64,000 nt of DNA from a virus: the IMG/VR virus record IMGVR_UViG_3300044731_001604, positions 64,001 to 128,000 of that record. The stretch is one strand, 5' to 3'. Below, piece by piece: positions 1 to 64,000 of this stretch (positions within the stretch are counted from its first letter, which is position 1; every line of letters starts with the position of its first letter). The translations under genes and the position numbers were made by a program. The notes under the pieces were generated by a model, which worked only from the letters and a program-made list of their open reading frames with translations, searched no databases and had not been told where the DNA came from.

Positions 1-33
1 ACTCCCGATCAGCAATATTCTTTAAAGTTACTA

Positions 34-411
34 ATGCAAAATCTTTTTTGCCACTTTTTAACAGATGCCATTAAAAAAGTCTACGATAATAATGATGAGT
101 CTACAGCAGTACATAATACCCACATGTCTATTCTTTATTTTAAAAAATTTAATGATTTAAATGACTTATTGGCTACAGAAGATCAAGTTAGGACAGCTGA
201 CTCTAAAATATTAACTATACAGCCAAGTATGATGAAATCAATCGTTAAAGCAGTTGAAGGCTATGATAAAGATAATTGTTATTTAAATAACGATGATTTG
301 AGATGGGTTGAGATACATATCAAAGATTTAACCCAAAAAGTTCAAGAATCTTACCAATTTACATATAGCATGTCTGAGATACAAACTGAAAAGAAACGTT
401 CTGGAATTTAG
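34..411 (+). CDS. hypothetical protein (may be 5'-truncated by window edge)
   Basis: 125-aa ORF; no recognisable motif. Confidence 0.5.
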   Translation: MQNLFCHFLTDAIKKVYDNNDESTAVHNTHMSILYFKKFNDLNDLLATEDQVRTADSKILTIQPSMMKSIVKAVEGYDKDNCYLNNDDLRWVEIHIKDLTQKVQESYQFTYSMSEIQTEKKRSGI

Positions 412-440
412 TTGACTTTTGCATTAAAGCAAGGTATAAT
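412..440 (+). promoter_or_regulatory. sigma70-like early promoter
   Basis: TTGACT(412-417)-17 nt-TATAAT(435-440), followed by GGAGG RBS at 451-455. Confidence 0.8.
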
Positions 441-459
441 TATATTGTCAGGAGGTTAC

Positions 460-747
460 ATGTACTCAAGAGAATTTAGATTAACATTTGAGGCTGATTG
501 TTTCGGCGATTATGTTAAAAAATTTTATGTTGATGGTTATGTTAACAGAAAAAGAGGCAAAGTGACAATTACAGATGTATATTTAACAGATAAAGAGACC
601 GGTGTAGAGTTTGCTGGAAAATTGGAACAACAAGATGCTGAGAAATTAGCCAACGAATTAGAGAACTTAAAGGATATGGCTGACGACTTAGACTTTTGGC
701 ACGATGATTCTTTTGACGAATATGATGAAGACATGGGTGATTTATGA
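460..747 (+). CDS. hypothetical acidic early protein (start revised to ATG 460)
   Basis: ORF track starts at TTG 412, which is the promoter -35; GGAGG precedes ATG 460 (MYSREF...). Confidence 0.7.
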   Translation: MYSREFRLTFEADCFGDYVKKFYVDGYVNRKRGKVTITDVYLTDKETGVEFAGKLEQQDAEKLANELENLKDMADDLDFWHDDSFDEYDEDMGDL

Positions 748-938
748 TTAATTTAATCGGTTTTGTGGTTTTATTATTTATGGCGTATGTTGTTAGTTCT
801 ATTTTGTTTTTACGAAAAGAATTAAGCGATTTAGATCTTTTAACACAACAAAGGGTAAGACACCTTAGAAAGCAAGTTGCTGAATTAAAACTTAAAAATT
901 TAAAAGGTTCTAAGCTAGAGAACGATATCGAGGTTTAA
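744..938 (+). CDS. small membrane-anchored coiled-coil protein
   Basis: N-terminal hydrophobic helix; ATGA overlap with upstream gene. Confidence 0.6.
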   Translation: MINLIGFVVLLFMAYVVSSILFLRKELSDLDLLTQQRVRHLRKQVAELKLKNLKGSKLENDIEV

Positions 939-939
939 G

Positions 940-1128
940 ATGACTAAGCGCGAATTGTCCGCATCTGTTTACATATTGGTTACTTTTATTATATGCTATT
1001 TTGCTTATGGTGTTTATCAGACAAAACAACAAATTTCTCAAGCTTGTGAAGATCAGTGCTACCCGGCGGATGTTAAAGACGCAGATATGCAATATTGTAA
1101 ATGTTTTTACAAAAAAGCTGGGATGTAA
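940..1128 (+). CDS. small membrane-anchored Cys-rich protein
   Basis: TM helix then C-x3-C...C-x-C; GAGG RBS. Confidence 0.6.
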   Translation: MTKRELSASVYILVTFIICYFAYGVYQTKQQISQACEDQCYPADVKDADMQYCKCFYKKAGM

Positions 1129-1301
1129 TGGTTAAAAGAGAGCGCATTAGTCTTGGTCTTAATGGTAAAATAAGTTTAGTAATCGGCGATCAAGTCGGAT
1201 ACGATCTATTAAATCATTTGTACACGAAGCTCTATAAAGATTTAAACTATAGTATTGCAATTAAACTACGTTCATACTTATACGAGAAACCCCAAAAATG
1301 A
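1128..1301 (+). CDS. KRxQ tetrad-repeat microprotein family member (MVKRER...)
   Basis: TAATG-coupled start at 1128; hydrophobic residue roughly every 4th position. Confidence 0.55.
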   Translation: MVKRERISLGLNGKISLVIGDQVGYDLLNHLYTKLYKDLNYSIAIKLRSYLYEKPQK

Positions 1302-1495
1302 ATAAGAGAGATCAACACACCATTTCATTTGATTATGAGCTGAGGACAGTATTTCATAATTATTTTTCAACACAAATGCATGGCGATCTTACAAGAGATG
1401 TGTGGATGGAAATTTGGGAAAAACTCGCCTACCAACTAAAAGATAATATGAAAGATAAAGTTAAAGACGTAATTAAGGACAGAATTTCAAAATGA
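1298..1495 (+). CDS. KRxQ tetrad-repeat microprotein (MNKRDQ...)
   Basis: conserved N-terminus, 65 aa, 4-residue periodicity. Confidence 0.65.
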   Translation: MNKRDQHTISFDYELRTVFHNYFSTQMHGDLTRDVWMEIWEKLAYQLKDNMKDKVKDVIKDRISK

Positions 1496-2382
1496 AAAAG
1501 TTTTATGTATTTGATGTTTCAAATCTATTCTATCGTGGTATCTATGGATCTCAATTAACAACGTCTGAAGGTCGTCCTGTACAGGGATTGCACGGATTCA
1601 TCCAAATTTCTCAAGGGATTATAAAAGATCACAAGCCGGATTATATGCTATTTGCATTAGAGGGCGGCAACCAGCTCAGAAAAAGCATCGACCCGAACTA
1701 TAAAGCAAACAGACCTCCACTTGAGGAAGATATCAAATGGCAAAAAGATTTATTACCTGAACTAATATCTGCTATGGGATATCCAAGTTGGTCTAGCCGT
1801 GGGTTTGAGGCTGATGATGTAATTAATGCTATGGTTAAATTAGGACAAAAGCAAAATCTTGAAGTTGTTATAGTAAGCAGCGATAAAGATTTTAATTGTT
1901 TATTGGGCGAAAATGTTTCTATGTATAATTTAGGTGCTGATAAATATGTCACGAGTCAATCCGTCTTAGAGAAGTACGGCATAACTACAAATCAATTCCA
2001 AGATTATCTGGCAATTGTTGGCGATACGGCAGATAATATCAAAGGCGTATCTGGAGTTGGACCAAAAGGAGCCGCCCAAGCTCTTCAGTCATTTGGTACA
2101 TTAGAAAATATATATAACAACATAGGAGCCCTAAAGCCTAGCCTAGCTAAGAAATTTTCTAATTCAATAGAAGACGTTAAATTGGCTAGGAGGCTAGTAG
2201 CATTGCATTGGCCATCGGACATACCTGAAGACTTAGACGTAACGCAATTTGCGTACGGTGAAGTAAATGCCGATAAGCTTAAACCATTGCTTAGAATGTT
2301 AGAATTCAGAGACTTTGAAAAAATATTTTTTGGCGCACAAATTCTTATCCTAAACGGTATAGAATTTGGAACAAGAAAGTGA
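1492..2382 (+). CDS. 5'-3' exonuclease / flap endonuclease (PolA N-terminal-like)
   Basis: motifs D-x-SN, YKANR, FEADD, SSDKD, GDTADNIKGVSGVGPKGA (helix-hairpin-helix). Confidence 0.92.
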   Translation: MKKFYVFDVSNLFYRGIYGSQLTTSEGRPVQGLHGFIQISQGIIKDHKPDYMLFALEGGNQLRKSIDPNYKANRPPLEEDIKWQKDLLPELISAMGYPSWSSRGFEADDVINAMVKLGQKQNLEVVIVSSDKDFNCLLGENVSMYNLGADKYVTSQSVLEKYGITTNQFQDYLAIVGDTADNIKGVSGVGPKGAAQALQSFGTLENIYNNIGALKPSLAKKFSNSIEDVKLARRLVALHWPSDIPEDLDVTQFAYGEVNADKLKPLLRMLEFRDFEKIFFGAQILILNGIEFGTRK

Positions 2383-2431
2383 TTGAAAATTATTAATTAT
2401 CTGTTACAATGACAACTGTGGAGGAACTAAA

Positions 2432-2806
2432 ATGAGACAAGTGTTAATAGAAAAAAATGAATTGATCAATGAGATAAGTGGGTCTAAAATTAAATTTGAG
2501 GTAAACGATATTGAAATCTTGCCGTTTTCGATTGATAAACACGGCGTGATGGTTAGATTTCCTTTTTCTGTCAAATCATTGTCTGGTGGAAAATTAGATT
2601 TAGACTTCTCGTTACCAAAAGATCTTGTTTCTAAAGGTGTTTGCCTAATGGGTGCTTATTGGGAAAATAATGAGATAACTGCATATTTAACAAGCACCTT
2701 AGATAAGGTTGAAGTTGAAAAGAATGACGTGTTTCTAATCGCCACTCTAATTGAAGTAGTTTATTTTAGACAGATCTCTAAGGAAGTGTCTGAGATACGG
2801 GAATAG
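2432..2806 (+). CDS. possible degenerate dUTPase-fold protein
   Basis: spacing of LVSKGVCL...EI...L...VEKNDVF resembles trimeric dUTPase but catalytic motifs absent; GGAGG RBS and TTGAAA-16-TACAAT promoter. Confidence 0.35.
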   Translation: MRQVLIEKNELINEISGSKIKFEVNDIEILPFSIDKHGVMVRFPFSVKSLSGGKLDLDFSLPKDLVSKGVCLMGAYWENNEITAYLTSTLDKVEVEKNDVFLIATLIEVVYFRQISKEVSEIRE

Positions 2807-2814
2807 TATTTTAA

Positions 2815-3210
2815 TTATTTTAGTGCTTGTACAATACCAAGAACAGTCGCGATTGCACCGACTAGCCAAATAATGGCTTTTATGCTTATAGAGACCATGC
2901 TTACATGGTCTTCAATTGGCTCCATTCTCTCTTCTAAGAGAGCAGTTCTCTTCATGTGTTCTCTTAAGTTTTCTTCTTGCTTATCTAATAAAACATTATT
3001 TTTTGCTAAAGTTGTGTTAATGTCCTGCAAAGATCTGCTGATATCTGTGATCTCTCTAGCCATCTCAGAATCTGCATCAAAGTGGGCCTCAAGAAGGGTC
3101 GTTTGTTTTACGACAGAATTTGAAATCTCACGTAATTCATCGTGAAACTGATTTTGCATGTCAGTTTGTTTTTGATCTAGAAGTTCTATGCTTCTTCTTA
3201 CGTCATCCAT
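2815..3210 (-). CDS. coiled-coil protein with C-terminal TM helix (XhlA/holin-like)
   Basis: long heptad region then IKAIIWLVGAIATVLGIV; late motif upstream at 3252-3259. Confidence 0.55.
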   Translation of the reverse strand: MDDVRRSIELLDQKQTDMQNQFHDELREISNSVVKQTTLLEAHFDADSEMAREITDISRSLQDINTTLAKNNVLLDKQEENLREHMKRTALLEERMEPIEDHVSMVSISIKAIIWLVGAIATVLGIVQALK

Positions 3211-3254
3211 TTCAATTACCTTTACTAAAACCCTAATACCTTACAATAAGTAGA

Positions 3255-3575
3255 TTAGGTATTAATATTATCGTTTTCAGAGGTATTTTTCTCTTTTTCT
3301 TCTTTATTTGTACCTTCTATGCGGTTACTGCCATTAATCCACGTTCTTCCGAAGTGTAACCCAGCGGAAGCATAGAAGAATTGTAGGGCCTGATTTACGT
3401 CTATTTTAAGGTCTAGGCCGTATTTTCCCACAATACCAATAATTACTAGCAAACTGCTTATAACAACTAAAGTTAGGCTTTCGCTTGCCCTACCCTCATC
3501 CCTAACCATTGGAATTGGAATTCCCTTAGAATTCATATTATTTATTATTTGTAACCATTTATCTTTTAATTTCAT
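3255..3575 (-). CDS. putative holin
   Basis: two hydrophobic segments, charged C-terminus, next to XhlA-like gene in late island. Confidence 0.5.
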   Translation of the reverse strand: MKLKDKWLQIINNMNSKGIPIPMVRDEGRASESLTLVVISSLLVIIGIVGKYGLDLKIDVNQALQFFYASAGLHFGRTWINGSNRIEGTNKEEKEKNTSENDNINT

Positions 3576-3587
3576 TTTAATTATCCT

Positions 3588-5714
3588 TTAATATATCTCT
3601 CGCCATTGTAATCCAGCTGATATATTTGTGGCTTTTGTATCAATATTTTTAACAATTATGACATAAACTTCCGAGTTAGTAGAATCAAAATTTTGCACTA
3701 TATAGTTCTTTTTAGCCGAACTTGGAATTACTGCATTTGAATCGCTTCCAGCCTTACTTCCGCCTTGTGACGCAGATGCTGCAAACCCAACGCTTAGTAT
3801 GTCTGCATTTGTATATCCAGTCGCATTAGCTAGATATTCAACGCCACTTTCAGAGTTAGTACTGGTCCACACTCCAGCTCCACCTGTTAAGTTAGACGCA
3901 TTTTGTAATTTTGCTATAGAAAATTGAACGTTACCAGAATCAGTGAAAACTGTAACTTGTCCTAGTCTAGCTAACATACGATTTAAATATGTTTTATAAT
4001 TATTTTTCAATCTAATTGCTAATATTGGTAAAGTTTGACCTGTGCCCAAAAGTCTTGGTGTGGGACTTGCAAGCGCCCAATCAATTCCAGCCTCAACATA
4101 TCCGCCTTCACTAACAACTGTACTACAAATTTGATCCATATATGCACCAGTTGTAACTCCGGTGTTAAATATTTCGCAGCGAACTGGCAAATTTGGATTA
4201 CTCATATAAACTGTAGTAAGATTATTTTCGCCATCAAAATGATGCGCCTCAATATATTTACCCTCATGAGAAAACCCAACCCTGACTCTTCCCACGCCAA
4301 GCCATTGAAAATCTATAAAAAGCAACTGAGTTTTTGTAATATCTAAGTTTAAAGAACTAATTCCAGTTCCATCGCACTTGTCAACATTCCAATTTAACTG
4401 AGAAACTCTATTTTCATTGACGGCACCATTAATATAGCTTCTTAAGACAATATTTAAGGTTCCGTTTCCGGTTTGTTCAAAGTAAATTCCATTATTATCA
4501 TCAAACAGCCCAGTTCTTTTTGTCACCCCTGAAGTACTTGAATAAAAATTAAAGGATGACATTATTAGCTGGCTTTTTCCTGGCATATAATGATGATAGC
4601 ATTTGGTCTGGTGTATCGCCTTACTATTAACATCACTGCTGGTAGTCAATCTCGCGCATGCTTTATTTGATTGAAATGAAATAGTTCCACCATTTAATGT
4701 ATAGTCTATGAAATTTGGGTCTATTCCGTAGAGATGTTTATAGTCTCCAAGGGTATACGGCTCGCTCACTCTTTGTCTTGCAAAAGCATCTAGTGTGCCG
4801 ACCCCAGGAGTTGTAAAAACAGATCCGGATACTACCCACGGATTTGTTCCTTGATTTGCAGTAACTGTTCCGTTTACAGTTTGAGTTGCCGGGAAATTAC
4901 CAACATCAACTGTTCCGTTTACAGTTTGAGTTGCCGGGAAATTACCAACATCAACTGTTCCGTTTACAGTTTGAGTTGCCGGGAAATTACCAACATCAAC
5001 TGTTCCGTTTACTGTTTGTGTAGCTGGGAAATTACCAACATCAACTGTTCCGTTTACTGTTTGTGTAGCTGGGAAATTACCAACATCAACTGTTCCGTTT
5101 ACTGTTTGTGTAGCTGGGAAATTACCAACATCAATGGAAGAGTTTAAAAAATATACGTCTAACCCAATATCAGTTCCAACAGTATGCGATGTTAAAAAAT
5201 TGGTTCCGTCTCCAAGACGAACAGAATCATTTGTATGTGTAAGATCAACGTCTAGGCTAACTTCTGGCTTAATTGTAATATTTGCATCAACAGCAAGTCT
5301 ATTAACTCCATTTTCATCTGCTACAAATTCTGCATACTGACCATATTTATCTACGAGGATTGATCTTTTTGCATTTATTGGATCTTCTGCATGACTAGCT
5401 CTTTCAAAAATCTCCATTCCCATCGGATTTCTTTGTTGTTCCCAAGCAGTTAAGGTTCCGCCGGAGTACGAAGTAGGATTGGAAAATGTGGCCATGTCTT
5501 TTCCAACTGGACCGACTTGAATCTGAGTGTCAGAGATAACTCTCTTAATTTCAAGCTCTAGTTGTTCTAAGCCTGTTTTATTTAAATATACCAATTGTTT
5601 AGGATGTAATAATCCTTGAGTATCTGGTACTGTAATTATATGATTTGAAACTTGAATCGGATTGGCTAAAAATGTAGGCCACCGTCTATCAAACGACGAA
5701 GTTAACTTGCTCAT
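3588..5714 (-). CDS. virion structural protein (fibre/lectin-like) with internal 15-aa repeats
   Basis: C-terminal DAFARQRVSEP...YMPGKSQ...FQWLGVGRVRVG beta-sandwich domain seen in phage structural proteins; 6x VDVGNFPATQTVNGT; ATG 5714 preferred over TTG 5735. Confidence 0.65.
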   Translation of the reverse strand: MSKLTSSFDRRWPTFLANPIQVSNHIITVPDTQGLLHPKQLVYLNKTGLEQLELEIKRVISDTQIQVGPVGKDMATFSNPTSYSGGTLTAWEQQRNPMGMEIFERASHAEDPINAKRSILVDKYGQYAEFVADENGVNRLAVDANITIKPEVSLDVDLTHTNDSVRLGDGTNFLTSHTVGTDIGLDVYFLNSSIDVGNFPATQTVNGTVDVGNFPATQTVNGTVDVGNFPATQTVNGTVDVGNFPATQTVNGTVDVGNFPATQTVNGTVDVGNFPATQTVNGTVTANQGTNPWVVSGSVFTTPGVGTLDAFARQRVSEPYTLGDYKHLYGIDPNFIDYTLNGGTISFQSNKACARLTTSSDVNSKAIHQTKCYHHYMPGKSQLIMSSFNFYSSTSGVTKRTGLFDDNNGIYFEQTGNGTLNIVLRSYINGAVNENRVSQLNWNVDKCDGTGISSLNLDITKTQLLFIDFQWLGVGRVRVGFSHEGKYIEAHHFDGENNLTTVYMSNPNLPVRCEIFNTGVTTGAYMDQICSTVVSEGGYVEAGIDWALASPTPRLLGTGQTLPILAIRLKNNYKTYLNRMLARLGQVTVFTDSGNVQFSIAKLQNASNLTGGAGVWTSTNSESGVEYLANATGYTNADILSVGFAASASQGGSKAGSDSNAVIPSSAKKNYIVQNFDSTNSEVYVIIVKNIDTKATNISAGLQWREIY
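4863..5132. repeat. 6 x 45-bp in-frame tandem repeat
   Basis: units 4863-4907 through 5088-5132; three identical type A then three identical type B units differing at synonymous sites. Confidence 0.95.
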
Positions 5715-5838
5715 AATAAAATTTCCCCAACCCAATGAAATTATTCATTTATGCCCCACGGCATTACTAAACCAATGTCTAGCTAATTAAAGATTAGGGT
5801 ACTATTATTTTTTAATTTTAATTAATGTAATTAATGAT

Positions 5839-6036
5839 TTAAATGCGTTTTGAAGTCTGAATATATCTTTGCGCCTGTTCTTTGGTTTCTTTATATAAAA
5901 CATCAAATAACATACTGCCGAGATTTGAATATGATTTTGAATAAATACTATAGGATGGCATGTTGCAATATTTTGAATACAGCCTGCTTCTGAAACTAGT
6001 AAGGTGTGCGCTCCCCAATGCTTCTCGTTTTTCCAT
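5839..6036 (-). CDS. KRxQ tetrad-repeat microprotein (MEKREA...)
   Basis: 65 aa, family N-terminus, third of tandem trio. Confidence 0.55.
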   Translation of the reverse strand: MEKREALGSAHLTSFRSRLYSKYCNMPSYSIYSKSYSNLGSMLFDVLYKETKEQAQRYIQTSKRI

Positions 6037-6037
6037 C

Positions 6038-6229
6038 TTATTTGCCTATTTTTTCTTCATATAATTGTTGGTGAGTTTGATCTCTTAATTCGTACCAGAG
6101 CGTGATGTCTTTTAATTGCTCCCAAATTTGGGCATACATTTGATCTGATATTGTGGAATGGAGCCACATATACAGTTCGTCCCTAAATCTCTCTCTTAGT
6201 TTATCCCGAAACTGCTCTCTTTTTCTCAT
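6038..6229 (-). CDS. KRxQ tetrad-repeat microprotein (MRKREQF...)
   Basis: FRDK LRER FRDE LYMW LHST ISDQ MYAQ IWEQ periodicity. Confidence 0.7.
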   Translation of the reverse strand: MRKREQFRDKLRERFRDELYMWLHSTISDQMYAQIWEQLKDITLWYELRDQTHQQLYEEKIGK

Positions 6230-6421
6230 TTATGTATTTTTCTTTTGGGTTTCGTGACAGATTTGTTCACATATTTGATCAATCAATTCTGCATTGATTT
6301 CATATATTTCTTCCCAAGTCCCTTCTAAAACATTATCAATAACGTCACCATATACGTTTCTATCAATCATTTCATATAAATGATCTTTGATTTTTCTATA
6401 TATCTGATGACGTTTTTTCAT
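6230..6421 (-). CDS. KRxQ tetrad-repeat microprotein (MKKRHQI...; start revised)
   Basis: ATG 6421 just after vWA gene stop; family N-terminus. Confidence 0.7.
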   Translation of the reverse strand: MKKRHQIYRKIKDHLYEMIDRNVYGDVIDNVLEGTWEEIYEINAELIDQICEQICHETQKKNT

Positions 6422-6428
6422 TGTATGC

Positions 6429-7535
6429 CTACAATCTGATAACTTTGCCGAAATCGCCTGGTGGATTTTGTGACCCAACTCCTACCCAAATAAAGGGAAT
6501 GCCTGGATTTGTCGGCGTGTCTGCGCAATCAAAATCACCGAAATATATAATAGCGTCACATTTTCTTTTTACGCATTCGTCAATTGCTGGTTGATATGCA
6601 GTTCCACCGCTACCAAATCTTTTTGTTAATACACCAGGTTTAGCTTTTCCACCTTTAATTACATCAACTTTTTGCACTTCAGAATCTGCGTGGACTAAGT
6701 AAGTGATCGTAGTATTTTTTGCTATAGATGATATTTCATTTAAGAATGATGAGTAAGCTTCGTCCGAGATTGACCCTGACGAATCAGTACATACACCAAG
6801 TATTAAATTTCTTTTCTTTTTCTTGCCTGGTTGATCTAGCTCAAATCTTCTGTGAGTTTTAAGGCGTGTGCTTTTAGTTTGGACGTCCCTAGCCGATGAA
6901 ACAAAGTTTCTTAAGAGCTGCTTCCAGCTAATTGTCGCTGGTTTATTTAAATTACCAATGATAGACTCTAATCCATTCGGAACAAGCCCACCAGATGCCT
7001 TTATGGCTTGATTAACCTTGTCTTTAATAATCACTCTATCTAAATCGCCTTTTTCGCTTTCGTTCATTTCATCATGATCGCTCATCCACGATGCTACTTC
7101 TTGCTTATCTGCTACTTCTGCCATTTCTTTGTAATAGTATTCCCAAGACTCTTTTGGCAAAAGTTTCTTCTTACACATTTCTTCTGCCCACGCAAGCGTA
7201 ATGCAATCTGATGGTAAATCAGAAATGTGTTGGTTAATAGCGCAATCTTTTGCTATGTTTGTTAATTGATGATTAAGGATATCTCCAGCCCTATTGCCGA
7301 TATGATCTAAAACCGCGTGTAAAACTTCGTGTTTTAACACAGCAATCTGTTGAGCATCGGTTAATGTTGCAAACCAGTCTGGATTTACTTTAAAGTAAAG
7401 CTCTTTGTTCTTAATACCTACGCAAGCTCTTTCAATTTTTGGATCATCATAAACGACTCTAGAGCCTAAAATAAAATTAGCATAGAATCGTTCGGTATTA
7501 ATTAACGTAAAAATTGGCTTTTCTAGTAAACCCAT
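6429..7535 (-). CDS. DUF2201-type metallopeptidase + vWA domain protein
   Basis: HEVLH zincin motif, NIAKDCAINQ, vWA DSSGS ... GGT ... YFGD. Confidence 0.88.
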   Translation of the reverse strand: MGLLEKPIFTLINTERFYANFILGSRVVYDDPKIERACVGIKNKELYFKVNPDWFATLTDAQQIAVLKHEVLHAVLDHIGNRAGDILNHQLTNIAKDCAINQHISDLPSDCITLAWAEEMCKKKLLPKESWEYYYKEMAEVADKQEVASWMSDHDEMNESEKGDLDRVIIKDKVNQAIKASGGLVPNGLESIIGNLNKPATISWKQLLRNFVSSARDVQTKSTRLKTHRRFELDQPGKKKKRNLILGVCTDSSGSISDEAYSSFLNEISSIAKNTTITYLVHADSEVQKVDVIKGGKAKPGVLTKRFGSGGTAYQPAIDECVKRKCDAIIYFGDFDCADTPTNPGIPFIWVGVGSQNPPGDFGKVIRL

Positions 7536-7558
7536 GGAAATCTCCTATTATAATAATA

Positions 7559-8617
7559 TTATGCTTTTTCAAACTGAGCTGCGTATTCGGGGTCATTTAA
7601 GAGATCATTTTTTCCATGGAAATTGCCAAGTTTTCCTAATCCGACAAAGGCTTTCATAGCTAACTCAATTGGGATATCTAGTAGAAATTGCTTTAGATTA
7701 TCAATAGACATATCTGCTGAAAGGAGGTGAGGGTTGCTCTCTAGTTTAGCAAATAATTCATCAATTGGCTGATTAAGAACATCCATGCGAACATTGCTAG
7801 CACTTGCCGTGATATCTAATACTTTATTTCTAGCAATTTTTTTGTAGTTTTTAAGAATGTCATTAAGGCTTAATCCTGTTTCTTGCTTAGCTTTGTGTGT
7901 TAATCTAGCCGCTGCTGCAACCGGCCCTACAATACCTGAATATAATTCATATCTTAGACTATCATCTAATCCTTCTTCTAAATCAAGGGCGCCAACGCTT
8001 TCAAGCCAAGCTCTAGGGTCTCTTGTAACCATTGACATATCAAGTCTTCCGCCTTCTTTTGCAGTAAGATTTAACATCTCAGGTTGTTCACGAATAAAAG
8101 AAGCAAGGCTAAATAATCCTCTGCTTTCTGCATAAACTAACCATTCTTCAGTTGTAGGAGTGAAATCAATATGACAGAAACGAGATAGCCAAGCTGAGTC
8201 GCTTGTATCTGTTGTAGTGAATCTTTCTGATTGGTAGTTTCCAGCAGCAGCGATACGCCAACCCGGAGGTAATTTGTGTGTATGAATAGTTCCATTTTGC
8301 ACAAAAGAATACATTGCTTGAATTACATCAGTCGGCGCTCTATTTAATTCATCTAAAAAGATAATTCCTTCACCCTCAGTAGGAAACCATTTAGGTTTTG
8401 CATGATAAACTTCGCCGTTTTCGCCTTTAACTAAGAGGCCAACTAAATCGCCCACATCTTGAGTAGCCGTGTGTAAAACTCTTAATTGTAAGTTGTTCTT
8501 TACGCAATACTGATTCCAAAACTGTGTCTTTCCAACACCTTGACTGCCCCAAAAGAATGGAACAATTCGGTTTTTTAATAGAAAAGGAATAGCTTTGTTG
8601 ATTTCAGAAATATTCAT
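7559..8617 (-). CDS. MoxR-like AAA+ ATPase (start revised to ATG 8617)
   Basis: Walker A GSQGVGKT, Walker B IIFLDELNRA, AAGN, SRF; GGAGG at 8623-8627. Confidence 0.9.
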   Translation of the reverse strand: MNISEINKAIPFLLKNRIVPFFWGSQGVGKTQFWNQYCVKNNLQLRVLHTATQDVGDLVGLLVKGENGEVYHAKPKWFPTEGEGIIFLDELNRAPTDVIQAMYSFVQNGTIHTHKLPPGWRIAAAGNYQSERFTTTDTSDSAWLSRFCHIDFTPTTEEWLVYAESRGLFSLASFIREQPEMLNLTAKEGGRLDMSMVTRDPRAWLESVGALDLEEGLDDSLRYELYSGIVGPVAAAARLTHKAKQETGLSLNDILKNYKKIARNKVLDITASASNVRMDVLNQPIDELFAKLESNPHLLSADMSIDNLKQFLLDIPIELAMKAFVGLGKLGNFHGKNDLLNDPEYAAQFEKA

Positions 8618-8636
8618 CTGGACCTCCGTTTCAATT

Positions 8637-8707
8637 ATCATAACATTTTATTTTCGGTACGTCAACCTAAAAAAACTTATTGCAAATTGTTTTATTTGTG
8701 CTACATT
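8637..8707. promoter_or_regulatory. divergent sigma70-like promoter pair
   Basis: minus: TTGACG(8665-8660)-17-TATGAT(8642-8637); plus: TTGCAA(8680-8685)-16-TACATT(8702-8707) with TG extension. Confidence 0.65.
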
Positions 8708-8740
8708 TAATATGTACCATTTAACAAAAAGGAGCATAAA

Positions 8741-9367
8741 ATGGATAACAAAATTACTGAACTTACCCCAGAACAAGAAGCGTTATTTCCAGCTTATTTG
8801 GAAAAATTCAGAAATATCGGCCTATCAACTACTCCAACAAATAGACAAAAGGCTGAAGAGGCTTTAACAAAAGCTTATGCTTATTTATCTAAAACTGATC
8901 CTAATTTATGCGTTCCAAATCCAGAAATCATCTGGGCAGAAAGCCCAATGGCAGGCGCAGTTCTTGCTGCTCAACACGCTAAAGGCGATCTTAACGTAAC
9001 AGATTCAGAAGTGCAAGATCAAGCTTGGCGAGCTTCTTATGGTTCATTCGAGGCATACTGGGTGAGTACTTATTCATTTATCTGCAATGAGCTTCCAGTA
9101 GAAAAAGACGAGCTTATCGACATCGTTATGGAAATCATCAATGAGTGCGGCGTGTACTGGACATATAAAGATTTGGTTATCCTTACTCCAAAGCCAACTT
9201 TTATCGGAATGAAAGACGGAAAATTACACAACTCTAAAGGGCTAGCTTTAGCATATCCAGATGGAAACGGAATCTATGCTGTAAATGGTTCTAGAAAAAA
9301 CTCTTTAATTGAAGCTACGTTAGAACAAAGAGCTAACAGCTTAATTGGTTCAACTTCAGAAGATTAA
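8741..9367 (+). CDS. DUF6745-like protein lacking long internal repeat
   Basis: LTPEQEALFP...GLST.PTNRQKAE...IIWAESP...YG.FEAYW...GKLHN..G.ALAYPDG..IYA.NG. Confidence 0.75.
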   Translation: MDNKITELTPEQEALFPAYLEKFRNIGLSTTPTNRQKAEEALTKAYAYLSKTDPNLCVPNPEIIWAESPMAGAVLAAQHAKGDLNVTDSEVQDQAWRASYGSFEAYWVSTYSFICNELPVEKDELIDIVMEIINECGVYWTYKDLVILTPKPTFIGMKDGKLHNSKGLALAYPDGNGIYAVNGSRKNSLIEATLEQRANSLIGSTSED

Positions 9368-9390
9368 AATAAACACGTATGAGGGTCGCC

Positions 9391-9582
9391 ATGAGGCAAA
9401 GAGATCAGATAAATAGAATAAGCAACAAGTATTTTGATCATATTGACGGCGACCTTTATAATGAAAATTTTCATTTAATATCAGATTATCTCCAATACAT
9501 TTTATACATTGAGCGCTCACCAGTCGATAACATTGTTGACGAGCTATCCACATATATTGAGACTATGAATTTGGGGAATTGA
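9391..9582 (+). CDS. KRxQ tetrad-repeat microprotein (MRQRDQI...)
   Basis: GAGGG RBS before ATG 9391; family N-terminus. Confidence 0.65.
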   Translation: MRQRDQINRISNKYFDHIDGDLYNENFHLISDYLQYILYIERSPVDNIVDELSTYIETMNLGN

Positions 9583-9587
9583 TTTAA

Positions 9588-9785
9588 ATGAAAAAACGCA
9601 AGCAGATAGACGGAATCCTTTTTACGATTATTGAAAACAATCTTTACCATCAGGTATACTACGATGTCAATTCAAAAAATCGAGAAAAGATCTATACAGG
9701 AATTTACGAACTGCTTATGGATGAACTAAATGTTAAGTTAATAAATATTATTAACGATTTTATTAAATCGAGAAGAGCATCATGA
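9588..9785 (+). CDS. KRxQ tetrad-repeat microprotein (MKKRKQI...)
   Basis: family N-terminus, periodicity. Confidence 0.7.
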   Translation: MKKRKQIDGILFTIIENNLYHQVYYDVNSKNREKIYTGIYELLMDELNVKLINIINDFIKSRRAS

Positions 9786-9979
9786 AAAAAAGGGTTCAGA
9801 TACCTGATTTTTTAAATGAAAACATATGCGATCATCTTAGATATAGCATATATGTTCAAGTTGATGATACTATTTGGCGTGTAATACTATCTGAACTATA
9901 TATAAAACTTCATGATAAGCTTAACAATACGTTAATTAATGAAACCTGGGATTATATTAAAATGGGGCCAAAAATATGA
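9782..9979 (+). CDS. KRxQ tetrad-repeat microprotein (MKKRVQI...)
   Basis: IPDF LNEN ICDH LRYS IYVQ VDDT IWRV ILSE LYIK LHDK LNNT LINE; ATGA coupling. Confidence 0.75.
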   Translation: MKKRVQIPDFLNENICDHLRYSIYVQVDDTIWRVILSELYIKLHDKLNNTLINETWDYIKMGPKI

Positions 9980-10182
9980 AAAAGCGCATCCAATTTAATG
10001 ATCCTCTATATAATATATTCTATCCTAAAATTAGAGATAGAGTTAGGCTTGAAATAAAATATAAAACTTTTGAAAAGATAAGCAAGAGACTCACTGGTGA
10101 GCTTAATTCGCAATTCTGGGGCCAAATTGGATATCAGATTGGTAAATACATCGAGGATAGGAGTTCAAGTGAGAAGGCGTGA
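9976..10182 (+). CDS. KRxQ tetrad-repeat microprotein (MKKRIQF...)
   Basis: FNDP LYNI FYPK IRDR VRLE IKYK ... FWGQ IGYQ IGKY. Confidence 0.75.
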   Translation: MKKRIQFNDPLYNIFYPKIRDRVRLEIKYKTFEKISKRLTGELNSQFWGQIGYQIGKYIEDRSSSEKA

Positions 10183-10351
10183 GCAGATTACTGATCAGCT
10201 TAGGGATAATGTTTGGGAATCTTTAAACGGGCAGCTCCAATATCAAATTGAACCAGATATCTATAATAGGCTGCATGACGTTCTGTGCGAAGAAAAGAGA
10301 TACAGACTCATAAGCCAATTATATTTATATTTAAGGACTAGGGTTAACTAA
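10169..10351 (+). CDS. KRxQ tetrad-repeat microprotein (GTG start, MRRREQI...)
   Basis: AGGAG RBS 10159-10163; ITDQ LRDN VWES LNGQ LQYQ. Confidence 0.7.
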   Translation: MRRREQITDQLRDNVWESLNGQLQYQIEPDIYNRLHDVLCEEKRYRLISQLYLYLRTRVN

Positions 10352-10555
10352 ATGAGGAAACGAGAACAAATCACTAGTCAATTTTCATATCAACTTTGGG
10401 ATAGACTTAGAGATGACATATACGTGCAACTGTATTCCTCATTTAATGAGGACATACACAATAAACTCAGGGACAATCTTTGGCTTGAGCTGCAAATATT
10501 ATTGTACGATAGAACGTATAGCTATTTGCAAAACTATATAGGCAAGAAGCAATGA
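10352..10555 (+). CDS. KRxQ tetrad-repeat microprotein (MRKREQI...)
   Basis: ITSQ FSYQ LWDR LRDD IYVQ LYSS FNED IHNK LRDN LWLE LQIL LYDR. Confidence 0.75.
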   Translation: MRKREQITSQFSYQLWDRLRDDIYVQLYSSFNEDIHNKLRDNLWLELQILLYDRTYSYLQNYIGKKQ

Positions 10556-10728
10556 AGAAGAATAAAATTATAGAATTTAAATTAAGAGTTAGATTAAAAG
10601 AACAAATCACAAAATCTTGTGGTTCAGATTGTATCAGCACGTCAAGAAAAAAGCTAAGAGAATTATCATCTTACGACTTATATAAAGCGGCTGTTGGAGA
10701 AATTGTCTCTGCTTCTGTGTCAAAATAA
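10552..10728 (+). CDS. small protein, possible divergent tetrad-family member
   Basis: 58-aa ORF (below track cutoff), ATGA-coupled, MKKNKII...LKEQI. Confidence 0.45.
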   Translation: MKKNKIIEFKLRVRLKEQITKSCGSDCISTSRKKLRELSSYDLYKAAVGEIVSASVSK

Positions 10729-10794
10729 ATATTTTTTAATATTTTTCTTGCTTTTAATATCAGATATTGGTAATCTAGGTTTATTGGAGGCGTT

Positions 10795-11184
10795 ATGAAA
10801 TTCAAAGCCGGAGATAGATTTATAGTTAAGGCAAGCGAGTCTGATTTAGGAGCCACTGGAAAAATAACTGGAATTGGGTTTAATTCTATACGCCAATCTG
10901 ACGAATATAGATATGTTTGGGACCAGCAATTCGGCGGTTCTACTGGGAGCTGTGATACAGAAGTTGGGGATTCTATGTGGGACATTATTGCGGCAGATAT
11001 CCACACACATACATACACACATGTTTACACAATTCCTGAAGACAATTATACAATTTCAGTTGGAAACATCGTTTGGAACAATCCTACTTCCAACTCTACA
11101 AATTGTTCCCACGAATATAAAATGTATAATGGATTTACTGAAAGTTATGAATTTTGCATTAAATGCGATAAAAGAAAGATCTAG
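10795..11184 (+). CDS. SH3/KOW-like N-terminus plus C-terminal zinc ribbon
   Basis: MKFKAGDR...G.I; CSH...CIKCD; GGAGG RBS; TTGCTT-17-TAATCT promoter at 10748-10776. Confidence 0.6.
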   Translation: MKFKAGDRFIVKASESDLGATGKITGIGFNSIRQSDEYRYVWDQQFGGSTGSCDTEVGDSMWDIIAADIHTHTYTHVYTIPEDNYTISVGNIVWNNPTSNSTNCSHEYKMYNGFTESYEFCIKCDKRKI

Positions 11185-11188
11185 TAAT

Positions 11189-11407
11189 ATGAGGAAAAGA
11201 GAGCAGCCTAATAATTTGTTTTTTAACCAACTTGTCATAAAGCTTAGGGATCAAGCTGAAAACCAACTTTGTGATAATTTAAGTTATCAACTACATGATA
11301 ATCTTAAGCTTTACAAGATTTGTGAACAGTTTCGCAATACAGCTCTTAATATTATTCGTACACAATCATTAAATGATATTGATAATAAATTAAAAAGAAA
11401 GGTTTAA
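11189..11407 (+). CDS. KRxQ tetrad-repeat microprotein (MRKREQP...; start revised)
   Basis: ATG 11189 follows stop of upstream gene; LRDQ AENQ LCDN LSYQ LHDN. Confidence 0.7.
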   Translation: MRKREQPNNLFFNQLVIKLRDQAENQLCDNLSYQLHDNLKLYKICEQFRNTALNIIRTQSLNDIDNKLKRKV

Positions 11408-11408
11408 C

Positions 11409-11756
11409 ATGGAAAATCTATATCTAGACAAAGAGGCTTTTCTTGAAGATGAATATGTGTCTGAGGTTGTAATCATTGACACGTTACCTGGCGGATTTAA
11501 CCAGAGATCTGAATTATTGCCTGAGCCAATTGAAATTTTGAAATTTGAGAAAGTTAGCAGCAAGTTATCTTTGGAAAGAAAAGTAAGACTATCTGCAAAT
11601 TATATTACTGCAGAGGAGGGTCTTAAAATGATCCAAAAAAGTGAGAGACTACACGCCAAATCTAATAGAAAATGTACTTCTTGTGGAGGATACGTCCCAA
11701 AAGAAAATTTTAGTAGATGCAATACTTGCGTTAAATTAAAAAATGTGGTAGACTAA
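11409..11756 (+). CDS. hypothetical protein with C-terminal CxxC...CxxC zinc finger
   Basis: CTSCGG...CNTC. Confidence 0.6.
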   Translation: MENLYLDKEAFLEDEYVSEVVIIDTLPGGFNQRSELLPEPIEILKFEKVSSKLSLERKVRLSANYITAEEGLKMIQKSERLHAKSNRKCTSCGGYVPKENFSRCNTCVKLKNVVD

Positions 11757-11778
11757 TTAGATAAAATAGGTAGTTAAT

Positions 11779-12000
11779 ATGAAGAAACGTAAGCAAATAT
11801 CAGATCATATAAGTAATGATTTAAAGTTTGAGCTTTTTGATAGGCTTGAAGAGCAGGTTGATGGTGAACTTTTTGATCAAATTGATGAGGAACTTTTTGA
11901 GTACGTTACAGGTGGAAGCTACATTGACATAGATGTAAACTTAATAAAAGAACAGTTGTTTTCTCATATTGAAAATATAAATGGCCGAAAGGTTGGTTAA
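11779..12000 (+). CDS. KRxQ tetrad-repeat microprotein (MKKRKQI...)
   Basis: ISDH ISND LKFE LFDR LEEQ VDGE LFDQ IDEE LFEY. Confidence 0.75.
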   Translation: MKKRKQISDHISNDLKFELFDRLEEQVDGELFDQIDEELFEYVTGGSYIDIDVNLIKEQLFSHIENINGRKVG

Positions 12001-12001
12001 A

Positions 12002-12208
12002 ATGAAAAAACGAGAAGGAATGAAGATTTTGCCGAAAGATCAAATTAGTCCTGAAGTTTGGGATAGAATCGTTAGCCAGCTTGAGAATCGTCTTAACGGC
12101 CAAAATAAAGCCATAGAGGCGCCAAAAAAAGAAGGCTTTGTAAGATTTCTTAAATATAAGACATACTTTAATGCAATTAAAAATCTATTTAATAAGAAGG
12201 GCGGTTAA
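12002..12208 (+). CDS. KRxQ-related microprotein (MKKREG...)
   Basis: ISPE VWDR IVSQ LENR LNGQ; start revised to ATG 12002. Confidence 0.55.
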   Translation: MKKREGMKILPKDQISPEVWDRIVSQLENRLNGQNKAIEAPKKEGFVRFLKYKTYFNAIKNLFNKKGG

Positions 12209-12209
12209 G

Positions 12210-12452
12210 ATGTCTAAGTTGTTTAAGGCTGCTATGAATCTTGTGTGGTACAATGTTAAGACGGAACAAATTGTGACCGGACCTTGCCTTACTAATGATT
12301 TAAATGTAACATTTCTTGAGGTTGAGCAAGGGCAATACATTTCCGCAAGGCACTTTAATAAAGAAGACTGGGAACTTATTGGGGATTTGGATTCATCTTT
12401 ATCTGAATCATCAACTCAACAAGCTTTAAAATTACGCAATTATATGAGGTAA
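12210..12452 (+). CDS. hypothetical protein
   Basis: ORF, likely start MSKLFK after upstream stop. Confidence 0.5.
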   Translation: MSKLFKAAMNLVWYNVKTEQIVTGPCLTNDLNVTFLEVEQGQYISARHFNKEDWELIGDLDSSLSESSTQQALKLRNYMR

Positions 12453-12454
12453 TT

Positions 12455-12649
12455 ATGTTTGAGATTATCGGCGCCCTAATAATAGCTTGCAATAACTTAC
12501 AGGCAGTTAATGTTGTGGGTAAGGACGCATCTGTATTTTTAGCTATGAAAAAAGCTGAATGTTCTGAAAGAGTTATAAACTGTATGTATAGCGAGCTTGT
12601 TATTGATAAGAAATTAATTATTAAATGTTCTAAAGAAGTTAAACTATAG
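12455..12649 (+). CDS. small exported 4-Cys protein
   Basis: hydrophobic N-terminus; C...KKAECSERVINC...KCS. Confidence 0.6.
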   Translation: MFEIIGALIIACNNLQAVNVVGKDASVFLAMKKAECSERVINCMYSELVIDKKLIIKCSKEVKL

Positions 12650-12658
12650 GAGTCATAA

Positions 12659-12877
12659 ATGATTACAATAGGCGAATCAGAACTAGCACAGATTAGACGA
12701 CTATCATTGAATACGTTTCAAAAAAATTCCAATTTTCCTAAAGAGAGCAAAGATTTGCAATTGTTTTTATTATTAAGTGGCCTAGAAGAATTTTTAACTT
12801 CTAAGGGAATTGAGCCAAACTTTGAGGTATGTTATACTAAAGAGGGCTCTGAGTACCAATCTCCGGTGGAGGAATAA
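12659..12877 (+). CDS. hypothetical protein
   Basis: AGGAG RBS; 72 aa. Confidence 0.55.
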   Translation: MITIGESELAQIRRLSLNTFQKNSNFPKESKDLQLFLLLSGLEEFLTSKGIEPNFEVCYTKEGSEYQSPVEE

Positions 12878-12996
12878 TGATGAAAGAATTAAAAGATTTT
12901 GTAATATCTTTAATGAAAATTCTTGGTATAGCATTTTATGCTGTGTATTTTGTTATTGTACTTTACCTAGTTTTAGCTAGTTTTGGTGCAGTATGA
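12877..12996 (+). CDS. 39-aa membrane peptide
   Basis: fills gap, coupled start/stop at both ends, GGAGG upstream. Confidence 0.45.
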   Translation: MMKELKDFVISLMKILGIAFYAVYFVIVLYLVLASFGAV

Positions 12997-13382
12997 AGAC
13001 TAAAGTTAAAATCGAATATTTTGCAGGGGATGTAACTAAAATTATTGGCGAACAATGTAACCACATGTCTGATTATGACAAGTTACAAAGCCAAGAAATA
13101 AAAGCGGTTATTAGGAATTATGTCACTAGAAATGCTATTGATTTAGTTCTTAAGGGTGTATCAAAGCGCCCAAAAGCTCCACAATCGTTTTTAAATAATT
13201 ATAATTCGCATAATTTATATACTGTCTCAAAATCTCACATTGAAAAAAGACTTATTGACAGATTGAACGTCATTCTGTTATGCTATTATCAGATGCTTAT
13301 GTATGATGGAATTGATGTAGAGACCTTTTTGGCCCTATGTGATAGTTATGTAGACCATCATATTTTTGAAATTGATTTATAG
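12993..13382 (+). CDS. hypothetical protein
   Basis: 129-aa ORF in operon. Confidence 0.55.
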   Translation: MKTKVKIEYFAGDVTKIIGEQCNHMSDYDKLQSQEIKAVIRNYVTRNAIDLVLKGVSKRPKAPQSFLNNYNSHNLYTVSKSHIEKRLIDRLNVILLCYYQMLMYDGIDVETFLALCDSYVDHHIFEIDL

Positions 13383-13392
13383 GAGGTTTACA

Positions 13393-13599
13393 ATGGTTAG
13401 CTTAGATATATTAGCACAAATGATTATGGTTGTTTGTATGTATAAAGCTCCTGGAATTCCTGCTTATGATAAGCTTAATTGTGGAGAATATGTTACTAAT
13501 TGTACGATTGGTCCTGGATATGACAAAATGAATGAAGCAGAAGTTATGGATAGAGTTGTAAGATGCAGCGAGAAAGCTTTAGATAAAGGCGCTAAATAA
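13393..13599 (+). CDS. small exported 4-Cys protein (paralog of 12455..12649)
   Basis: AGGAGG RBS before MVSLD; C...DKLNCGEYVTNC...RCS. Confidence 0.6.
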   Translation: MVSLDILAQMIMVVCMYKAPGIPAYDKLNCGEYVTNCTIGPGYDKMNEAEVMDRVVRCSEKALDKGAK

Positions 13600-13611
13600 T
13601 TTAAAGGAGCC

Positions 13612-13830
13612 ATGATGAGTAAATTAAAGGTTGATCTTAAAGAGTTAGAGAGAGCCGTTTCTTACTTAAAGAAGAAGCACGATCCAAGTGTTTTAGAACT
13701 AGAAATTACTATTGAAGGCAGATTGCTTGTTAGAAGCACTAACTTTGAAGCAGATCTTTTAACTGTCACTCTTTTCGAGGAGTCTACTAACAAGATGGCA
13801 GAAGTTACTTTAACGGAGAGATTACCATGA
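13612..13830 (+). CDS. hypothetical protein
   Basis: AAGGAG RBS. Confidence 0.6.
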   Translation: MMSKLKVDLKELERAVSYLKKKHDPSVLELEITIEGRLLVRSTNFEADLLTVTLFEESTNKMAEVTLTERLP

Positions 13831-13955
13831 GAAATATTAGAATCGCTGCATGTCTATTGTGGATGTTGGCTGGAGTTATGTCAAATTCTACGCCTGGTTA
13901 TATTTCAGCTTTTGCATCCGTATTGTTTTTATATGCTTTAATTAAAGGACATTAG
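13827..13955 (+). CDS. 42-aa two-TM membrane peptide
   Basis: ATGA-coupled, hydrophobic. Confidence 0.45.
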   Translation: MRNIRIAACLLWMLAGVMSNSTPGYISAFASVLFLYALIKGH

Positions 13956-13970
13956 AACCTTGGAGGTTTT

Positions 13971-14165
13971 ATGGAGAACGTATTATTTTTAGCAATCGGA
14001 GTAATTATCGGACACGTTTTTGGATATGCGCGTGGACTTGAAAAAGCCAAATCAACATTAATTAAATCTCTAAATAGACGTGGATATGTTAATAATAAAA
14101 TAGAAGAGACTGAAGTTGCTCATAAAGCAATGAAAGAAGCAGTCAGACTTTATATTGCTGAGTAG
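13971..14165 (+). CDS. small membrane-anchored protein
   Basis: GGAGG RBS; N-terminal TM with GxxxG. Confidence 0.6.
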   Translation: MENVLFLAIGVIIGHVFGYARGLEKAKSTLIKSLNRRGYVNNKIEETEVAHKAMKEAVRLYIAE

Positions 14166-14168
14166 GAC

Positions 14169-14417
14169 ATGAGAGCTAGAGATCAGATTGGTCACTTCAC
14201 AAGTAGCCAGTATATTCATTTTTTAAAACAAATAAATAAATCAAATTGTTTTGGCACAGTGAGTGTTGCATCTGTGTTTGTTGGCCATCGAACAATCCAA
14301 GTTAAAGCTGGAAGTTTTATATTAGACAAGCTTTCCACTATCGCTGATGAATGCCCAAGTCTAAGACATCATATAATGGACCACATAATAGAAAATTCTT
14401 ACGGAAACTGCAAATAA
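14169..14417 (+). CDS. KRxQ-related microprotein (MRARDQI...)
   Basis: family-like N-terminus; last gene of early operon. Confidence 0.5.
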   Translation: MRARDQIGHFTSSQYIHFLKQINKSNCFGTVSVASVFVGHRTIQVKAGSFILDKLSTIADECPSLRHHIMDHIIENSYGNCK

Positions 14418-14442
14418 AAAAGGGCTCAATCGAGCCCTTTTT
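14416..14442. terminator. bidirectional intrinsic terminator
   Basis: AAAAAA GGGCTC AATC GAGCCC TTTTT between convergent genes. Confidence 0.88.
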
Positions 14443-14467
14443 AATTCTTAACTTTTAATGTAAAAAA

Positions 14468-14971
14468 TTAGATACCGTCTGTAATTTTAGCTGCAGTAGC
14501 AGACTCATCATCTCCGCCGCCAGCGATTCCAGTTTCATCTTCGCCTTTAAGTGCTACGATTTCAATTCTGATATCAGAAACACCTCTAGAAGCTACTCCA
14601 GATGACCATGAAGTTACTTTACAACCTACAGCTCTAAAGATAACTTTGTTATTGTTTGCTCTATCTAAAACTTCTACTGTGAAATCCTCTTCTTCTAAAA
14701 GATCTTTAAGTAAAGTTGCATTAGCTACAGCGTATGGTCCAGCGTCTACTACTCTGTATCCAGATAAAGATAAAGAGACAGCTTCTTGGCTTGTTCCAAC
14801 GATTTCTGCTGGAGAGTATCTACCCAATACAAATAAAGGCTCTTTTGCTTGTCTGATAGACCAAGAGCAGTTGCTGAATAATCCAACTGTGTGGGAAGAA
14901 GGCTTTCCGCCTACATTTTTAGTGATTTGAATTTTGGCCCGTGCGCCGACCAATGTTTTTGCTTTTGCCAT
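14468..14971 (-). CDS. tail tube protein
   Basis: directly downstream of sheath; LGRYSPAEI-type tube motif; 167 aa. Confidence 0.75.
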   Translation of the reverse strand: MAKAKTLVGARAKIQITKNVGGKPSSHTVGLFSNCSWSIRQAKEPLFVLGRYSPAEIVGTSQEAVSLSLSGYRVVDAGPYAVANATLLKDLLEEEDFTVEVLDRANNNKVIFRAVGCKVTSWSSGVASRGVSDIRIEIVALKGEDETGIAGGGDDESATAAKITDGI

Positions 14972-14983
14972 AAATACTCCCTA

Positions 14984-17719
14984 TTAAGCTGTTTGTTCTA
15001 CTTGAGAAATGGTCATTGAGATTGGAACGAAGTAAATTAAACCAGCGAGTTTGATCTCTACGCTGACTTCACATACAGGTCCAGTGATTTTAACTGTAGC
15101 GTTTTTATAACCCTTAGTTGCATCATCTGATTGAGCAATCCATTTAAGTCTCAAGAAGTTAAACATTTCAGTGTCTAAGATACTTAAAGCAGCCGCTGCA
15201 GAGATATCAGCTACAGATTTACCAACTACTAAGCGATCAAAACGGTCGATTAGAGTAAGTACGATTAAATCTGAGATATAAACAGCTTGCATGCTATTGT
15301 AAACGAAATTGTTATCAGCAGAATATGTGCTTTGATCAGATACCCATCTGAATCCGCCAGTTGGAACTTTTTCCATGAACAACAATCCAGCTTTTAATGC
15401 ATCTTCTCTATCACCTTGAAGAGAAGTGTCGAAATCGCCAGAAGTCATAGAAATTCCGCTTACAGAAGCGAATTTTTTAACGATACCTTTGTATCCTGCA
15501 GCAGCCTGCATTCCAGCAGCTGTGATCGCAGACATCCAAGGTTGGTATAAAGTAGATCCGATTTTAGCGTTTTGGAAGCAGAGGTACATTCTGTATGAAG
15601 AAAGTTCTCCAGACATCTCTTTAACGTTTGCATAAGTATCAATTACAGATGCAAAACCTTGTCTATTCTTTTTAGCTTTAATTTGGCTCATTTTATTAAC
15701 GTGAGCTTTAAGGTAAGCATTGATAGAAGAGATAGTATAAGTAGAAGAGCTTTCAGTTTCTTCAGCCGCGATATCTGCAGTAGCATCTTGTGAGAATAAT
15801 GGAACGATAAAGTTAGTATCCAATTTTTCACATGCATCAATTGCAGTAACAACGATTGCTGAAGTTGTTCCAGCTTTAGTTCCATCAGATAAGAATTGGA
15901 AAGAAGCAGTAGCTTCAGGCAATCCAGCAGCAAGAACTTCAAAAGAAGCATAAGCGCTACCGTTCATTGTTTCAGAGAAATCAGAAGCATCTTTTTTAAG
16001 TCTAGCATTGTTTGCAATACCAGAAGCTCCATAAGTTCCCATATCTAATTTAGAAGGAGCAACAGAACTGTACTTAGCAGAAACAACTGAAGCTGTCCAG
16101 TTAGTTTGTGAGTTAACAAAATCAGCTAAATCAGTTAATGTTTTATATTGTTTATAAGTAGCTGAGAATACCATTGTAGAAGCTACATAGAAATCAACAC
16201 TTTCTGTTCCAACATCAACTGTTGCATCTTCTTCAGAGCAACCGATAGTTATAACAATGTCACCACCAGCTTGGAGGATTTCAGAGTTAGTTCCTTGAGT
16301 GATTGTCATTTGATTTTTGTATTCAGCAGCAGACACTAATTGTTTATAGCTTAGACCTGCATCTGTTCCAGCGTCTGTTTTGAAGATTTCGCTAGTTGAG
16401 CTTTCAATTGCCAATGTTTTTCCCAATCCAGACATAACTGGAGCAAGAACTACTAGAGGTTCCGTGCCAGAGCTATATGCTGCAGAAGCAGGAACTGAAG
16501 CAATTGAAGATCCTTCAGAAAGTCTAGAAGCAGTAATTGATGTAGCAGTTGCAGCAGTGATTTGATAGAAACCAGCGGCTACTGTTCCAAAAGTAGCAGC
16601 AACTTTCATGATGTCGCCGATACTTGGAGTAACATTTAAATTAGCTGGTGCGTCGATTTTTACGCTTGATCCAGTGTTAATAGATACTGTATAAGTACCG
16701 AAAACATCTTGAACAGCTTGTCTTTCGTCGCCAGTCATATTTTTAATTTCGATTTTAGAATAGAACACAAGGTCACGTTTATCAACAGACACTGATCCAG
16801 AAGCAGATGTTAAAGCTGCTGCAGAGTAAACTTTTTTCAAAGTTACTGTAGCTGAAGAAGAAGTGTTTGTAGCTGCTGTAACGATGTACGTTCCAACGTT
16901 TTCTTGAGAAGATCCAGCAATCGCTGAATTTTGAGCAGCAGAGTAATCACCATTTGCAGGGATTACAGCTACGTCTCCAACGCTTGGAATAGTTGTCCAC
17001 AATTTAGTAGCTTGTAAAGTTACTAAAAGAGTACTTGCGTCAAGTGCAGATGCAGAGAATGTAGATGTAGTTGGCAATAAGATTTTTTCTTGTCCACCAG
17101 TTGCCAATACGCCTTCTGCGATATTTTCTAATGCTGCAACTAATGCATCTGGAGCCATTTTAGGAGTAACAGTGTGAGACATTTTTGCTCCACCGTTAAT
17201 TCTTAAATCAACATAATTTGTGTCAGATAAAGTTGGAGTATAGCAAATTTCTCCAGTTGTAGGTGCAGTTTCTGCTCTAGCAACATCTGATTTTTGTTTA
17301 ATTAAGTTTCCGTCAGTTCCTTCTTTTTTAGCTAAAACATTAGCATAAGTAGGAGTGTCTTTAACTTTTTGAGTCATCGTAGCGGCTGCTTTAGTTGACA
17401 TATTAGTTTTAATAATTCTTACCGCACCAACAGAACCTAAAATGTTAGGGTCATTTGCAGCAGAAACTAATTGTTTAAAAGCATCAACGATGTGACCACT
17501 TTTATATTTAGACTGTACTTTGCTGTACTGGTCTGGAGTGAATATATTTGCTGTAAGATCTGATTCATCTAAGAATCCTGGACCGGCATCAGCTTCACCA
17601 ATAAGTGTAACTACTCCAGCAGAAGCGATTGCACCCTGGCCACCTTGAACAGATACTGAAACTACTGCACCTGGTTCAATTAATGTAATTCCATCTTGGG
17701 TCGTAAATTTTTGACTCAT
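14984..17719 (-). CDS. contractile tail sheath protein
   Basis: N-terminal EPG...IGEADAG, C-terminal sheath domain (DQSTY...IYFVPI), large Ala/Thr/Ser-rich insertion. Confidence 0.88.
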   Translation of the reverse strand: MSQKFTTQDGITLIEPGAVVSVSVQGGQGAIASAGVVTLIGEADAGPGFLDESDLTANIFTPDQYSKVQSKYKSGHIVDAFKQLVSAANDPNILGSVGAVRIIKTNMSTKAAATMTQKVKDTPTYANVLAKKEGTDGNLIKQKSDVARAETAPTTGEICYTPTLSDTNYVDLRINGGAKMSHTVTPKMAPDALVAALENIAEGVLATGGQEKILLPTTSTFSASALDASTLLVTLQATKLWTTIPSVGDVAVIPANGDYSAAQNSAIAGSSQENVGTYIVTAATNTSSSATVTLKKVYSAAALTSASGSVSVDKRDLVFYSKIEIKNMTGDERQAVQDVFGTYTVSINTGSSVKIDAPANLNVTPSIGDIMKVAATFGTVAAGFYQITAATATSITASRLSEGSSIASVPASAAYSSGTEPLVVLAPVMSGLGKTLAIESSTSEIFKTDAGTDAGLSYKQLVSAAEYKNQMTITQGTNSEILQAGGDIVITIGCSEEDATVDVGTESVDFYVASTMVFSATYKQYKTLTDLADFVNSQTNWTASVVSAKYSSVAPSKLDMGTYGASGIANNARLKKDASDFSETMNGSAYASFEVLAAGLPEATASFQFLSDGTKAGTTSAIVVTAIDACEKLDTNFIVPLFSQDATADIAAEETESSSTYTISSINAYLKAHVNKMSQIKAKKNRQGFASVIDTYANVKEMSGELSSYRMYLCFQNAKIGSTLYQPWMSAITAAGMQAAAGYKGIVKKFASVSGISMTSGDFDTSLQGDREDALKAGLLFMEKVPTGGFRWVSDQSTYSADNNFVYNSMQAVYISDLIVLTLIDRFDRLVVGKSVADISAAAALSILDTEMFNFLRLKWIAQSDDATKGYKNATVKITGPVCEVSVEIKLAGLIYFVPISMTISQVEQTA

Positions 17720-17749
17720 TTTTATCTCCTTAACAATAAAAAGATTAGG

Positions 17750-18001
17750 CTAAACGTTATAGCCAAAATCTCTTAAACCAGCTTTGAAATCTCTAGAATC
17801 TGTGATTCCTTTAGCTTCAAAATGTTTCTTGATTGATTCTTTTAATTCAGCTTTAAAACCATATTTACTAGCAGTTACAATCCACCATGCATCAAAAGAA
17901 ACAGGTATATGGATTTCTTCTTTTTTAGCTGGTGTTTCTGCTTGAGCTTGATCTTGGCCAACTACTTGAAATGATTTTTTATTTTCTTTTCTTTTAGCCA
18001 T
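17750..18001 (-). CDS. small pre-sheath protein
   Basis: 83 aa immediately upstream of sheath. Confidence 0.6.
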   Translation of the reverse strand: MAKRKENKKSFQVVGQDQAQAETPAKKEEIHIPVSFDAWWIVTASKYGFKAELKESIKKHFEAKGITDSRDFKAGLRDFGYNV

Positions 18002-18003
18002 TT

Positions 18004-19734
18004 TTAGTCCTTTTTAAACTTTGGTTGCCAAGGTTTCTTAAGATCTTCCATAATTTCAGCTTTTGTCATTTTGTATGAACAAGATTCTTCGCTTTTTTCT
18101 TCTTTTTTCATCTCAGATTTAGGAAGATTCGGTTTAGGCATTGCTTTTTGTTCAGCAATTACTTTATGATGTTCCTCTTTTGCTTCATTGATGTGTTTAT
18201 TTCCTAATTTATTTGCCAATTCTCCAGTAACAAGACCACGAGGAGCTTCATTGTGATATACTTTAGTTTTATTATACGATGTTCCTAAAGTAGCTCTACT
18301 TCCAGCAGAGCTTCGGCCTTTATCAGTTGAATAATAGTATCCTTCTTTATCTACAGAAGGTTTATGAATACCTTTTTGGTGTTCAAGATTGCCAGAACTT
18401 TCTTTTAATCCAGCCTTTTCCATCTCTTCTTTTTCTTTTTCTTCATGCTCTTTAGATTCTTTAGCCTCATGTTCTTTAGACTCATCTTCTTCAGATTCAT
18501 CTTTTTCTTCTTTCATTACAGTAGGTGCAGGTTTTAATTGCATAGTAGCTGTAGGCTTAGGAATTTTAGGCTTTGGAATACTAGGAGCTGTAGGCTTAGG
18601 CATTCCCATTGGAATAGATGTTGCCTTCATCAATTCTTCAAATTGCTCTGGATTTTCTTGAGCAATTTTAAGTAATTCTTTAGCTAATTCCAATGCTGAT
18701 TTATCCGCTTTTTTCATTTCTTTCTCCATTGATTCTTCTGACTTAGGGAGGTTTGGCTTAGGCATAGCTTTTAATTCTTTGAGTTTAGAAACATGATGGC
18801 CTTTTGCCGCTTGAATATTTTTGCTTCTTACGGCAGATCCTGCATAAGATCTACCAGTGTGATCGAGTAGATGTTTTCCTGCTTTAGGGATTTCTTTAGT
18901 AGTGGCATCTGATACAGGTTTATGAACACCCTTCATATCAACATTTGGATGAGCTGCACCTTTTTCCATCTCTTCTTTTTTCATTTCAGATTTAGGAAGG
19001 TTTGGCTTAGGCATAGCTTTTAATTCTTTGAGTTTAGAAACATGGATTTCTTTTGCAACTTTTGGAGACCTTTCATACTCGTCAAAAGTAGACGGATCGT
19101 GAGCCTCTCTTGTTTTAATTCCTGCATAAGAAATTCCGTGTTGTGTTTTTCCATTTTTAATATATTGAGTGCTATAGCTTGGTTGATGTACGCCTTTTTC
19201 TTCTTTAGCCATTTCTGACTTAGGAAGGTTTGGCTTAGGCATTTGTTTTAAATCGTACATTACTTTTTTATGCGATTTAACAGACTGATCTTTTGGCAAA
19301 TCAGAATATGCACTTGGAGATCGGTGAATACCCTTATCTCTTTGTGGCCACATTTCTTCATTTCTTTTTTGGCGAGCAGAAACTTTTTGTTTTGAGGTCT
19401 TGCCTTCGTCAATGCGAGCTTTTTCCATTGCTTCTTCTTTGCCAGCTTCTTCATTTTCTGGAGAGCGCAATTCAGCTTCATCTTGCAATGTTCTTAAATG
19501 CTCAAACATTTTCTTTTGTTTTTCAGGAGTATCTAAGATAGACAAAGCGTGTTTAATACTTTCGTCTTCTTCTACAATATCATGAGCTTTATCTTCAGGA
19601 GAATTTGGAGAGTGAGGCATATCATCTTTAACCATTAGAGGTGCTGCAACATCTGAAGGAATGTTCTTTTTAGCTGTTTCTTTAACAGCTTTTAAAAGTT
19701 CTTTTGCTTTTTCTAATGCCGATTTTTCGCTCAT
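18004..19734 (-). CDS. Lys/Glu-rich repeat protein, putative internal head protein
   Basis: 4x MPKPNLPKSE modules, many MEKA/MEKG/MKKA motifs, late promoter motif 19769-19776. Confidence 0.7.
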   Translation of the reverse strand: MSEKSALEKAKELLKAVKETAKKNIPSDVAAPLMVKDDMPHSPNSPEDKAHDIVEEDESIKHALSILDTPEKQKKMFEHLRTLQDEAELRSPENEEAGKEEAMEKARIDEGKTSKQKVSARQKRNEEMWPQRDKGIHRSPSAYSDLPKDQSVKSHKKVMYDLKQMPKPNLPKSEMAKEEKGVHQPSYSTQYIKNGKTQHGISYAGIKTREAHDPSTFDEYERSPKVAKEIHVSKLKELKAMPKPNLPKSEMKKEEMEKGAAHPNVDMKGVHKPVSDATTKEIPKAGKHLLDHTGRSYAGSAVRSKNIQAAKGHHVSKLKELKAMPKPNLPKSEESMEKEMKKADKSALELAKELLKIAQENPEQFEELMKATSIPMGMPKPTAPSIPKPKIPKPTATMQLKPAPTVMKEEKDESEEDESKEHEAKESKEHEEKEKEEMEKAGLKESSGNLEHQKGIHKPSVDKEGYYYSTDKGRSSAGSRATLGTSYNKTKVYHNEAPRGLVTGELANKLGNKHINEAKEEHHKVIAEQKAMPKPNLPKSEMKKEEKSEESCSYKMTKAEIMEDLKKPWQPKFKKD

Positions 19735-19785
19735 ACAATCCTCTAAGTAATTAAAATACCCAACCTTTAGATTAGGTTAGATATT

Positions 19786-22700
19786 TTAATCCTTCTTCTT
19801 AACCGAAAGCTTCTTAATATCATTAAAGCTTAATTTGTTAGTTTTAGGAGCAAAAATGGCATCTAGTCTAGCCTTTTGCTCTTTTATGTCTGCAGCCTTA
19901 AACCGACCTTTATTTCTTCTGTGTTCTGCCTTAATGTCTTGGTAGTTTAAAGCGCTTGGAGCTTGCGGAGTTTTAAGATGTTCTGGTACCTCTTGTCCCT
20001 TAGCGTCATAAAAAGCCTTTAGATCAGCTTGGCGCTGAGTTTCTTTGGCTTGTTTTCTTTTATTCATCATATCTCTAAATGCAGAATTTGGCTTAAGAAT
20101 TTCGTTTTTCATAACATTTTCTCCTAAATTGGTCTTGGTTGACCAGGAAGTTGTGTTAGAATCTCGCCCGTCGGCATTATATATTCCGTTAGAATCCAAT
20201 TCGATCCCCGAAACTTTACTATCTTCTGCAGAGGTATCTTGTTTTTCAGCCTCTTTTTTAGATAAGCTCTCTCCTGCTTGGAGAATGTGCTTGTATAATC
20301 GTCTAAATACATTAGTACTAGTTCCAAAAGCTGTTCTTCGTTCATTCTTTTCAACATTTCCACTTGAAACTCCCTTAAACGATATTTTTATCGGTGGCAG
20401 TCCTTGGTTTTTACCTTGGCTATGAGAATGTCTTGTAATGGTTAAAACGTCTGGATTACTAGAATCTAGTGTAACACCGTCTTGACCAGAAAGCAAGGAT
20501 TTTATGTGTCTCGCACGAAGTTTTTGTACACCATTTTCTTCAGTTGGAATAAAGTGTCTATTTGGATCTTTTTTAATTGAATTTATAATACCTCTAAAAA
20601 GGGCTTGGTGGCGCTTAGGTAGGGTATTTGCAAAATGATCTATCCTATTAGTATTATTTAGGATTTCATCGTCTTTATCTGCTTTTTGTTTATCAGAATG
20701 CCACATTGTTACACCATTTGGATGTTTTGCAGCAATCCAAGGTTGTTCGGGGTGTTTTTCCCCTATAGCTCTAGGTATGGCTTTTTCTAAAGTGTACGAC
20801 TCTGGGTCATTGATAATGAAAATTATTTCAGATTTATTTATAAGTTTTTTGAAATATTTATTAGCAGCTCTTGCCCTTGCATTAATTTTAGAATCAATTG
20901 ACGTGCCTTTAACCCACGTATTTTTATTTGGGTCAAATGCAAGTTCTCCAGAATCAATCATGTCAGTTCTTTCTTTCATCTCTGGAGAAAGTAATTTTCC
21001 TGATTTAAGCTGATCTACCAACTGACCTTTTTTGTCTTCATATCTTACTGCAGCCGGCTGATCTTCTGTTCCTATGACTATTCTTTTAGGTTCATTTTCT
21101 TTAACTTTTACATTGGTTGTAAGTGGTGGCAATCCCATTCTTCTTCTTAATGGATTTTCTACTGCACGTGCTTGAACTTCACTTGGGTGTTTAAAAGACG
21201 CCGTTGGTCCTCCACCCATTTTAACAGATTCTCCAACTTCTTTATCCATCACAGTTTGATGTTGATGAGGAGTTCTTCCTTCTGGCATCTGTTCTAAGTG
21301 ACCAAACTCATGGGTAATTGCGCCAGGATTCCATTGAGATTCTAAATTTCCGCCTCTCCAATCTGGCTTGTCTGTACCCTCAATAGAGCCAACTTTTCTT
21401 TCACCTGTTTTTTGATTTATTTTACCTTTTGACGGAACAATATCTTTTTTATATCTTAGTTGCGAAAATTTCTTTTGTTGTTCGATTTGTTTTTGGCCAA
21501 ATTTAGATTTAGGATTTGGATTCCCTTGAGTGCCAAAAAGTTTCTTTCTTTGTGCTTTAATATTTTTAGAAGTTTTCTCTAAATCCTCTGATTTATTTAA
21601 AAGATCTTTGAAGTATGATTCTGATTTGCCAAATTTATCAGCAGCCACTTTGAGATTTTCAGAATTAGGTATCCAATTGCCGAAAGCCTCTGGGGTCAGA
21701 TTTTGCGCATATTCGTAAGATTTTTGATGACCTTGTTTTAAGTTTTTAATGTGCTTATCATAGTGATCATTTGGATTATCTCTAATTGTTCTGGTAAGAT
21801 AATTTTTAAAGCTTTTTCTTTTTTCAGCATTTACTAGCAAGTCTCTTGCGTGTGTAAGTAGCTCCTGGTTAAAAGATCCTCTATTTCTTTTATACCCTCT
21901 GTTTTCAACCCAGTCAGATAAAGTTTTAAGGGTGTCTGGGCTATACTGATTCAATAAATCTTTTACGACTTTTCCGTAAACATGAGAACCGTATTTTCTT
22001 TCAACTTGTCCTAATAAACCATGTAAGGCTTCGTGCTCTATTGTAGAGTCTACGGCTTGACCTCTAGCCTTAATTTGTTCTGGGGACAAATCTTTTGTCT
22101 CAACCTTCTTTTTTGATGGTTTTCTAGGTGCTGTTGGCATCTTTGGTCGTTTAGCAATGTGGTTATAGTACTCAGTAGAGCCAGGCGCGTAGTTACTTAC
22201 TTCTTTACGCCATTTATCGTAATCATCAAAAGATTTTGTTTTAGCTTCTTGGTATTTATCCGCGTTGTCTTTTATTTTTTGAGAGTACTCTTCGTCTGGA
22301 GCTTCGTATTTACTTCTAGCTTTTCCTGCAAGTGCGCCAGAGATATCGCGAGTATCTAAGGAATAATTTAATCCTAAAGTATCTCTACCAAGCCGTCTTG
22401 CTGGTGCGCCAGAAAGTCTTTTCATTTCTTTTGTTCTATTTTCTGGCTTTAGCTTTATACCTTTTTTATTTTCAAAATCTTTAATCTGTTGATCTGCTAT
22501 TTTTCTTCCAAACAATTTAACTTGTTGGGGTTCTTCTAAAAGTTGCACATTTTGATCTGGTCTTGTGTCTAATCCCATTTTAGGAAAGGTAATCCTTGGT
22601 CTAGACATTTTTTCTAGGTTATTAGACTTATTTAAAATAGCTTTTTCTAATTTCTTTTTGAAATATTTTTTAGATTCGATAGCTTTTAACTTCTTGTAAT

Positions 22701-22863
22701 AATTAGGATCTTCTAAGAGATGATCTCTAGCTATTTCTGAGGCAACTTGTTTGTTTTCGGTATGCTCTTTTTCATGGGTAGCTCCTTCGTCCAATTTCTC
22801 TTGGTCAAAGTCTTTTTTAGGAATATTGTCTGCTGCCCCACCGGGAAGTATGTCTTTAGTCAT
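19786..22863 (-). CDS. multi-domain cargo polyprotein: DUF5661-like + two HExxH zincin-like domains
   Basis: GGAAD...G..HE.EH...IARDHL.EDP.YY; HEALH (22021-22035); HEFGH (21298-21312); 3 YFK linkers. Confidence 0.7.
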   Translation of the reverse strand: MTKDILPGGAADNIPKKDFDQEKLDEGATHEKEHTENKQVASEIARDHLLEDPNYYKKLKAIESKKYFKKKLEKAILNKSNNLEKMSRPRITFPKMGLDTRPDQNVQLLEEPQQVKLFGRKIADQQIKDFENKKGIKLKPENRTKEMKRLSGAPARRLGRDTLGLNYSLDTRDISGALAGKARSKYEAPDEEYSQKIKDNADKYQEAKTKSFDDYDKWRKEVSNYAPGSTEYYNHIAKRPKMPTAPRKPSKKKVETKDLSPEQIKARGQAVDSTIEHEALHGLLGQVERKYGSHVYGKVVKDLLNQYSPDTLKTLSDWVENRGYKRNRGSFNQELLTHARDLLVNAEKRKSFKNYLTRTIRDNPNDHYDKHIKNLKQGHQKSYEYAQNLTPEAFGNWIPNSENLKVAADKFGKSESYFKDLLNKSEDLEKTSKNIKAQRKKLFGTQGNPNPKSKFGQKQIEQQKKFSQLRYKKDIVPSKGKINQKTGERKVGSIEGTDKPDWRGGNLESQWNPGAITHEFGHLEQMPEGRTPHQHQTVMDKEVGESVKMGGGPTASFKHPSEVQARAVENPLRRRMGLPPLTTNVKVKENEPKRIVIGTEDQPAAVRYEDKKGQLVDQLKSGKLLSPEMKERTDMIDSGELAFDPNKNTWVKGTSIDSKINARARAANKYFKKLINKSEIIFIINDPESYTLEKAIPRAIGEKHPEQPWIAAKHPNGVTMWHSDKQKADKDDEILNNTNRIDHFANTLPKRHQALFRGIINSIKKDPNRHFIPTEENGVQKLRARHIKSLLSGQDGVTLDSSNPDVLTITRHSHSQGKNQGLPPIKISFKGVSSGNVEKNERRTAFGTSTNVFRRLYKHILQAGESLSKKEAEKQDTSAEDSKVSGIELDSNGIYNADGRDSNTTSWSTKTNLGENVMKNEILKPNSAFRDMMNKRKQAKETQRQADLKAFYDAKGQEVPEHLKTPQAPSALNYQDIKAEHRRNKGRFKAADIKEQKARLDAIFAPKTNKLSFNDIKKLSVKKKD
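20124..20363 (-). CDS. nested out-of-frame gene (79 aa)
   Basis: GTG start with AAGGGAG RBS (20370-20376); its stop overlaps AGGAG RBS of ATG 20112. Confidence 0.55.
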   Translation of the reverse strand: MEMLKRMNEEQLLELVLMYLDDYTSTFSKQERAYLKKRLKNKIPLQKIVKFRGSNWILTEYIMPTGEILTQLPGQPRPI

Positions 22864-22922
22864 ATTAATTAGATTAGGTAGTTGTAATGTTTATAGTTTC
22901 TTTATATTCTATACCATAAAAA

Positions 22923-23858
22923 TTAATACGTTTTAATAACTTTATGGCCATTTTTAAGTTCAGCCGGATGAAATTTTAAATTAACATCTTTTGCTGAAAA
23001 AGAAGGTCCTAATTTAGAGAATTGGTCCCACATTTCTTTATCAACAGAGATGTGCGGCAGGAAGTGTGAGAACTTAGGTCCCATATCTTTTGCGTGTTCT
23101 CTAATTTGGTGAATTCTATTTGGTAATCCATAAACCAATAGTACATGGTGTGTTGCGCCATCTAATCCTTGTAACTTGTGTGGCATTAAGGTTATTTTGC
23201 TTGTGTCTATTGGCTTATGCAAATTATGATCATTTAAAATATTGTGAACTTGGTTTATATCGGCATTATTTCCAAATGCTTTAACTGTCATGTGAATTGG
23301 ATAGTTATTTTCTTGCCTAACAGATTTATTACCAAATGACACCGGATGGAAGAGAATGGTTGAATTGCTTATATCGGCAGGTTTAACGCTTTTTAATAGT
23401 AATTCATTGAATTCTGGATGTTCATGCAATTGTTTTGCTTTTTTTTCAAATTCTGCTTTTTTTATTTTAGCCATTCGACCTTCATTAAAGGCTTTTGCAT
23501 CAGGAGTTTGGTCGGGCGACGGTATGTAATCCTTGCCAGACAATTTCATTGCTGCGTTTACTAAAGAGGTTCCATGACCCTGCCTTCTGTGGTCTTCATG
23601 AACTTCTATGTTAATTGGCATAATTCCTGCTTTTTTATGAGTCACAGCAAGGAAGCCAATTTTGTTATTATTTTTATGAATTTTAACAATAAAATCATTT
23701 TGTTTTGGATCAAACTTTTTTGCTCCAAGCATAAACGGTTCTACAGTTATTTTTGTTTTTGATTTTTCAGATTTAGCGATTTCTTCGTTTATTTTTAAAT
23801 CTTTTAATTCGTTAATGTATTCTTGGGTATGTCTTTTAAAATTTCTCATTGGTGCCAC
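22923..23858 (-). CDS. GNAT acetyltransferase + 2H phosphoesterase fusion
   Basis: V.EDHRRQGHGTSL GNAT motif A; HMT and HIS 2H motifs 80 aa apart. Confidence 0.7.
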   Translation of the reverse strand: MAPMRNFKRHTQEYINELKDLKINEEIAKSEKSKTKITVEPFMLGAKKFDPKQNDFIVKIHKNNNKIGFLAVTHKKAGIMPINIEVHEDHRRQGHGTSLVNAAMKLSGKDYIPSPDQTPDAKAFNEGRMAKIKKAEFEKKAKQLHEHPEFNELLLKSVKPADISNSTILFHPVSFGNKSVRQENNYPIHMTVKAFGNNADINQVHNILNDHNLHKPIDTSKITLMPHKLQGLDGATHHVLLVYGLPNRIHQIREHAKDMGPKFSHFLPHISVDKEMWDQFSKLGPSFSAKDVNLKFHPAELKNGHKVIKTY

Positions 23859-26305
23859 TTTCCGTTGATAATTTCATTTGGCATAAGCCCAGCTTTTTGT
23901 TCTGCGTAAATTGTATTTGCTGGATTTGCTTTGTTATGTGCAGCATTTTTACCATAATTTACAACACTGTTTTGGCCCATTGTTTCTGAAGCCAAAGCTT
24001 TTTGAGCCAATGGAGAAAACATTTCTTTATGTGCCAAGTAGCTCGTGTGTTCACCCTTTGGACCAAACGTGCTATTAGTTAACCCATGGCCAAAAGCATC
24101 GTGGACAATTCTAAAGACATCGTTAGCTAGCATTGGCCTATTTTCGTGCATAAATTGAGTTTGCTGTAACAATGGGTGGTTTTTGCTTTGCTCATTAGAT
24201 CCATATCCTTGTTCTGTAGGATAATACCATAGATGATTGTTGACATGCAGATCATGTAGCATGTCCTTTGAGGTTTTGTATGGATTTTCTTGATTGGGTT
24301 GCATTTTAGAAATTTTAAGCCCATTATTAATTAAATGATTAAACTGCTTTCCAGTCTCATTAATTAGAGCGCCGTACGCTGCTTTAACGTCTGGATGTTC
24401 TGGATTATGTGGCATTGCTTCGTACGCCGCAGCTATTTTAGATCCATGTTCTGGATTTAAACTTACATTATAATTATGGCTTAATTTCATTCCGTTTAAG
24501 TTGGCATAATCTTCTGCCACATTTTTAATATGACTACTTGTTTTAATCAAATTAGATTTAATTAATTTTTTGAAATAACTTTTAACTTTCTTTTCCATTG
24601 GATAACCAACATCTAAAGAAAACCTTACCATTTTCCCATTTGGAAGTTTTATTTCTGAATAGTTATCATTTAGGTGAGACCCTATGACATGGCCAGACCC
24701 ACCTTCTGGTGGATTATAATCAGCATGCTTAGTAGTATGTTCTTTGTGGCTTCCAGACGTAGATTGTATATGAGCTTTTTGTTTATATTTATCTGCCAAT
24801 TCAGACGCATCTTTTGTTGATAAGTTGTGTACCATTACACTTGGCTCGGCATCTGTTCCAAACCATTTTCCACCGACTGGCGTATAACTATAACCCTTTT
24901 GATTTAGTTCATTTAAAAGATTGTTATGGTTTTGTTGCGACTGCTCAGGAGTCATTGTATTTGTATGGCCAGTTAATAAAGAGAAATTGCCATTTTTAAG
25001 ATATTTATCTACATCTTGTTCGTTTTGAAATGGACTAATTTCGGTTTTTTTTAATTCAGATTTTAAAACTTGCTCTTCATGTACTGGATGTGTATGATAT
25101 AATTGTACCACTTGCGTTTCTGGTCTCATCGACCATTTTACGCCATTATATCCATTCTGCTTTAAAAGTCCATGAAATAAATCCTCGTTCCATGCACCTT
25201 GATTGCTTTGTAAAACTTGTTGAGCGTAATTATTTGGATCTTTGTCATAATCATATACGTTTTCTGGCATCTTAACAGTATATTTAGATTTAGCATTTTG
25301 TGTGACTAAATCCTCTGGTTTTGAATCTTGGGTATAAAAAAATGATGATTTATTCTCTGGAACGCCTCTTTTGTATTGAGCGCCCTTGACACCAGATCCC
25401 ATTTTAAGTGGGTCTATTTGTTTTAGACCACTCTGTGAGCTATAATGAATTAAATTCGGATTATTCTGATTATGAGACGAGTCCTTAGCTAATGATTTTA
25501 AGGATTTGTATCCTTTTTCTGAAGCTGCTAATTTTTCTGTCTTATTGGTGGTTTTAAGGCCCTGACTTGCAGCCTTTTTAATATCGCTATCAGAATGTTT
25601 TTCCCAATAGCTGGCGTGTTGCCAAAGGTCCCATTTACCGCCATGGCCAACTTTATTAAATTCTTTTTCTCCAACATCATCATGTTTAACTTTGATTTTG
25701 TGCTTTGTCTTATCTTCAGTTTTTGTCGCCGTTACAACCCCAGTCTTTGGAATACTTCCAGGTAGTGCGGATTTCTCTTTTACTTTATCGCCTGCTTTAA
25801 ATGGATGAGGAGTTTTTACTTTTTTTTCTTCTGATTTAGTAATTGTAGGAGGCAGAGAATGCTCTTCTTCTTTTGGACCTTCTACAGAACCATCTGGGTC
25901 TGGTGGTCTAGAGCCACTTTTTTGCCAATCAATAAGTATATTATTGGTAGGAAACTTCATTGAATCGTGGTTATTTGGGTCTAGAAATTTATGCGACACA
26001 AATTCTTGATCTGGATCTTTTGATGCGTCAAACTTATAATCTTTTGGGCAAATTCCGTGAAAAAGAGTTACGTAAGAGTCGCCGTATTCGCCCTCATGAA
26101 CCTTATCAAGTTTAATGCCAGACAGTCCTGCCTCTTCTTCAAGTTCTCTATGTGCCGCTTCTAGTGGAGTCTCTCCGTCATTAGAATGGCCACCTGGCAA
26201 AGTCCAAGTAGATTCTTTTCTATCTAGACCGTGCATATAAAGATTTGGAGCATCTGGGTGCTGTAAAGCTATAACTGAGACTTTTTTATGATATTGATCA
26301 CTCAT
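23846..26305 (-). CDS. polyvalent cargo protein: Nudix + SH3-like + ART-like + DUF3293-like + HDxxGH domain
   Basis: Nudix box GGHSNDGETPLEAAHRELEEEAG; other domains by motif; K|S linkers between domains. Confidence 0.7.
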   Translation of the reverse strand: MSDQYHKKVSVIALQHPDAPNLYMHGLDRKESTWTLPGGHSNDGETPLEAAHRELEEEAGLSGIKLDKVHEGEYGDSYVTLFHGICPKDYKFDASKDPDQEFVSHKFLDPNNHDSMKFPTNNILIDWQKSGSRPPDPDGSVEGPKEEEHSLPPTITKSEEKKVKTPHPFKAGDKVKEKSALPGSIPKTGVVTATKTEDKTKHKIKVKHDDVGEKEFNKVGHGGKWDLWQHASYWEKHSDSDIKKAASQGLKTTNKTEKLAASEKGYKSLKSLAKDSSHNQNNPNLIHYSSQSGLKQIDPLKMGSGVKGAQYKRGVPENKSSFFYTQDSKPEDLVTQNAKSKYTVKMPENVYDYDKDPNNYAQQVLQSNQGAWNEDLFHGLLKQNGYNGVKWSMRPETQVVQLYHTHPVHEEQVLKSELKKTEISPFQNEQDVDKYLKNGNFSLLTGHTNTMTPEQSQQNHNNLLNELNQKGYSYTPVGGKWFGTDAEPSVMVHNLSTKDASELADKYKQKAHIQSTSGSHKEHTTKHADYNPPEGGSGHVIGSHLNDNYSEIKLPNGKMVRFSLDVGYPMEKKVKSYFKKLIKSNLIKTSSHIKNVAEDYANLNGMKLSHNYNVSLNPEHGSKIAAAYEAMPHNPEHPDVKAAYGALINETGKQFNHLINNGLKISKMQPNQENPYKTSKDMLHDLHVNNHLWYYPTEQGYGSNEQSKNHPLLQQTQFMHENRPMLANDVFRIVHDAFGHGLTNSTFGPKGEHTSYLAHKEMFSPLAQKALASETMGQNSVVNYGKNAAHNKANPANTIYAEQKAGLMPNEIINGKWHQ

Positions 26306-26847
26306 ATCTTGCTACCCTTTGATAAATTATCCTTAGAAGATAGAATTTGTAAATTCCACGGAACGTGTAATCCACATCCTATATGATCACCATTTTCGTT
26401 TTTAAGAGTGAGTGGATATATATGGTCAACATGAAAAACAGTATCAGATTTACTTAATTCATTGGCAGTTTTATAATACCCTTTAATATGTTTTTTTTGA
26501 ACTTTATTTAGCCATATAGGGGTGGCTATTTTAAATCTTTTCTTTCTTATTCTAACATCTACTCGGAACTGTCCTCTTCTTGAGGCGTTTGCCTTTTCTC
26601 TTTGTTTCTTAGCCCACTCTGGATTTTTTTCTTTATACAGCCTATTGTTTTTTAAAATACTATTATAATTTTTTTCTCTGTATAATTTAGAAAAAGCTTT
26701 TCTTATTTCTATAGATTTCTCTCTATTCTTAATAACCCATTTTAGTCTAGAAATATTTCTATTTTCTGCAAAGCATGCGTCACAGAACATTTTGTGTGTT
26801 CCTTTAGACTTTGAAAATTTAAAACATTTATTACACAGTATAGTCAT
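26302..26847 (-). CDS. HNH homing endonuclease
   Basis: HVDHIYPL...GLHVPWNLQIL...DN..KG. Confidence 0.85.
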   Translation of the reverse strand: MTILCNKCFKFSKSKGTHKMFCDACFAENRNISRLKWVIKNREKSIEIRKAFSKLYREKNYNSILKNNRLYKEKNPEWAKKQREKANASRRGQFRVDVRIRKKRFKIATPIWLNKVQKKHIKGYYKTANELSKSDTVFHVDHIYPLTLKNENGDHIGCGLHVPWNLQILSSKDNLSKGSKI

Positions 26848-26849
26848 AT

Positions 26850-27809
26850 CTAATCTTTTTCTGTTTTCCAGCCTTGTTTTTGAGCAAGGCTTTGGTATGC
26901 TTCTGGTGTTCTAGGTCCATCAATTATTTTTACGCCGCCAGTAACTTTTCCTAGTTTAGGAGCAGCATATCTAATAAATGTGGCTTCAACTACACATTCA
27001 AGTTGGGCCATACAAGTAAAAATTAATTCAATACCATCAAATGACGGATTAACATCAACCGAACCTACAGAAAAAGTACTAAGCTCTAATCCGCGTCTCT
27101 CTAAGTATGCTTCTTTGTATCTTAAAAATATATATTGTATTATTTGTCTAAGCCATAAAACTTGTTGAGTGTCACTTTGTGCGTGAAGTCCTATAGAAAA
27201 AGTTTCATGAAGGTAAGTTACCCCTTGCTCTAAATTCCACAAAGATAATGCAGGTACGATATAGCAATTAGTGAAATCGTCATTTGTATTATCTGCTATT
27301 TTAAAAGTTGTATCGTCTATAACTTTTTCTATTACATATGCTTTTGATGATTTTTTAGAAACCAAGAATTGGCCTGGAGAAACAGCAAACGTAGTTAATC
27401 CAGTTGGCAATGAAACTTCGCCAATTGATTTGTTATATGCTTTAGGAGTGAATTGATCAATTACATTAACAATTTGTCTATTAATTGACTGTGGCTCAAT
27501 CTCTTCAGTATAAATTTGATCATCTGCCAATGAGGTTCTATCTAATGCTTCTCTAGATGATGTTCTAACTACTGTGATACATGGCATTTTAGGGGTGTCG
27601 ACTCTATTATTGAAATAGACTGGAATTGATGTTTCCATAAACCAAGATTTAGCAGCATATACTTCAGCATAGCCAGAATCTTTTGATGTTAGCGGATCGT
27701 TTGCAAGACCTGCAAAAATATCCTCTAATATCCAGCTGTTAGACCTTAAATCGGCTAATGCTGCCTCTATTGCTGATTTTACTGCTAGATCTGAAGCTAA
27801 AATGCCCAT
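26850..27809 (-). CDS. putative tail terminator/completion protein
   Basis: position in neck cluster, PCITV motif; late promoter motif 27833-27840. Confidence 0.5.
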   Translation of the reverse strand: MGILASDLAVKSAIEAALADLRSNSWILEDIFAGLANDPLTSKDSGYAEVYAAKSWFMETSIPVYFNNRVDTPKMPCITVVRTSSREALDRTSLADDQIYTEEIEPQSINRQIVNVIDQFTPKAYNKSIGEVSLPTGLTTFAVSPGQFLVSKKSSKAYVIEKVIDDTTFKIADNTNDDFTNCYIVPALSLWNLEQGVTYLHETFSIGLHAQSDTQQVLWLRQIIQYIFLRYKEAYLERRGLELSTFSVGSVDVNPSFDGIELIFTCMAQLECVVEATFIRYAAPKLGKVTGGVKIIDGPRTPEAYQSLAQKQGWKTEKD

Positions 27810-27872
27810 TGTTTACGTCTCCACCTAAACTAAGATTAAGATTTTATATAACACTTATATTATAGCAGGTTT

Positions 27873-28769
27873 TTAGCTTCTTGACAATTCGTTTTCTATT
27901 TCTTTTACCATTTTTTCAAATCGTTGATTTGCAAAATCATATGCATCATCAAAGAGCTTAGCGCCGTCTACTTTAGGGTACATCCACCTAAAGCCCCTGT
28001 GCTTCTCCGAAATAACTCTAAATACCACCGTTTCTTTTACTGGGTTGCCTTCTTTGTTCAATTTTTGAGTTATAACCAAACCTTTTAGTTTGTATATACC
28101 AGAATGTTGACCTAAGCCTGTTGCCATAGCTTCTTCAAATCCTCTTGGTTTGGAATATAAGCTAGGTGCTTGCTGTTGAGTAAATTTAGGTTTAATGTTT
28201 AATTTATGTATTACACCAATTTTTGGGTTTCCATTATCATCGAGTACTGTTTCATGTAAATCAATATTAGATTTTTCCAAGGCTTTTTTAACAACTTCAG
28301 CAAGTCCAGGACTTGCTCCTGGCGCTGTTTTTTTACCTCTAGTTTGAACAAATGGTATAACTGCGTATTTACTACCATCTTTTGCAGTTTTAGCCGATTT
28401 TCCAGTGAGAAGCCAATCCATAAATCTTGATTCTGCTCCTGTTTCTAACCATTGCGCTTTTGGATCTAAATCTACTACCCACAATCCTCTGGTTATCTCT
28501 GTCCATACTAAAAATTTTGTACGTCTATCTATCATTGGGTGTGGCGTACCTTTTACGGTTGCGCCTTTTCCAAATTTTCCGAGTCCTAGGTACATTTGTC
28601 TTTTTACTTCATCACGTGCAAAATATTCATTTGCCGCATTTAGAATAAATTCATGTGTTTGAAGTGAGATATTTTTAATTCCTTCTACTACTCTATTTTG
28701 AATTAAATCTCTAGTAGTTTTTAGCTTTTCTGCTAATTCTGATATATCTACTTGTATTCTAAAGCCCAT
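27873..28769 (-). CDS. putative neck/tail-completion protein
   Basis: KDG.KY..IPF and FRVIS...WMYP motifs typical of myophage neck proteins. Confidence 0.55.
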   Translation of the reverse strand: MGFRIQVDISELAEKLKTTRDLIQNRVVEGIKNISLQTHEFILNAANEYFARDEVKRQMYLGLGKFGKGATVKGTPHPMIDRRTKFLVWTEITRGLWVVDLDPKAQWLETGAESRFMDWLLTGKSAKTAKDGSKYAVIPFVQTRGKKTAPGASPGLAEVVKKALEKSNIDLHETVLDDNGNPKIGVIHKLNIKPKFTQQQAPSLYSKPRGFEEAMATGLGQHSGIYKLKGLVITQKLNKEGNPVKETVVFRVISEKHRGFRWMYPKVDGAKLFDDAYDFANQRFEKMVKEIENELSRS

Positions 28770-28770
28770 G

Positions 28771-29940
28771 CTATTTCTTTTCAGCTACAGTACCAATTTT
28801 GCCATCGTCTGCTGCTGCATTGTGGGAAACTACAGAAATAGCTTGCCCAGTAGTTGGATCTGCAACTTGTCCGGAAGCAACTGATCTCCAAACGGCTTTA
28901 CCATTTATGACCACTTTTTTCTTCCTTCCTTTAACAGACCCTGGAGGTAATTTTAATCTTAACGCTTTATTAAGCTCATCTGTTAAGATCTCTCCCTTTT
29001 TAATTCTATCTTTCTTTGCCATATCTAAAAGCTTGTGAACTAATGACATAGATTGTTTAAATGCAGCTGGGTCTTTAGTTTTAAGATCCATTATTTGTGG
29101 CAATTTTTGTTGAATATTATCTAAGAGTTTTCCAATTTTATTATTAGAATCATCTTCTTTATCTTCTTCAGGTTTTTTTTCTTCAGATTCTTTTTTAGGC
29201 GCAGCTTCTTTTTGTTCCTCTTTGTCCTGTTCTTTTTGGTCAATATGAGAAACAGGTTTATCTGTTTTCTTTTGATCGCCAGACATCGCTTCTAATAAGC
29301 TGCCAGGTTGTTGTTGAGCTTGTTGTTGCATTTGCTGTTGAGCTTGTTGTTGCATTTGTTGGGCAGGTCCCATTAACTGTTGCAATACACCATTTACTAT
29401 TTGAGAATCAGCTTGGATTGATTGATTAATATCTAAACCTGGTACGTAATTCCCAAAATCTTTTTTATCTTTTGTTGGTTTTGGAGGCTCTGGATTAGTT
29501 CTATCAGATAGATTTGGTTGGAAAATTTCTTCGCCTATCTCAATAGATTTCTTCATTTCTTTAATAAAAGAATCTTCAGGATCAAACAGCTCAATTTGAT
29601 TTGTTAAAACAGATTTTTTTGCTGCCATTACTGCTTCATTTGGCGTTAATCCCATGCCAACTGACATTTTAGTAGTGAACACATCTTTGTATCCAGCTAG
29701 TATTAATGGTAATTCTTCTGCCACGGTTACTGGCATTTCTAAAACTTGTCTAGAATACGTTGTAAGACGTACTGTTCCGCCACGCTCAGATATAAGAGAG
29801 TTAATTTTGTCTGATATTGCAAATAACTGATCATTTAAGCTTGTTGCTTCAAAAAACATTCCAGCGTCAATCATTTCATTGATTTTATCTTGAACACCAT
29901 CAGAATTTACTACACACCATACAGAACTTTGAGTACTCAC
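28771..29940 (-). CDS. degenerate mCpol-like domain + Q/E/K-rich linker protein
   Basis: GG.V...MSVGMG.TP.EA..A.K pattern; catalytic DGD/GGD positions replaced. Confidence 0.5.
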   Translation of the reverse strand: MSTQSSVWCVVNSDGVQDKINEMIDAGMFFEATSLNDQLFAISDKINSLISERGGTVRLTTYSRQVLEMPVTVAEELPLILAGYKDVFTTKMSVGMGLTPNEAVMAAKKSVLTNQIELFDPEDSFIKEMKKSIEIGEEIFQPNLSDRTNPEPPKPTKDKKDFGNYVPGLDINQSIQADSQIVNGVLQQLMGPAQQMQQQAQQQMQQQAQQQPGSLLEAMSGDQKKTDKPVSHIDQKEQDKEEQKEAAPKKESEEKKPEEDKEDDSNNKIGKLLDNIQQKLPQIMDLKTKDPAAFKQSMSLVHKLLDMAKKDRIKKGEILTDELNKALRLKLPPGSVKGRKKKVVINGKAVWRSVASGQVADPTTGQAISVVSHNAAADDGKIGTVAEKK

Positions 29941-29954
29941 TTTACACCTCGATA

Positions 29955-31535
29955 TTAAATACCACGTTTTTTGAGTAACAATTTAGTTTTTAGTGTTAGA
30001 AGAAATAACTTAACTGTTTCTGGATCTGCGTCTGGAGCAAATTGCAAAGAAAAGGTTCCATCGTTTTTTTGAATTGCTTCTACGAATTTATACGGTTGAC
30101 CTTTTTCGTTTTTGTTTAAAACTTTAAAGCAAGCACATGGTGTAAATTTTGGTTTGCCTGACTCGTCTTTAGAGAATTCAGGTCTTCCACAATCAAAGCA
30201 AGTTGATTTAAATAATTCTTGACTTGTTGCAACTGCTTTTATTGATTTAGAAATCGAAGATTTATTTAATTTTTTTCTAAAGTATCCTTCAGATTTCATT
30301 GCTGGCATTTTAGGGCCTTGTGGTTTAGGAATACTAGGCACAGCAACTTTTCCTTGTCCAGATGCTTGAGCTTGTTTTGCTGCGGCAGCTTGAGGATTTT
30401 TGCTTTGTGGAACTGGTGGTAGTGGTTTTCCAGGTTGAACCGGTTGACCTGCGCCTCTTGGCATTTCACCCTTACCGATCTCTTCTTTTGAAACTTTTTC
30501 AGGAAGATCCTTCCCTTTTGATTCTTTATCCCAATGCTTTACTTTTTCCTTGCCACCTAAAGCTTTTGTTCCAGCTTCAGTATGAGCCCAACGTCTTTGA
30601 GCATCAGAAGCGTAAGGCTTCATTAGTGGCTCTACTTTTTTAGCGGTTGGTTTAGGGAAAGGTAGGACTTTTTTAGATTCTTTTAAAGACTCTTTGCTCA
30701 ATCCTTGGTTTTCTTTTTCCATTTTATTATCATTTGGAGATGGATATTTTTTAATCTCTGGGATTTCTTGATCTACAGAATCTGTTGTTTTAATTTTATC
30801 CATTTCTTTTTGAGACGCACCTTCTGAAATTATCGCAGGATTATTCTCTTTGTCTTTGATATCTTCTTTTTGTTTTTCTTCTGGGGTTGTAGCTTTTTCA
30901 GGAAAAGACTTGTCCCCATCGACTTCTTTTATAGCCATTTTGTCCAACTCTTCTTCTAATTTGTCGGTTTTAAGTTTTTTACCGATTAAAGCATCAACTA
31001 ATTTACCAATAACGCTTGTTAATTCTTTTGTTGTTTCATGAGCAATTTGCATCTTAGAGGTATCTACATCTTGTTTTTCTGGTATAACCATAGATAGCAT
31101 ATGCTTAATTGCTGAAAAATCTTGTTTTGGCTCTTCTTTTTGCTCAATAGCATTGGTTTTTAAATCGCCTTCATACATCTCGCCAATTGACATGAGATGT
31201 CCAACAATTGCAGGAATTCCTTGCTTATCAAAAGTATGTATTATTTTTCCACCTTGAACAAATTCAGCTCTGAAAACATCCATATCCTGTCTTTCAAAGT
31301 GGATAGTGATTCCTTCGTCGCCTGGGAATTTTACATCTTTATATTCACCAATTTTCATTGGCTTTACAGTTTGAACTACCCAACTTACTAAAGCACGTGG
31401 TGCTACCATTAAAGGTAAGTACATTTCAAGTGGGTCAGAAACAGATCTAGATCTTTGGTGAAAAATAGCCTTTTCGAGAGTTTCAAACCCTCGCTCACCG
31501 ACTAAATCTGTCAAAAACGGCTTGATAGTTTTCAT
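29955..31535 (-). CDS. multi-domain internal head/cargo protein with C-terminal Zn finger
   Basis: LEKA, MEKE, LSKE, IGKG, AMKS, LNKS linkers; PYASDAQRRW module; CFDC...CAC. Confidence 0.6.
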   Translation of the reverse strand: MKTIKPFLTDLVGERGFETLEKAIFHQRSRSVSDPLEMYLPLMVAPRALVSWVVQTVKPMKIGEYKDVKFPGDEGITIHFERQDMDVFRAEFVQGGKIIHTFDKQGIPAIVGHLMSIGEMYEGDLKTNAIEQKEEPKQDFSAIKHMLSMVIPEKQDVDTSKMQIAHETTKELTSVIGKLVDALIGKKLKTDKLEEELDKMAIKEVDGDKSFPEKATTPEEKQKEDIKDKENNPAIISEGASQKEMDKIKTTDSVDQEIPEIKKYPSPNDNKMEKENQGLSKESLKESKKVLPFPKPTAKKVEPLMKPYASDAQRRWAHTEAGTKALGGKEKVKHWDKESKGKDLPEKVSKEEIGKGEMPRGAGQPVQPGKPLPPVPQSKNPQAAAAKQAQASGQGKVAVPSIPKPQGPKMPAMKSEGYFRKKLNKSSISKSIKAVATSQELFKSTCFDCGRPEFSKDESGKPKFTPCACFKVLNKNEKGQPYKFVEAIQKNDGTFSLQFAPDADPETVKLFLLTLKTKLLLKKRGI

Positions 31536-31538
31536 GTA

Positions 31539-31937
31539 TTAGTTATTGATTCCAGAATTTGGATTGTAATTTAAGTCGCCTTTAATTTCGTATCCAAAAC
31601 AAGTTGCTGTAGAAGAAATAATATGAGTATCGGTACCCATAGCAATAACTGTATAGCTATTTGGTGGCAAGCAGATACCATCTGCACCGCCAGTTGGAGC
31701 TGTAACGCCAGAAGTTCCAGTTTTAACAAATGCAGTTAACGTACTGTTGTTATAAATAGCAACATTGGCACCTGCCACTGAGATGCTTTTGGCAGTATTT
31801 AAAGCGCCCATAATGGTCACTTTGCCTAAAGTTGGGCCAACAGTTACTAGTCCACCTGCGTATTGGTTAAATGAATAGTCTGTTGAGTCTGCACCAGAGT
31901 ATCTGTTTTCGCTAGCTTTTGATCTTAAATTTCCCAT
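31539..31937 (-). CDS. small beta-rich virion protein
   Basis: Gly/Thr/Ala-rich; late motif 31961-31968. Confidence 0.55.
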   Translation of the reverse strand: MGNLRSKASENRYSGADSTDYSFNQYAGGLVTVGPTLGKVTIMGALNTAKSISVAGANVAIYNNSTLTAFVKTGTSGVTAPTGGADGICLPPNSYTVIAMGTDTHIISSTATCFGYEIKGDLNYNPNSGINN

Positions 31938-31971
31938 TATTAACCTCTTTTACTATTTAAAGATTAGGGTG

Positions 31972-32880
31972 TTACAGCATTCCTGCCGGTCCGGATTTAT
32001 TTCCTGGAGTGTCGTCATCTGAAACTGGCCAAGCTGATTGATATCTATTGTCCATTATATTGCTATTTGGATCTCTATTAACGTCAAATAAAATATGTTC
32101 TCTGATTGCCATGGCTTGATAGGGCATTCTTTCCACTGATCGCTCAAACGTATTAGGGTCTGTTATTTGAGTTACTCGTATCTCGTGTAAAAGTCTTGCA
32201 ATTATATAATATGGGGTATATCTGTATCTAACTGCATAAACTGTACCGCGACCTGTCTTAATGTTAAAACCAGGTCTTTCTTGAGTTAACCACTTAAGCC
32301 AGCCTTCATTTGTAATTTCAAAATGAACTCCACACTTATAGTCTTTTCCATCTGCATCCATAATGCTTTCTACATGAGTTGCTGGATATTGCAATCTATC
32401 AATTCCTGTAGTTGATGCTTCCACATACTGATTTGTTATTGTATGTAATTCAATATTTTTTAAATAAATTCTGTCATATGGAGCAAGGACTACTTCTTTA
32501 TCTGGGCAATCTTCATATGATCTACTGAATGTCATTTGTACAGTATCATGTTTTAATAAACCTTGAGTTTCAATTTCCCAGTTGCTTGAATTAGATGAAA
32601 ATGAAGCCCAGAATGTTCCAGCAGATTTATAGATGTATCCATCCGAACTTGCTCTTCTGGCTTGAACTGCATGGTTGTCACCTCTTGATGCCATTCCACT
32701 TGGGTCTAGGCAAGCTCTCATGTGTTCACACAACACGCCTTGGCTTTTAATTAAAGCGTCAAAAGCGTTCTTATCAAATGATTGTTGAAACTGGCTTAAT
32801 GTAAAATATTGCTGCGTACCTTCGGCATGCTGGCTTTCTCTTTCTCTAGGTCCACCTTTTCTGTTTTGATTTTCTGACAT
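31972..32880 (-). CDS. putative head-closure/neck protein (start likely MSENQ at 32880)
   Basis: position; FD..I..QG...C..P, YDRI, Y.VRY...P.Y.I..L.HE.R motifs. Confidence 0.55.
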   Translation of the reverse strand: MSENQNRKGGPRERESQHAEGTQQYFTLSQFQQSFDKNAFDALIKSQGVLCEHMRACLDPSGMASRGDNHAVQARRASSDGYIYKSAGTFWASFSSNSSNWEIETQGLLKHDTVQMTFSRSYEDCPDKEVVLAPYDRIYLKNIELHTITNQYVEASTTGIDRLQYPATHVESIMDADGKDYKCGVHFEITNEGWLKWLTQERPGFNIKTGRGTVYAVRYRYTPYYIIARLLHEIRVTQITDPNTFERSVERMPYQAMAIREHILFDVNRDPNSNIMDNRYQSAWPVSDDDTPGNKSGPAGML

Positions 32881-33332
32881 TACGACCGCCTTGAGAAATA
32901 TTTTAATGGTACAGCTGGTTCTGTTAAGGCTAGCGACCTTACTAGGGCCCACTCGCTGATGTTTTTTGAAAGAAGCTCTTCAGAATACATTATTTCTATT
33001 TCAGATTTACTAATATCATATACCGCAAAAAGATTTTCATCTCCAACTGGCTCAGGTAAGCTAGGCATAAATATGGCATCTCTTAGTCTATCAAATAATG
33101 AAATTTCTTCAGATTTTTTAATTTCATTCCACTCTATGTCTTCTTTTTTTTCTGCCAAGAACTTTGCTATTGCTGCATGTGGAGCTGCACCTAATGCAGA
33201 TATTTTACCATCTTCATCTTTGCAAAAGAAGGCATGCAATCCGCCTACAGTTTCTATATAAACCACAGGTCTACCATCTTTGGTCTCCCCAGCTATTTCT
33301 TTTGTTTTTATTTCTTCTGCTGGAATTTTCAT
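32880..33332 (-). CDS. hypothetical late protein
   Basis: 150 aa; IKKS motif; coupled to neighbours. Confidence 0.6.
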   Translation of the reverse strand: MKIPAEEIKTKEIAGETKDGRPVVYIETVGGLHAFFCKDEDGKISALGAAPHAAIAKFLAEKKEDIEWNEIKKSEEISLFDRLRDAIFMPSLPEPVGDENLFAVYDISKSEIEIMYSEELLSKNISEWALVRSLALTEPAVPLKYFSRRS

Positions 33333-34378
33333 TTATTGTTCGCCTGTTTAATTTTTGATTTTAATTTTTCTTCACTAGTTAGCATAGAATCTGGCTTAAC
33401 TTCATCTAGTTTATCATCTCTTAGTCTACCTGGATCTAATCCAAAATTTGTAGATCTAGTTGGATTTGCGGTTATTTGATCTTCTCTTAATTTGTACCAC
33501 TTTTTAACTTTTTCAGCAAAGTCTGCGTCGTGGAACACAACATCTGATTTGAACATAAATTTAAAATTAAGCTCATTTGGTTTTTGTGCTTTAAATGGAT
33601 TGTGTTTATCAATTTTTTTATATTTATCTACATAAGTTGAATGTAATAGCTTGTCTTTGGTAATACTTTCTGGATATAAATTGTGGCCATTTAGCCATGC
33701 AAATGCTGCCTTATGCTCATTCCCGTTGTTTCTTGTTAAAACGTGATCTGCTAATTTTCTAGCTAATTCTAATTCTAATTTTGGATTCTTATTAATGTGT
33801 GCTTCTAAGGTGCTATTTGACATCGTTGCAAGCTTGTCTATTTCTGGTCTAGACTTTCCAGATATCTTATATCTGTTAACTATTTCTTTAATAGTTTTTG
33901 GAAGCAATCCCCATTGGCCCATTGCTTTTTCTCCAACAGACAATCCAGTTTTAACTGTTTTATGATTTATATTTTTACCGTTGTTAGACTCTAATACTTT
34001 TAAATTCCACAAAAAAGCATCTCTTGGATGAGATCCAAAGCCAGATAAGTCTATTGGAGAATTTTGTACTTGTGGGACATTGTTTTGTACACCAATATGG
34101 CTAGTCGCTACTGGCGTAATTGCAGCAGCTAATCCTAGACCTAAAGACAAAGCCTTCTCTCTTAGAGATTTAGATAGGTCTGAGCCTTCTACCCAGGCAT
34201 TCATGTTATGCGAAGATAAGTATTCTGCAATGTTGTTTAAAGCATCTTGTAAAGAGTCAGATTCAGTCGCAATATCGTATGTTCTAGGATATAAATCGAA
34301 CAGAGGTTGGAGGTCATCGAATTCATTAATTCTAAAATGTTTTCTTTCTTTATTTATAGATTCAACAAACAGCACCAT
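33329..34378 (-). CDS. lysozyme/lytic transglycosylase-like virion protein
   Basis: LES.NG catalytic-Glu motif, AMGQWGLLPKT, AAFAWLNG, YV; flanked by LSKS and MFKS. Confidence 0.6.
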   Translation of the reverse strand: MVLFVESINKERKHFRINEFDDLQPLFDLYPRTYDIATESDSLQDALNNIAEYLSSHNMNAWVEGSDLSKSLREKALSLGLGLAAAITPVATSHIGVQNNVPQVQNSPIDLSGFGSHPRDAFLWNLKVLESNNGKNINHKTVKTGLSVGEKAMGQWGLLPKTIKEIVNRYKISGKSRPEIDKLATMSNSTLEAHINKNPKLELELARKLADHVLTRNNGNEHKAAFAWLNGHNLYPESITKDKLLHSTYVDKYKKIDKHNPFKAQKPNELNFKFMFKSDVVFHDADFAEKVKKWYKLREDQITANPTRSTNFGLDPGRLRDDKLDEVKPDSMLTSEEKLKSKIKQANNK

Positions 34379-34379
34379 A

Positions 34380-36143
34380 TTAACCTGCCTTTTGAGCCAA
34401 ATTGCGTCTAAATAAATTAGACCAATGGCCCAGAATTTCTCGCTTCTCTTTTGGCAGACTGTCTATTACGTCTGCTATTTTAGATTGGTGTTCCAACTTT
34501 TTAGATGGAGTGTCTCCAACCCAATGAGTGTCTGCGAAATGGTTTAACATCATGTTCCTTACATTTAGCTCATTTTGCTTCATAGTTTCACTATTAAAGT
34601 GAGGGTTATGAATAATGCTATTAAAAGTTTGAGCCGCCTGATCAGGATTCATCTTCTCTATTATACCATTTACGGTGCCTGTAATCAAGTCTTTCTGTTT
34701 TGGCGTTAGTTTTTTCTTATTATGCACTATGTCAGAAACAGCGTTTAAGGCCATAGTAGGGTCTTCTGGCAATGACTTCAATTGTGCCGAACTTATTGAT
34801 TGCACTGGTTTTCTAATAACTCTAGTATGTGGAAAACCTTGTCCAAGCTCATCTAAAGAGTACATCTTACTGTCATCTATATCGTTTAGACCTTTGACCC
34901 AGTTATTCATATTGTGCCAACGGTGATTGAAGTTGTCTCTGATATGTTCTCTAGTTGGCTGATCTTTAATTGCGCCTAATTGCTCTTCTAGTTTGTCTTT
35001 AATTTTGTGACCATTATTATGCCACCAGTCAGCCAGATTTTCGTGAGAATGCCACCCTCTTGCTGAATCTTTATACAAGTTTCTGGTTCCATACGAATGT
35101 TTTAAATACGCTTCTGGGGAATCTGGAGTTGCAAAATCTAAATTTGTTGCCCCCACAGTTTTAATATATTGAAAATTTCTTTCATGATCAATACCAAGTA
35201 ATTTATTAAAACCCTCTTCTTTGTTTTTAGATACTAATAAATTACCAGCGTGTCTATCTAAGTTATTCATTAGATAGTCCATTACGCCTATTTTGTGTAA
35301 TTCTTCTGGATTAACATGGGTCTTATTGTTTTTTAAATCTATTGATGTTACTTCATGGTGATTTGGTGCAAATTTGTGTATGGTAAATGGATGTCCATCT
35401 TTTTCATGCATTGACACGTCTTCTGCTAAATGTCCAATTCCGCCGGCGTTATACAATGCTTTTGTGGCCATAGTTGACCATCCAGAAATTGGAGCTTTCA
35501 TAAAAGATCTTGTGGCAGTCTCTAGTTTTTTATGATACGGCTTAGACATAAACGTTGATTCAGATTGTGGCGTTGAAACAAAGCTACCGCCTTCATCTGT
35601 ATAGCCTCTATATAAATGAACGTTTTTAGCAGCTATACCTTGTTGACTCAATGTCTGTTCATTTTTATGTTCAGCTGGATCTAAGTGAATTGATTTATAT
35701 TCCTGTGGGGCTGGAAATTGTTGTAGATGCATAGAATGGTCTACCGTATCTGGCGCCTTGGTATCAATCTTAGATGTCATTTTTTTCCAAGCTTTTGGCT
35801 CAACTGATTTATTCAAATCTGAAGGGATTAAATTTTGTAATTTGAATGCTAGTTCGCCGGCTACTTTCTTAACAGCCTCTTCAATCATTATTTTGTGTAA
35901 ATTTTCTTTTTGTGCATTTAAAATATTTTTCTTAAATTCTGGATTATTAACATAATTAAATACAAAAGATAATGGATCGTTCGTTTGTTTTTGTAATATT
36001 TTAGGGATACTAGTTTCTGAGACAAATTCTTTTAATGAATTTTCCCCAAACTCAGATTTAATCAATGAAAAGACGTCTTCCAATGATGCACTGGAGACTT
36101 GTTTACGGTCATTAATATACTGTTTAAGATTAAGTCTTTTCAT
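34380..36143 (-). CDS. PI3/PI4-kinase/HipA-like kinase cargo protein
   Basis: MDYLMNNLDRHAGNLL...GIDHE; F.SK lysine; LIKS and LNKS linkers. Confidence 0.7.
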   Translation of the reverse strand: MKRLNLKQYINDRKQVSSASLEDVFSLIKSEFGENSLKEFVSETSIPKILQKQTNDPLSFVFNYVNNPEFKKNILNAQKENLHKIMIEEAVKKVAGELAFKLQNLIPSDLNKSVEPKAWKKMTSKIDTKAPDTVDHSMHLQQFPAPQEYKSIHLDPAEHKNEQTLSQQGIAAKNVHLYRGYTDEGGSFVSTPQSESTFMSKPYHKKLETATRSFMKAPISGWSTMATKALYNAGGIGHLAEDVSMHEKDGHPFTIHKFAPNHHEVTSIDLKNNKTHVNPEELHKIGVMDYLMNNLDRHAGNLLVSKNKEEGFNKLLGIDHERNFQYIKTVGATNLDFATPDSPEAYLKHSYGTRNLYKDSARGWHSHENLADWWHNNGHKIKDKLEEQLGAIKDQPTREHIRDNFNHRWHNMNNWVKGLNDIDDSKMYSLDELGQGFPHTRVIRKPVQSISSAQLKSLPEDPTMALNAVSDIVHNKKKLTPKQKDLITGTVNGIIEKMNPDQAAQTFNSIIHNPHFNSETMKQNELNVRNMMLNHFADTHWVGDTPSKKLEHQSKIADVIDSLPKEKREILGHWSNLFRRNLAQKAG

Positions 36144-36241
36144 AATTAATAGATTAAGGTTCTGTCCTGTCTATGTATAAATAGACAAATAGATCTACAA
36201 AGTCTATGTATAGAGAGACTTTTGTATATAGGTGCAGGATT

Positions 36242-36472
36242 TCACGATTTTACCTTTCCATTAAGTTTCTTTTGGAAAAGCTCTCTAGCTACCGACTCTT
36301 CAACATCTTTTACGCAGTAGCACCAACTTTTTGCCACTCCGCCTTTTACGTGGCCAGCATAATTATGCTTAAGAATATAAACTCCGAATTTTCCATTAGG
36401 AAGGAGCGCTAGCCCATAAGTTGTGCCAGATTTGTTTTGTGCTTTTTCAATAAATTTTACTTTCATAAGCAC
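36242..36472 (-). CDS. small moron-like early gene
   Basis: own TTGACT-17-TGTACT promoter (36513-36485) inside late region. Confidence 0.55.
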   Translation of the reverse strand: MLMKVKFIEKAQNKSGTTYGLALLPNGKFGVYILKHNYAGHVKGGVAKSWCYCVKDVEESVARELFQKKLNGKVKS

Positions 36473-36529
36473 CTCTCTGAAATCAGTACATCCTAACTCC
36501 TATCTATAGTCAATGGTGCTTATCTAGTA

Positions 36530-37417
36530 TTAGATGTTGCTAGTAAACATATTTTGTCCATAATATGTTTTTAATTTCTTCATAAGCCCTTGATATCTTT
36601 GATCTAATGTAGTTATTTTTTGAGTTAACACATTTATCATTTGGTCATTGATGCTTTGGCTCATGGCATCAACTGAAAGAGATTGAGACGCCGTTCTATA
36701 CAAAGGAATAAGATTCTCAGCAAGTAACATAGCTGCTGCGCATCCAATTGCTTCATTTACTATTACAGGAAGTTGTCCAGCCGGGTCCATAAGTCCACAT
36801 TCATATTCAACTGTCCAAAATGACGGTATAAACGCACCAACGCCTAAAATTGATAATAATGTAGCGCCGGCTTGAGATGCACTAGTACTGAACGAAATAG
36901 CTCCATAAGCTGGAGATATCGGAATAACGTTTAAAAGGCCCCTTGTTGCGTTAGACGGGTCTACCCATGAGTTTGGTATAGTGTATATTGCTCCACCAGA
37001 TGGGAACTCTTTATCTGCCTCTAAAACGCCTTTTTCGTCAACAACTTGATCGTAGTTTGCTGATGCCAAGGCAAGTCTTACAACTCTTTTAATTGGCTTG
37101 TTCGGTATTTCAAGATGAATGAACTGTTTGTATAGAGCGGCATCAAACGGTAATCTTGAGCGCATTACTTTTGTTTGTATTTGAATTTTAGAGTCAAATT
37201 GAAGTCTAGCCATACCACGTTTGACAAAATCCTCTAGATCTTCTGATTGAATCTTTTCTTTTGTCATAGGTGATATCATTGGTATACCAAAGAAAAACCG
37301 TCTACGGAAAGTATCTGCATCTAATAATGGCTCTACTTCGGCCATTATGCCAGAAGATTCTATTACATTCTGGGGAAATGCTGCGCCGACCGGTTTTTTA
37401 CTATCTGTAAAGTCCAT
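36530..37417 (-). CDS. putative head-tail adaptor
   Basis: position; SQSLSVDAMSQS motif typical of SPO1/Twort-like adaptors. Confidence 0.6.
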   Translation of the reverse strand: MDFTDSKKPVGAAFPQNVIESSGIMAEVEPLLDADTFRRRFFFGIPMISPMTKEKIQSEDLEDFVKRGMARLQFDSKIQIQTKVMRSRLPFDAALYKQFIHLEIPNKPIKRVVRLALASANYDQVVDEKGVLEADKEFPSGGAIYTIPNSWVDPSNATRGLLNVIPISPAYGAISFSTSASQAGATLLSILGVGAFIPSFWTVEYECGLMDPAGQLPVIVNEAIGCAAAMLLAENLIPLYRTASQSLSVDAMSQSINDQMINVLTQKITTLDQRYQGLMKKLKTYYGQNMFTSNI

Positions 37418-37426
37418 TTTAAATTC

Positions 37427-37834
37427 CTAACAATGAAATCGGCTAGAATCTGTGCTAGAAACTTTGATTCTGCCATCTAGTAAAATTGTTTCTGAAATTC
37501 CATTATCTGTCAAAATTGCCTTAATAGCACCAGAGATTTTATCTGTTGATAGCAAAGTGACTTTAAATATTGATCTGTCGTCATTAGGATATACCATTGT
37601 AGCATATCTTGTGATTTGTAAGGCTTCGTCAAGATTTTCAAACATTACTTGTAGGGTAGCTGATGAGCTTGGCAAAAATCTTAAATTGTCACAATCTTCG
37701 CAACTAGTTGAATTCTTTTGAATAATACGAAAATATAAGTCAGTTTGATTGCCATTAACAACTTCCAGAGTTTTGATTTCACAAAACGAGTTATAACTTG
37801 TAACGCTATCAAGCGATTTTAGCATTTTTTTCAT
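37427..37834 (-). CDS. late structural hypothetical protein
   Basis: late motif 37852-37859. Confidence 0.55.
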   Translation of the reverse strand: MKKMLKSLDSVTSYNSFCEIKTLEVVNGNQTDLYFRIIQKNSTSCEDCDNLRFLPSSSATLQVMFENLDEALQITRYATMVYPNDDRSIFKVTLLSTDKISGAIKAILTDNGISETILLDGRIKVSSTDSSRFHC

Positions 37835-37867
37835 AAAACCTCACTCTGGATAGATTAGGTGCCTATC

Positions 37868-38665
37868 TTACTTTTTTGAGGCAGTTTTTTTCTTAGCCTT
37901 GCTTTTAGTTTTCTTTGTATCTTCTTTTTTGGCAGCTTCTTCTTTCTTAGCAGCCTCTTCTTTTTTAATAGCCTCTGTTAAGCCATTAATAAGCCCTTGC
38001 TCTAATTTAGATTTTTCTTTCTGCTTTCTTTTTTTCAAAGCCTTTTGAGCTTTAGTTTGATATGGCAAAACGGTAGATAGATACATTTCACCAGGACTAT
38101 AATTTAATCTAGGGATTGCAACGTGGTCAACTAAACCCAAAGTTTGAGCTTCTTGAGCAGTTACGGTCCAATCAGTGTTATGTTTTGAATGGATCATTTT
38201 AGATAAGAACTCTGGTTTTTTACCCATATCTTCAGCTAGATTTTTAATCATTAACGAATTGATTGATTCATAAGTTTTTGCTGACTCTACGATATCGCTT
38301 GCTTTACCACCAGCCATACCAGATACTTGATGGATCATGATCTGAGCATCTTTTGATGCAAACCTAAATCCTTTAGTTCCTGCTGCTAATAATAATGCCC
38401 CACAGCTAAAAGCCATACCAACAGCAACTGTTGCAACTGGTTTGCTTGATGATTTAATTAAATCTCTCATTGCAGTCAAAGAGAATACTTCTCCACCATA
38501 GCTTGAAATATAGACGACTATAATCGGGATATGTGGATTTTTTTCTAATTCTGAAAATTGCTCATAAAATTGTACGGTAGCATCTTGGTCAAAATGCGTA
38601 ACCCAAATTTCGTTGCTGTGTCTACCTGCGCCGCTGAGATCAATTATGTGTCCAGCATTTTTCAT
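37868..38665 (-). CDS. clpP: ClpP-like protease (S14) with Lys-rich tail
   Basis: YISSYGGEV, GMAFSCG (Ser), IMIHQ (His), D...AQEA..LGLVD. Confidence 0.85.
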   Translation of the reverse strand: MKNAGHIIDLSGAGRHSNEIWVTHFDQDATVQFYEQFSELEKNPHIPIIVVYISSYGGEVFSLTAMRDLIKSSSKPVATVAVGMAFSCGALLLAAGTKGFRFASKDAQIMIHQVSGMAGGKASDIVESAKTYESINSLMIKNLAEDMGKKPEFLSKMIHSKHNTDWTVTAQEAQTLGLVDHVAIPRLNYSPGEMYLSTVLPYQTKAQKALKKRKQKEKSKLEQGLINGLTEAIKKEEAAKKEEAAKKEDTKKTKSKAKKKTASKK

Positions 38666-38951
38666 AAGTTCTCCATATTTATTTGTTTTGATTCGCTGCT
38701 TAGTTTTTTATCACTTAATGTTAAAGATATTATTTCGCCGACCAATTTTTCTGGCGTTAGCCATACTGAATCGCCTGCTGTTAATCTGAGAGACTCAGGA
38801 TACCCGGTTTTTGCTATTGAGCATCTCCAAACTGGTCCATCATCTACCGCAAAGGTACCTACTAGAACTCCTGAAGTTTCCGAATATATTGGGAAAGTTT
38901 CAAAAGCTGATGACCATCCGTCAAAGGACGTTGTAAATTGTACAAGGTTAC
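38662..38951 (-). CDS. hypothetical protein
   Basis: ORF in ClpP operon; start approximate. Confidence 0.5.
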
Positions 38952-39202
38952 TCATCTGTAACCTCATTTCCGTCTCTATCCAATTTGTAGATAGACATTA
39001 TTTTTTGTATAGCATTTTCATTTAAAAACCATGCCAAAGCTTGGATCGCGGCAATGATTAGAACAACTTTTGAATATATTGGCTTGTCTGATGGAATTGT
39101 AAAGTACCAAAGAACTAACGCAATTGCTAGAAATCTTGAGAATTTACTAGCACTTACAGTTTTTTTAAGTTCTTTTTTAGCCAAATCTTTAAATTCTATC
39201 AT
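38948..39202 (-). CDS. small two-TM membrane protein
   Basis: two hydrophobic helices; GAGG RBS. Confidence 0.55.
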   Translation of the reverse strand: MIEFKDLAKKELKKTVSASKFSRFLAIALVLWYFTIPSDKPIYSKVVLIIAAIQALAWFLNENAIQKIMSIYKLDRDGNEVTDE

Positions 39203-39229
39203 TTTACCTCTTACAATATCTATACCACA

Positions 39230-39766
39230 TTATCCATTAGTTTTATTAGTGTTTTCTTTATATTTTTTATTTAATTCTTTTCTTTTTTGTTTAACTTGCG
39301 CATTACTTGGATATTCATCGTGTTCATAATAATGGTAATATATAAATATATCTAGTTCGATGTCAACTTTTATTTTCCAAGTTGGAATTTTAATGCCAAT
39401 CTCATGCGCAATGGTTTCTCTATATACAGAGTCATCCCTCTCTTCTTTAAAGACAGCATATCTTTCTTTTTTAGTTAGAGGTGAACCGTCATGATTTTTA
39501 TTTAAGATTCGAGATAACTCGCTAGAGAACGATCTTTCTTGATAAACCCAGGCCATGTGATGAGCTAGCTCATGCAAGAAGTTTAAAATCATTTGAGTTT
39601 TACTTTGATTTTTCCAAGCAAATAGGGTAAGCTCGACAGTATTGTCTTCTGCAACTGTCCATGTAGCGCCTGCAGAACCAGGCTTATGTTTTTTAAAAAA
39701 CAGCTTGATTCCCAGACCTTCTGCGTATTTTATTAATCTTTCGATTTCATTATCTCTTATGCCCAT
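39230..39766 (-). CDS. HExxH metallopeptidase (ImmA/IrrE-like)
   Basis: LHELAH motif plus downstream Glu; late motif 39795-39802. Confidence 0.65.
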   Translation of the reverse strand: MGIRDNEIERLIKYAEGLGIKLFFKKHKPGSAGATWTVAEDNTVELTLFAWKNQSKTQMILNFLHELAHHMAWVYQERSFSSELSRILNKNHDGSPLTKKERYAVFKEERDDSVYRETIAHEIGIKIPTWKIKVDIELDIFIYYHYYEHDEYPSNAQVKQKRKELNKKYKENTNKTNG

Positions 39767-39834
39767 ATCGTATTGCCGCCTTGTGATCCTATTAAGATTA
39801 GGAATAAGACCGTTGTTTAAAAACTTTAATTAAA

Positions 39835-40416
39835 TTAAACACTTAGCATTACTCTTGCTGCCTCTAAACACAATAAAGCATCGTATTTCGCCGTGTGCAG
39901 CTCTCCCTTTTCTATATCTATTTTTAGGGCCTGAGCTAGCTTGCCCAAAGAGAGATACGTGTTCTTAGGCAACTTCCCTTGTATCTTTAATGCTAGCCCC
40001 AGAGTCACTGTATCTAATGAGTGGTAGCTTATATAATTATTCCACAAAGATTCTTTTAGCAATTGATTAACAATAAATGATATGTCAAATTTTACATTAT
40101 GTCCCATTGGAATCAATTTATTTGTACCGTTATTAGACCTACTTTGAATAAATGTATATAGCGCTCTAGATGCATCTGTTAAAGATAGGGCCTCTGCGTC
40201 ATGTTTTACTAGATCAATTTTATTTACCTTCATGGCCCCAGCAGTGACGTTATATGGGCTGTTGTTATCTGGTTTAATTTTAATATCTAATTCACTATGG
40301 ATAGTCATATTTCCGTCTGAATTTCTTGTAACGATAGCTGCATACATAGACAATAGGCTATTAATCGTTGAATCTAATCCACCAGTTTCAGTATCTAACA
40401 ACAAAAACGTTTCCAT
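39835..40416 (-). CDS. DEDDh 3'-5' exonuclease (DnaQ-like)
   Basis: DTETGG, GHNVKFD, LDT, HTAKYDA. Confidence 0.88.
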   Translation of the reverse strand: METFLLLDTETGGLDSTINSLLSMYAAIVTRNSDGNMTIHSELDIKIKPDNNSPYNVTAGAMKVNKIDLVKHDAEALSLTDASRALYTFIQSRSNNGTNKLIPMGHNVKFDISFIVNQLLKESLWNNYISYHSLDTVTLGLALKIQGKLPKNTYLSLGKLAQALKIDIEKGELHTAKYDALLCLEAARVMLSV

Positions 40417-40417
40417 T

Positions 40418-41089
40418 TTATTCCCCAAGTAAGGCATCTACTTGCCCATAAAGATAATTTAAAGATCCTTTATTATCTAGTATAGCATCAAAATTATAAT
40501 TATCCAAGTCTCTTTCTGATGAGTCTATATTAGAGGTAGTATCAAATCTATTTACTCTTACAAATTTAATTGTACTTGAAAAATGTTCAAGAAGAGTATT
40601 GGCTTCGTTAATAAACCTTAAATCTGTTATTACTATGTTTCCAGACATAGTTTTTATTTTATTAATTCCGACGTCTACCCAATAATTTGGGTTAACAGAT
40701 CTGGCCATGGCTCCTTGTATTAAAAGGAGTGACCTTGGCGTGTGAAATAGCTTTTTCATGCCGTCTGCGAAAAAGCCCTCCATTGATCCGGTTGTTTTAT
40801 TTAGCATTATGTTAACTGCTTTTTTGTTATCGCTTGTTTTAAAGTGTTGAACCAGTTCATTGCAGACTAATTTTGAAACTCCGTCTTGCGGTACGACTGG
40901 ATATTTTTCCAGCGCCGAGTCTTTCAATAGTCTATCGTCAAAATAATTTCTTGGAATTTGAAAAGTTTTTGATGTAGCATCTTTGAGGGTATCTGCAAAC
41001 GATACTCTAGCATAGCCATAATTGTTAACCAGATAGTCGGCCACTGTATCTTTACCAGATCCTGCCCACCCACTTAATGCTATAATCAT
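40418..41089 (-). CDS. deoxynucleoside monophosphate kinase
   Basis: GWAGSGKDT, FADTLK, TPR, DLRF.NE, SE..LD. Confidence 0.88.
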   Translation of the reverse strand: MIIALSGWAGSGKDTVADYLVNNYGYARVSFADTLKDATSKTFQIPRNYFDDRLLKDSALEKYPVVPQDGVSKLVCNELVQHFKTSDNKKAVNIMLNKTTGSMEGFFADGMKKLFHTPRSLLLIQGAMARSVNPNYWVDVGINKIKTMSGNIVITDLRFINEANTLLEHFSSTIKFVRVNRFDTTSNIDSSERDLDNYNFDAILDNKGSLNYLYGQVDALLGE

Positions 41090-41119
41090 GCCAACCTCTG
41101 TTTATTTAAAAATTTTATT

Positions 41120-41311
41120 TTATTTTTTATTTATAATGTGAAAATATATTTGCATGAAGAGCGTGGTATAATGCTCTTCGTATATTTTATACCTAATCCC
41201 ATAATAAATATCTTTGCTACGTATGTTTTCATCAACTTGATGATGAGTTTGTATCTTCAATTGTTCATAAATGAAGTTGCTAAAATTTTCAAATTGCTCG
41301 CGCTTTTTCAT
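41120..41311 (-). CDS. KRxQ tetrad-repeat microprotein (MKKREQF...)
   Basis: family N-terminus; IYEQ LKIQ THHQ VDEN. Confidence 0.7.
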   Translation of the reverse strand: MKKREQFENFSNFIYEQLKIQTHHQVDENIRSKDIYYGIRYKIYEEHYTTLFMQIYFHIINKK

Positions 41312-41319
41312 TTAATGCC

Positions 41320-41547
41320 CTATACGGAATCACTTTTAACTAATTCAAAACAACTTGTATACCACCAGTCTTCATTTCCAAGTTCATTTTTTTCTATATA
41401 CAACTGGTCTTTATATTTACAGTCTACATGTTTTACGACTTTAGATACTTTGTAGATGCCATTTTCTTTAATAGTTACACCGAAACGAGATTCAAAACCT
41501 TCTGGCTCTATGCATTTAACGATGTCTCCAACTTTAAATTCACTCAT
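41320..41547 (-). CDS. SH3/KOW-like small protein
   Basis: FKVGDIVKC...FELV; GGAGG RBS; TTGCAT-17-TATTAT promoter. Confidence 0.6.
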   Translation of the reverse strand: MSEFKVGDIVKCIEPEGFESRFGVTIKENGIYKVSKVVKHVDCKYKDQLYIEKNELGNEDWWYTSCFELVKSDSV

Positions 41548-41769
41548 AAAACCTCCGATATTTATATAATATCAAAGTATGATTTAAAATGCAAGAATTA
41601 TTTTGAAAAAAGAACTGGCCGGTCGCTACCCCAGCAATACACTTACTAAAGTTCAATATAATTGAGTATTTATACGATTACCTTTGCATTCAGCGCAGTC
41701 TATTGTCTTTCCCATGCGTTCTAGCAGTATCTTTTTGATACTACAGCTTCCGCATCTCAGTTCTAAAAT

Positions 41770-42021
41770 TTATTTCTTTTCAATAATACCCTGCATAGCA
41801 GAGCAATAACTATAGGCTAAGTCAGACGATATGGCAGGATTCTCTCTTTTATAGCTATTAATACAATTAACTAGGCTAAAATCCATTTTTGTTGGTTCTG
41901 ATGAACAGCCTGCTATAAGCGTTGCGATTACTACTATGAGCGCAATTGAGAACAGAATTGCTGCTATTGGGGCTACTATATATCTTTGCATTTTAAACCT
42001 CTTTATATTATCAAATACCAC
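41770..42021 (-). CDS. putative lipoprotein
   Basis: hydrophobic signal ending LIAG|C lipobox. Confidence 0.55.
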   Translation of the reverse strand: MVFDNIKRFKMQRYIVAPIAAILFSIALIVVIATLIAGCSSEPTKMDFSLVNCINSYKRENPAISSDLAYSYCSAMQGIIEKK

Positions 42022-42023
42022 AA

Positions 42024-42308
42024 TTAATATTCATCTGCTAATTTATGTAGTTTTTTAGACAATTGCCATAAATCACTTTGTGTTCGTTTATAGCACAGCT
42101 TATAGAACGCTGAGACTAATCTATCATCAAAGTCATGTGAGACATCTCTACATAATCTTCCAGATTTGTTTATTGAAAGTGCTGGAATATCTCTACAGAT
42201 TGTTTTTTTTAGGTTTTTTTCTGGAATATAGCAGGGCCATGCACCTTCTTCTAGGAAGTGGTGCAAATATCCATAATATTTGTATGCCAATTTATCATAT
42301 TTAGTCAC
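42024..42308 (-). CDS. hypothetical protein
   Basis: GTG start with GAGG RBS. Confidence 0.5.
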   Translation of the reverse strand: MTKYDKLAYKYYGYLHHFLEEGAWPCYIPEKNLKKTICRDIPALSINKSGRLCRDVSHDFDDRLVSAFYKLCYKRTQSDLWQLSKKLHKLADEY

Positions 42309-42323
42309 AAAAGCCTCTTTTGA

Positions 42324-42719
42324 TTATTTACTCTCTATCTCTAATTGTGCGCTGTTAATATTATATATAGGATAGTATTTTCCATCGCCATCAATAAAAA
42401 AGCCTCTTTCAAAGCAATAGGACAAATACTTTTCTGCGCGTCTTTTGCTAGTAAGCCTAATGTTGTGCGGTTCGCCAGTCTTTGTGTTTCTTGGCTCAAA
42501 ACCAGTAACATGCTTTGTTTGTACGCCGTCTTTAGTTTCAAAAGAAACGCAATATTTCGGTTTTAATTTTTCTTCTTCTAACCACTGTTCATCTTCTCTT
42601 CTTATTTTTTCTCTATCTGGATTTTCAATCCGAATTATGTAATATATGCGTCCAGCTAAAGTTATTAAAAATGCAAATGCAGCCAATGTGAAGTATATTA
42701 CAAATGTATAAAAGTCCAT
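42324..42719 (-). CDS. membrane-anchored hypothetical protein
   Basis: N-terminal TM. Confidence 0.55.
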   Translation of the reverse strand: MDFYTFVIYFTLAAFAFLITLAGRIYYIIRIENPDREKIRREDEQWLEEEKLKPKYCVSFETKDGVQTKHVTGFEPRNTKTGEPHNIRLTSKRRAEKYLSYCFERGFFIDGDGKYYPIYNINSAQLEIESK

Positions 42720-42720
42720 A

Positions 42721-43095
42721 TCAACCTTCCTTTAAAAGGATGCCATTAAGATAATTCTTACATTTAATTAGTTCGTTGTCAATATAATTCTTATTATTTA
42801 GAAGTCTGTTTCTTGGTGACGGGTGTGGTAGTTTAAAGTGTTCTATTTTGAGACTTTCCAGTACTTTTGATGAATTGTTTCCAAGGGCGATACATTTAAA
42901 TCCCTGAGATGCTAGGTCGAATATTTTCGACTTGTCTGCATCTGTATGGCTATTGAGTAGTAAGTATCCAGGTATACCCATATAATGGGTCCATTTTATT
43001 AAATTGGAATGTGATTTAGTACCAACAAACGGTACTTTTTGGTCTAAATTCTTTGAACTTGGTCTATCTCCAATAAAAACAATTTTATGTTTCAT
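42721..43095 (-). CDS. uracil-DNA glycosylase-like protein
   Basis: FIGDRPS, PFVG, ALG, LPHPSPRN motifs. Confidence 0.7.
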   Translation of the reverse strand: MKHKIVFIGDRPSSKNLDQKVPFVGTKSHSNLIKWTHYMGIPGYLLLNSHTDADKSKIFDLASQGFKCIALGNNSSKVLESLKIEHFKLPHPSPRNRLLNNKNYIDNELIKCKNYLNGILLKEG

Positions 43096-43291
43096 TTTTT
43101 AATAAATCCTGTGGCTCGATCCAAGCTTTTAATTGGATTTCTAATTCCACTATACCACATTCTTCCCAACAAGGTCTAGCTTTTTTAAGCTCTTCTATAC
43201 TAGAATATAGCGGCATTTTGCCCTCAAGATCTGGGGCTTCGCCAATTTCGCACTGCCAATCAATGCCGCAAGCATACAGCTTTCTACTCAT
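43085..43291 (-). CDS. hypothetical protein
   Basis: coupled ORF; C..DW...LY.S.E.L....C..ECGIVE. Confidence 0.55.
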   Translation of the reverse strand: MSRKLYACGIDWQCEIGEAPDLEGKMPLYSSIEELKKARPCWEECGIVELEIQLKAWIEPQDLLKNET

Positions 43292-43505
43292 TTTCTGGTT
43301 CCCACTGGTTTACATGTTCAACATAGCTAAAAATATGATTTGGATCTTCCTTCTTTTCAAGAACTACTTTTCTTTTGATTTTAGGTGGCTCTGCGCCGAC
43401 CTCTTCCATTTTTTGTAAAATCTTTTTTGCCAATTCATTAGGAGTAACTGCACCAAATGCAGAACATTGCGCTTTAATAATTTCGATCATCTCACTTCTC
43501 TTCAT
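43284..43505 (-). CDS. MKRSE-family small protein (copy 2; start revised)
   Basis: MKRSEMIE...GAEPP...NQWEPE. Confidence 0.65.
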   Translation of the reverse strand: MKRSEMIEIIKAQCSAFGAVTPNELAKKILQKMEEVGAEPPKIKRKVVLEKKEDPNHIFSYVEHVNQWEPENE

Positions 43506-43719
43506 CCTCAGCCTCCCATTCATTACCGCAGCCAATTTCAGAACATTTTCCAGTATCGCACTTTGATGGCGGCTCCATTCCAAAACCAAGCAGCATATCT
43601 AATATGCCAGAAGCTTTACGCTTATAATATGCCTGTTCTGTTTCGTTACTGTATTTTCTACTGGCAGCGGCATCCACCATCTCAGCAGCAATATGTTCAA
43701 TTATTTCACTTCGTTTCAT
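43492..43719 (-). CDS. MKRSE-family small protein (copy 1)
   Basis: MKRSEIIE...GMEPP...NEWEAE. Confidence 0.65.
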   Translation of the reverse strand: MKRSEIIEHIAAEMVDAAASRKYSNETEQAYYKRKASGILDMLLGFGMEPPSKCDTGKCSEIGCGNEWEAEDEEK

Positions 43720-43928
43720 AATCTACCTTTTACTTCCGCAAGTTGCCCAATAAACTTGGGTTTCTCTTTTTTCAAATTTAATTAAACACGGAGCATCTGG
43801 AAAATGAACTGAACAATTCTTTTTTGCTGTTTGTAAATTTTGTGTATCAATTCTTGTCATATTATTATTAAAGCCGATAATTTTTGTTTTCGGGCATGAT
43901 AGTGATATTGTTAAAATTAATGTAATCC

Positions 43929-44183
43929 TTACTCGAACTCCATGGCCCTATCTACACAGTATTGTTTCAGTATTTCAATAGGTACAATACTACAATCATT
44001 TGCCCAGCAATTGTAATTAATTGCCATCTCGCAACCCTCTTCATAGGACTCTTTGTTAGATCTTTTAATGACGCCAGCACTTACTTGTTGCTCATCTAAT
44101 GCACCATTTCTAAATCCAAGTTTATAAGCTAAGTTGCCCATAGATATTGTGTATAGTAGCAGTATAATTATATTAGATCTCAT
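43929..44183 (-). CDS. membrane-anchored Cys-rich small protein
   Basis: N-terminal TM; 4 Cys. Confidence 0.55.
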   Translation of the reverse strand: MRSNIIILLLYTISMGNLAYKLGFRNGALDEQQVSAGVIKRSNKESYEEGCEMAINYNCWANDCSIVPIEILKQYCVDRAMEFE

Positions 44184-44190
44184 ATAATGG

Positions 44191-44508
44191 CTATTTTCTT
44201 TTCAAATCTTTTTTTAATTGTTTAAAAATAATCTCAATTCTATTTAAGACTTTATCTATAAAATTTTTATTCTTTTTAAAAGTTCTAATGGTGACATAAG
44301 AATAGAACCCATTTTCTGCTTCCCACGCACCACGCTCTACGTTTTCACTTTGCTCTAATGGAACTTTCCATTTAGCGGCTCTATTTTTAATTTTTCTTTG
44401 TACTAATGGCAACGACATATAGGTCTCTAGCTCTTTTTCAGCCAAGTAGACCCCCGTATATTGGTAAATTTTTGCTTTCAATTTTAAAGACATAGGTCCC
44501 TCTTGCAA
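44191..44508 (-). CDS. hypothetical protein
   Basis: ORF in early operon. Confidence 0.5.
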   Translation of the reverse strand: MQEGPMSLKLKAKIYQYTGVYLAEKELETYMSLPLVQRKIKNRAAKWKVPLEQSENVERGAWEAENGFYSYVTIRTFKKNKNFIDKVLNRIEIIFKQLKKDLKRK

Positions 44509-44778
44509 TTATTTATTTGCATTTTTAAGCATTCTTCCAATTTTATTTAATTTGCGATCAACATCTGCTCTAAAAAGAGCTTGGTGCATTCTTTCGTAAT
44601 CCTGTGTCATAATTTCTTGGGAAAGTCTTTCCGCGTCTCTGTCAACACCAAGAGCATTTCTTAAAATAACTTTAAGTTTATTTCTATTTTTATAAAGGAT
44701 AACTACTGCCACAACTTCTGCTAAGATATATAATCCAAAAAGTGTTACAAGTACGAGGTTTAAATCAACTGATTCCAT
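44509..44778 (-). CDS. membrane-anchored protein
   Basis: AAGGAG RBS; TM; TTGTTT-17-TATTCT promoter upstream. Confidence 0.6.
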   Translation of the reverse strand: MESVDLNLVLVTLFGLYILAEVVAVVILYKNRNKLKVILRNALGVDRDAERLSQEIMTQDYERMHQALFRADVDRKLNKIGRMLKNANK

Positions 44779-44882
44779 AAAAGTCTCCTTATTAAAAGTT
44801 CGTAGACATCTTCCACCTGTAATTCGGCTACATCGCCTGTCTACAAAAATAGAATATCAAAGTTTTAATAAAAAAACAAGTA

Positions 44883-45563
44883 TTATTTCAATAATTTTTG
44901 GGATGTCTCATTTTGAGACGATTCAGTTACTTTAATTGATTCATTGAAGAGCAGTGCAAACCACAACCAGATAGTTTGGCAAATTTGCTTGTTTGACATG
45001 CCAGTATCCAATTCTGTTTCGTGTACGTTTTCATCAACTATCATTATACTTGGATCTGAAGTATTAACCCATACAAAGCGGTTTATTTGTATATACCGCT
45101 CTCTGAGTTTGTCTATAGTTTCTGAGTATGTAATTGTTTTGGCTAACTCATTAGCCATTGTGATAAACTCTTCTACTGTATCGCCATGTTGCATGTTATG
45201 TTCTGCTAAATCTTCTGCTAATTCTTTTTTAAAATATTCAAGTGTTGCGATAGTGAAGCCGTGAACTTCTTTTGTTAATACTGGGGATTGGCTTTTTTTA
45301 AACAATCTATTAAAGATATTTTTAATAAATGTGAGTGATAACACTGGCACTTTAACTACAAAATACACCTGTGTGAATTGATGACCTTCTTTGCCAGATA
45401 TATTTACTTTTGCTTCGTTGTTTGTAAGACATTTATTAATACTGTCCGAAAAATCTTTGTCACTCTTAAAAAGAACTTGTTTTTTAAGTTGTTCTTTTAT
45501 TGAAATGTTAACTTTGTTGTGTGTATGTTTTTTAGATAAGTGACTATTGGGACCATCGGGCAT
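44883..45563 (-). CDS. hypothetical protein
   Basis: AGGAG RBS; 226 aa. Confidence 0.6.
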   Translation of the reverse strand: MPDGPNSHLSKKHTHNKVNISIKEQLKKQVLFKSDKDFSDSINKCLTNNEAKVNISGKEGHQFTQVYFVVKVPVLSLTFIKNIFNRLFKKSQSPVLTKEVHGFTIATLEYFKKELAEDLAEHNMQHGDTVEEFITMANELAKTITYSETIDKLRERYIQINRFVWVNTSDPSIMIVDENVHETELDTGMSNKQICQTIWLWFALLFNESIKVTESSQNETSQKLLK

Positions 45564-45645
45564 ATTTACTCCTGTATTAATATTGTCTCATACTTAACAG
45601 TTGCCGTCAAGAAAAAAAAATAATTGCTGTTTTAAAACAACAAGA

Positions 45646-45721
<76 letters not shown>

Positions 45722-45723
45722 AC

Positions 45724-45750
45724 AAAAAAGCCCAGGCAAACACCTGGGCT
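45724..45750 (-). terminator. intrinsic terminator of capsid operon
   Basis: AGCCCAGG TGTTTG CCTGGGCT TTTTT on minus strand. Confidence 0.85.
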
Positions 45751-45775
45751 GTCTAACTTTAAATAAAGCTAATAA

Positions 45776-47167
45776 TTAGAACAAGTTATCAATGATAACG
45801 TTCTTACGTGGTTGATATCCAGCTAAAGTCAAGAAACGGAAGTGAGCTTCAGTTTCAGAAAGTTCAGCTTGAGCAAGTTTCATACGGCTGTATGGGCTAA
45901 GCTCATGGAATCCCCATGTATCTTTTTGGATCATGTAACCAGTTACGAAACCTGGAGCTTTGTTTCCAAGGTCAGTAAATACTTGTGATGCAGAACCATC
46001 TGATTTCATTCTTCCGATGAATTTAGCAGTAGCTGCAGAGCTTCCTCTGTAAACGTTGTAATGAGTAGCACCAGCAACGCCAGCGATAGTCAAGTCAACT
46101 CTTTCACCAAGAGTAACAGTTACAGCAGCAGAAGCAGTAGCAACGCCTTCGCCACGTTCATTTTCAGCAGTAACTAAATAGATATAGCTTCCTGCAGGGA
46201 TGATAGCACCAGATCCTGTGTGAGCGCCAGAAACAGTAGCTGGAGCAGCAGGAGATCCGATCATTGGACGTAATGGGCTAGTTTTTCCAGACAAGAAACG
46301 GCTATCTTCGATAGCAACAGTTCCGTTAGAAACCCATTGTCTACGGAGGTCGGCACCAGAAGCATCTTGTGCAGAACCAGCAAGCATAATTCTTTGGATG
46401 CTGTTAGCACCTGTTCCAAGAGCGATAGCTTTATTGTATCCAGAAAGGATAACAGGGTCAACATAAAGAGTTTCAGCTTTACCCATGTTCATGCGTGAAC
46501 GAAGAGCAGCATCTTCAATAATAGGTTGATCTAAAGCACCATTTTTAGAAAGAACTACTGATTGGTTTGATCCGTAAGAAGCAAACATTAAATCTTGTGT
46601 AGAAACAAGAATATCAGACATACGGATGTGAGAATCAACACCCATCATGTTTGGAAGTTCAGGGATAGCATTTGGATTACCGTCGAAAACACCATTGTTA
46701 GAAAAGTGAGCTTTTCCACCGAAAGCGTCGAATTCGATATCAGCAGCAAGTTTGATAGCTGCGTTTTCTGCTTCTCTATCAGCAGCTTTTTTACCGTCAA
46801 TAGTTTCCATCATGTTTGCAGCGATAGTTACACGCTCAATACAAGAATAGAAGCACATTGGAACAGTCGCTCTGATATAATCGCCAACATTAAGATCGCC
46901 TACTGCGCCTTCACGTTGAGCAGATCCGCCGAAGCGTCCATAAGAAAGCTGTCTGTTGAATTGAACCAACAAAGACTTAGCTTTTTTAACTGGGAAGAGC
47001 TTTTGTAATTTAATGTGACTATCATCAAATGTCACATTGTGCATTACAGGCTCAAGGTTTTCGATTTGGAGGGCAGAACCTTGAACAAGTTGCGAAGGAG
47101 CAACGTTGTAGTTTCCAGCCTCAAGAGTTTTGACCAGACCCTCTAGAGTCTTAACTAGGTCATTCAT
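45776..47167 (-). CDS. major capsid protein
   Basis: SPO1/Twort-like N-arm (K|TLEAG...G.ALQ.E.LE), AADIEFD.F.G, Ig-like insertion; follows scaffold. Confidence 0.9.
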   Translation of the reverse strand: MNDLVKTLEGLVKTLEAGNYNVAPSQLVQGSALQIENLEPVMHNVTFDDSHIKLQKLFPVKKAKSLLVQFNRQLSYGRFGGSAQREGAVGDLNVGDYIRATVPMCFYSCIERVTIAANMMETIDGKKAADREAENAAIKLAADIEFDAFGGKAHFSNNGVFDGNPNAIPELPNMMGVDSHIRMSDILVSTQDLMFASYGSNQSVVLSKNGALDQPIIEDAALRSRMNMGKAETLYVDPVILSGYNKAIALGTGANSIQRIMLAGSAQDASGADLRRQWVSNGTVAIEDSRFLSGKTSPLRPMIGSPAAPATVSGAHTGSGAIIPAGSYIYLVTAENERGEGVATASAAVTVTLGERVDLTIAGVAGATHYNVYRGSSAATAKFIGRMKSDGSASQVFTDLGNKAPGFVTGYMIQKDTWGFHELSPYSRMKLAQAELSETEAHFRFLTLAGYQPRKNVIIDNLF

Positions 47168-47991
47168 TTATTACCCCCTTTAGAGTTAATTAATTTTTCG
47201 ATTTCTTGTTGACCTTCTCCGTATAAGAAGAAAGTGTTTATCATTTCACGTTCATTTTTTGTTAAAGAAGCGTTTCTGCTGAGCTTAGTAGCTTCAGCTT
47301 TAACTTCTTCTTTGCTTAATTGTTTATTGCTATTCATTTCTGATTTAGCAACAAATTGGATATCTGTAATTGATTTTCTAGAAGGTTTAGCTAGAACTTC
47401 AAAAGCTTTAGTAATTTGAGCTAAAGCGTGAGCTTGTTCTTGAACTTGTTTTTCTAGAGCAATAATTTTTTCAGATTTTTCCATTTCATCTTGTTGTTCC
47501 GGTTGTTCTTGTTCTTCAGGTTGTGCAGGAGTTTCTTCAGGTTGCTCTTGTGGAGCAGCTTGTTGGTCCTCTTGTCCATAAGCACTTTGCAATGCTTGTC
47601 TGATTACAGAATAATGCCGTTCTAACTCTTGATGATCCATGCTACCATAAATTTGACTAAGCTCTTCATCAGTAAGAGGAGCATCTTCTTGCTCTTCTTC
47701 TAATTGTTGATCAGGTTGCTCTTCAGGTTGTTCTTCTGGTTGTTCTTCTGGTTGTTGTTCCTGTTCAGGTTGAGCTTCTTGCTCAGGTGCTTGTTCTTGC
47801 TCAGGAGCAGCCATTTCTGGTTGTTCTTCAGCAGGAGCTGGAGCAGCTTCCTCTTCAGGTTGAGCTTGATCTTCTTGTGGAGGCATATCATCTTTTCTTA
47901 ACGAGCTTTTTGACAAAAAAGATGCTTTAGCAAGGACTTCATCAACCCCTGCAATCAATGCATCTAATTCGCTTTCGCTGTAATTTTTCAT
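47164..47991 (-). CDS. capsid scaffold protein
   Basis: E/Q/P-rich, coiled coil, upstream of MCP, LSKS/MEKS/VAKS motifs. Confidence 0.75.
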   Translation of the reverse strand: MKNYSESELDALIAGVDEVLAKASFLSKSSLRKDDMPPQEDQAQPEEEAAPAPAEEQPEMAAPEQEQAPEQEAQPEQEQQPEEQPEEQPEEQPDQQLEEEQEDAPLTDEELSQIYGSMDHQELERHYSVIRQALQSAYGQEDQQAAPQEQPEETPAQPEEQEQPEQQDEMEKSEKIIALEKQVQEQAHALAQITKAFEVLAKPSRKSITDIQFVAKSEMNSNKQLSKEEVKAEATKLSRNASLTKNEREMINTFFLYGEGQQEIEKLINSKGGNK

Positions 47992-48020
47992 GTTATATCT
48001 CCTCTTATTACTTCTAATTA

Positions 48021-48449
48021 TTAATTAGAAGTTGTAAGTGGATTGATTTCGTCGCTAGGTAATTCACAAACTGTAGTTGCAGCAGCGAAAGCAGCGTCAA
48101 AAGTAGCAAGTGTTGCTGGTGAAATACTAGCTTCACGGATTTTGATTTTGCAACCCATTTTAGCAACTGCAGCAGTCATTTTAGCTGTAAGAACTGTATC
48201 AGCTGGAGTTTCTTGCAACATTTCGATAATGTGTGGACTGTAAACACGTTGTGGAAGACCGAGACCATCTACACGACCTGCGTTGCCATCAGTTACGATT
48301 TTAACAAGAGCTGTAGCAGCTCCAAGCGTTACTTCTAAAGCAGGAAATCCATCTGCATCTAGAGCTTCTCTAAATGTAGCAGTTGGCATTACTAGAGCCA
48401 GTCTTTGTTTTAATTCTCTTTCTTTGGCTTGAGCCGCGAAAACTGACAT
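48021..48449 (-). CDS. putative head decoration/structural protein
   Basis: Ala-rich, AGGAG RBS, in capsid operon. Confidence 0.55.
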   Translation of the reverse strand: MSVFAAQAKERELKQRLALVMPTATFREALDADGFPALEVTLGAATALVKIVTDGNAGRVDGLGLPQRVYSPHIIEMLQETPADTVLTAKMTAAVAKMGCKIKIREASISPATLATFDAAFAAATTVCELPSDEINPLTTSN

Positions 48450-48592
48450 TTTACTCTCCTTTGTTATTTGAGTTATTAATGTTGATTCTTTCTCAACTAT
48501 AAATACATTAGGATTCTTCTCGAAAATATGGGCAGCTCAAATCCTATATATTAGATTTGGCAAATTAATTTCAATTAATTATTAGACAATAA

Positions 48593-49000
48593 TCAATTTT
48601 TCAATTTGAGGGAGCCAACACACAAACCTTCTGGTTGTGACCCAAAGATCACATAGGATGGCGCATTGCTTGATTTATTTAACGAAGCTTCAACAGGTAA
48701 TAGGCCCCTTCTTTTTGCCCATTCCATCGCTTTTTGTTTTACTTTTTCGTCTGTGTTTTTTCCGAAATCTAATCTTACTGATTTGTTTTCGTAAACACTT
48801 GCAAGTATTTCATTTTTCTTAAGAGAATTACGCTCTTCCAAGCTTTTTGCGACATTTGATACGGCAACTTTGGTTCTTTTAACACCAAATTTTTTATACC
48901 AAGACTGTAAGCGATACGCCAACTTAGGTGGAAGTTTTTTCTCTAAACTTTCCTCTGTTAGCATTTCAGTTAATTCTACCGATAACTCATCAATTGTCAT
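48593..49000 (-). CDS. hypothetical head-associated protein
   Basis: LEKK, VAKS, LKKN, LNKS motifs. Confidence 0.55.
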   Translation of the reverse strand: MTIDELSVELTEMLTEESLEKKLPPKLAYRLQSWYKKFGVKRTKVAVSNVAKSLEERNSLKKNEILASVYENKSVRLDFGKNTDEKVKQKAMEWAKRRGLLPVEASLNKSSNAPSYVIFGSQPEGLCVGSLKLKN

Positions 49001-49011
49001 AAAATCCTCTA

Positions 49012-52000
49012 CTATTCTTTTAGTTTAGGCTTTCTTGGCTTTTTTACTTTTGCAGTTTTTTCTTTAGCTTGAACTGGCTCATCAGTTAAGCTTAAGGCCC
49101 AGCAATGAGTAGGCAGTCCTTTTTTTCTTGTTTCATTTAATGTATCTACACTTTTATGAGGATAGTCTGTATAATCTACTTTTGTAAATCCATATTTTTG
49201 TGCTGTACCATCGTAAATATCTGTAATTCTTGGGTTAATAAAATCTTTATTATATTCTCTTAATTGGCCATTTACCATAGATCCGCCAGACATGTGGCTT
49301 CTAATTCCTGCTCCGTGCATATAAAGAGTTTTAACTCCTTGTGCTTTTGCGTTTTCTATAACTGTATTCATACCAGCTTTTGACCATTCACCTAGTTGAG
49401 CATCAATCTTTTTGATATAATCTTTTATTTCTTTTGGAGAAAGTTTGTGACCATCAATTTCTAATCCATTAGGAGAGTTAGCCAAGATAGTTCTAATATT
49501 TTTTCTAAACTTTTGCGCAAAATCAGATTGAAATTCTTCTATAATCCAACCATCTTTATTAGAACTTGTATCAACTCTTGACCAAGCTACCATTTGTGGC
49601 GTAGTTGGGTGCAGCCCAATAGATGATTCTCTAATACCATTAGTTTCTTTTAAAACCATTTGATATAATGCCCACAATTTTGGATCTTGAGACATTTCTT
49701 TTTCAGACTTTTCGGAATTGTTTAATTGAAAAACTAATGATGGCTTATTTGCATGTTGTTGTAACTTTAAATCAAAAATAGAATACGTCATGTGGTATTC
49801 TTTTGCCTTATCTTGTATCTCTGCTGATTGCATAGCATTTACAAAATCTTCTGGCACAACTGGTTTATTGTTTTTTGACATAAAAATATTTTTAATAACT
49901 TTGTTGTTTTCTAGTTCTGGGTTCATTTTTTTGAAATCTGCCCACATGATACCATCTGCAGGTACTTTATTCATTGTATTTTGTAATACATCGACATCTT
50001 TATCATGAACCGACACAGATTTAACTAATTTTTCTTCGCTTATTGTTTTTTTAAATTCTGACGGTAAAGCTGGCGCGAACTTTCTCATTAAATATCCGCC
50101 CCAAGTTGGATTTGCAAATGCTGGATGATACTGTCTACTTGGCAAGAATACTACTTGTTTATCATTTGAAGTCTCTTCGTATAATCTTTCTACAGACTCT
50201 TTTGATAAATTTGGATGTTTTAACAATACCATTGCTAAACTACTTGATTCTTGTTTATTAAGATTGTTATATCCACTTTTATGATTCTCTATTAAAATAT
50301 TTGATATTTTATCTAATGAGGATACATCAGTTCTATAATTTCTTAATAACTTGTCAACAATTTCTGTTGATTTTAAATCTTTTTCCCAATTATTAACAAT
50401 TTCATTTGAGTGTTTTTTGTCTATAAATAAAGACGATGCGTATACTTCGTCTACGCCACGCTCTTTTACGTACGAGTCGGCCAGGTCTTGGCCGCCAACA
50501 CCATATTGTAATGCTATTGCTTGCGTATTGTATTTTTGAGCATGATCAAGATCTTGAACTAGATCTTGAAATTCACTATAAGATACTTTATCTCCAAGGG
50601 CTTTAAACGGTGCTGACAAATCTGGTGGAGTTACATCTGGATCTGTAAAAACGTTAACAACTTTAGACAGTACACCTTTTCCGTATTTATCTAATGTGTT
50701 ATCGTCCATTCTTCCAATCATTTTGACGGCAGAGTGTACGGCTGATTGCGGATCAGCTTCATAAGCTTTTTCAAATGAATAAGCTCCTAATACATTAGAG
50801 TTTAATTCTTGAACGCCATCTAAACAGAAGTTAAACTCTGGATGTTTTTCAAAATGTATTTGCCAATCTGATAACTGAGCGTCTTTTGCTCTGTTAATTA
50901 ACTTTTTGTAATCTCTTATGTCTACTGGATATGAAAGACTTATATCATATCCACCTTGTTTTGACATACTGATTATATTGCTTATATGGTTTAAATCTTC
51001 ATTGCTTATGTCTAAGCTTGAATAAGTAACATCTCTTAGCACTTCGCTTGCGATTTCTGCATTTTTTTTGACATCTTCTGGTTTGCTATTTTTTAAAATA
51101 GTGCCTAAATGTTTGTCTAAGCTTTCGTATACTTTGCTATATGTTTGTAATTTACTTTTAACATCAGTAGAGCTTTCGTCAAAGAAAGTTCCGCCAACAA
51201 ATTTAGCTAGTGGTGTTAAATGTTTTTTAATTTCGGATAAATGTGACTCGCTAAGATATTCGCTTCCAAAGTACGGAGATCCTTCGTCTTGTGGTACCAT
51301 TAGCTTGTCTAATTCATCAATTTTAGATTCTACAAGCTGATGTAACGCTGTACTTAATGAATTTAATTTTTCTTTAATACCTGATTTAGATAAAGAGAAT
51401 ATAACGCCTATTTGAGCAGAGTACACGTTGTGTGGTATTGACCTTCCAAGTTTTGCTAGAGACTCTGGGGAAACAACTGGGTTCGTAGATAAATCACCAA
51501 ATGCAGTTATTCTGTCACTTTCATTTATTTCATTATCTAAAAATAATCTATTAGTAACTACATCTATATTTTGTTTTGTCAATTTCCCAAAATTTTCTGA
51601 GTCAGACAGGAACTTTCTTAGCTTATGCCCTGTTATATTTTCCAAAATATCTGGATTGTTTGTATCTAAATTTCCATATTCGATATTATTAGCTATCTCT
51701 GGTGTATTTGGTAAATTTTTAAATATACTTGTCTTTTCTTCTTTAGGAATCTTTGAGTATAGCATTTTTGCTAGACTTTTATTAGCATATTCAGATGTAA
51801 TAGGGTCTTCGCTAAGAGTGTGCTTTTTAAGAAAATTTGTAATACTTTGTAATTTTGACTGATCTTCAGTGTGCGCTTGAGAAAGTCTAGTAAAAAGGTT
51901 TTTTTGCTTGTCATAATCTTTATGTTGATCTATACTTTTTTGGGCTTCTTTATCTAAAGTATTAACGAAAGTTTCTGCTAATTTTTGATTAGAATCATCA

Positions 52001-55000
52001 TGTCCTATGGAAGTAGCACCTGATAAAAGCGTACCAGATCCGAAAGATTCTGGGGACGTTTGTAACATATTAATCAAATGTTTATTATATGTTGATGGTA
52101 GAATTTTTTTATCTATCATATCGTATAACAAATCTCCATTTTTATTTGAGATTGTGCTATCTACCATTTTTTTGGCCAAATCTTTTACTTGTTTTACTGG
52201 TCCTAAGCTTTCGTAAACTTTTTTAAAAAATCTATCTTTTAGGGCGTTAAGCCCTTCGTTCGACCAATTTTGTAAATTGTTAATTTTTTCAAACAATGGA
52301 TTGATTAAATTTGGTAATATTTTTTTTGTGTTACTATCTAAATCAGTGTCAAATAGTTTAGTTATATAGAATGCTTTATCATCATCTGCAACATGATCAA
52401 AAAAGTTTAACATATCGTTAGATACTTCTTCATGATCATTGTTAAATTTATGATTATAAAGATACATATCTGGTTGAAATTGGTTTACAGCAGCTTCAAA
52501 ATCAGGTTGAGATAGGCTTTTACCTTTAACAGAATTAAGAATGTAATCCATTTTTTTAGAATGTTCTATTGAATCTAATTTTTCCGTAAAGCTTTTTTTA
52601 CTTTCTAATTCTGCTTTTTTCTCTTCAGATAACAAACCATCTTTTAGTAAAATCCGATTTAGTTCGTTTCCTTGTTCTGATCCACTAGAATCAACTAAAT
52701 CATCAAATACTTTTCCAGCCTTATTAGCGACTCTTGTGGATGCTCTGCTATATAGTATGTCTTTCCATGTTTTTGTAATATAATCCTGTTTTTCTTGTGG
52801 ATTTTCTATTTTATCTGCATGTGATTTAATAAAATCTTTTAAATTAGATACAACACCTTGAAGTTTATCTGCTCCAGAATGTTCATTTTCAAGCAAATGC
52901 TCTATTGCGGCAGTTGTTCCAATAGACTCTACTTTATCTTCTGGTACAATATTAAGGATATTTTTATGTTTTTTAAAATCTCGATCTAGACTTGATATTA
53001 TACTATTAGATTTACTATCTTCTGAATTCTTAATTGTATCTTTTAAAATTGAGACATGAGATTTATTTGAGGGGCTCATACCGCTTATAACTGATTTTTC
53101 TAAATTCCCTAAAATATGTCTAGGTTTCATGTCTTCCGGAAGAAGATCGTTATAGTGACCAGATAGTATTTTTTTATTTTCTTCATGGTTGTTTAAATCG
53201 TGTGGATTAAAATAGTATTTTCCACCAGTTACTAAGTCATGTTTTTCTGGTGGAGTTAATTTATCCCAAAGCTCATTTTTTACTTTTTCTGGAGTATTTT
53301 TTGTCGCTATTATTAGCGGCGCAGCTCCTCCATTTGAGATTTCTAATAAATCGTTAATATTTTTTTCTTTTTCAGAATCGCTCATGTCTTCAAACTTATC
53401 TGAGAGCCAAGTTTGATTTTCGTTATTTTTTGATCCCCAGTCATGAGTATCAAGAACACCAGGATAGTCTTTAACTATTTTTTTAACAGTACCCATTGAT
53501 GAATAGTCATTGTGTATTAATTTCCATGCGTCAGACGAATATTTATCTGGCATTCCATATTGATCATATATTTGTGTATTATTTTCTTTATTTGCTTTAT
53601 CTGCATCATAAAGCTTGTCTAAGAAACTTGCCGATGTCCTAGATTTACTATCTAGTAGATCTTTAGTTAATCCTGGGTGTTGTAAAGCAAAATCCTCTGC
53701 TTTTTTATTGCCATTTGATATTAAGTCTTTTACTGATTGTTTTAAATCTAACTTGTGTTCCTGTGAAGAATAGTACCCAGATCTTGGGTCATTTCCACTA
53801 TATATGCTCATGTTTTTTGGATGAGACTCAGAAAACATTTGTAAAAGATCATCCGTATTTGAATCTCTTTCATCTTGTGATAGTTCTGGGCTTTTAATTA
53901 AATCAAGTTTATTTTGAACAACATCACTTAAGCTTTGCTTGCTTTTTTTGGAAATTTCTTCTAGATCTGTTCCTTTAAGCTTTTCATGCATGGTTCTTAG
54001 AGATAGGTGCTTATCTTCTGGCGACATTTTGTCCCAAGCTTCCATAGCCTTACTATCTTTCCACATGTCATGTAGATTTCTTTTTCCTTGCTTAAATTCA
54101 TTTGTATATATATCATGTCCAGCTAGTGGGTGCTGTTTGGCTGCTTCGTATACATCTAAAGCTTTTCTTTTTAATGCAGTGTCAACTACATCTTTATTAA
54201 CATTTTTATGTTTCAATGCATCTATTGCGATATTTTTACTTTTATGATTAACAATTTCTTTTAAAACATCGGGTGGTAAATTTTTATAGCCAAGCATTTT
54301 TCTTGCTGCGTCGGTATCTTTACTGCTTAAATCCCAAGCTTTTTTAATTGAATCTGGATTCGTATTTTTATGACCTAAGAATTCTTTGTGGCCATTAGAC
54401 ACCAGTTTATCTATTTGGTCTGGCGATAAATTTTCATTAAGATTTAGGGCCTCTTTTTCGTGCCAATCTAATTCTGGTTTTTCTACTACGGAGCTTAAAA
54501 CTTCATTTGGCAAATTTGAATGCCCTAATGCGTGTCTCAATAAGCTTCTTTTATTATGATCTGATTCTTCTGAATTATAAGTCTTAACAATTTTTCCTAA
54601 AAGCGTCGGATCGGCATTTTTATGGGAAACAATGGAGCTAATCGTGTTTGGATAATCTTTTGATGAACTTTCATAAACATTGTGTAATCTATTTAATTGA
54701 TCTTTTGATAAATCATTGTTACCTATAAAATCAGACACAAGATCATCAGAATCAATTGTGCTAGACGGATTAGTTGGGGCGTTAAATCCATATATTGGGC
54801 CCTTTTCAAAAATTTTTACGCCTCTTTCAATTGAATCAGGTGTGTGATGCTTTGTTGTTGCATAACCAAGACGAACTATTTCATCTTCGTTGTCTGTTTT
54901 TGCATTAGGCTCATCTTCTGTGTGATTTTTTCTATTGTTTAATAAATTTTCGTAGAACTCTGGCGTTAAATTTTTAACAGGTGGTCTTGATCCGTATGTT

Positions 55001-55362
55001 TCATTAATATATTTATTGGCTCTATCTTCAAGAACTTTTGTGTCAACATTTGGGTGTACGCTTGCCCCTTTTGACCTGTAAGCTGTATCGTTCATAGCAA
55101 TATGGTTAACTACATCTGACGGTGTATTTGGATTATTAAGCATGCCATCAACAATTGAGTTGATCTCATGTTCTCCTACTTTTGGAGCAATATGGTTATA
55201 TAATTTAGAGATAGACTCTTTTGGCGCATTCGCATGTTCTGCAATATCAGACATAAAAGCATGATCGTATATGGTTTTATCCTCATGCGGAGTATTAATA
55301 TAATTTTCAACATGAGAATTTAGAACATCTGATGGCGTATCTGTAGTTAATTCTTTGCTCAT
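49012..55362 (-). CDS. 2116-aa polyvalent-type protein: LRV/HEAT-like repeats + C-terminal EExQSD domain
   Basis: repeats of (H/N)-P/K-N-x-x-x-x-x-L; WIIEEFQSD motif. Confidence 0.65.
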   Translation of the reverse strand: MSKELTTDTPSDVLNSHVENYINTPHEDKTIYDHAFMSDIAEHANAPKESISKLYNHIAPKVGEHEINSIVDGMLNNPNTPSDVVNHIAMNDTAYRSKGASVHPNVDTKVLEDRANKYINETYGSRPPVKNLTPEFYENLLNNRKNHTEDEPNAKTDNEDEIVRLGYATTKHHTPDSIERGVKIFEKGPIYGFNAPTNPSSTIDSDDLVSDFIGNNDLSKDQLNRLHNVYESSSKDYPNTISSIVSHKNADPTLLGKIVKTYNSEESDHNKRSLLRHALGHSNLPNEVLSSVVEKPELDWHEKEALNLNENLSPDQIDKLVSNGHKEFLGHKNTNPDSIKKAWDLSSKDTDAARKMLGYKNLPPDVLKEIVNHKSKNIAIDALKHKNVNKDVVDTALKRKALDVYEAAKQHPLAGHDIYTNEFKQGKRNLHDMWKDSKAMEAWDKMSPEDKHLSLRTMHEKLKGTDLEEISKKSKQSLSDVVQNKLDLIKSPELSQDERDSNTDDLLQMFSESHPKNMSIYSGNDPRSGYYSSQEHKLDLKQSVKDLISNGNKKAEDFALQHPGLTKDLLDSKSRTSASFLDKLYDADKANKENNTQIYDQYGMPDKYSSDAWKLIHNDYSSMGTVKKIVKDYPGVLDTHDWGSKNNENQTWLSDKFEDMSDSEKEKNINDLLEISNGGAAPLIIATKNTPEKVKNELWDKLTPPEKHDLVTGGKYYFNPHDLNNHEENKKILSGHYNDLLPEDMKPRHILGNLEKSVISGMSPSNKSHVSILKDTIKNSEDSKSNSIISSLDRDFKKHKNILNIVPEDKVESIGTTAAIEHLLENEHSGADKLQGVVSNLKDFIKSHADKIENPQEKQDYITKTWKDILYSRASTRVANKAGKVFDDLVDSSGSEQGNELNRILLKDGLLSEEKKAELESKKSFTEKLDSIEHSKKMDYILNSVKGKSLSQPDFEAAVNQFQPDMYLYNHKFNNDHEEVSNDMLNFFDHVADDDKAFYITKLFDTDLDSNTKKILPNLINPLFEKINNLQNWSNEGLNALKDRFFKKVYESLGPVKQVKDLAKKMVDSTISNKNGDLLYDMIDKKILPSTYNKHLINMLQTSPESFGSGTLLSGATSIGHDDSNQKLAETFVNTLDKEAQKSIDQHKDYDKQKNLFTRLSQAHTEDQSKLQSITNFLKKHTLSEDPITSEYANKSLAKMLYSKIPKEEKTSIFKNLPNTPEIANNIEYGNLDTNNPDILENITGHKLRKFLSDSENFGKLTKQNIDVVTNRLFLDNEINESDRITAFGDLSTNPVVSPESLAKLGRSIPHNVYSAQIGVIFSLSKSGIKEKLNSLSTALHQLVESKIDELDKLMVPQDEGSPYFGSEYLSESHLSEIKKHLTPLAKFVGGTFFDESSTDVKSKLQTYSKVYESLDKHLGTILKNSKPEDVKKNAEIASEVLRDVTYSSLDISNEDLNHISNIISMSKQGGYDISLSYPVDIRDYKKLINRAKDAQLSDWQIHFEKHPEFNFCLDGVQELNSNVLGAYSFEKAYEADPQSAVHSAVKMIGRMDDNTLDKYGKGVLSKVVNVFTDPDVTPPDLSAPFKALGDKVSYSEFQDLVQDLDHAQKYNTQAIALQYGVGGQDLADSYVKERGVDEVYASSLFIDKKHSNEIVNNWEKDLKSTEIVDKLLRNYRTDVSSLDKISNILIENHKSGYNNLNKQESSSLAMVLLKHPNLSKESVERLYEETSNDKQVVFLPSRQYHPAFANPTWGGYLMRKFAPALPSEFKKTISEEKLVKSVSVHDKDVDVLQNTMNKVPADGIMWADFKKMNPELENNKVIKNIFMSKNNKPVVPEDFVNAMQSAEIQDKAKEYHMTYSIFDLKLQQHANKPSLVFQLNNSEKSEKEMSQDPKLWALYQMVLKETNGIRESSIGLHPTTPQMVAWSRVDTSSNKDGWIIEEFQSDFAQKFRKNIRTILANSPNGLEIDGHKLSPKEIKDYIKKIDAQLGEWSKAGMNTVIENAKAQGVKTLYMHGAGIRSHMSGGSMVNGQLREYNKDFINPRITDIYDGTAQKYGFTKVDYTDYPHKSVDTLNETRKKGLPTHCWALSLTDEPVQAKEKTAKVKKPRKPKLKE

Positions 55363-56024
55363 ACTCTACTCCCCTTTTTAAGATTATCAGCGGCCCACAG
55401 CGGTTGTAAATTAGTATAATGACACAATTTAATCATATCTTCTGGTGTTTTTGCCGAGCTTAATGGAACAATGTGATCTACATGCCAACCATTACTTGAC
55501 CAATTTTCCCAAGTCATACCTGGTTGAAATTTTGACTCTAAATAATTTTTTAAAAAATCACTAGTACATCCAATATCTTTTATTGCTGATCCAATTTTTT
55601 TATATCCAGTTGCCTTTAAAAAATTATTAAGTCTTGCCCTTAGAGTTTTTGCTAATCTATACATAATATCTTTTTCTTTTCTAATTCTATGTATCTCTCT
55701 GCGTCTTTCAAGAACTTTTGGATGATTCTGCTTTAATTTTCTAAGTATTGGATTTTCTCTATCTCTCTTTTTTTTATTTTTTTCTCTAGACAGTTTAGGA
55801 TTTTCCCAATACCTATCTCTGTATCTTTTTCTTTCTGACTCTAAATTTTTAAGTCTCCAAATTCTTGAATATTCTCTAGCTTTTTCTCTGTTATTTGAAT
55901 TTTTCAAATTTTGTCTTAAATTAATACACTTTTTACACTGAGAAACGCGGCCACTTTTTTTATGTTTGTCCTTAGAAAACTCACTTTCATTTTTTTCAAT
56001 TTTACACTTGGTACAAGTCTTCAT
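55359..56024 (-). CDS. HNH homing endonuclease
   Basis: N-terminal CxxC...CxxC; GMTWEN...WHVDHIVPLS...HYTNLQPLWA.DN..KG. Confidence 0.88.
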   Translation of the reverse strand: MKTCTKCKIEKNESEFSKDKHKKSGRVSQCKKCINLRQNLKNSNNREKAREYSRIWRLKNLESERKRYRDRYWENPKLSREKNKKKRDRENPILRKLKQNHPKVLERRREIHRIRKEKDIMYRLAKTLRARLNNFLKATGYKKIGSAIKDIGCTSDFLKNYLESKFQPGMTWENWSSNGWHVDHIVPLSSAKTPEDMIKLCHYTNLQPLWAADNLKKGSRV

Positions 56025-56638
56025 TGGTCCAACCTAGATGGACTGGACCCATACTTCATTTTATATAAAATTCGTTTTACGTAGTTAGGAGATTCAGCGC
56101 CGCGATAATCCCCTGACTCAATTTCATAGTCATATTCTGGTGTGCTTAATTTCCCAGCTTCAATCGCTTGTTTTTGTTCTTTTCTAATGTTATCTAAAGC
56201 AGCTTTGGATATAAAGTTTTTTTCTTGTTTTCTTTCTGTAGGTTTAATAGACGGCATAATTGGGTAAGGTTGCGTTCCATCAGTTTTTCTAGTTACAGAT
56301 ATTTCTCCACGCTTAATTGCTGCAAATAACGCATCTTTTTCTTCTGGATCTAACATTTTACCATTTAAGATACAAGTGTGCCCGTCAGAAGATATCTCAG
56401 CTACGTCACCGTTGCTTAAAATATATCTAAACATTGTTATGGAAGATTTGGTAGGTTCTTCCAAAGAAAGGTGGGACGATGCAGATACTTTTCTAGAAAG
56501 CTCTTTAAAAGAATTATTAGCCATTTTTGGCACAAAGCCATTAGAATTATCAACTATAAATTCAATCTGGTCTCCCTCAACTCTAATTTCAGCTAATGGT
56601 ACTTTAGATTGCGTGGATTTTACTACATAGATTTTCAT
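56021..56638 (-). CDS. hypothetical late protein
   Basis: 205 aa, coupled to protease gene. Confidence 0.6.
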   Translation of the reverse strand: MKIYVVKSTQSKVPLAEIRVEGDQIEFIVDNSNGFVPKMANNSFKELSRKVSASSHLSLEEPTKSSITMFRYILSNGDVAEISSDGHTCILNGKMLDPEEKDALFAAIKRGEISVTRKTDGTQPYPIMPSIKPTERKQEKNFISKAALDNIRKEQKQAIEAGKLSTPEYDYEIESGDYRGAESPNYVKRILYKMKYGSSPSRLDQ

Positions 56639-58305
56639 TTGTCATCTCCTGGCAATAAAAGACTTTTTTGATTAATTGTGTCACTTACAGCTTGGGCTCT
56701 GTCCCATGCGTTTTGCATAGTGATCGGTCTTTTAGAGTCTGCCTGATATGATTTTAACACACCTAGAGACTTTTGTATAGTTTTTTTATCAAAACCATGA
56801 TGTTTCATGCGTAAAGCCAATACTTTAGGGTCAACGCTTTGAATCCATTTAGATGCTTCTGGGTGTATTGCTGAACTATCATTTTCTAAATAATCTGGCT
56901 TCATATACACATGGCTAAAAGCATAATCATTATCAATATTTAAAAGATGCCCGTCTGGATGAATTAAAACATTACCAAGGTGTCTGTCGCTATTTTGAAG
57001 AACGTGGTCTAATATCGCTAATTTATGCAGACTTCCATCTTCCGTAGCTTTTTTATGCGCATTGTCCCAAGCTTCTTGGGACTCTAGTGGAGTTTTAGAC
57101 CCCTTGATATACTCCACTGCTTGAGTTGAAAGCCCACCATGTACTTCTGGGTGCTTAATGGCTGCAGTTGTAGGAACATGTTTTTCCATGCCAAATACAT
57201 TTCTTGCAATATCAGAATAGTGTGAGGCATTGTGATTTTGAGATTCCTGATTTTCGCCCATTGATAAACTGCTTGGGCCTTTTAAAAATACATCTTGCCC
57301 ATTGTCGTTTCTTAAAATATGTAATTGTTTATCTGGACGGTATGAATCATGTCCAGGTGAGAATTTTTGCTTATTATCAAAATACAAACCTTCAACCAAG
57401 TTTTTTTGATCATGATTTGCATTAATATGAGAATGAGTTTGATTAATTCTAGTTAACTTAGGCTCGCCTTTTTTTAGAGCAAGGTCTTCAGCAACATCAG
57501 CAAAGTGTTCTATATAAGTATCAGATATTTCAGGAAGAGCCGCCTTAAGAACTTCTTTAAGTGGTCTTTTTCTGTCCCAATCTCTAATTGCCGCTTTGAT
57601 TTTATTCTTATTGGTTTTATTAACTATTTGTTCTCTAACTAAAGCTGCGCCGCCTGTAAGTTGTCCTGGTGCGACATTACCCATTCCGGCTTCTAGAGTT
57701 TTATTAAGCTCGTCAATAGCCTTTTTCATATCAGTAAAGTCTATTGCATCATCAGATAGAACGATTGAGTCGATTGTTACTGTTGAAATTGATGAGCTTT
57801 CAAATTTTTTAACGATCTCTTCTGATTCTTTGTCAGTCATAACATCAATCCAGCATTGCTTATTACATGGAGTTAATGTGATCGCTACCTTTTTCATCAT
57901 AGCTCTTTTAAGGATATTGCCATCTCGCTCAAGAGTCACGCCTTCGATTGAGGCTCCAACTTGGATTGGTTCTTTTTTATTATGAAAGTAACGAATCATT
58001 GCTGCAATTGCCAAAGCTCCATGGTGTTCTTCTTCATCAAAAAGCTCAAGTGCCCCATAGATAAACGGAACTTTTACTTGATCCCAGAATTTACGTTGAC
58101 GATCAGTTTCACAATCGCCCTTTTTTAAAATTTTTTTTGCATATTTAAATACGCCAATTGCTGCAACTTCAGGAGAGTCGTTTTTGTGTTCAAAATTGGC
58201 AAACACTTGCCCTTTTTCAACAAGAGATATGTCTACGTTTTCAATTAATAGCGATTCGCCACTAGAATCAATAGCTTGTGTCGCAATAGGCATGTCTATT
58301 ATCAT
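56635..58305 (-). CDS. prohead protease (HK97/herpes-like fold) fused to MCP-like arm and kinase domain
   Basis: DSSGE, NFEH, GASIEG, VAITLTPCN; C-terminal LDHVLQNSDRHLGN...IDNDYAF. Confidence 0.85.
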   Translation of the reverse strand: MIIDMPIATQAIDSSGESLLIENVDISLVEKGQVFANFEHKNDSPEVAAIGVFKYAKKILKKGDCETDRQRKFWDQVKVPFIYGALELFDEEEHHGALAIAAMIRYFHNKKEPIQVGASIEGVTLERDGNILKRAMMKKVAITLTPCNKQCWIDVMTDKESEEIVKKFESSSISTVTIDSIVLSDDAIDFTDMKKAIDELNKTLEAGMGNVAPGQLTGGAALVREQIVNKTNKNKIKAAIRDWDRKRPLKEVLKAALPEISDTYIEHFADVAEDLALKKGEPKLTRINQTHSHINANHDQKNLVEGLYFDNKQKFSPGHDSYRPDKQLHILRNDNGQDVFLKGPSSLSMGENQESQNHNASHYSDIARNVFGMEKHVPTTAAIKHPEVHGGLSTQAVEYIKGSKTPLESQEAWDNAHKKATEDGSLHKLAILDHVLQNSDRHLGNVLIHPDGHLLNIDNDYAFSHVYMKPDYLENDSSAIHPEASKWIQSVDPKVLALRMKHHGFDKKTIQKSLGVLKSYQADSKRPITMQNAWDRAQAVSDTINQKSLLLPGDDK

Positions 58306-58383
58306 CTCAATCTCCTAGATACATATACCATAAAAAGGTTTTTTTATAAGTATTTGTATTACCTATAGATTAAGATTTTTATA

Positions 58384-58536
58384 TTAAATTGGGAGGGTAA
58401 AGTAAAACGATACTATTAAAAAGGCAAAAAGAGAAGTTAGTATTACAAGGTAATATTTTTCGTCTAAGAGTGGCGTAGAGAAGTATTCGTTACCGTCTTT
58501 ATCTTTAAAGATATAGTCTTTTGTTTCAAATTCCAT
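58384..58536 (-). CDS. 50-aa moron-like membrane peptide
   Basis: GGAGG RBS; C-terminal TM; TTGATT-17-TAATAT upstream. Confidence 0.5.
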   Translation of the reverse strand: MEFETKDYIFKDKDGNEYFSTPLLDEKYYLVILTSLFAFLIVSFYFTLPI

Positions 58537-58586
58537 ACTAGCCTCCGATATAATAATATTACCTCAACTGGAGGCAAAAATCAATA

Positions 58587-58838
58587 TTATTTTAAATAAT
58601 TATCAATTCGAGACTTTCCATACGTTAATACGAGATTTCGTAAATGTCTTTCAATATTATATGCTGCAGTGTATCTATCTGATTTTAATATGTTTTCCAT
58701 TTTATCATCATCTTTTTCTACTAAAGCATTGTAATAACTCTTAACAACGGAAAGAGGTACATCGTGACAAATATTGTCAATTTGAATAATAATTGCTTTA
58801 TCTGGCGTTAAAAGACTATCATAAATTGATTTTGACAT
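58587..58838 (-). CDS. moron-like early gene
   Basis: GGAGG RBS; TTGACT-17-TATTAT promoter (58885-58857). Confidence 0.6.
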   Translation of the reverse strand: MSKSIYDSLLTPDKAIIIQIDNICHDVPLSVVKSYYNALVEKDDDKMENILKSDRYTAAYNIERHLRNLVLTYGKSRIDNYLK

Positions 58839-58885
58839 TTTTCCTCCGTTTTAATGATAATACCAGAGGTTTGTTTTAAAGTCAA

Positions 58886-59764
58886 CTAGTGATTGCATCC
58901 TTCGTGACATTGATGCGGATTTTCTAAATTTTGTGACCATTCTAAGTATTCGTCATAATCCATAAATTGCTCTGCTTTGATTAATCGTTCACCTGTAGGC
59001 TCTTCAGATTTATGTACGCTATAGTATTCAGAGTAATAATCATGCGTAAATGATTTAAAGTCAGAAATACCTTGTTCATTAAAAGTAAAACCTGGGGCAA
59101 CCATGGTCATAGTGTGTCTGCAGTTGGGGTGAGCGCCGTCAAATGGAGTTTTACCATCCCATAACTTTGGCTTAAAATATCCATGTGCTAATTGTGATAA
59201 TTTATATGGTCTTGGTTTTCTAATATTGTTAGGATCATGGTACATCTGTTTGCAATATTTGCAAATTTTATCATCCACCACTCCACGAAAAACTATGGTT
59301 GGATCAGATACGCCAATATCACTTGCGACTCTGGCGATACCTTCTCGGTTTGCATAGGCAATGACACTTCTAGTTTCGTTTCCTGTCAACATTTCGACAT
59401 ATTTACTAGCTTTATCAAAATGATCTTTAACTGATGCCATTGCTTCTTTGTGATCTTTGGCTGCTAAAATAGCGTTTAATATATGATTTTTAACTTTAAG
59501 CTTTTGAGAATCAAAATAATTGCCCGTTATTTCCGCTAAATTTTCTATAGTTTTTTGATCTGGTCTAATACCGGCACCATACATCATAGCTAATGCCCAA
59601 GTATACAAACCTTCAATGCTATCTAATGGATCTGATTGCCCTAATACTTCAAAAATAATATGAGGTCCCTTGAAATATCTTCCAAGAAGTCTAGCTTTTG
59701 TTGTTTCAAAAAGCTTTTCAATTCTTTGTAGAATAGTTTTTCTTTGAGAATCACTTAATTTCAT
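58886..59764 (-). CDS. MuF/SPP1 gp7-like head morphogenesis protein
   Basis: follows portal; D...CKYC...HPNCRH. Confidence 0.8.
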   Translation of the reverse strand: MKLSDSQRKTILQRIEKLFETTKARLLGRYFKGPHIIFEVLGQSDPLDSIEGLYTWALAMMYGAGIRPDQKTIENLAEITGNYFDSQKLKVKNHILNAILAAKDHKEAMASVKDHFDKASKYVEMLTGNETRSVIAYANREGIARVASDIGVSDPTIVFRGVVDDKICKYCKQMYHDPNNIRKPRPYKLSQLAHGYFKPKLWDGKTPFDGAHPNCRHTMTMVAPGFTFNEQGISDFKSFTHDYYSEYYSVHKSEEPTGERLIKAEQFMDYDEYLEWSQNLENPHQCHEGCNH

Positions 59765-59794
59765 TGGCCCTCTTATGCTATTATACTACAAATA

Positions 59795-61837
59795 TTAATC
59801 TTTTTTATCTTTTAAGATTTTAGACATTTCTTCTAAAGCCTTTTTAGACTCTTCTTTCCACTTATCCATATGATTATTAACTAATTCTTTGTGTCTTCTT
59901 AGTAATTGTCTAGTAAGAGAATTGTGATTATTTTTTAAAGATTTATCTAGTGCCGCATAGTTAACTAATTGAAACTCTGTTTTTTGCATTTGATCTTGTT
60001 CGCCATCCTGTTGTTCTTCTTGTTGTCCATCTTGCTGCTCTTCTGGTTGTCCTTGCGCCATCATTGCTTGTTGCTGCATTTGTTGTTGCATCATCATCTG
60101 TTGTTGCATTGCAGCCTGTGCTTTTTGTAAATCCATTTGTGCTTTTTGGAAATAAAACGGATCTCTTACGTAATTCCATCTAGGGTCTTGAGCCGCACCT
60201 TTGATTTTAAAGAAATTCTCTAGTATAACACCAACCGGAACATATTTATCTAAAATTTGTTGATATTGAGGATTCATTGGCAAATCTGCACCAAGTTCAG
60301 TTGGTACTAAGTTCTTTTCTACTGCCTTCATAATATCATTATATGACATATGAACGGCCATATCTTGTTGCAATCTAGTGTTTTCTTTTTCCGGAGAATC
60401 TTTTTCTAATCCAGTCAAAACTATTTGATGTGTTTTTGCTAATTCTGGGTCAATTTTAGGAAGAATGTGAGTATTAAGGAAATCTTGAAAATCATACAAA
60501 AGAGGTCTGATACCGATATCTCTTGCAGCATTTAATTTCCACTCATTATCACTTTCGCCCAAAGCTTGTGTGTTTGTTCCTCTAGCTAAATATCCCATTG
60601 AAGGAACTTCTTCTGGGGACATTTGGAATGCTGATAATATAACCCTGGCATTATTATCCATTAGATACTGGAATTCAGCATCTCTTCCGCCTTGATCCAT
60701 TTGCTGCCAAGATATTTCATCTTCTTGGCCAACAGCAAATACTGGAGTTCTCCAACTATTGCTTACAGAATTGATTGATTGCTGAAATTGTAGTCTTGTT
60801 CTTTGTAACATTGCTTCATCGGCAGAATCTGATTTAAAAATTAACATACCCTTAGCAGCACGTCCATTTTGGAAGTAAAGCTTATTATGCATAGTTATGT
60901 TAATATGCGTAGTAATGGCATTTAATGCTTGATCAATTGGAGTAAGTGGGTAGCCATTGTGTTCAATATTTGTTGTTGGGTATAAATTGTATACAACTAA
61001 TTCTTCTTCAGTAAAAGCTTGCACTGGCTTAAGATCGACAACTTGAACATATCTATATTCATCTTTTGTGTATTTTTCTACATCAATTTTTTTGTTTTTT
61101 AATTGCTGTAATTGTCTTAAAGCTTCTCTTCTTAAAGATTGGTCTTGTTCTTTTTGTGGCAACATTTTATAAATTGTGCCAGCATCAGCAGCTCTCCATG
61201 CATACAATTCTTTTTGAGCAGTCTTTGGGTTTATATGCCAGATAAACTCTGTAGCAAATCTTCCATAAGCAACGCCATCTCTAGTAGATAGTTTTAAGAA
61301 CTGAGACAAATTCATTCTATCAGTCTCTTCGTCTAGAGTTCCTTTGCCACAATTCCAGAGCATTTTTTTAACTTTTTCTATTTTTTCTTGAAGTATCTTT
61401 TGTTCTTCTGGACTTCTGACGGCATTTTTGTCCATGTCTTGAACGTCAAAACCATTTGAAAATCTATCAATTCTAGGTCTACCAAAAGAAGATACATGAT
61501 TTGATCTGATTTGCAAAATTTGATTAACTAATTCGTCTCCACCTGGGCCTGTAATCTTTTTAATGATTGAATCTGGAGTTAAATTTTGCTTAAGCTTATA
61601 GAAACCCATCGCACCTTGATAATTTGCGTGAGGATCTACTTCAAAAGCCATTCTTTCAACTTGATTAATACTTTGCTGATTAATTGATTTAACTATTTGA
61701 CCTAAAATGCCATATGGTTCATTTTTAGAACCTAAAGCTTCTGCTTCTTCAGCCTTTTTCAATTCAGAAATAGCAACTGGATCAATTGCTATAACTGGCT
61801 GGGCTTTCTTTTTTTCGGTTTTCTTTAAATCAGACAC
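59795..61837 (-). CDS. portal protein
   Basis: NGYPLTPID.A, YFQNG...KG.L, ILSAFQMSPEE motifs; position after terminase; Q-rich tail. Confidence 0.88.
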   Translation of the reverse strand: MSDLKKTEKKKAQPVIAIDPVAISELKKAEEAEALGSKNEPYGILGQIVKSINQQSINQVERMAFEVDPHANYQGAMGFYKLKQNLTPDSIIKKITGPGGDELVNQILQIRSNHVSSFGRPRIDRFSNGFDVQDMDKNAVRSPEEQKILQEKIEKVKKMLWNCGKGTLDEETDRMNLSQFLKLSTRDGVAYGRFATEFIWHINPKTAQKELYAWRAADAGTIYKMLPQKEQDQSLRREALRQLQQLKNKKIDVEKYTKDEYRYVQVVDLKPVQAFTEEELVVYNLYPTTNIEHNGYPLTPIDQALNAITTHINITMHNKLYFQNGRAAKGMLIFKSDSADEAMLQRTRLQFQQSINSVSNSWRTPVFAVGQEDEISWQQMDQGGRDAEFQYLMDNNARVILSAFQMSPEEVPSMGYLARGTNTQALGESDNEWKLNAARDIGIRPLLYDFQDFLNTHILPKIDPELAKTHQIVLTGLEKDSPEKENTRLQQDMAVHMSYNDIMKAVEKNLVPTELGADLPMNPQYQQILDKYVPVGVILENFFKIKGAAQDPRWNYVRDPFYFQKAQMDLQKAQAAMQQQMMMQQQMQQQAMMAQGQPEEQQDGQQEEQQDGEQDQMQKTEFQLVNYAALDKSLKNNHNSLTRQLLRRHKELVNNHMDKWKEESKKALEEMSKILKDKKD

Positions 61838-61840
61838 AAA

Positions 61841-62815
61841 TTACTCCACTGAGAAGAATTTAATATTGCAATTGTTTACTGACTTATTTACAATTTCACA
61901 GCTATAAGAATCGCCCATTTTTGATAAATACCCTTTGAGGTATCTGTCGCCAGATTTTAATGGAGTAATTCTGTTTGAGTCATCAGTTGCATCATTAAAT
62001 CTAACAGAGCATTCTTGATCACATTCGATACTAACCATTTTTTTAACAGAAGTATATATAGTGATGCTTGAAGCAACGTAAGTTAGATTGCTTTCTTCTG
62101 GGATGGCTTCTGTTGAAAGAAAGTCGATAGTTGTTGGTGTAGATGAAACAATTTCATAAGTTTTATGAGAAACTGATGAGAAAGTTCCAGAAATTTGCAT
62201 TTTTTGTCCTGGCCTTACTAAATCATCTGCAAAAAATTGAACATCTGATGCTGTAGATGTAGAGATAGTTTCTTGAATTCCTTCAAAAGCTACGCCAGTT
62301 TCTCTGATTGCTGAAATTTTAGTTCCAGAAACACCAATTATTTTCCAAATACCTGAATTAATTGGATTAAATGCATAAGGACCAGCATCATTGAGACCTG
62401 GACCTTTAATTCTCATTAAGTCGCCAACAACAATAGAAGTTAAAGTCGCGCCAGAAAAATCAAACACTGCTAGTGCTGAATTATTAATTGTTACATTGCA
62501 AGTATTGATTCCAGAAACAGATCTGATTGTTCTAAAGCCAGCTCCAGCAGAAGTTAGTCTGTAAATAGAATCTGTCTGAGAAGCAACAGCAATTGAAACA
62601 GTTGACGCTGGTGATAGCGAAGTTGTTACTGTAGAAGAAAACAGCTTAAAAGATTCGCCTGGCGCAAGAGTTTTTGTGCTACCTTGTGGATTTTTAACAA
62701 GAATTGATTCCAATCTTAATCTGTTGTCGATATCTCTTTGATATGGAGAATCAGTAACTGCTGGATCGCTGTAGCATAAAATGTGATTAGTTATATTTAA
62801 TATACTATCGGCCAT
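61841..62815 (-). CDS. beta-rich virion structural protein
   Basis: Ser/Thr-rich; late motif 62846-62853; between terminase and portal. Confidence 0.55.
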   Translation of the reverse strand: MADSILNITNHILCYSDPAVTDSPYQRDIDNRLRLESILVKNPQGSTKTLAPGESFKLFSSTVTTSLSPASTVSIAVASQTDSIYRLTSAGAGFRTIRSVSGINTCNVTINNSALAVFDFSGATLTSIVVGDLMRIKGPGLNDAGPYAFNPINSGIWKIIGVSGTKISAIRETGVAFEGIQETISTSTASDVQFFADDLVRPGQKMQISGTFSSVSHKTYEIVSSTPTTIDFLSTEAIPEESNLTYVASSITIYTSVKKMVSIECDQECSVRFNDATDDSNRITPLKSGDRYLKGYLSKMGDSYSCEIVNKSVNNCNIKFFSVE

Positions 62816-62898
62816 GAGTTTCTCCTGTAATTCTATGTATCTAAAAGATTAGGAAATCTATAGAAATCTAAGTCTTTTTTATATATACCACATTTTTA

Positions 62899-63999
62899 TT
62901 AATCTGTATCGTCTGACCCAAAATCCCATATTATTAGGCCATCTGAAGATTTACCTTTTGATTCAAAACCCTGACCGTCTGTCAATTCTCTAACCTTTTG
63001 ACTTAGCCAGTCTGGATATTGTTTATTATAAATATCTGCTGGTGGAGGTTGCGACGGCGCAGCAGATAGCTTACCTTTGGCTTTGAACATGTTTTGAGCA
63101 GCATACCTTAAGGCATCTGCTATATCTGCAACTTCTGAATCATCTGGCTCTTGTGTTAAATCTCCAAGTGTATCTAATTTAAATGAATGTTCTGCAAACA
63201 TAGACATAAGAATTTTAGTTCTTGCGTGTTTAACAACTTTCAACTTGCGAATACCCTTTGCATTTATAATTTGCCCACGAACAGCTTCTATACCGCCCCT
63301 AACATCTTTTTTAAAGTCTGAACAAACCATTCCGTTTTTTCTAAATGTTTTAATAAACATAGGTTCAGCAGTATCAAGATGCCATCTTGTTGGTTTGTAC
63401 ATTGCCTTAATTTTAAGTGCTAGGTCTAATATCTCGTCGAATTCTAATCCAGGAATAGAGTAGGCATCGACTAGCCACCATTCTTGACTTGGTAACAACG
63501 CTGTTACAACAAATGCTTGGGCATGGGCATGACCCCAGTCGCCGCCAACTTGAAACTTAACTCCAGCTTCAATCATTTTTTGTACCAGATCTTCTATTTC
63601 AATATCTTTGTGCATTGTTGTGCCAGTATATCGCTCCCAAGCTTGTTTCAATGTATACGTATTACCAGATCCGTCATCTTTATCTAAGAACCTTGGGTAT
63701 ACCATACCTTGAGAACTTGGCTTCCAGCACATTAACTGAGCTTCTGCTAAATCTGGGTCGGTTTTAGCAAACTGACTGATGACGAAATCAATTGGTTTCC
63801 ACAATCCACCAACATCTTTCTCACTTCTGTTTGCCAACCGACCCCTGCAAACTGGGGCAAGTTTACAAGTTGCACATCCACCCATCACTGTTATCTCGTC
63901 GTAATTCTCTTGTACTTTTGTTTGTAATCTACCGTATCCTTCTTTATCTAAAGTTTCTAGTGGCAAATTTTTGTTTACATATATAGTTTTATGAGGCAA
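62899..63999 (-). CDS. terL: terminase large subunit, C-terminal part (5' truncated by window)
   Basis: GMVYPRF, GGDWG, DTAEP, D.ADALRYA RNase H-like nuclease motifs; upstream of portal. Confidence 0.8.
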   Translation of the reverse strand: MPHKTIYVNKNLPLETLDKEGYGRLQTKVQENYDEITVMGGCATCKLAPVCRGRLANRSEKDVGGLWKPIDFVISQFAKTDPDLAEAQLMCWKPSSQGMVYPRFLDKDDGSGNTYTLKQAWERYTGTTMHKDIEIEDLVQKMIEAGVKFQVGGDWGHAHAQAFVVTALLPSQEWWLVDAYSIPGLEFDEILDLALKIKAMYKPTRWHLDTAEPMFIKTFRKNGMVCSDFKKDVRGGIEAVRGQIINAKGIRKLKVVKHARTKILMSMFAEHSFKLDTLGDLTQEPDDSEVADIADALRYAAQNMFKAKGKLSAAPSQPPPADIYNKQYPDWLSQKVRELTDGQGFESKGKSSDGLIIWDFGSDDTD

Positions 64000-64000
64000 A

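Follow-up and report, generated by a model that had tools for sequence, protein, structure and literature searches.

A phage family of about 48 tetrad-repeat microproteins and its probable origin in the internal tract of DUF6745 proteins

The genome of an uncultured phage (157.6 kb) encodes a large paralogous family of microproteins whose four-residue repeat is very probably the same as, and derived from, the tract that lies inside DUF6745 proteins. On balance, we lean towards reading these genes as a "stalk" library that has been detached and diversified and that acts together with a repeat-less DUF6745 core. The microproteins, predicted to be single helices, would be free-standing, diversified copies of the DUF6745 tract repeat.

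Size and membership of the family

The window (the whole stretch of DNA analysed, 64,000 nucleotides of this genome) contains all 17 ORFs listed in a preliminary description, at the starts given there (57-82 aa in the window translation). The family is about three times the size proposed then (about 16 copies): about 48 genes (45-48) occupy 9.45 kb, or 6.0% of the phage genome, with 14-17 members in the window and 31 in a second, back-to-back array 23 kb upstream of it (genome positions 34866-40794). The stand-alone genes encode 56-82 aa.

Of the 17 window copies, 14 are picked up at E < 1e-3 by an HMM trained only on the 31 copies from outside the window, and a body-only HMM still matches 10 of the 17 at E < 0.01. 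Conversely, training on the 17 window copies gave an HMM that detects another 27 ORFs (E < 0.1) in a single array absent from its training. The ORFs thus represent genuine genes that belong to a single paralogous family. The membership first proposed stands for 14 ORFs; those at 12002 (E 0.21) and 14169 (E 0.58) have only the tag in common with the family, and the one at 10552 gains no support from the outside-copy HMM (E 3.4), being tied to the family by its position and ATGA coupling only. The features are as follows (window coordinates; HMM values are for the model built on the 31 outside copies).

1128..1301, plus strand: family member, 57 aa, MVKRERI... (HMM E 1.8e-6; occupancy 0.92), ATGA overlap with the next member
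1298..1495, plus strand: family member, 65 aa, MNKRDQH... (HMM E 1e-4; occupancy 0.93)
5839..6036, minus strand: family member, 65 aa, MEKREAL..., degenerate tag (HMM E 7e-4; occupancy 0.60)
6038..6229, minus strand: family member, 63 aa, MRKREQF... (HMM E 1.1e-7; body-only HMM E 1.3e-7)
6230..6421, minus strand: family member, 63 aa, MKKRHQI..., directly 3' of the vWA gene (HMM E 8e-6)
6429..7535, minus strand: zincin-like metallopeptidase and vWA protein (DUF2201_N / DUF2201; Pfam 3e-14 and 1.2e-16; phrog_1314 1.4e-54)
7559..8641, minus strand: MoxR-like AAA+ ATPase (Pfam AAA_5 23.9 bits, cut-off 22; phrog_1297 2e-50)
8741..9367, plus strand: DUF6745-like "core", 208 aa, stalk-less, with a short C-terminus (PF20530 32.8 bits, cut-off 27; phrog_31813 1.8e-8)
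9391..9582, plus strand: family member, 63 aa, MRQRDQI..., opening the 7-gene chain (HMM E 6.5e-5)
9588..9785, plus strand: family member, 65 aa, MKKRKQI... (HMM E 2.7e-9)
9782..9979, plus strand: family member, 65 aa, MKKRVQI... (HMM E 1.8e-10)
9976..10182, plus strand: family member, 68 aa, MKKRIQF... (HMM E 1.3e-11)
10169..10351, plus strand: family member, 60 aa, VRRREQI..., GTG start with AGGAG 6 nt upstream (HMM E 2.3e-13)
10352..10555, plus strand: family member, 67 aa, MRKREQI..., the most typical copy (HMM E 1.2e-13; AlphaFold2 helix)
10552..10728, plus strand: doubtful member, 58 aa, MKKNKII..., end of the chain (HMM E 3.4; body-only E 26)
11189..11407, plus strand: family member, 72 aa, MRKREQP... 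(HMM E 2.3e-4)
11779..12000, plus strand: family member, 73 aa, MKKRKQI..., acidic body (HMM E 1.3e-10)
12002..12208, plus strand: tag-only member, 68 aa, MKKREG..., divergent body (HMM E 0.21; body-only E 0.028)
14169..14417, plus strand: 82-aa ORF with tag MRARDQI... and non-periodic body (HMM E 0.58; best period 4.6, occupancy 0.47)
41120..41311, minus strand: isolated family member, 63 aa, MKKREQF..., upstream of a dNMP-kinase gene (HMM E 4.2e-7)

The vWA protein scores 61.4 bits for DUF2201 and 53.7 bits for DUF2201_N. The stop of the 1298 member overlaps the start of a 5'-3' exonuclease gene at 1492 (exonuclease by Pfam). A public database contains a one-residue variant of the 9782 member (P0135), and on a related phage contig 32 small genes form a colinear array in which one orthologue is 89% identical.

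Operon structure and gene birth

Translational coupling, as first described, is real: ATGA overlaps occur at 27 of the 48 family junctions, and the gaps within the 7-gene array are 5, -4, -4, -14, 0 and -4. Scans for promoters and terminators gave no excess over the shuffle expectation, and the early timing proposed for these operons in the preliminary description is putative. One member is almost pure microsatellite, with 16.5 copies of CAGTTGnnGnAT lying between exact 33-bp duplicates of the gene junction. Copying a gene junction and expanding a 12-bp unit can thus create new members.

The microsatellite member and its flanking duplication, together with the three weak or tag-only ORFs, are what would be expected if slippage-prone 12-bp repeats and junction duplications merely spawned ORFs that persist without selection. 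We consider such a non-functional by-product very improbable: about 45 ORFs remain intact in length, start, coupling and position-specific residue preferences although their DNA-level repeats have decayed, synonymous codons maintain Arg4, the related phage has a colinear array, and the family takes up 6% of the genome.

The N-terminal tag

Six-frame translation of the window yields 19 matches to the motif [KR][KRQA]R.Q, of which 12 directly follow an ATG or GTG that opens an ORF of 60-82 codons; the tag consensus is M-[KR]-K-R-x-Q-[IL]. Arg4 is kept through synonymous codons (AGA, AGG, CGA, CGC and CGT are all used); the tag is therefore conserved by selection at the protein level. At position 2, all 17 Arg codons are AGR, versus 23 of 46 at position 4 (p = 1e-4). 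The "constant basic docking tag" of the preliminary description is indeed constant, but part of it is a by-product of gene overlap, since an ATGA junction forces codon 2 to begin with A. Within the tag, K-R-[DE]-Q forms a tetrad that keeps the register of the repeat, and the tag is similar to the opening tetrad of DUF6745 tracts.

The internal proteins of phage T4 carry a capsid-targeting sequence that is removed by the prohead protease. The microproteins share with them a short constant N-terminal tag, hypervariable small bodies and a variable phage locus, and the tag could by analogy direct packaging, with the bodies injected along with the DNA. That the tag lies within the repeat lattice speaks against this, as do the lack of a protease-site motif after the tag (by inspection), the position of the arrays outside the head module, and the homology to a tract fused inside a non-structural protein in relatives. 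The copy number is also far higher than that of the T4 proteins. Packaging is, in our view, hardly credible.

Repeat periodicity and fold

Hydrophobic periodicity is maximal at 4.0 residues (z ~14), with a mean power of 4.56 versus 1.03 +/- 0.25 in 500 shuffles, so the tetrad spacing noted at the outset holds. The same spectral test gave no peak at 3.5-3.6 residues (background level, 0.9-1.25), unlike a canonical left-handed coiled coil, and a hendecad signal was likewise absent from the periodicity analysis. In most copies the phase of the repeat is fixed from residue 7, and occupancy of the hydrophobic position reaches 100% across 13-15 tetrads. The unit is [LIVF]-[YR..]-[DNS]-[QKE]. The other three positions, earlier called almost unrelated between copies, are clearly biased (Y/R at position 2, D/N/S at position 3, Q/K/E at position 4).

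AlphaFold2 models the 10352 copy as a single chain forming one continuous helix (residues 2-66, pLDDT 93.7). With this helix and with bodies so variable that the best pairwise identity between copies is 42%, the idea of a real, diversified family of small helical proteins is upheld.

Right-handed coiled coils have 11- or 15-residue repeats (period 3.67 or 3.75). The microproteins resemble them in a hydrophobic spacing above 3.6 residues, implying a right-handed stripe, but the period of 4.0 gives a drift of ~10 degrees per residue, too steep for known coiled coils. The tetrabrachion coil is one example of the right-handed type, and the entry 1fe6 came up as a trivial helix match. The right-handed supercoil suggested in the preliminary description is conjectural. 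A 4.0-residue stripe would wind round an alpha-helix by ~40 degrees per tetrad and cannot be buried on one flat partner, which favours multi-helix packing. Helices that pair or bundle with each other, as homo- or hetero-oligomers, and so build up a condensate, lattice or fibre inside infected cells or on virions would fit this geometry, the location of the arrays next to tail genes, and coupled translation, which would yield near-equal amounts of neighbouring products. However, 48 products with at most 42% identity and pI values from 4.3 to 10.1 are ill-suited to a repetitive structure, and there is neither a heptad nor a hendecad signal. Self-assembling structural material is thus a distinctly unlikely role.

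Relationship to DUF6745 proteins

The copies form a profile, and a search with all 48 matched 601 of 1.84 billion proteins; among the best 150 of these 601, 134 have the N- and/or C-terminal domains of DUF6745. The profile aligns to the internal L-x-[DSN]-Q tract of DUF6745 proteins (PF20530/phrog_31813), and hhalign of the microproteins against this tract gives a probability of 97% (E 6e-11). Residue preferences within the tetrad correlate at matched positions only (r = 0.88, 0.63, 0.81 and 0.79; off-diagonal -0.27 to 0.20). The microproteins also fit the definition of the DUF6745-associated tract, an uninterrupted period-4 [LVI]-x-[DSNG]-Q with the same position preferences. At its gathering score PF20530 matches none of the 17 window copies. 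Because they match the inter-domain tract only, the microproteins are not DUF6745-domain proteins: they share the four-residue unit but are stand-alone products with their own conserved head, and they are far more diverged, in ~48 copies, than the near-perfect tracts of the fused proteins.

A DUF6745-like core gene (8741-9367) stands at the head of the 7-gene array. Its product matches PF20530 at 32.8 bits, above the cut-off of 27, over just profile positions 8-88 of 206, and its N-terminal LTxEQEA...SP[LM] module matches phrog_31813. It has ~10 residues where homologues have 110-300 of tetrad repeat, and the C-terminal third is absent. The preliminary description had named DUF6745, MoxR and vWA proteins only as candidate partners, and had missed both the correspondence of the microproteins to the DUF6745 tract repeat and the lack of that tract in the adjacent core. 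The matched family is catalogued but uncharacterised, so the copies do not fall into an already characterised family, the outcome named as refuting in the preliminary description. It occurs in phages, prophage-like elements and cyanobacteria, in the last also fused to LRR binding repeats; we found no mention of DUF6745 in the literature searched. A DUF6745 protein modelled at full length shows the tract as a low-confidence helical hairpin (pLDDT 50-65), and Val occupies position 1 in a third of DUF6745 tracts, which makes it uncertain how the tract folds within the native protein.

Split and fused forms in other phages

Phage G152 (55.9 kb) has a stalk-less core 60% identical to that of 8741-9367 and 8 free microgenes with the tag M[KR]RR.Q[IL]. 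On an unrelated contig (L009), a stalk-less DUF6745 gene is flanked by six microgenes with the tag MIKIE[PT]QL. A split core with free microgenes within a few kb thus occurs in this phage, in G152/L019 and in L009; the fused counterpart is found in phage G153, which has a stalk-less core plus a short-form DUF6745 gene with ~37 internal V-x-S-Q units. Convergence on a single structural solution might in principle account for the similar repeats, but the gap in the core and the adjacency seen in three lineages make this less likely.

On the minus strand, the genes for the MoxR-like ATPase and the vWA protein are neighbours; the pair stands back to back with the core gene, and three family genes come after it. 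MoxR-like AAA+ ATPases and zincin-vWA proteins (DUF2201_N/DUF2201) are a widespread phage gene pair, and MoxR-vWA "activase" pairs include CbbQ/CbbO and NorQ/NorD. The genes here, an AAA_5-type ATPase adjacent to a vWA protein, form such a pair; the phage version is not known to have a client. In G152, vWA, MoxR, core and microgenes all lie within 8 kb, in rearranged order. The vWA-core adjacency recurs in the 9-kb G153 sequence, which ends at the vWA gene and in which no MoxR gene was seen. The vWA homologues of these two phages, again beside a stalk-less DUF6745 core, are 48-51% identical to the one described here; since the phages are therefore relatives, the synteny may reflect common descent and not function. 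Neither MoxR nor vWA neighbours are seen at four other DUF6745 loci (L003, L008, L016 and L017). A functional link of the pair to the core would be conjectural.

On other contigs, DUF6745 genes are found among small genes of accessory regions, in one case close to an Acb5-family gene.

Possible roles of the library

The tract-derived helices could instead be independent effectors, each binding a different host or rival-phage protein with the core uninvolved. This would suit their extreme diversification on a retained scaffold, the distance of many copies from the core (1128, 1298, 41311 and the entire 31-gene array), the accessory-region setting of DUF6745 genes elsewhere, including the Acb5-family neighbour, and the cyanobacterial fusions to LRR repeats. 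Against it, no defence or anti-defence family was matched, unrelated partners would not readily account for a conserved, lineage-specific head (MKKRxQI in this phage, MIKIEPQL in L009), and the stalk-less core itself is 60% conserved beside microgenes. We consider independent effectors unlikely. Anti-defence or host takeover, the purpose first suggested, found no supporting evidence and seems about equally improbable; the microproteins have no match in PADLOC, Pfam or PHROGs, an absence that does not exclude an anti-defence role.

Returning to the detached library, we propose that in this phage lineage the tract was removed from the DUF6745 gene, leaving a conserved core of 200-216 aa, and is now encoded as a translationally coupled set of separate, strongly diverged microgenes. 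It is quite possible, if somewhat short of probable, that the microproteins work together with the core in trans, and the MoxR-like ATPase and vWA-metallopeptidase may take part too. The conserved head would be a common attachment end and the variable body a specificity surface, in which case one core could yield dozens of complex variants. RiPP precursor libraries such as the prochlorosins, served by one processing enzyme, offer a parallel in their many small genes, constant recognition end, variable remainder and possibly one common partner. They differ in that the constant part here is only 7 residues, the helical repeats have few Cys, Ser or Thr, and there is no modifying enzyme.

More speculatively, and in our judgement rather doubtfully, the locus could be a protein-level diversity system in which one DUF6745 core uses any of ~48 detachable helices in trans, all with a common docking head, loading of helices onto the core or their exchange may fall to the MoxR-like ATPase and the vWA-metallopeptidase, and new modules are minted through junction duplication and 12-bp repeat expansion. 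Some 45-48 tiny helices may then give the phage one complex in many forms. If this is true, one phage would produce its recognition complex in dozens of variants, and the system would be a modular counterpart to diversity-generating retroelements or invertible tail-fibre cassettes.

Family size and membership

The record is a single IMG/VR virus, a tailed phage (157,572 bp, GC 35.7%, CheckV completeness 98%), of which the window spans bases 64001-128000. Its 911-aa sheath protein shares 36% identity with the Myxococcus phage Mx1 sheath; there is no closer cultured relative. All ORFs listed in the preliminary description are present. Six-frame translation of the window gives 19 instances of the motif [KR][KRQA]R.Q, and 12 of these lie immediately after a start codon and open a frame of 60-82 codons. 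ORFs 38038 (-) and 20067 (-) also have a KKRKQ-like head, with Lys/Glu-rich, non-periodic bodies; they are missed by the family HMM and were rejected as members.

A motif scan and an HMM trained on the 17 window copies were applied to the whole genome. The family had been put at about 16 members; these searches give 45-48, totalling 9,453 nt or 6.0% of the genome. The features first needed are as follows (window coordinates unless marked as genome coordinates):

Genome 34866-40794 (+): second array of 31 back-to-back genes encoding proteins of 56-82 aa
1298-1495: family member
1492-2382: 5'-3' exonuclease (FEN-like) gene
3588-5735 (-): 715-aa tail-fibre-like ORF

Although none of the 31 second-array genes was in the training set, 27 of them match the window-copy HMM at E < 0.1. 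In the reverse direction, an HMM built from the 31 outside copies only retrieves 14 of the 17 window copies at E < 1e-3. With this model, ORFs 12002 and 14169 have the head alone in common with the family and ORF 10552 is unsupported as a member. An HMM of the bodies only retrieves 10 of the 17 at E < 0.01.

The highest pairwise identity among copies is 42%, and only 58 of 1,128 copy pairs are detectable by BLASTP at E < 1e-3, so the copies are old. A colinear array, of 32 small genes, is also present on a 10.4-kb contig from a related phage, and one orthologue there is 89% identical. Thus, individual paralogues are maintained. We reject the reading of the whole array as one long repeat gene that has been broken, since every unit opens with a start of its own and the reading frame changes at each ATGA junction.

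The member at 1298-1495 overlaps the start of the exonuclease gene via ATGA, and at least this microgene pair is therefore co-translated with a replication/repair gene. Promoter and terminator scans gave results at shuffle expectation, so the placement of the microgenes in early operons is unsupported. Also encoded in the window is the tail-fibre-like ORF, for which there is no Pfam match; six near-perfect 45-bp tandem repeats at 4863-5134 (98% matches) encode VDVGNFPATQTVNGT.

Repeat lattice and predicted structure

Hydrophobic periodicity has a sharp peak at 4.0 residues (mean spectral power 4.56, versus 1.03 +/- 0.25 for shuffled sequences), and the same spectral analysis gave no periodicity at 3.5-3.6 residues. 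With tetrads counted from residue 7 on, up to 100% of 13-15 consecutive ones have their hydrophobic position occupied, with no slip of phase. Pooled over copies, position 1 is L/I/V/F (74% hydrophobic), position 2 Y/R, position 3 D/N/S and position 4 Q/K/E. The last three positions, previously described as almost unrelated between copies, are thus biased.

AlphaFold2 with the 48-copy alignment predicts a single unbroken helix over residues 2-66 (pLDDT 93.7). By geometry rather than from any tool output, a period of 4.0 on a 3.6-residue helix turns the hydrophobic stripe around the helix by about 40 degrees with every tetrad. Prediction of a homodimer from two copies of the 10352 protein scored 0.01, which speaks neither for nor against pairing. 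Known coiled-coil geometry gives no explanation for an uninterrupted 4.0-residue period over up to 60 residues, and a solved structure would therefore be informative in itself.

The conserved head and nucleotide-level constraints

The head consensus over positions 1-7 is M-[KR]-K-R-[EKD]-Q-[IL]. Its K-R-[DE]-Q, with the I/L that comes next, falls in the tetrad register and is similar to the lead-in of the repeat tracts of DUF6745 proteins (e.g., RRRDQ or LSRDQ, each followed by L). Arg4, present in 46 of 48 copies, is encoded by AGA, AGG, CGA, CGC and CGT. This use of synonymous codons indicates selection on the protein and rules out the head as a purely nucleotide-level signal. The residue at position 2 partly reflects the overlap between genes, because the ATGA formed with the upstream stop (27 of 48 junctions) requires a second codon starting with A; Arg at this position is AGR in 17/17 cases, compared with 23/46 at position 4 (p = 1e-4).

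Many copies have C-terminal tails rich in K/R/G/E, which coincide with the purine-rich ribosome binding site (RBS) that serves the following, overlapping gene. In 33 of 48 members AAGG or GAGG lies within 16 nt, and tail composition may be in part a nucleotide-level constraint.

Relation to DUF6745

Pfam, PHROGs, NCBIfam and PADLOC contain no family for the microproteins. Word-index homologue searches returned the phage's own copies at most, or nothing, and scanning IMG/VR and JGI metagenomes with one protein at a time (a microprotein, the DUF6745-like ORF 8741-9367 or a flanking gene) was uninformative. When 1.84 billion representative proteins were searched exhaustively with the family profile, 601 matched at E <= 1e-3. 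The top matches are proteins of 400-500 aa with 2-8 matching stretches, built from an N-terminal module (LTxEQEA...DSP[LM]), an unbroken tract of 27-75 tetrads of L/V-x-[DSNG]-Q and a C-terminal DUF6745 domain. DUF6745 N- and/or C-domains were identified in 134 of the best 150 of the 601 matches; several of the remaining 16 are the phage's own copies or a microgene beside a DUF6745 gene. Tetrad residue preferences of the microproteins and the DUF6745 tracts correlate at matched positions only (0.88, 0.63, 0.81 and 0.79), and hhalign relates the two with a probability of 97%.

The window itself encodes a DUF6745-like protein, directly upstream of a chain of seven microgenes:

8741-9367: DUF6745-like ORF (PF20530, 32.8 bits; phrog_31813 match), the stalk-less core

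Aligned to full-length relatives, this core has about 10 residues in place of 110-300 residues of tract, and it lacks the last third of the DUF6745 domain. AlphaFold2 modelled the N- and C-modules of a full-length member with confidence (pLDDT > 90) and the tract, at low confidence (50-65), as a hairpin of helices that sticks out, each arm of which is about one microprotein long. With this whole model as the query, Foldseek against the PDB and a wide VIA-align search found generic long-helix matches only (Z <= 6.6). The ARID protein 23fj_R in the PDB matches the DUF6745 profile (E 2e-14) through an M-P-G-Q low-complexity repeat and was rejected as a relative. An atlas feature search returned only sub-threshold clusters of viral hypothetical proteins (score 0.89), and no paper in the literature searched names DUF6745, PF20530, phrog_31813 or the repeat strings. 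DUF6745 is already catalogued and uncharacterised, and the microprotein family is a variant of it.

Fused and split forms in other genomes

Three IMG/VR records encode proteins homologous to the neighbouring vWA-metallopeptidase, at 48-51% identity. One related phage genome, G152 (complete, 55.9 kb), encodes in order vWA, five microgenes with M[KR]RR.Q[IL] heads, a stalk-less core 60% identical to that at 8741-9367, an HNH-like gene, a MoxR-like ATPase and one microgene. Three further microgenes are on the opposite strand, and there are eight profile matches in total. In a second, G153 (complete, 53.9 kb), free microgenes are absent, and vWA is accompanied by an HNH-like gene and a stalk-less core. 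A further DUF6745 gene in G153 is of a short form (L021:966-1991; 341 aa) and has about 37 V-x-S-Q units in its interior, so fused and stalk-less paralogues coexist in one genome. The HNH-like gene lies within the vWA/core/MoxR neighbourhood of both relatives (L019:11009-11659 in G152, L020:1175-1738 in G153) and is not present at the window's locus.

On L009, an unrelated metagenome contig of 2.9 kb, a chain of six microgenes flanks a stalk-less DUF6745 gene whose product has 289 aa:

L009:163-2317: six overlapping genes around the stalk-less DUF6745 gene; heads all MIKIE[PT]QL, several tails LRKGFK

Gene callers merged these microgenes with 'GPAKGPA' sequences that come from reading the same 12-bp repeat out of frame. 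The conserved head differs between distant lineages. From the three layouts we conclude that at least three lineages carry the repeat in one of two ways, built into the protein or encoded by free-standing genes next to a protein that lacks it.

Four of the five longer DUF6745 contigs examined are phage-like, with neighbour sets on the phage-like contigs of DnaB, primase, PolA and lysozyme; RusA, ERF and integrase; or Acb5, PcfJ and dCMP deaminase. The ESM-Atlas cluster closest to the DUF6745 model is 81% viral, and another consists of DUF6745 fused to LRR repeats in cyanobacteria. In a sample of 151 cyanobacterial genomes, 15 contain PF20530, often more than one copy of it.

Likely origin of new members

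One member of the second array is almost wholly a microsatellite:

Genome 36753-37001: 16.5 copies of the 12-bp CAGTTGnnGnAT (Q-L-x-x), giving an 82-aa (QLxx)n protein
Genome 36737-37019 (L001:6737-7019, outside the window): exact 33-bp duplicate of a gene junction on either side of the microsatellite

The duplicated junction contains a gene end, its stop, an RBS, an ATG and the head. Together, the duplication and the microsatellite are likely a snapshot of how new members arise. They show how a member can be formed, and account for the phase that the head's Q-[IL] shares with the repeat. The syntenic site in the related contig is a 194-nt gap with no called gene.

Interpretation and significance

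The observation of a tetrad-repeat family was borne out and enlarged: the 45-48 single-helix microproteins, built on the repeat of the DUF6745 tract, form a real and old family. The interpretation first attached to it, a library of helical binders, is only partly supported, and a role in anti-defence or host takeover finds no support here. The repeat-less core adjoins the array, and fused and split alternatives recur. We infer that the helices would work in trans with the core, the conserved head being their putative common end and the variable bodies possibly providing specificity. Involvement of the MoxR/vWA pair is a weaker suggestion; the pair is kept in relatives but absent from four other DUF6745 loci.

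This phage devotes 6% of its coding capacity to about 48 single-helix microproteins, of a kind that gene callers usually miss, and a route of gene birth by junction duplication and microsatellite expansion is visible among them. The DUF6745 tract has been repeatedly detached and amplified in evolution, and its recognition as a separable module provides a first anatomical handle on a domain that is unstudied and widespread in phages and cyanobacteria. If the reading of a core with a library of helices is true, it would represent a new viral way to diversify a recognition complex, and would suggest candidate clients for the common, unexplained MoxR/vWA pair of phages.

Follow-up and report, generated by a model that had tools for sequence, protein, structure and literature searches.

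The stretch of DNA analysed here (the window, 64,000 nucleotides) belongs to the 157.6-kb genome of an uncultured phage. It raises the question of why a DUF6745 protein that carries no internal repeat is followed by a row of small genes whose products resemble the repeat found inside its relatives. The sequence-only reading predicted that the repeat missing from this core protein is encoded in trans by its neighbors.

The assignment of the core to DUF6745 was confirmed by Pfam. Residues 98–184 match positions 8–88 of the 206-position profile PF20530 with 32.8 bits (cut-off 27), and residues 6–83 match positions 22–97 of phrog_31813 (E = 1.8e-8). It is the only DUF6745 gene in the phage genome. 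The core consists of an N-terminal LTPEQEA...IGLST(E)P module, which lies upstream of the Pfam domain and can be aligned with the long forms, a stub of 30 aa modelled as two helices, and the N-terminal half of the Pfam domain. The protein stops 24 aa past profile position 88. Positions 89–206 are missing, and this C-terminal half is missing from the whole short clade. We considered that it might be supplied in trans, but this was rejected because tblastn and HMM searches of the whole genome found no such segment. The core is a member of a conserved short DUF6745 subfamily, which comprises at least 140 homologous clusters with proteins of about 190–220 aa. The entire family comprises 3109 clusters (50% identity, E ≤ 0.001) from phages and filamentous cyanobacteria. 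Our literature search for DUF6745 or its typical repeat strings found no paper, and likewise none on its function. A nucleotide search of GenBank phages with the region gave no match. A 100% identical copy is present on a contig that was binned with an uncultured Bacteroidales genome, which hints at a host among the Bacteroidota. Among viral contigs, a single-protein query returned almost no matches, and an alignment query was required.

The segment between WAESP and YGSFEAYW measures 30 aa in the core, in agreement with the length first estimated, and has a tetrad score of 3. The long relatives carry 13–55 tetrads at the exact site of this stub. The insert is an LxSS repeat of 158 aa in MW202476, is 167 aa long in L021 and consists of 47 VxDQ tetrads in L022. 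About one third of the best 150 representatives (at 50% identity) match in two separate stretches, as expected from an insert. The statement that DUF6745 proteins usually carry a long tetrad repeat is correct for many relatives, but "usually" is too strong. The internal repeat is present in about half of the sampled phage loci and in 27 of 79 bacterial DUF6745 loci. The string EVQDQAWRAS in the stub was initially read as a vestige of the repeat. It is not decaying: both its length and the consensus VTxxEIxxQAxxAS are conserved in the short forms, with a linker of 30 aa in nine short-form loci. These nine represent six or seven distinct phages, because L006 and L007, as well as L010 and L011, encode identical proteins.

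The AF2 model of the core has a pLDDT of 95.3. The stub is modelled as two short helices (residues 69–81 and 88–96, pLDDT above 94). The nearest relative that has a built-in repeat is L016. In its model, the 21 tetrads of the insert form a helical hairpin (residues 60–104 and 110–143), whose long helices begin where the two short helices of the core model sit. A Foldseek search of the PDB with the core model gave nothing at E ≤ 0.001. A wide VIA-align search reached a best Z of 4.5, with no match among solved structures. In BFVD, we found only other DUF6745 proteins and weak local matches, including one to a MORN-repeat protein.

Seven tightly packed genes of 58–68 aa each lie downstream of the core, the first starting 12 bases past its stop codon (Table 1). 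A 3-kb contig with a 97% identical core has a 64-aa gene called at the place that matches 9379–9582. The tetrad runs VWES LNGQ LQYQ and LWDR LRDD IYVQ, said at the outset to lie in separate genes, are indeed found in ORFs 10169–10351 and 10352–10555. On the other arm, two more small genes are situated 3' of the vWA gene, of which 6038–6229 is the second. Most of the microproteins share a M[KR]KRxQ start. They are 58–73 aa long, their genes are closely spaced or overlap, and sequences resembling ribosome-binding sites precede them. Around 26–30 such genes are present in the genome as a whole, and a canonical (LxxQ)n member that begins with M[KR]KRxQ maps beyond the window, to genome positions 36753–37001.

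Table 1. Core gene, partner genes and candidate microprotein genes in the window (p values from 2000 shuffles).
Position	Strand	Feature	Support
1101..1495	+	Two period-4 small genes, 1101–1301 and 1298–1495 (MNKRDQ)	Scores 12 and 14; p < 0.0005
6038..6229	-	Tetrad microprotein, 63 aa, MRKREQ	Score 9; p < 0.0005
6230..6421	-	Tetrad microprotein, 63 aa, MKKRHQ	Score 7; p = 0.001
6429..7535	-	vWA-like protein, 368 aa, N-terminal putative zincin peptidase domain	Pfam DUF2201 61.4 bits, DUF2201_N 53.7 bits
7559..8641	-	MoxR-type AAA+ ATPase, 360 aa, divergent from core	Pfam AAA_5 23.9 bits (cut-off 22)
8741..9367	+	Core: repeat-less, C-terminally short DUF6745 protein, 208 aa	Pfam PF20530, phrog_31813
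9379..9582	+	First small gene; likely start internal ATG 9391 (MRQRDQ...)	Start only; period-4 p = 0.83
9588..9785	+	Tetrad microprotein, 65 aa, MKKRKQ	Score 11; p < 0.0005
9782..9979	+	Tetrad microprotein, 65 aa, MKKRVQ	Score 12; p < 0.0005; ATGA overlap with preceding gene
9976..10182	+	Tetrad microprotein, 68 aa, MKKRIQ	Score 11; p < 0.0005; ATGA overlap with preceding gene
10169..10351	+	Tetrad microprotein, 60 aa, GTG start (RRREQ)	Score 11; p < 0.0005
10352..10555	+	Tetrad microprotein, 67 aa, MRKREQ	Score 12; p < 0.0005
10552..10728	+	Last gene of the row, decayed member, 58 aa, MKKNKI	Period-4 not significant, p = 0.17
11189..11407	+	Microprotein, 72 aa, MRKREQ, weak period	p = 0.09
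11779..12000	+	Tetrad microprotein, 73 aa, MKKRKQ	Score 10; p < 0.0005
12002..12208	+	Possible family member, 68 aa, MKKREG, weak period	p = 0.05
41120..41311	-	Isolated small gene, MKKREQ	Start only; period-4 not significant, p = 0.24

A hydrophobic pattern with period four is significant in 10 of the 15 candidate microproteins in the window (p ≤ 0.001, 2000 shuffles). The same test gave no significant period for 9379–9582, 10552–10728, 11189–11407, 12002–12208 and 41120–41311. No 12-nt DNA repeats remain in the microprotein genes, and the pattern is therefore kept at the protein level. Position 1 of the tetrad (L/I/F/V) has been retained, and the preference for Q or S at position 4 has been lost. 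The microproteins of the window are the most decayed that we observed, and the gene nearest to the core has no significant period. Pfam and PHROG searches with the microproteins gave sub-threshold chance matches only. Scans for promoters and terminators found sites no more numerous than in shuffled sequence.

Comparison across phages shows the built-in and detached repeats to be alternative, mutually exclusive layouts in phage DUF6745 lineages. Arrays of small tetrad genes lie beside none of the 34 phage loci with a built-in repeat and beside 18 of the 30 repeat-less loci (Fisher p = 2.4e-8, uncorrected for relatedness). In a second, motif-based sample, arrays were absent from all 37 loci with a built-in repeat (0/71 in total). 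The state changed six times on a 52-row tree and nine times on an 84-row tree, for which the added rows were chosen for having tetrads. In independent pairs, the arrays never moved in the same direction as the built-in repeat and always in the opposite one. The phylogeny-aware sign test stays above 0.05 (p 0.06–0.25), and independent pairs are too few in number.

We also searched in reverse, using WDQVWDQV DNA in viral contigs and thus starting without DUF6745. Of the matches in long ORFs, 37 of 39 are DUF6745 proteins. At loci where the motif lies in micro-ORFs, a repeat-less DUF6745 gene was present within the fetched stretch in 18 of 41, often abutting. Three of four further complete genomes with WDQV micro-ORFs encode a repeat-less DUF6745 protein elsewhere in the genome. 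The make-up of the repeat, [VL]-[WRGY]-[DNSA]-[QS], is alike in both layouts, and LxxQ occurs in both within the short clade. The microproteins have diverged faster than the core, AAA and vWA genes: they are 27–44% identical to those of L003, L007 or L010, and the three larger genes are 63–67% identical to those of L003. Because the built-in and detached forms never occur together, these data suggest one system in two layouts.

The proposal that the repeat is encoded in trans is thus partly supported, by the exclusion, the opposite changes, the motif search and the like make-up. The expected co-occurrence of short-insert genes with arrays is seen at the 18 of 30 phage loci mentioned above, but some repeat-less members have no arrays. 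No recognisable tetrad genes were found in three short-form phage genomes (G013, complete; G014 and G015, 82–84% complete), and 52 of the 79 bacterial loci lack arrays as well as a strong built-in repeat. The repeat is therefore not obligatory for DUF6745. Excision of the internal repeat is a possible origin of the microproteins, although nothing at the edges of the internal inserts corresponds to the conserved starts and ends of the microproteins.

Two partner genes accompany the short core. The vWA gene adjoins it in all 12 of the short-form loci. In 11 of these the MoxR gene does so too, the exception being L009, which has retained the vWA gene alone. Neither was found at any long-form locus. 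A HEVLH motif is visible in the sequence of the vWA-like protein. For the third gene beside MoxR and vWA, DUF6745 is the sole Pfam match.

DUF6745 proteins with an internal repeat include UOF77368.1 (425 aa, Caudoviricetes sp. MW202476) and proteins of Microcystis phage Ma-LMM01 and the Mycobacterium prophage prophiGD102-1 (gp38). Such long proteins have an N-terminal module and a central domain homologous to the core of the window. Their repeat is located at the site of the stub and has a four-position pattern like that of the neighboring microproteins. The core of the window, in contrast, has no internal repeat and no profile positions 89–206, and the repeat-like sequence is found in separate genes.

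What such a repeat can do has been studied in one case only, gp54 of mycobacteriophage Tweety. This protein and its relatives Che8 gp57 and PMC gp51 have 15–48 tetrapeptide repeats between N- and C-terminal regions, the repeat number changes quickly among them, and gp54 mutants with more or fewer repeats evade the Phrann gp29/gp30 defence (PMC2884959, PMC9262239). gp54 is not homologous to DUF6745, and we rejected it as a family member: it has no Pfam family, and hhalign gives it a probability of 0.1% when compared with the DUF6745 alignment. Unlike the DUF6745 system, it has an AAxS repeat, other flanking domains, the repeat in cis only and no arrays.

In the MoxR-vWA ternary conflict systems of bacteria, a MoxR AAA+ ATPase, a vWA protein and a third component are conserved, and linked systems that pair a zincin-like peptidase with a small protein that diverges rapidly have also been described (Kaur, Burroughs, Iyer, Aravind 2020, PMC7159879). 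The phage MoxR and vWA genes similarly stand in conserved synteny with a third gene. In the phage, the putative zincin domain is part of the vWA protein itself, and small, fast-diverging genes lie on either side of its gene. The phage locus differs in being phage-encoded and in its third component, which by Pfam is a short DUF6745 protein rather than VMAP, iSTAND, FtsH or a beta-propeller. We saw no effector domains, and the resemblance is one of gene organisation only.

We think it reasonably probable that the phage encodes a short core together with detached, free-standing hairpin microproteins that act with it, with MoxR and vWA perhaps assembling or processing the complex. The short core has kept the N-terminal module and the first Pfam half and lost the C-terminal half, and its two-helix stub stands where the variable tetrad-repeat hairpin is otherwise placed. 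The small genes would encode free-standing, partly decayed versions of this hairpin with their own start codons. The repeat hairpin may be the variable working surface of the system; the phage would provide it in trans, through a set of rapidly diverging proteins acting together with the core and probably also upon it. Possible tasks of the MoxR/vWA pair are the assembly, remodelling or processing of the complex. PADLOC gave no match for the core, a microprotein or the long forms. As the core fold has no match among solved structures and none in PADLOC, its function is considered by analogy with Tweety gp54 only, and a role in interaction with variable host proteins, for example in counter-defence, is likely on that basis. 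A more specific version appears rather unlikely to us: a single core, handled by a dedicated MoxR/vWA pair, would be loaded in turn with any of the roughly 30 fast-diverging hairpin microproteins, a germline-encoded set of exchangeable surfaces that neutralise various host defence proteins. If true, evolution would have reached the same variability in two ways, through the repeat number of the built-in form and through the microgene number of the detached form.

The core and the microproteins could also be linked in function without forming a complex. In phages with arrays, the hairpin would have been released from DUF6745 and would be an effector in its own right, for instance as a decoy for host proteins or an inhibitor of them, and the core would serve with MoxR and vWA in some separate or regulatory function. 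About half of the microprotein genes lie around 30 kb from the core, some short cores occur without any tetrads, and one complete 38-kb phage genome (G004) has a WDQV micro-ORF without DUF6745; all of this fits a hairpin acting alone, as does the presence of the Tweety gp54 repeats in a quite different protein. However, if the core had no connection to the hairpin, it would be difficult to account for the exclusion with the built-in repeat, and the arrays are often directly next to the repeat-less core and transcribed in its direction. We judge this alternative unlikely.

It is quite improbable that the arrays are unrelated, fast-evolving small genes that merely co-occur by inheritance in lineages with an insert-less DUF6745 protein. 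All of the 6–9 separate state changes are complementary, the four-position pattern is alike in both layouts, direct adjacency is frequent, and the motif search led to DUF6745 without having started from it. The non-significant sign test in independent pairs does agree with inherited co-occurrence. So do the simplicity of period-4 amphipathic helices, which could converge, and the microprotein starts and ends without counterpart in the built-in inserts.

It is very improbable that the small ORFs are non-coding remains of an earlier repeat, or that a 12-nt periodicity acts at the DNA or RNA level: repeat regions do keep several frames open (antisense and +1 ORFs occur in L003), several window members have lost the period, and 10352–10555 has no word-sharing homologue among 5.8 billion proteins, but the start is shared and its codon context conserved, the lengths are uniform, genes overlap by ATGA, a TAGGAG lies five bases 5' of the GTG start of 10169–10351, the protein periodicity persists where the DNA tandem repeats are gone, and dozens of copies are kept among phages that are 50–65% identical in the core.

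Through the exclusive layouts, the orphan microproteins, dozens in each phage genome, are tied to a single conserved protein. This link provides a concrete and testable partner hypothesis for both DUF6745 and the microproteins. The strict coupling of the short core to MoxR and a vWA-peptidase also suggests that the bacterial MoxR-vWA conflict systems have a relative carried by phages. Should the hairpins prove, by analogy with Tweety gp54, to be variable recognition surfaces, phages would have a new mode of diversification, based on libraries of small genes in place of repeat slippage or diversity-generating retroelements.

The 208-aa core belongs to a short subfamily of DUF6745. Residues 98-184 match Pfam DUF6745 (PF20530) with 32.8 bits against a cut-off of 27, but this match covers only profile positions 8-88 of 206, and residues 6-83 align with the beginning of phrog_31813. 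The C-terminal half is absent, and a whole-genome search found no copy of it elsewhere in the source phage, whose IMG/VR record (157,572 bp, with the window at bases 64001-128000) is judged 98% complete; the G+C content of the DNA is about 35%. The spacing from IIWAESP to YGSFEAYW is 30 residues. In at least 140 clusters (188-249 aa, 45-97% identical to the core) the linker has this length and its consensus is conserved, so the core is not a one-off truncation. P0114 and P0119 (about 308 aa), among the few such relatives, combine the short linker of the core with a complete C-terminal half. The AlphaFold2 model of the core (41 sequences) has a pLDDT of 95.3 and a pTM of 0.86. No convincing counterpart of this fold was found among solved structures, and the BFVD matches were other DUF6745 proteins only. 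A 3364-bp contig (CAZMDE010000338.1) encodes a 100% identical 208-aa protein and the first microgenes. It falls in the bin of an uncultured Bacteroidales genome, which either hints weakly at the host or reflects a binning artefact.

In relatives, the linker site can hold a long tetrad repeat. MW202476 (425 aa) has about 30 LxSS tetrads from IWCDSP to GQHEAYW, and in other phage forms the insert comprises 13-55 VxDQ, VxDS, VxAS or LxSQ tetrads. L016, the closest repeat-bearing relative of the core, is cut equally short at its C-terminus; its insert of 21 LxSQ tetrads folds, in the model, into a hairpin of helices H60-104 and H110-143. The core model shows two short helices, 69-81 and 88-96, where this hairpin sits. 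The sequence-only reading had noted a repeat vestige (EVQDQAWRAS) in the linker; given these helices, it is a conserved stub of the hairpin and not a repeat in decay. That reading also held that DUF6745 usually carries the repeat. The repeat is indeed common, but "usually" is too strong: it occurs in about half of the phage loci, one third of the closest representatives and 27/79 bacterial loci. Many contigs end within the built-in repeat (L019, L023, L037-L039, L041, L044, L053, L063, L068, L078 and others). Evidently the repeat breaks short-read assemblies, and repeat lengths in databases are therefore lower bounds. Filamentous cyanobacteria commonly carry DUF6745 on the chromosome, for example Tolypothrix (L222), Microcoleus (L230), Lusitaniella (L232), Nostoc (L242) and Calothrix (L284), with non-tetrad or decayed variable inserts at the same site; one insert is about 240 aa long and includes a hydrophobic stretch. 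Some members are fused to LRRs, as in one Atlas cluster. This position appears to be a hot spot for variable modules in general.

Seven co-directional small genes follow the core in a row, the first beginning 12 bases past its stop codon (see table). The row contains ATGA overlaps and a single GTG start, with TAGGAG just upstream. The whole genome has about 26-30 microgenes starting with M[KR]KRxQ. Around 17 of these form a second cluster outside the window (G000:C1:34800-40800), about 30 kb from DUF6745, which includes the sole canonical (LxxQ)n microgene (genome 36753-37001). A period-4 hydrophobic pattern is present in 10/15 window candidates and was matched by at most 2 of 2000 shuffles. 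No 12-nt DNA repeat is left in the microgenes; the periodicity is therefore held at the protein level.

Positions of the core, its neighbours and the microgenes (window coordinates unless a locus is named)
Feature	Position	Strand	Remark
DUF6745 core	8741-9367	+	208 aa; Pfam and PHROG matches
MoxR-type AAA+ gene (AAA_5)	7559-8641		divergent from core
vWA gene (DUF2201_N + DUF2201)	6429-7535		divergent from core
Small gene 1	9379/9391-9582	+	as core
Small gene 2	9588-9785	+	as core
Small gene 3	9782-9979	+	as core
Small gene 4	9976-10182	+	as core
Small gene 5	10169-10351	+	as core
Small gene 6	10352-10555	+	as core
Small gene 7	10552-10728	+	as core
Further microgenes	11189-12208
Further microgenes	6038-6421		opposite arm
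Further microgenes	1101-1495
Further microgene	41120-41311
MRKYKN/MKKYNR genes	1569-1736, 2183-2335, 2635-2802, 13038-13205, 15298-15471		locus L013

The microgenes diverge faster than their neighbours. Each microprotein is 22-42% identical to its best paralogue; microproteins are 27-44% identical to those of related phages, and the core, AAA and vWA genes 63-67% identical to those of the related 104.8-kb phage L003. One microprotein queried against 5.8 billion proteins returned no homologue. In L003, a single conserved junction, TATGAAGAAACATAA, chains the units at 4432-5766, 7560-7968, 8621-9204 and 10367-11740; it encodes the end of one gene (...YEET-stop) as well as the start of the following one (MKKHK...). 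The tetrad repeat also keeps the antisense and +1 reading frames open and can thereby mislead gene callers.

The built-in and detached layouts are mutually exclusive. For 78 fetched phage loci anchored on DUF6745, we scored the run of tetrads inside the DUF6745 ORF (repeat called at a score of at least 10) and counted polar period-4 micro-ORFs in flanks of up to 10 kb per side (array called at two or more units), with duplicates removed. Two or more units were found in 0/34 internal-repeat loci versus 18/30 repeat-less loci, often with 5-19 units (Fisher p = 2.4e-8, ignoring relatedness of the loci). The arrays use the repeat types of built-in inserts (VxDQ, VxDS, LxxQ), and microgene starts and ends are lineage-specific. 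A 52-row tree built without the insert requires 6 changes of the internal-repeat state; an 84-row FastTree tree, with added rows picked for having tetrads, requires 9 changes of the cis and trans states. Arrays ran opposite to the internal repeat in 2.8-4.3 independent pairs and the same way in 0; because these pairs are so few, the sign-test p stays at 0.06-0.25.

A reverse search, not anchored on DUF6745, used the DNA pattern for WDQVWDQV (116 viral-contig stretches matched, 80 fetched). When the motif lay in long ORFs, 37/39 were DUF6745 proteins themselves, with arrays beside 0/37. The remaining 41 loci were micro-ORFs. In 18 of these the fetched stretch also contained a DUF6745 without the repeat, abutting the micro-ORF in several cases. 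Among records lacking one there and at least 90% complete, DUF6745 lay elsewhere in 3/4. L116:1483-4043 (IMGVR_UViG_3300025729_000005) has two VWDQ microgenes, each about 100 aa, between two repeat-less DUF6745 paralogues. Arrays thus accompany repeat-less DUF6745, which can itself do without them: in the L009 phage both canonical microgenes lie 56 kb from the core, the period-4 detector recognised no microgenes in the short-form genomes G013 (complete, 79.8 kb), G014 and G015, and 52 bacterial loci had neither strong internal repeats nor arrays. G013 does have several genes of about 55 aa starting MRKYKN or MKKYNR, which may be far-decayed microprotein relatives.

Synteny also sets the short form apart. 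Within the clade tested, which takes in repeat-bearing L016 and array-less members, a vWA gene adjoins the core in 12/12 loci and a MoxR gene in 11/12; no long-form locus had a homologue of either. The lost C-terminal half and the acquired MoxR/vWA pair thus define the subfamily. The gene organisation, in layout only, is like that of the MoxR-vWA ternary conflict systems of bacteria; with some of these, a zincin peptidase and a small peptide that diverges rapidly are associated (PMC7159879). Elsewhere in the window, a 45-nt unit repeated six times at 98% identity (4863-5134) encodes DVGNFPATQTVNGTV six times within ORF 3588-5735 (- strand), whose 715-aa product may be a structural protein such as a fibre. 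ORFs 14984-17719 (-, 911 aa) and 14468-14971 (-, 167 aa) matched no Pfam family and are apparently structural.

We suggest that the hairpin would be the variable working part of DUF6745, supplied either in cis or in trans, that the microproteins may work together with the core, and that their role could be to engage variable host proteins. The sole experimental precedent, an analogy, is Tweety gp54, in which changes of repeat number lead to escape of the phage from the Phrann gp29/gp30 defence (PMC2884959, PMC9262239). Homology tests ruled out gp54 as a DUF6745 homologue. Our literature search found no mention of DUF6745 or its typical repeat strings, and the few GenBank phages with DUF6745 are unstudied. 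Against the published record, the finding presents a known element, the tetrapeptide-repeat module of a phage protein, in a new arrangement.

Follow-up and report, generated by a model that had tools for sequence, protein, structure and literature searches.

An order-specific lysine motif in head proteins and at the module joints of late polyvalent proteins of an Mx1-like myophage

Could late multidomain proteins of a myophage be loaded into the capsid as polyproteins and cut apart there at the site that matures the head? The question is raised by a 64,000-nt stretch of viral DNA (hereafter the window), part of a 157.6-kb Mx1-like myophage, in which an earlier note had listed a short lysine-containing motif both in head proteins and at apparent domain boundaries of late genes; all the quoted instances were found at the genes named. 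The core of the candidate site is [LIMVF]-x-K↓[S/A/T], usually with E or D next (the arrow marks the presumed cut).

Two versions of the motif were counted, namely a loose 4-mer ([LMIV]xK[SAT]), with expectations from per-protein shuffles, and a sharper 5-mer ([LMIV]xK[SAT][ED]), whose acid preference at P2' was derived from an independent set of protease homologues. The head group (MCP, scaffold, portal, MuF-like protein, and protease) contains 26 4-mers versus 7.3 expected (z 7.2), the cargo set 53 versus 33.4 (z 3.6), and the remaining genome 143 versus 126.5. For the 5-mer, the counts are 9 versus 1.04 expected in head proteins, 17 versus 3.22 in the K-rich late proteins that the earlier note had listed as cargo (11 versus 2.61 without the internally repetitive 18004-19734), and 22 versus 18.2 in the other 174 ORFs; the excess over composition is thus found only in head proteins and K-rich late proteins. 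The cargo list was picked with the motif already in view, so this grouping is not blind, and it is enriched as a set but not throughout: half of the listed proteins show no enrichment, and chance suffices to account for the loose-motif counts of 28771-29940, 29955-31535, 33329-34378, 34380-36143, and 48593-49000. The genome-wide scan and the replicates in other genomes are independent of the list.

Shuffling inside 10-, 20-, or 40-aa windows leaves the enrichment unchanged. Moreover, among 72 orderings of five residue classes, h-x-K-s-e and e-h-x-K-s are the highest in head and cargo proteins (26 each, median 6), and neither is prominent in the remaining genome. KSE is the most over-represented tripeptide in head and cargo proteins (18 versus 4.5) and lies outside the top tripeptides of the remaining genome, while tandem sites at most 8 aa apart number 4 in head proteins (0.11 expected) and 6 in cargo (0.78 expected). 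Seven of the 15 head/cargo proteins, versus 19 of the 174 others, have a site within their N-terminal 32 aa (p 0.0013), which is consistent with leader removal. A crude test for low hydrophobicity around the sites came out negative. In Mx1, the portal, the scaffold, the NUDIX protein, and neighboring proteins are enriched and the terminase is not; in metagenomic relatives (L002, L004, L005), enrichment is seen in several polyvalent proteins and in the scaffold, but not in sheath, tube, RNR, or neck proteins. The motif is supported as a real, order-specific signal, limited to head proteins and a subset of K-rich late multidomain proteins. As for Mx1 itself, its proteome is K-poor and its genome paper holds no protein-level data.

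Features discussed in the text, in window coordinates
Feature	Coordinates	Strand	Basis
Lysine-rich (17% K) repetitive protein, 576 aa	18004..19734	-	repeats and site counts
Polyvalent protein, 1025 aa	19786..22863	-	Pfam DUF5661 1.2e-11
GNAT-like domain protein	22923..23858	-	Pfam Acetyltransf_1 and Acetyltransf_7 at cut-off
Polyvalent protein, 819 aa	23846..26305	-	Pfam NUDIX 1.9e-11, DUF3293 6.9e-8
Late protein, 526 aa	29955..31535	-	one joint
Small protein, 150 aa	32880..33332	-	site column shared with relatives
Second PI3/4-kinase-like protein, 587 aa	34380..36143	-	Pfam PI3_PI4_kinase 2.1e-9
ClpP-like protease, 265 aa	37868..38665	-	Pfam CLP_protease 1.2e-33; phrog_94 head maturation protease 6e-31
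Major capsid protein (MCP), 463 aa	45776..47167	-	55% identity to Mx1 MCP
Scaffold-like acidic protein, 275 aa	47164..47991	-	scaffold call from position and composition only
Giant protein, 2116 aa, between protease and scaffold genes	49012..55362	-	no assigned match
Prohead protease fusion protein, 556 aa	56635..58305	-	AF2, Foldseek, homology, Pfam
MCP N-arm copy inside protease protein, residues 193-224	57634..57729	-	aligns with MCP residues 4-35
MuF/gp7-like head morphogenesis protein, 292 aa	58886..59764	-	phrog_4728 head morphogenesis, 1e-4
Portal protein, 680 aa	59795..61837	-	Pfam Phage_portal

The prohead protease gene lies between the portal and scaffold genes. Residues 1-170 of its product form an assemblin-fold protease (AF2 pLDDT 82) with herpesvirus assemblins (prob 0.99) and T4 gp21 (5jbl) as top Foldseek matches, with H40 and S119 invariant across 46 homologues, and with homology to the head maturation protease SPO1 gp3.2 (27% identity); residues 351-533 are a PI3/4-kinase/HipA-like domain (Pfam PI3_PI4_kinase 5e-11). 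The family comprises 805 homologous clusters of 184-1953 aa, with fusions to the cargo-type domains kinase, GGDEF, ParB_N, and DUF6321, and the C-terminal extensions of 134 homologues hold 377 sites versus 220.7 expected; here and below, counts over homologue sets are not independent events because homologues are phylogenetically related. The linker after the protease domain is followed by a copy of the MCP N-arm (MKKA..LNK↓TLEAG..NVAP..L.GG.AL), in which LNK202↓T is the predicted self-cleavage site. L200 and K202 are conserved at at least 90%, L-x-K-[T/A]-[LIM]-[E/T]-A-G is found in 73 of 150 family representatives by strict regex and is discernible in many others, and SPO1 gp3.2 has a matching arm element (PLDK↓SLEAG). 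In the AF2 model, the protease's own site sits in a moderate-confidence helix, which counts against the main explanation given below.

In the MCP itself, a 13-aa leader is predicted to be removed at LVK13↓T14 (nt 47120-47137). The two LVK↓T instances reported earlier at its N-terminus are both present, but only the second is conserved in relatives, and across 120 relatives the leader varies in length and sequence and ends at an invariant L-x-K-[T/A]-L-E-A-G. This site aligns with LNK↓ALEAG of SPO1 gp6.1 and with the phi812-type VVK24↓S25; cleavage after Lys is anchored by the deposited 439-aa chain 9row_B, a solved mature Twort-like MCP, because it begins at S25, directly after VVK at the homologous position. 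The scaffold-like protein has five sites (LAK↓A, LSK↓S, MEK↓SE, ITK↓A, VAK↓SE; 0.56 expected), and its counterparts have 5 in Mx1 (four with a P2' acid), 6 in L002, and 11 in SPO1 (gp3.3). The portal has nine (2.0 expected), including LKK↓T, LKK↓AE, and IVK50↓S in the N-terminal 50 aa and MQK↓TE and LDK632↓S in the C-tail; per 100 aa, the N-terminus has 2.56 sites and the C-tail 1.36, against 0.33 for the core, and among 112 relatives the site at reference position 50 is retained in 74 and that at 632 in 86. The C-terminal tail of the MuF-like protein bears VHK↓SEE and LIK↓AE (5-mer 2 versus 0.10), and the Mx1 orthologue is devoid of this tail. The giant protein, encoded in the head module, shows no site excess (4-mer 7 versus 9.5, zero 5-mers), its 2062-aa counterpart in L002 likewise has zero 5-mer sites, and no match to it was found in Pfam, PHROGs, PDB sequences, or the ESM Atlas.

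The protease, scaffold, portal, and MCP of SPO1 bear the same motif. The homology of the MCP site, together with the SPO1-homologous assemblin-fold protease, identifies the head-protein part as Herelleviridae-type maturation, which is of an already known kind and not new. Specifically, Herelleviridae (SPO1 gp3.2, gp3.3, and gp6.1; phi812 MCP) share a homologous protease domain and MCP, an L/V-x-K↓S/A site before L-E-A-G in the MCP, and an MCP-arm copy behind the protease domain, and SPO1 also shares a site-dense scaffold and sites in the portal N-terminus. In contrast, SPO1 gp3.2 is a stand-alone protein of 256 aa, whereas the protease described here is fused to a kinase-like domain and its relatives carry up to 1,700 aa of further domains. 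To our knowledge, site-flanked polyvalent proteins have not been reported in Herelleviridae.

The cargo-candidate genes lie within the structural operon, with the neck genes on one side and the sheath gene on the other. The 819-aa protein consists of a Nudix domain (5-135; Foldseek matches to RppH/NudC-type Nudix), a linker with ITK157↓SE, a domain at 281-417, the joint VLK↓SELKK↓TE (nt 25040-25069), a DUF3293 region, the joint YFKKLIK↓SNLIK↓T (nt 24536-24577), and a domain at 590-819, with a phrog_3170 match starting at residue 588; its modules each recur singly in other architectures. The 1025-aa protein begins with DUF5661 (22-65) and the joint YFKKKLEK↓AILNK↓S, continues with an HExxH module (about 80-392), the joint FGK↓SESYFKDLLNK↓SEDLEK↓T, and a second HExxH module (about 431-677), and ends with the joint YFKKLINK↓SE and a C-terminal part. 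Its 4-mer count alone is at chance (6 versus 4.4); the matches to its modules are spread over four different proteins of L004 and L005, and the block ends fall at the joints. The GNAT-like protein (4 sites, 1.3 expected) has an N-terminal IAK29↓SE, the GNAT-like domain at 54-106, and a joint IKK134↓AE ... LLK156↓S before a C-terminal half with HxT/HxS pairs; this half may be a 2H phosphoesterase, an assignment at motif level only because it has no Pfam match even at E<=5.

The 576-aa protein contains four copies of MPKPNLPK↓SE (nt 19213-19242, 18985-19014, 18736-18765, 18112-18141) as well as a pair of sites at its N-terminus, LEK↓AKELLK↓A (4-mer 12 versus 3.4, 5-mer 6 versus 0.58); PNLPK↓SE is retained in the L005 orthologue, and the predicted products are small basic peptides. 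In the 150-aa protein, a conserved 70-aa N-domain and a variable C-part are separated by a conserved IKK73↓SEE (nt 33108-33122), found in the identical alignment column in proteins of Mx1, L004, and L005, and the C-part of the L005 counterpart is the HExxH module that the window holds in 19786-22863. The 526-aa protein is not enriched overall (4 versus 3.1), and its joint YFRKKLNK↓SSISK↓S (nt 30243-30284) has a motif common to four other joints in two other proteins and present nowhere else in the genome. The 587-aa kinase-like protein has an N-terminal LIK29↓SE, is not enriched overall (2 versus 2.5), and its homology-block ends do not fall on sites. The evidence supports placing the multidomain late proteins in the polyvalent class described by Iyer et al. 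2017 (PMC5512222).

That the motif marks the joints between modules is supported by several comparisons. All seven sites of the 819-aa protein lie outside its three confident AF2 domains, with 415/420 and 583/588 exactly at domain edges, and of 35 homology-block ends inside proteins of the window, 20 have a site at most 30 aa away, versus 7.7 expected. Among 85 homologues of the 819-aa protein, whose counts are related in the sense stated above, the 4-mer lies within 30 aa of 46% of module ends versus 15% of random windows, and K[SA][ED] lies at 32% versus 8%; at module ends, neither the reversed and permuted controls nor R[SA][ED] rise above background, and K[SA][ED] occurs 0.28 times per 100 aa outside modules and 0.05 inside. 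Moreover, modules of 19786-22863 and 23846-26305 sit in different genes in L004 and L005. The polyprotein interpretation of the earlier note thus holds for the motif signal, the joints, the fold and homology of the protease, and the polyvalent class, but its domain list was overstated. Pfam and PHROGs confirm only Nudix, GNAT (borderline), PI3/4-kinase/HipA-like, DUF3293, and DUF5661; the 2H phosphoesterase and zincin claims come down to short motifs (HxT/HxS, and HExxH twice), and even at E<=5 the window yielded no ART, muramidase, or mCpol domain, with mCpol and ART-PolyVal present in homologues from relatives.

The main reading, to which we assign a probability of roughly 0.6, is that capsid-loaded polyproteins are cut into separate effectors by the Herelleviridae-type prohead protease at the joint sites. 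Weighing against it are the unenriched half of the cargo list, the site count of the giant protein, the negative hydrophobicity test, and the two other candidate proteases discussed below. The N-terminal 170 aa of 56635-58305, an assemblin-fold serine-type enzyme, would most likely cut after Lys, probably recognizing [L/I/M/V/F]-x-K↓[S/A/T], often with E/D next. In the procapsid, its targets would be the 13-aa leader of the MCP, which it would remove, the scaffold, which would be broken into fragments, and the ends of the portal and the tail of the MuF-like protein, which would be trimmed; a further cut would release the protease from the C-terminal part that bears its kinase-like domain. The cargo would comprise Nudix, GNAT, DUF3293, DUF5661, HExxH, and kinase-like modules and the repetitive basic protein; these candidates behave as polyproteins because the capsid-maturation site stands at their joints. 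We infer their entry into the capsid, their cutting, and the role of the prohead protease in it: the polyproteins would be co-assembled into the procapsid and cut to single modules during maturation.

A composition effect is the least credible alternative and very improbable: although about 5 loose-motif hits per 1000 aa are to be expected in these Lys- and Glu-rich proteins (the earlier note had itself cautioned that they are Lys-rich), and several listed proteins are at expectation, composition alone is rejected by the global and local shuffles, the 72 permuted arrangements, the rest-of-genome control, Mx1, and the metagenomic relatives. More serious, albeit unlikely, is that the prohead protease uses the site only in the classical head proteins, the polyvalent joints being flexible and either uncut or cut by another enzyme (the HExxH modules, the ClpP-like protein, or a host protease, possibly acting only after injection), and the polyvalent proteins perhaps not being cargo. 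Iyer et al. 2017 proposed embedded metallopeptidases as processors of polyvalent proteins (PMC5512222), and the two HExxH motifs of 19786-22863 make its modules a further candidate protease; the ClpP-like product, encoded in the late operon with strong PHROG matches to head maturation proteases, is a competing candidate maturation protease, conserved in L002 and with a weak homologue in Mx1 distant from the head genes. Against a different enzyme speak the order-specific core (hydrophobic-x-K-S/A-acid) that the joints share with conserved portal and scaffold sites, the failure of R to replace K at the joints, the location of the genes within the structural operon, and the fusion of the protease itself to such cargo in its family.

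It is improbable, though less so than an effect of composition, that the motif has a non-proteolytic role, for instance as an amphipathic docking or capsid-targeting peptide that recruits proteins to the procapsid by binding scaffold, portal, or shell interior. The frequent tandem sites with heptad-like spacing (e.g., LVKTLEGLVKTLE), the AF2 helix over the protease copy, and the 30-aa length of this MCP-arm copy, longer than a protease site requires, would fit such a role; nevertheless, a mature N-terminus does occur at the homologous MCP position of the solved Twort-like capsid, the sites follow variable leaders or separate modules, as cleavage sites would, and the minimal K-S-E core with its strict K suits an active-site pocket better than a docking helix.

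Cleavage of the polyproteins by the prohead protease would have partial precedents. The herpesvirus protease-scaffold precursor (pUL26/UL80a type) likewise has an N-terminal assemblin, a release site, and a C-terminal part that stays in the procapsid, but this part is scaffold and not enzyme; herpesvirus protease sites are Ala↓Ser, and we know of no MCP-arm copy in this precursor. T4 gp21 (acting on IPI-III and Alt) and phiKZ gp175/SPN3US gp245 (acting on ejection proteins) have the assemblin-fold protease in common with the window. In these phages, the enzyme also acts on packaged head proteins that do not belong to the shell and are ejected along with the DNA, and its substrates are marked by a short consensus (PMC10052503, PMC9026906). 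Conversely, P1 is Glu there (L/I-x-E; A-x-E; PMC10052503, PMC9026906) and Lys here, and nearly all SPN3US cuts remove N-terminal propeptides, whereas here the sites lie between successive enzyme modules. Polyvalent proteins as described by Iyer, Burroughs, Anand, de Souza, and Aravind in 2017 (PMC5512222) are alike in their many unrelated effector-type domains per polypeptide, their location among late virion genes, their rapid domain shuffling, and their packaging and proteolytic release, both predicted. Some are fused to assemblin-like peptidases, but this domain is always C-terminal, no cleavage motif is given, and embedded zincin peptidases are favored (PMC5512222), while here the phage's own prohead protease supplies the domain, at the N-terminus, and the joints bear the capsid-maturation site.

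The new part is a set of polyvalent proteins (Nudix, GNAT, DUF3293, DUF5661, kinase) with the motif at the joints of shuffled modules. Since each module brings its own flanking sites, modules would be movable between carrier genes as cassettes. Once cut, they would remain inside the head until the next infection, when they would leave it together with the DNA and may act on the host, possibly in the anti-defence role that had been proposed for them.

The window corresponds to bases 64001-128000 of one 157,572-bp contig with a G+C content of ~35%, and between 14.5 kb and 64 kb almost every gene is on the minus strand. The gene map, built from Pfam, PHROGs and tblastn, shares its head, neck and sheath gene order with the closest annotated genome, that of Myxococcus phage Mx1 (MCP identity 55%); metagenomic relatives number hundreds, many of them represented by contigs 150-170 kb long. 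The late structural operon contains two inserted HNH/endonuclease VII-like genes (phrog_1035), one between head genes and the other directly upstream of the Nudix polyvalent gene; since the equivalent position in L005, a locus from a metagenomic relative, is occupied by a GIY-YIG/NUMOD gene, these insertions suggest homing endonucleases, which may help cassette movement. Inteins (Intein_splicing, LAGLIDADG_3) occur among several relatives in the portal, a neck-region gene and ribonucleotide reductase (portals P0367, P0437, P0439 and P0444; 4926-6908 and 15912-18917 of the related locus L004), and the window portal has none.

Late features of the window, with observed and expected numbers of the 4-mer [LMIV]xK[SAT]; expected counts come from shuffles of each protein separately
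Feature	Coordinates (strand)	Observed	Expected
Terminase	62899 onward		
Portal	59795-61837	9	2.0
MuF-like protein	58886-59764		
83-aa ORF	58587-58838 (-)		
Protease fusion	56635-58305	6	2.5
PI3/4-kinase/HipA-like domain, fused to protease	56707-57255 (-)		
HNH/endonuclease VII-like gene	55359-56024 (-)		
Giant protein, 2116 aa	49012-55362 (-)	7	9.5
Late K-rich protein	48593-49000	no excess	
Scaffold-like protein	47164-47991	5	0.56
MCP	45776-47167 (-)	4	1.26
Small and nucleotide-metabolism genes, block	about 38700-45600		
ClpP-like gene	37868-38665 (-)		
Neck genes conserved with Mx1, K-rich variable genes interleaved	26850-37834		
Free PI3/4-kinase/HipA-like paralogue	34380-36143 (-)	no excess	
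Late K-rich protein	33329-34378	no excess	
150-aa protein	32880-33332		
Late K-rich protein	29955-31535	at expectation apart from a single joint	
Late K-rich protein	28771-29940	no excess	
HNH/endonuclease VII-like gene	26302-26847 (-)		
K-rich multidomain genes, block	18004-26305		
Nudix polyvalent protein, 819 aa	23846-26305	7	3.1
GNAT protein	22923-23858	4	1.3
DUF5661 protein, 1025 aa	19786-22863	6	4.4
Lysine-rich repeat protein	18004-19734	12	3.4
Sheath	14984-17719		
120 other proteins		143	126.5

The earlier note proposed that a cleavage consensus, [LMIV]-x-K|[S/A/T], recurs in the head proteins and in ten K-rich late proteins considered as cargo. Raw counts of the 4-mer are uninformative, because about five per 1000 residues are expected here. 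The C-terminal extensions of 134 protease homologues of other phages hold 377 sites against 220.7 expected, with Glu at P2' in 98 of the 377, and the acid preference learnt on these homologues, independently of the window, was then applied to the genome as the 5-mer [LMIV]xK[SAT][ED]. The proposal is borne out for the head proteins (9 against 1.04 expected) and for the cargo list as a whole (17 against 3.22; leaving out the repetitive 18004-19734, the count is 11 against 2.61), although in the 4-mer count four listed proteins, 28771-29940, 33329-34378, 34380-36143 and 48593-49000, stay at expectation; the remaining 174 ORFs have 22 against 18.2, and shuffling within 10-, 20- or 40-residue windows leaves the result unaltered. 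Moreover, when 72 residue-class orderings are compared in head and cargo proteins (median 6), hydrophobic-x-K-small-acid and acid-hydrophobic-x-K-small share the top with 26 each, and neither is prominent in the rest of the genome. A motif-free count returns KSE as the most over-represented tripeptide, both when head and cargo proteins are pooled (18 against 4.5) and when only the cargo set is taken (10 against 2.7), and KSE is not among the top tripeptides elsewhere in the genome. The shuffle, permutation and tripeptide results therefore show a genuine signal that depends on residue order and is restricted to the head and cargo genes, and chance or composition is ruled out as its cause by the shuffles and the permuted-motif controls. 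Hydrophobicity near the sites, a proxy for linkers, shows no difference (0.261 against 0.262), a test that is uninformative, probably because about half of the 4-mer matches are due to chance. The 83-aa ORF between the MuF-like and protease genes carries MSK|S, VVK|S and ILK|SD (3 sites against 0.43 expected) and may encode a small head-internal protein. Outside the window, a 232-aa ORF on the opposite strand (C1:151556-152254 (+), 16% Lys) has two 5-mer sites against 0.14 expected and is the sole clear 5-mer outlier beyond the head and cargo genes.

For the head proteins, the signal is that of a maturation of the Herelleviridae type, correctly recognised and already known, as follows from the MCP alignment, the protease homology and the SPO1 sites. 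In 120 MCP relatives the leader varies in length and sequence and ends at an invariant L-x-K-[T/A]-L-E-A-G; the second of the two LVK|T sites initially read in the MCP is the conserved one, whereas the first is not. In a PDB sequence search, this stretch aligns with SPO1 gp6.1 (…LNK-ALEAG…) and with the Twort-like phi812-type MCP (…VVK24-S25FQTG…), and because the latter is deposited as a 439-aa chain whose first residue is S25, right after the lysine in alignment coordinates, homology to the solved mature capsid places the predicted cut of the window MCP after K13. The PDB chains are the anchor for the K|S position; for SPO1- and Twort-like phages, a search of a limited literature library gave no direct account of cleavage at K|S. 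Scanned with the same motif, the SPO1 head genes yield 11 scaffold sites and another two at the N-terminus of the portal, besides a PLDK-SLEAG…GG element behind the protease domain. The N-terminal region of 112 portals is variable in length and sequence, yet in 74 it terminates with G-x-[IL]-[LV]-K-[ST]; the C-tail site is retained in 86, and sites are densest at the N-terminus (2.56 per 100 aa), followed by the C-tail (1.36) and the core (0.33). Mx1 is lysine-poor overall yet retains the head sites, and its scaffold-like protein (L001 18798-19670) contains 9.3% Lys and 1.0% Arg while Arg exceeds Lys in its other structural proteins, a bias consistent with selection for lysine-specific sites. 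Residues 306-407 of the window MCP form an inserted beta-rich domain that matches phrog_19622, annotated as esterase/lipase (4.9e-11), and over which SPO1 gp6.1 aligns weakly; this domain is probably not an enzyme but an insertion of the decoration type.

The enzyme predicted to act on these proteins is the N-terminal part of the protease fusion, whose gene sits between portal and scaffold/MCP. It matches phrog_1028 (2.4e-6), and tblastn links it to SPO1 gp3.2 and to a further 18 proteases of Bacillus/Exiguobacterium phages (E values 1e-7 to 2e-6), with 27% identity between its protease domain and the SPO1 gp3.2 head maturation protease. In the AF2 model (pLDDT 82, above 88 for residues 1-165), the N-terminal 170 residues adopt a high-confidence fold resembling herpesvirus assemblins and T4 gp21, which assigns them to the assemblin-type prohead serine proteases, a superfamily that also includes HK97 gp4; the best Foldseek matches are herpesvirus proteases (prob 0.99-0.7), and TM scores are modest, as for T4 gp21 (5jbl; TM 0.51 by target, rmsd 4.3, 161 columns). 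H40 and S119 are invariant among 46 aligned homologues and, from conservation rather than superposition, probably represent the catalytic pair. Homology and gene position point to a prohead protease, and for the head proteins there is a firm anchor for the enzyme as well as for the site of the cut, with an activity predicted from sequence. A PDB profile search with the protease alignment gave insignificant kinase matches only, and a related-locus search of viral contigs with the single protease sequence gave zero relatives; an exhaustive search delineates a family of 805 clusters (50% identity) ranging from 184 to 1953 residues. In most members, a copy of the MCP N-arm starting L-x-K-[T/A] follows the catalytic domain and precedes variable domains, repeatedly of the PI3/4-kinase/HipA-like type and in some cases GGDEF, ParB_N or DUF6321; the window protein has a kinase-like domain behind the arm copy. 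A free paralogue of this PI3/4-kinase/HipA-like domain is located among the neck genes, and Mx1 carries the same pair.

The multidomain late proteins are polyvalent proteins as defined in PMC5512222. At least two unrelated effector-type domains share a polypeptide: Nudix, DUF3293 and two further confident domains in the 819-aa protein, GNAT and a second half in the GNAT protein, and DUF5661 with at least three further modules in the 1025-aa protein. Their genes are located among the late virion genes, on one strand and nearly gap-free between conserved neck genes and the sheath gene, and the same placement is found in Mx1, L004 and L005. The orthologues are mosaics with class-typical domains, as each of 86 homologues of the Nudix protein covers 11-46% of the query, most about a quarter, and the shared module is joined to NUDIX, GNAT, DUF5661, PF18760, PF18182 (mCpol), PF18857 and others; we take PF18760 to be ART-PolyVal and PF18857 to be LPD38. 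In the window itself, the ART, muramidase and mCpol domains initially suggested were not found with relaxed Pfam (E<=5), and the suggested 2H and zincin domains correspond to short motifs without a relaxed Pfam match; for the candidate zincin-like MPTase hub domain there are two HExxH motifs in the DUF5661 protein, with no Pfam or PHROG match even at E<=5.

The expectation that sites mark domain boundaries holds in the window and among homologues. Blocks defined against Mx1, L002 (a further metagenomic locus), L004 and L005 have a site at 20 of 35 ends, against 7.7 expected. In 85 homologues of the Nudix protein, which are related sequences and therefore not independent events, a 4-mer lies no more than 30 residues from 46% of the internal homology-block ends, the figure for random windows being 15%, and K[SA][ED] occurs at 32% against 8%; reversed and permuted motifs and R[SA][ED] do not rise above background, and K[SA][ED] is 5.6 times denser outside shared modules than inside. 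Tripeptide enrichment over whole homologue sets is swamped by conserved domain residues and is informative only with joint flanks alone and adequate expected counts; in the 40-residue flanks, KSE ranks first (31 against 3.0). AlphaFold resolves three confident domains in the Nudix protein, 5-135 (Nudix, nearest to RppH/NudC types), 281-417 and 590-819, and in this model all seven sites fall outside them, two tandem pairs precisely at domain edges; the alignment of 29 homologues informs mainly the C-terminal module, and its shallowness may account for part of the low pLDDT at residues 139-280 and 418-589. Sequence comparison also indicates that modules move between genes: in L005, the first HExxH module of the DUF5661 protein lies behind the conserved K|SE site of the 150-aa gene's orthologue and the DUF3293 region of the Nudix protein is located in a different protein, and in L004 the C-terminal module of the Nudix protein stands nearly alone. 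The genome contains five copies of an extended joint, Y-F-[K/R]-x-(x)-L-x-K-[S/A], and all of them are in three of the polyvalent/late proteins. The repeat protein 18004-19734 has 17% lysine and repeats MPKPNLPK-SE four times, and its predicted products are small basic peptides. Overall, the consensus lies where cleavage would give sensible products in this protein, the GNAT, Nudix and 150-aa proteins and, at joints only, the DUF5661 protein; it does not do so in 28771-29940, 33329-34378, 48593-49000 and the giant protein.

That giant protein, encoded between the protease and scaffold genes, has a 2062-aa counterpart at the same position in L002, and Mx1 lacks a gene of similar size there. Searches of Pfam, PHROGs, PDB sequences and the ESM Atlas gave no match to the giant protein.

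The best reading of the late multidomain proteins, to which we assign a probability of roughly 0.6, is that of capsid-loaded polyproteins cut into effectors. The joints could also be cut by other proteases, namely the HExxH modules or the ClpP-like protein; the latter has strong PHROG matches to 'head maturation protease' and coexists with the assemblin-fold prohead protease. The ClpP-like gene is conserved in L002 and weakly in Mx1, and because of this weak homologue the phyletic pattern is compatible with the ClpP-like enzyme. If the prohead protease is responsible, the capsid maturation protease, fused to cargo and bearing a copy of the MCP N-arm, would cut the polyproteins at K|S-E joints, the products would be individual enzymes and small basic peptides delivered with the DNA, and the protease sites would have a second role as cassette borders that tolerate recombination, accounting for the fast diversification of the effector arrays. 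This combination, extended to the polyvalent proteins of the large, mostly uncultured Mx1-like clade (805 protease clusters at 50% identity), is more tentative and falls slightly short of even odds.

Iyer et al. 2017 (PMC5512222) described assemblin-like peptidases in a few polyvalent proteins, always C-terminal, with a guessed processing role; in the window protein, by contrast, the peptidase occupies the N-terminus and is the prohead protease of the phage itself. The proposal unites protease-processed ejection proteins (T4, phiKZ, SPN3US) with polyvalent proteins, which are widespread in phages and conjugative elements and whose packaging and release have been in question since their definition in 2017. 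At the sequence level, the prediction names the precise bonds to be cut, the sizes of the products and the enzyme that would act on them, and it is directly testable because the clade has one cultivable member, Mx1. If true, it would extend the T4/phiKZ principle of processed ejection proteins to a lysine-specific protease of the Herelleviridae type and would represent a polyprotein strategy in a tailed phage, and flanking K|S-E sites would offer a simple rule by which packaged effectors, along with the borders of their modules, could be recognised in metagenomic phage genomes.
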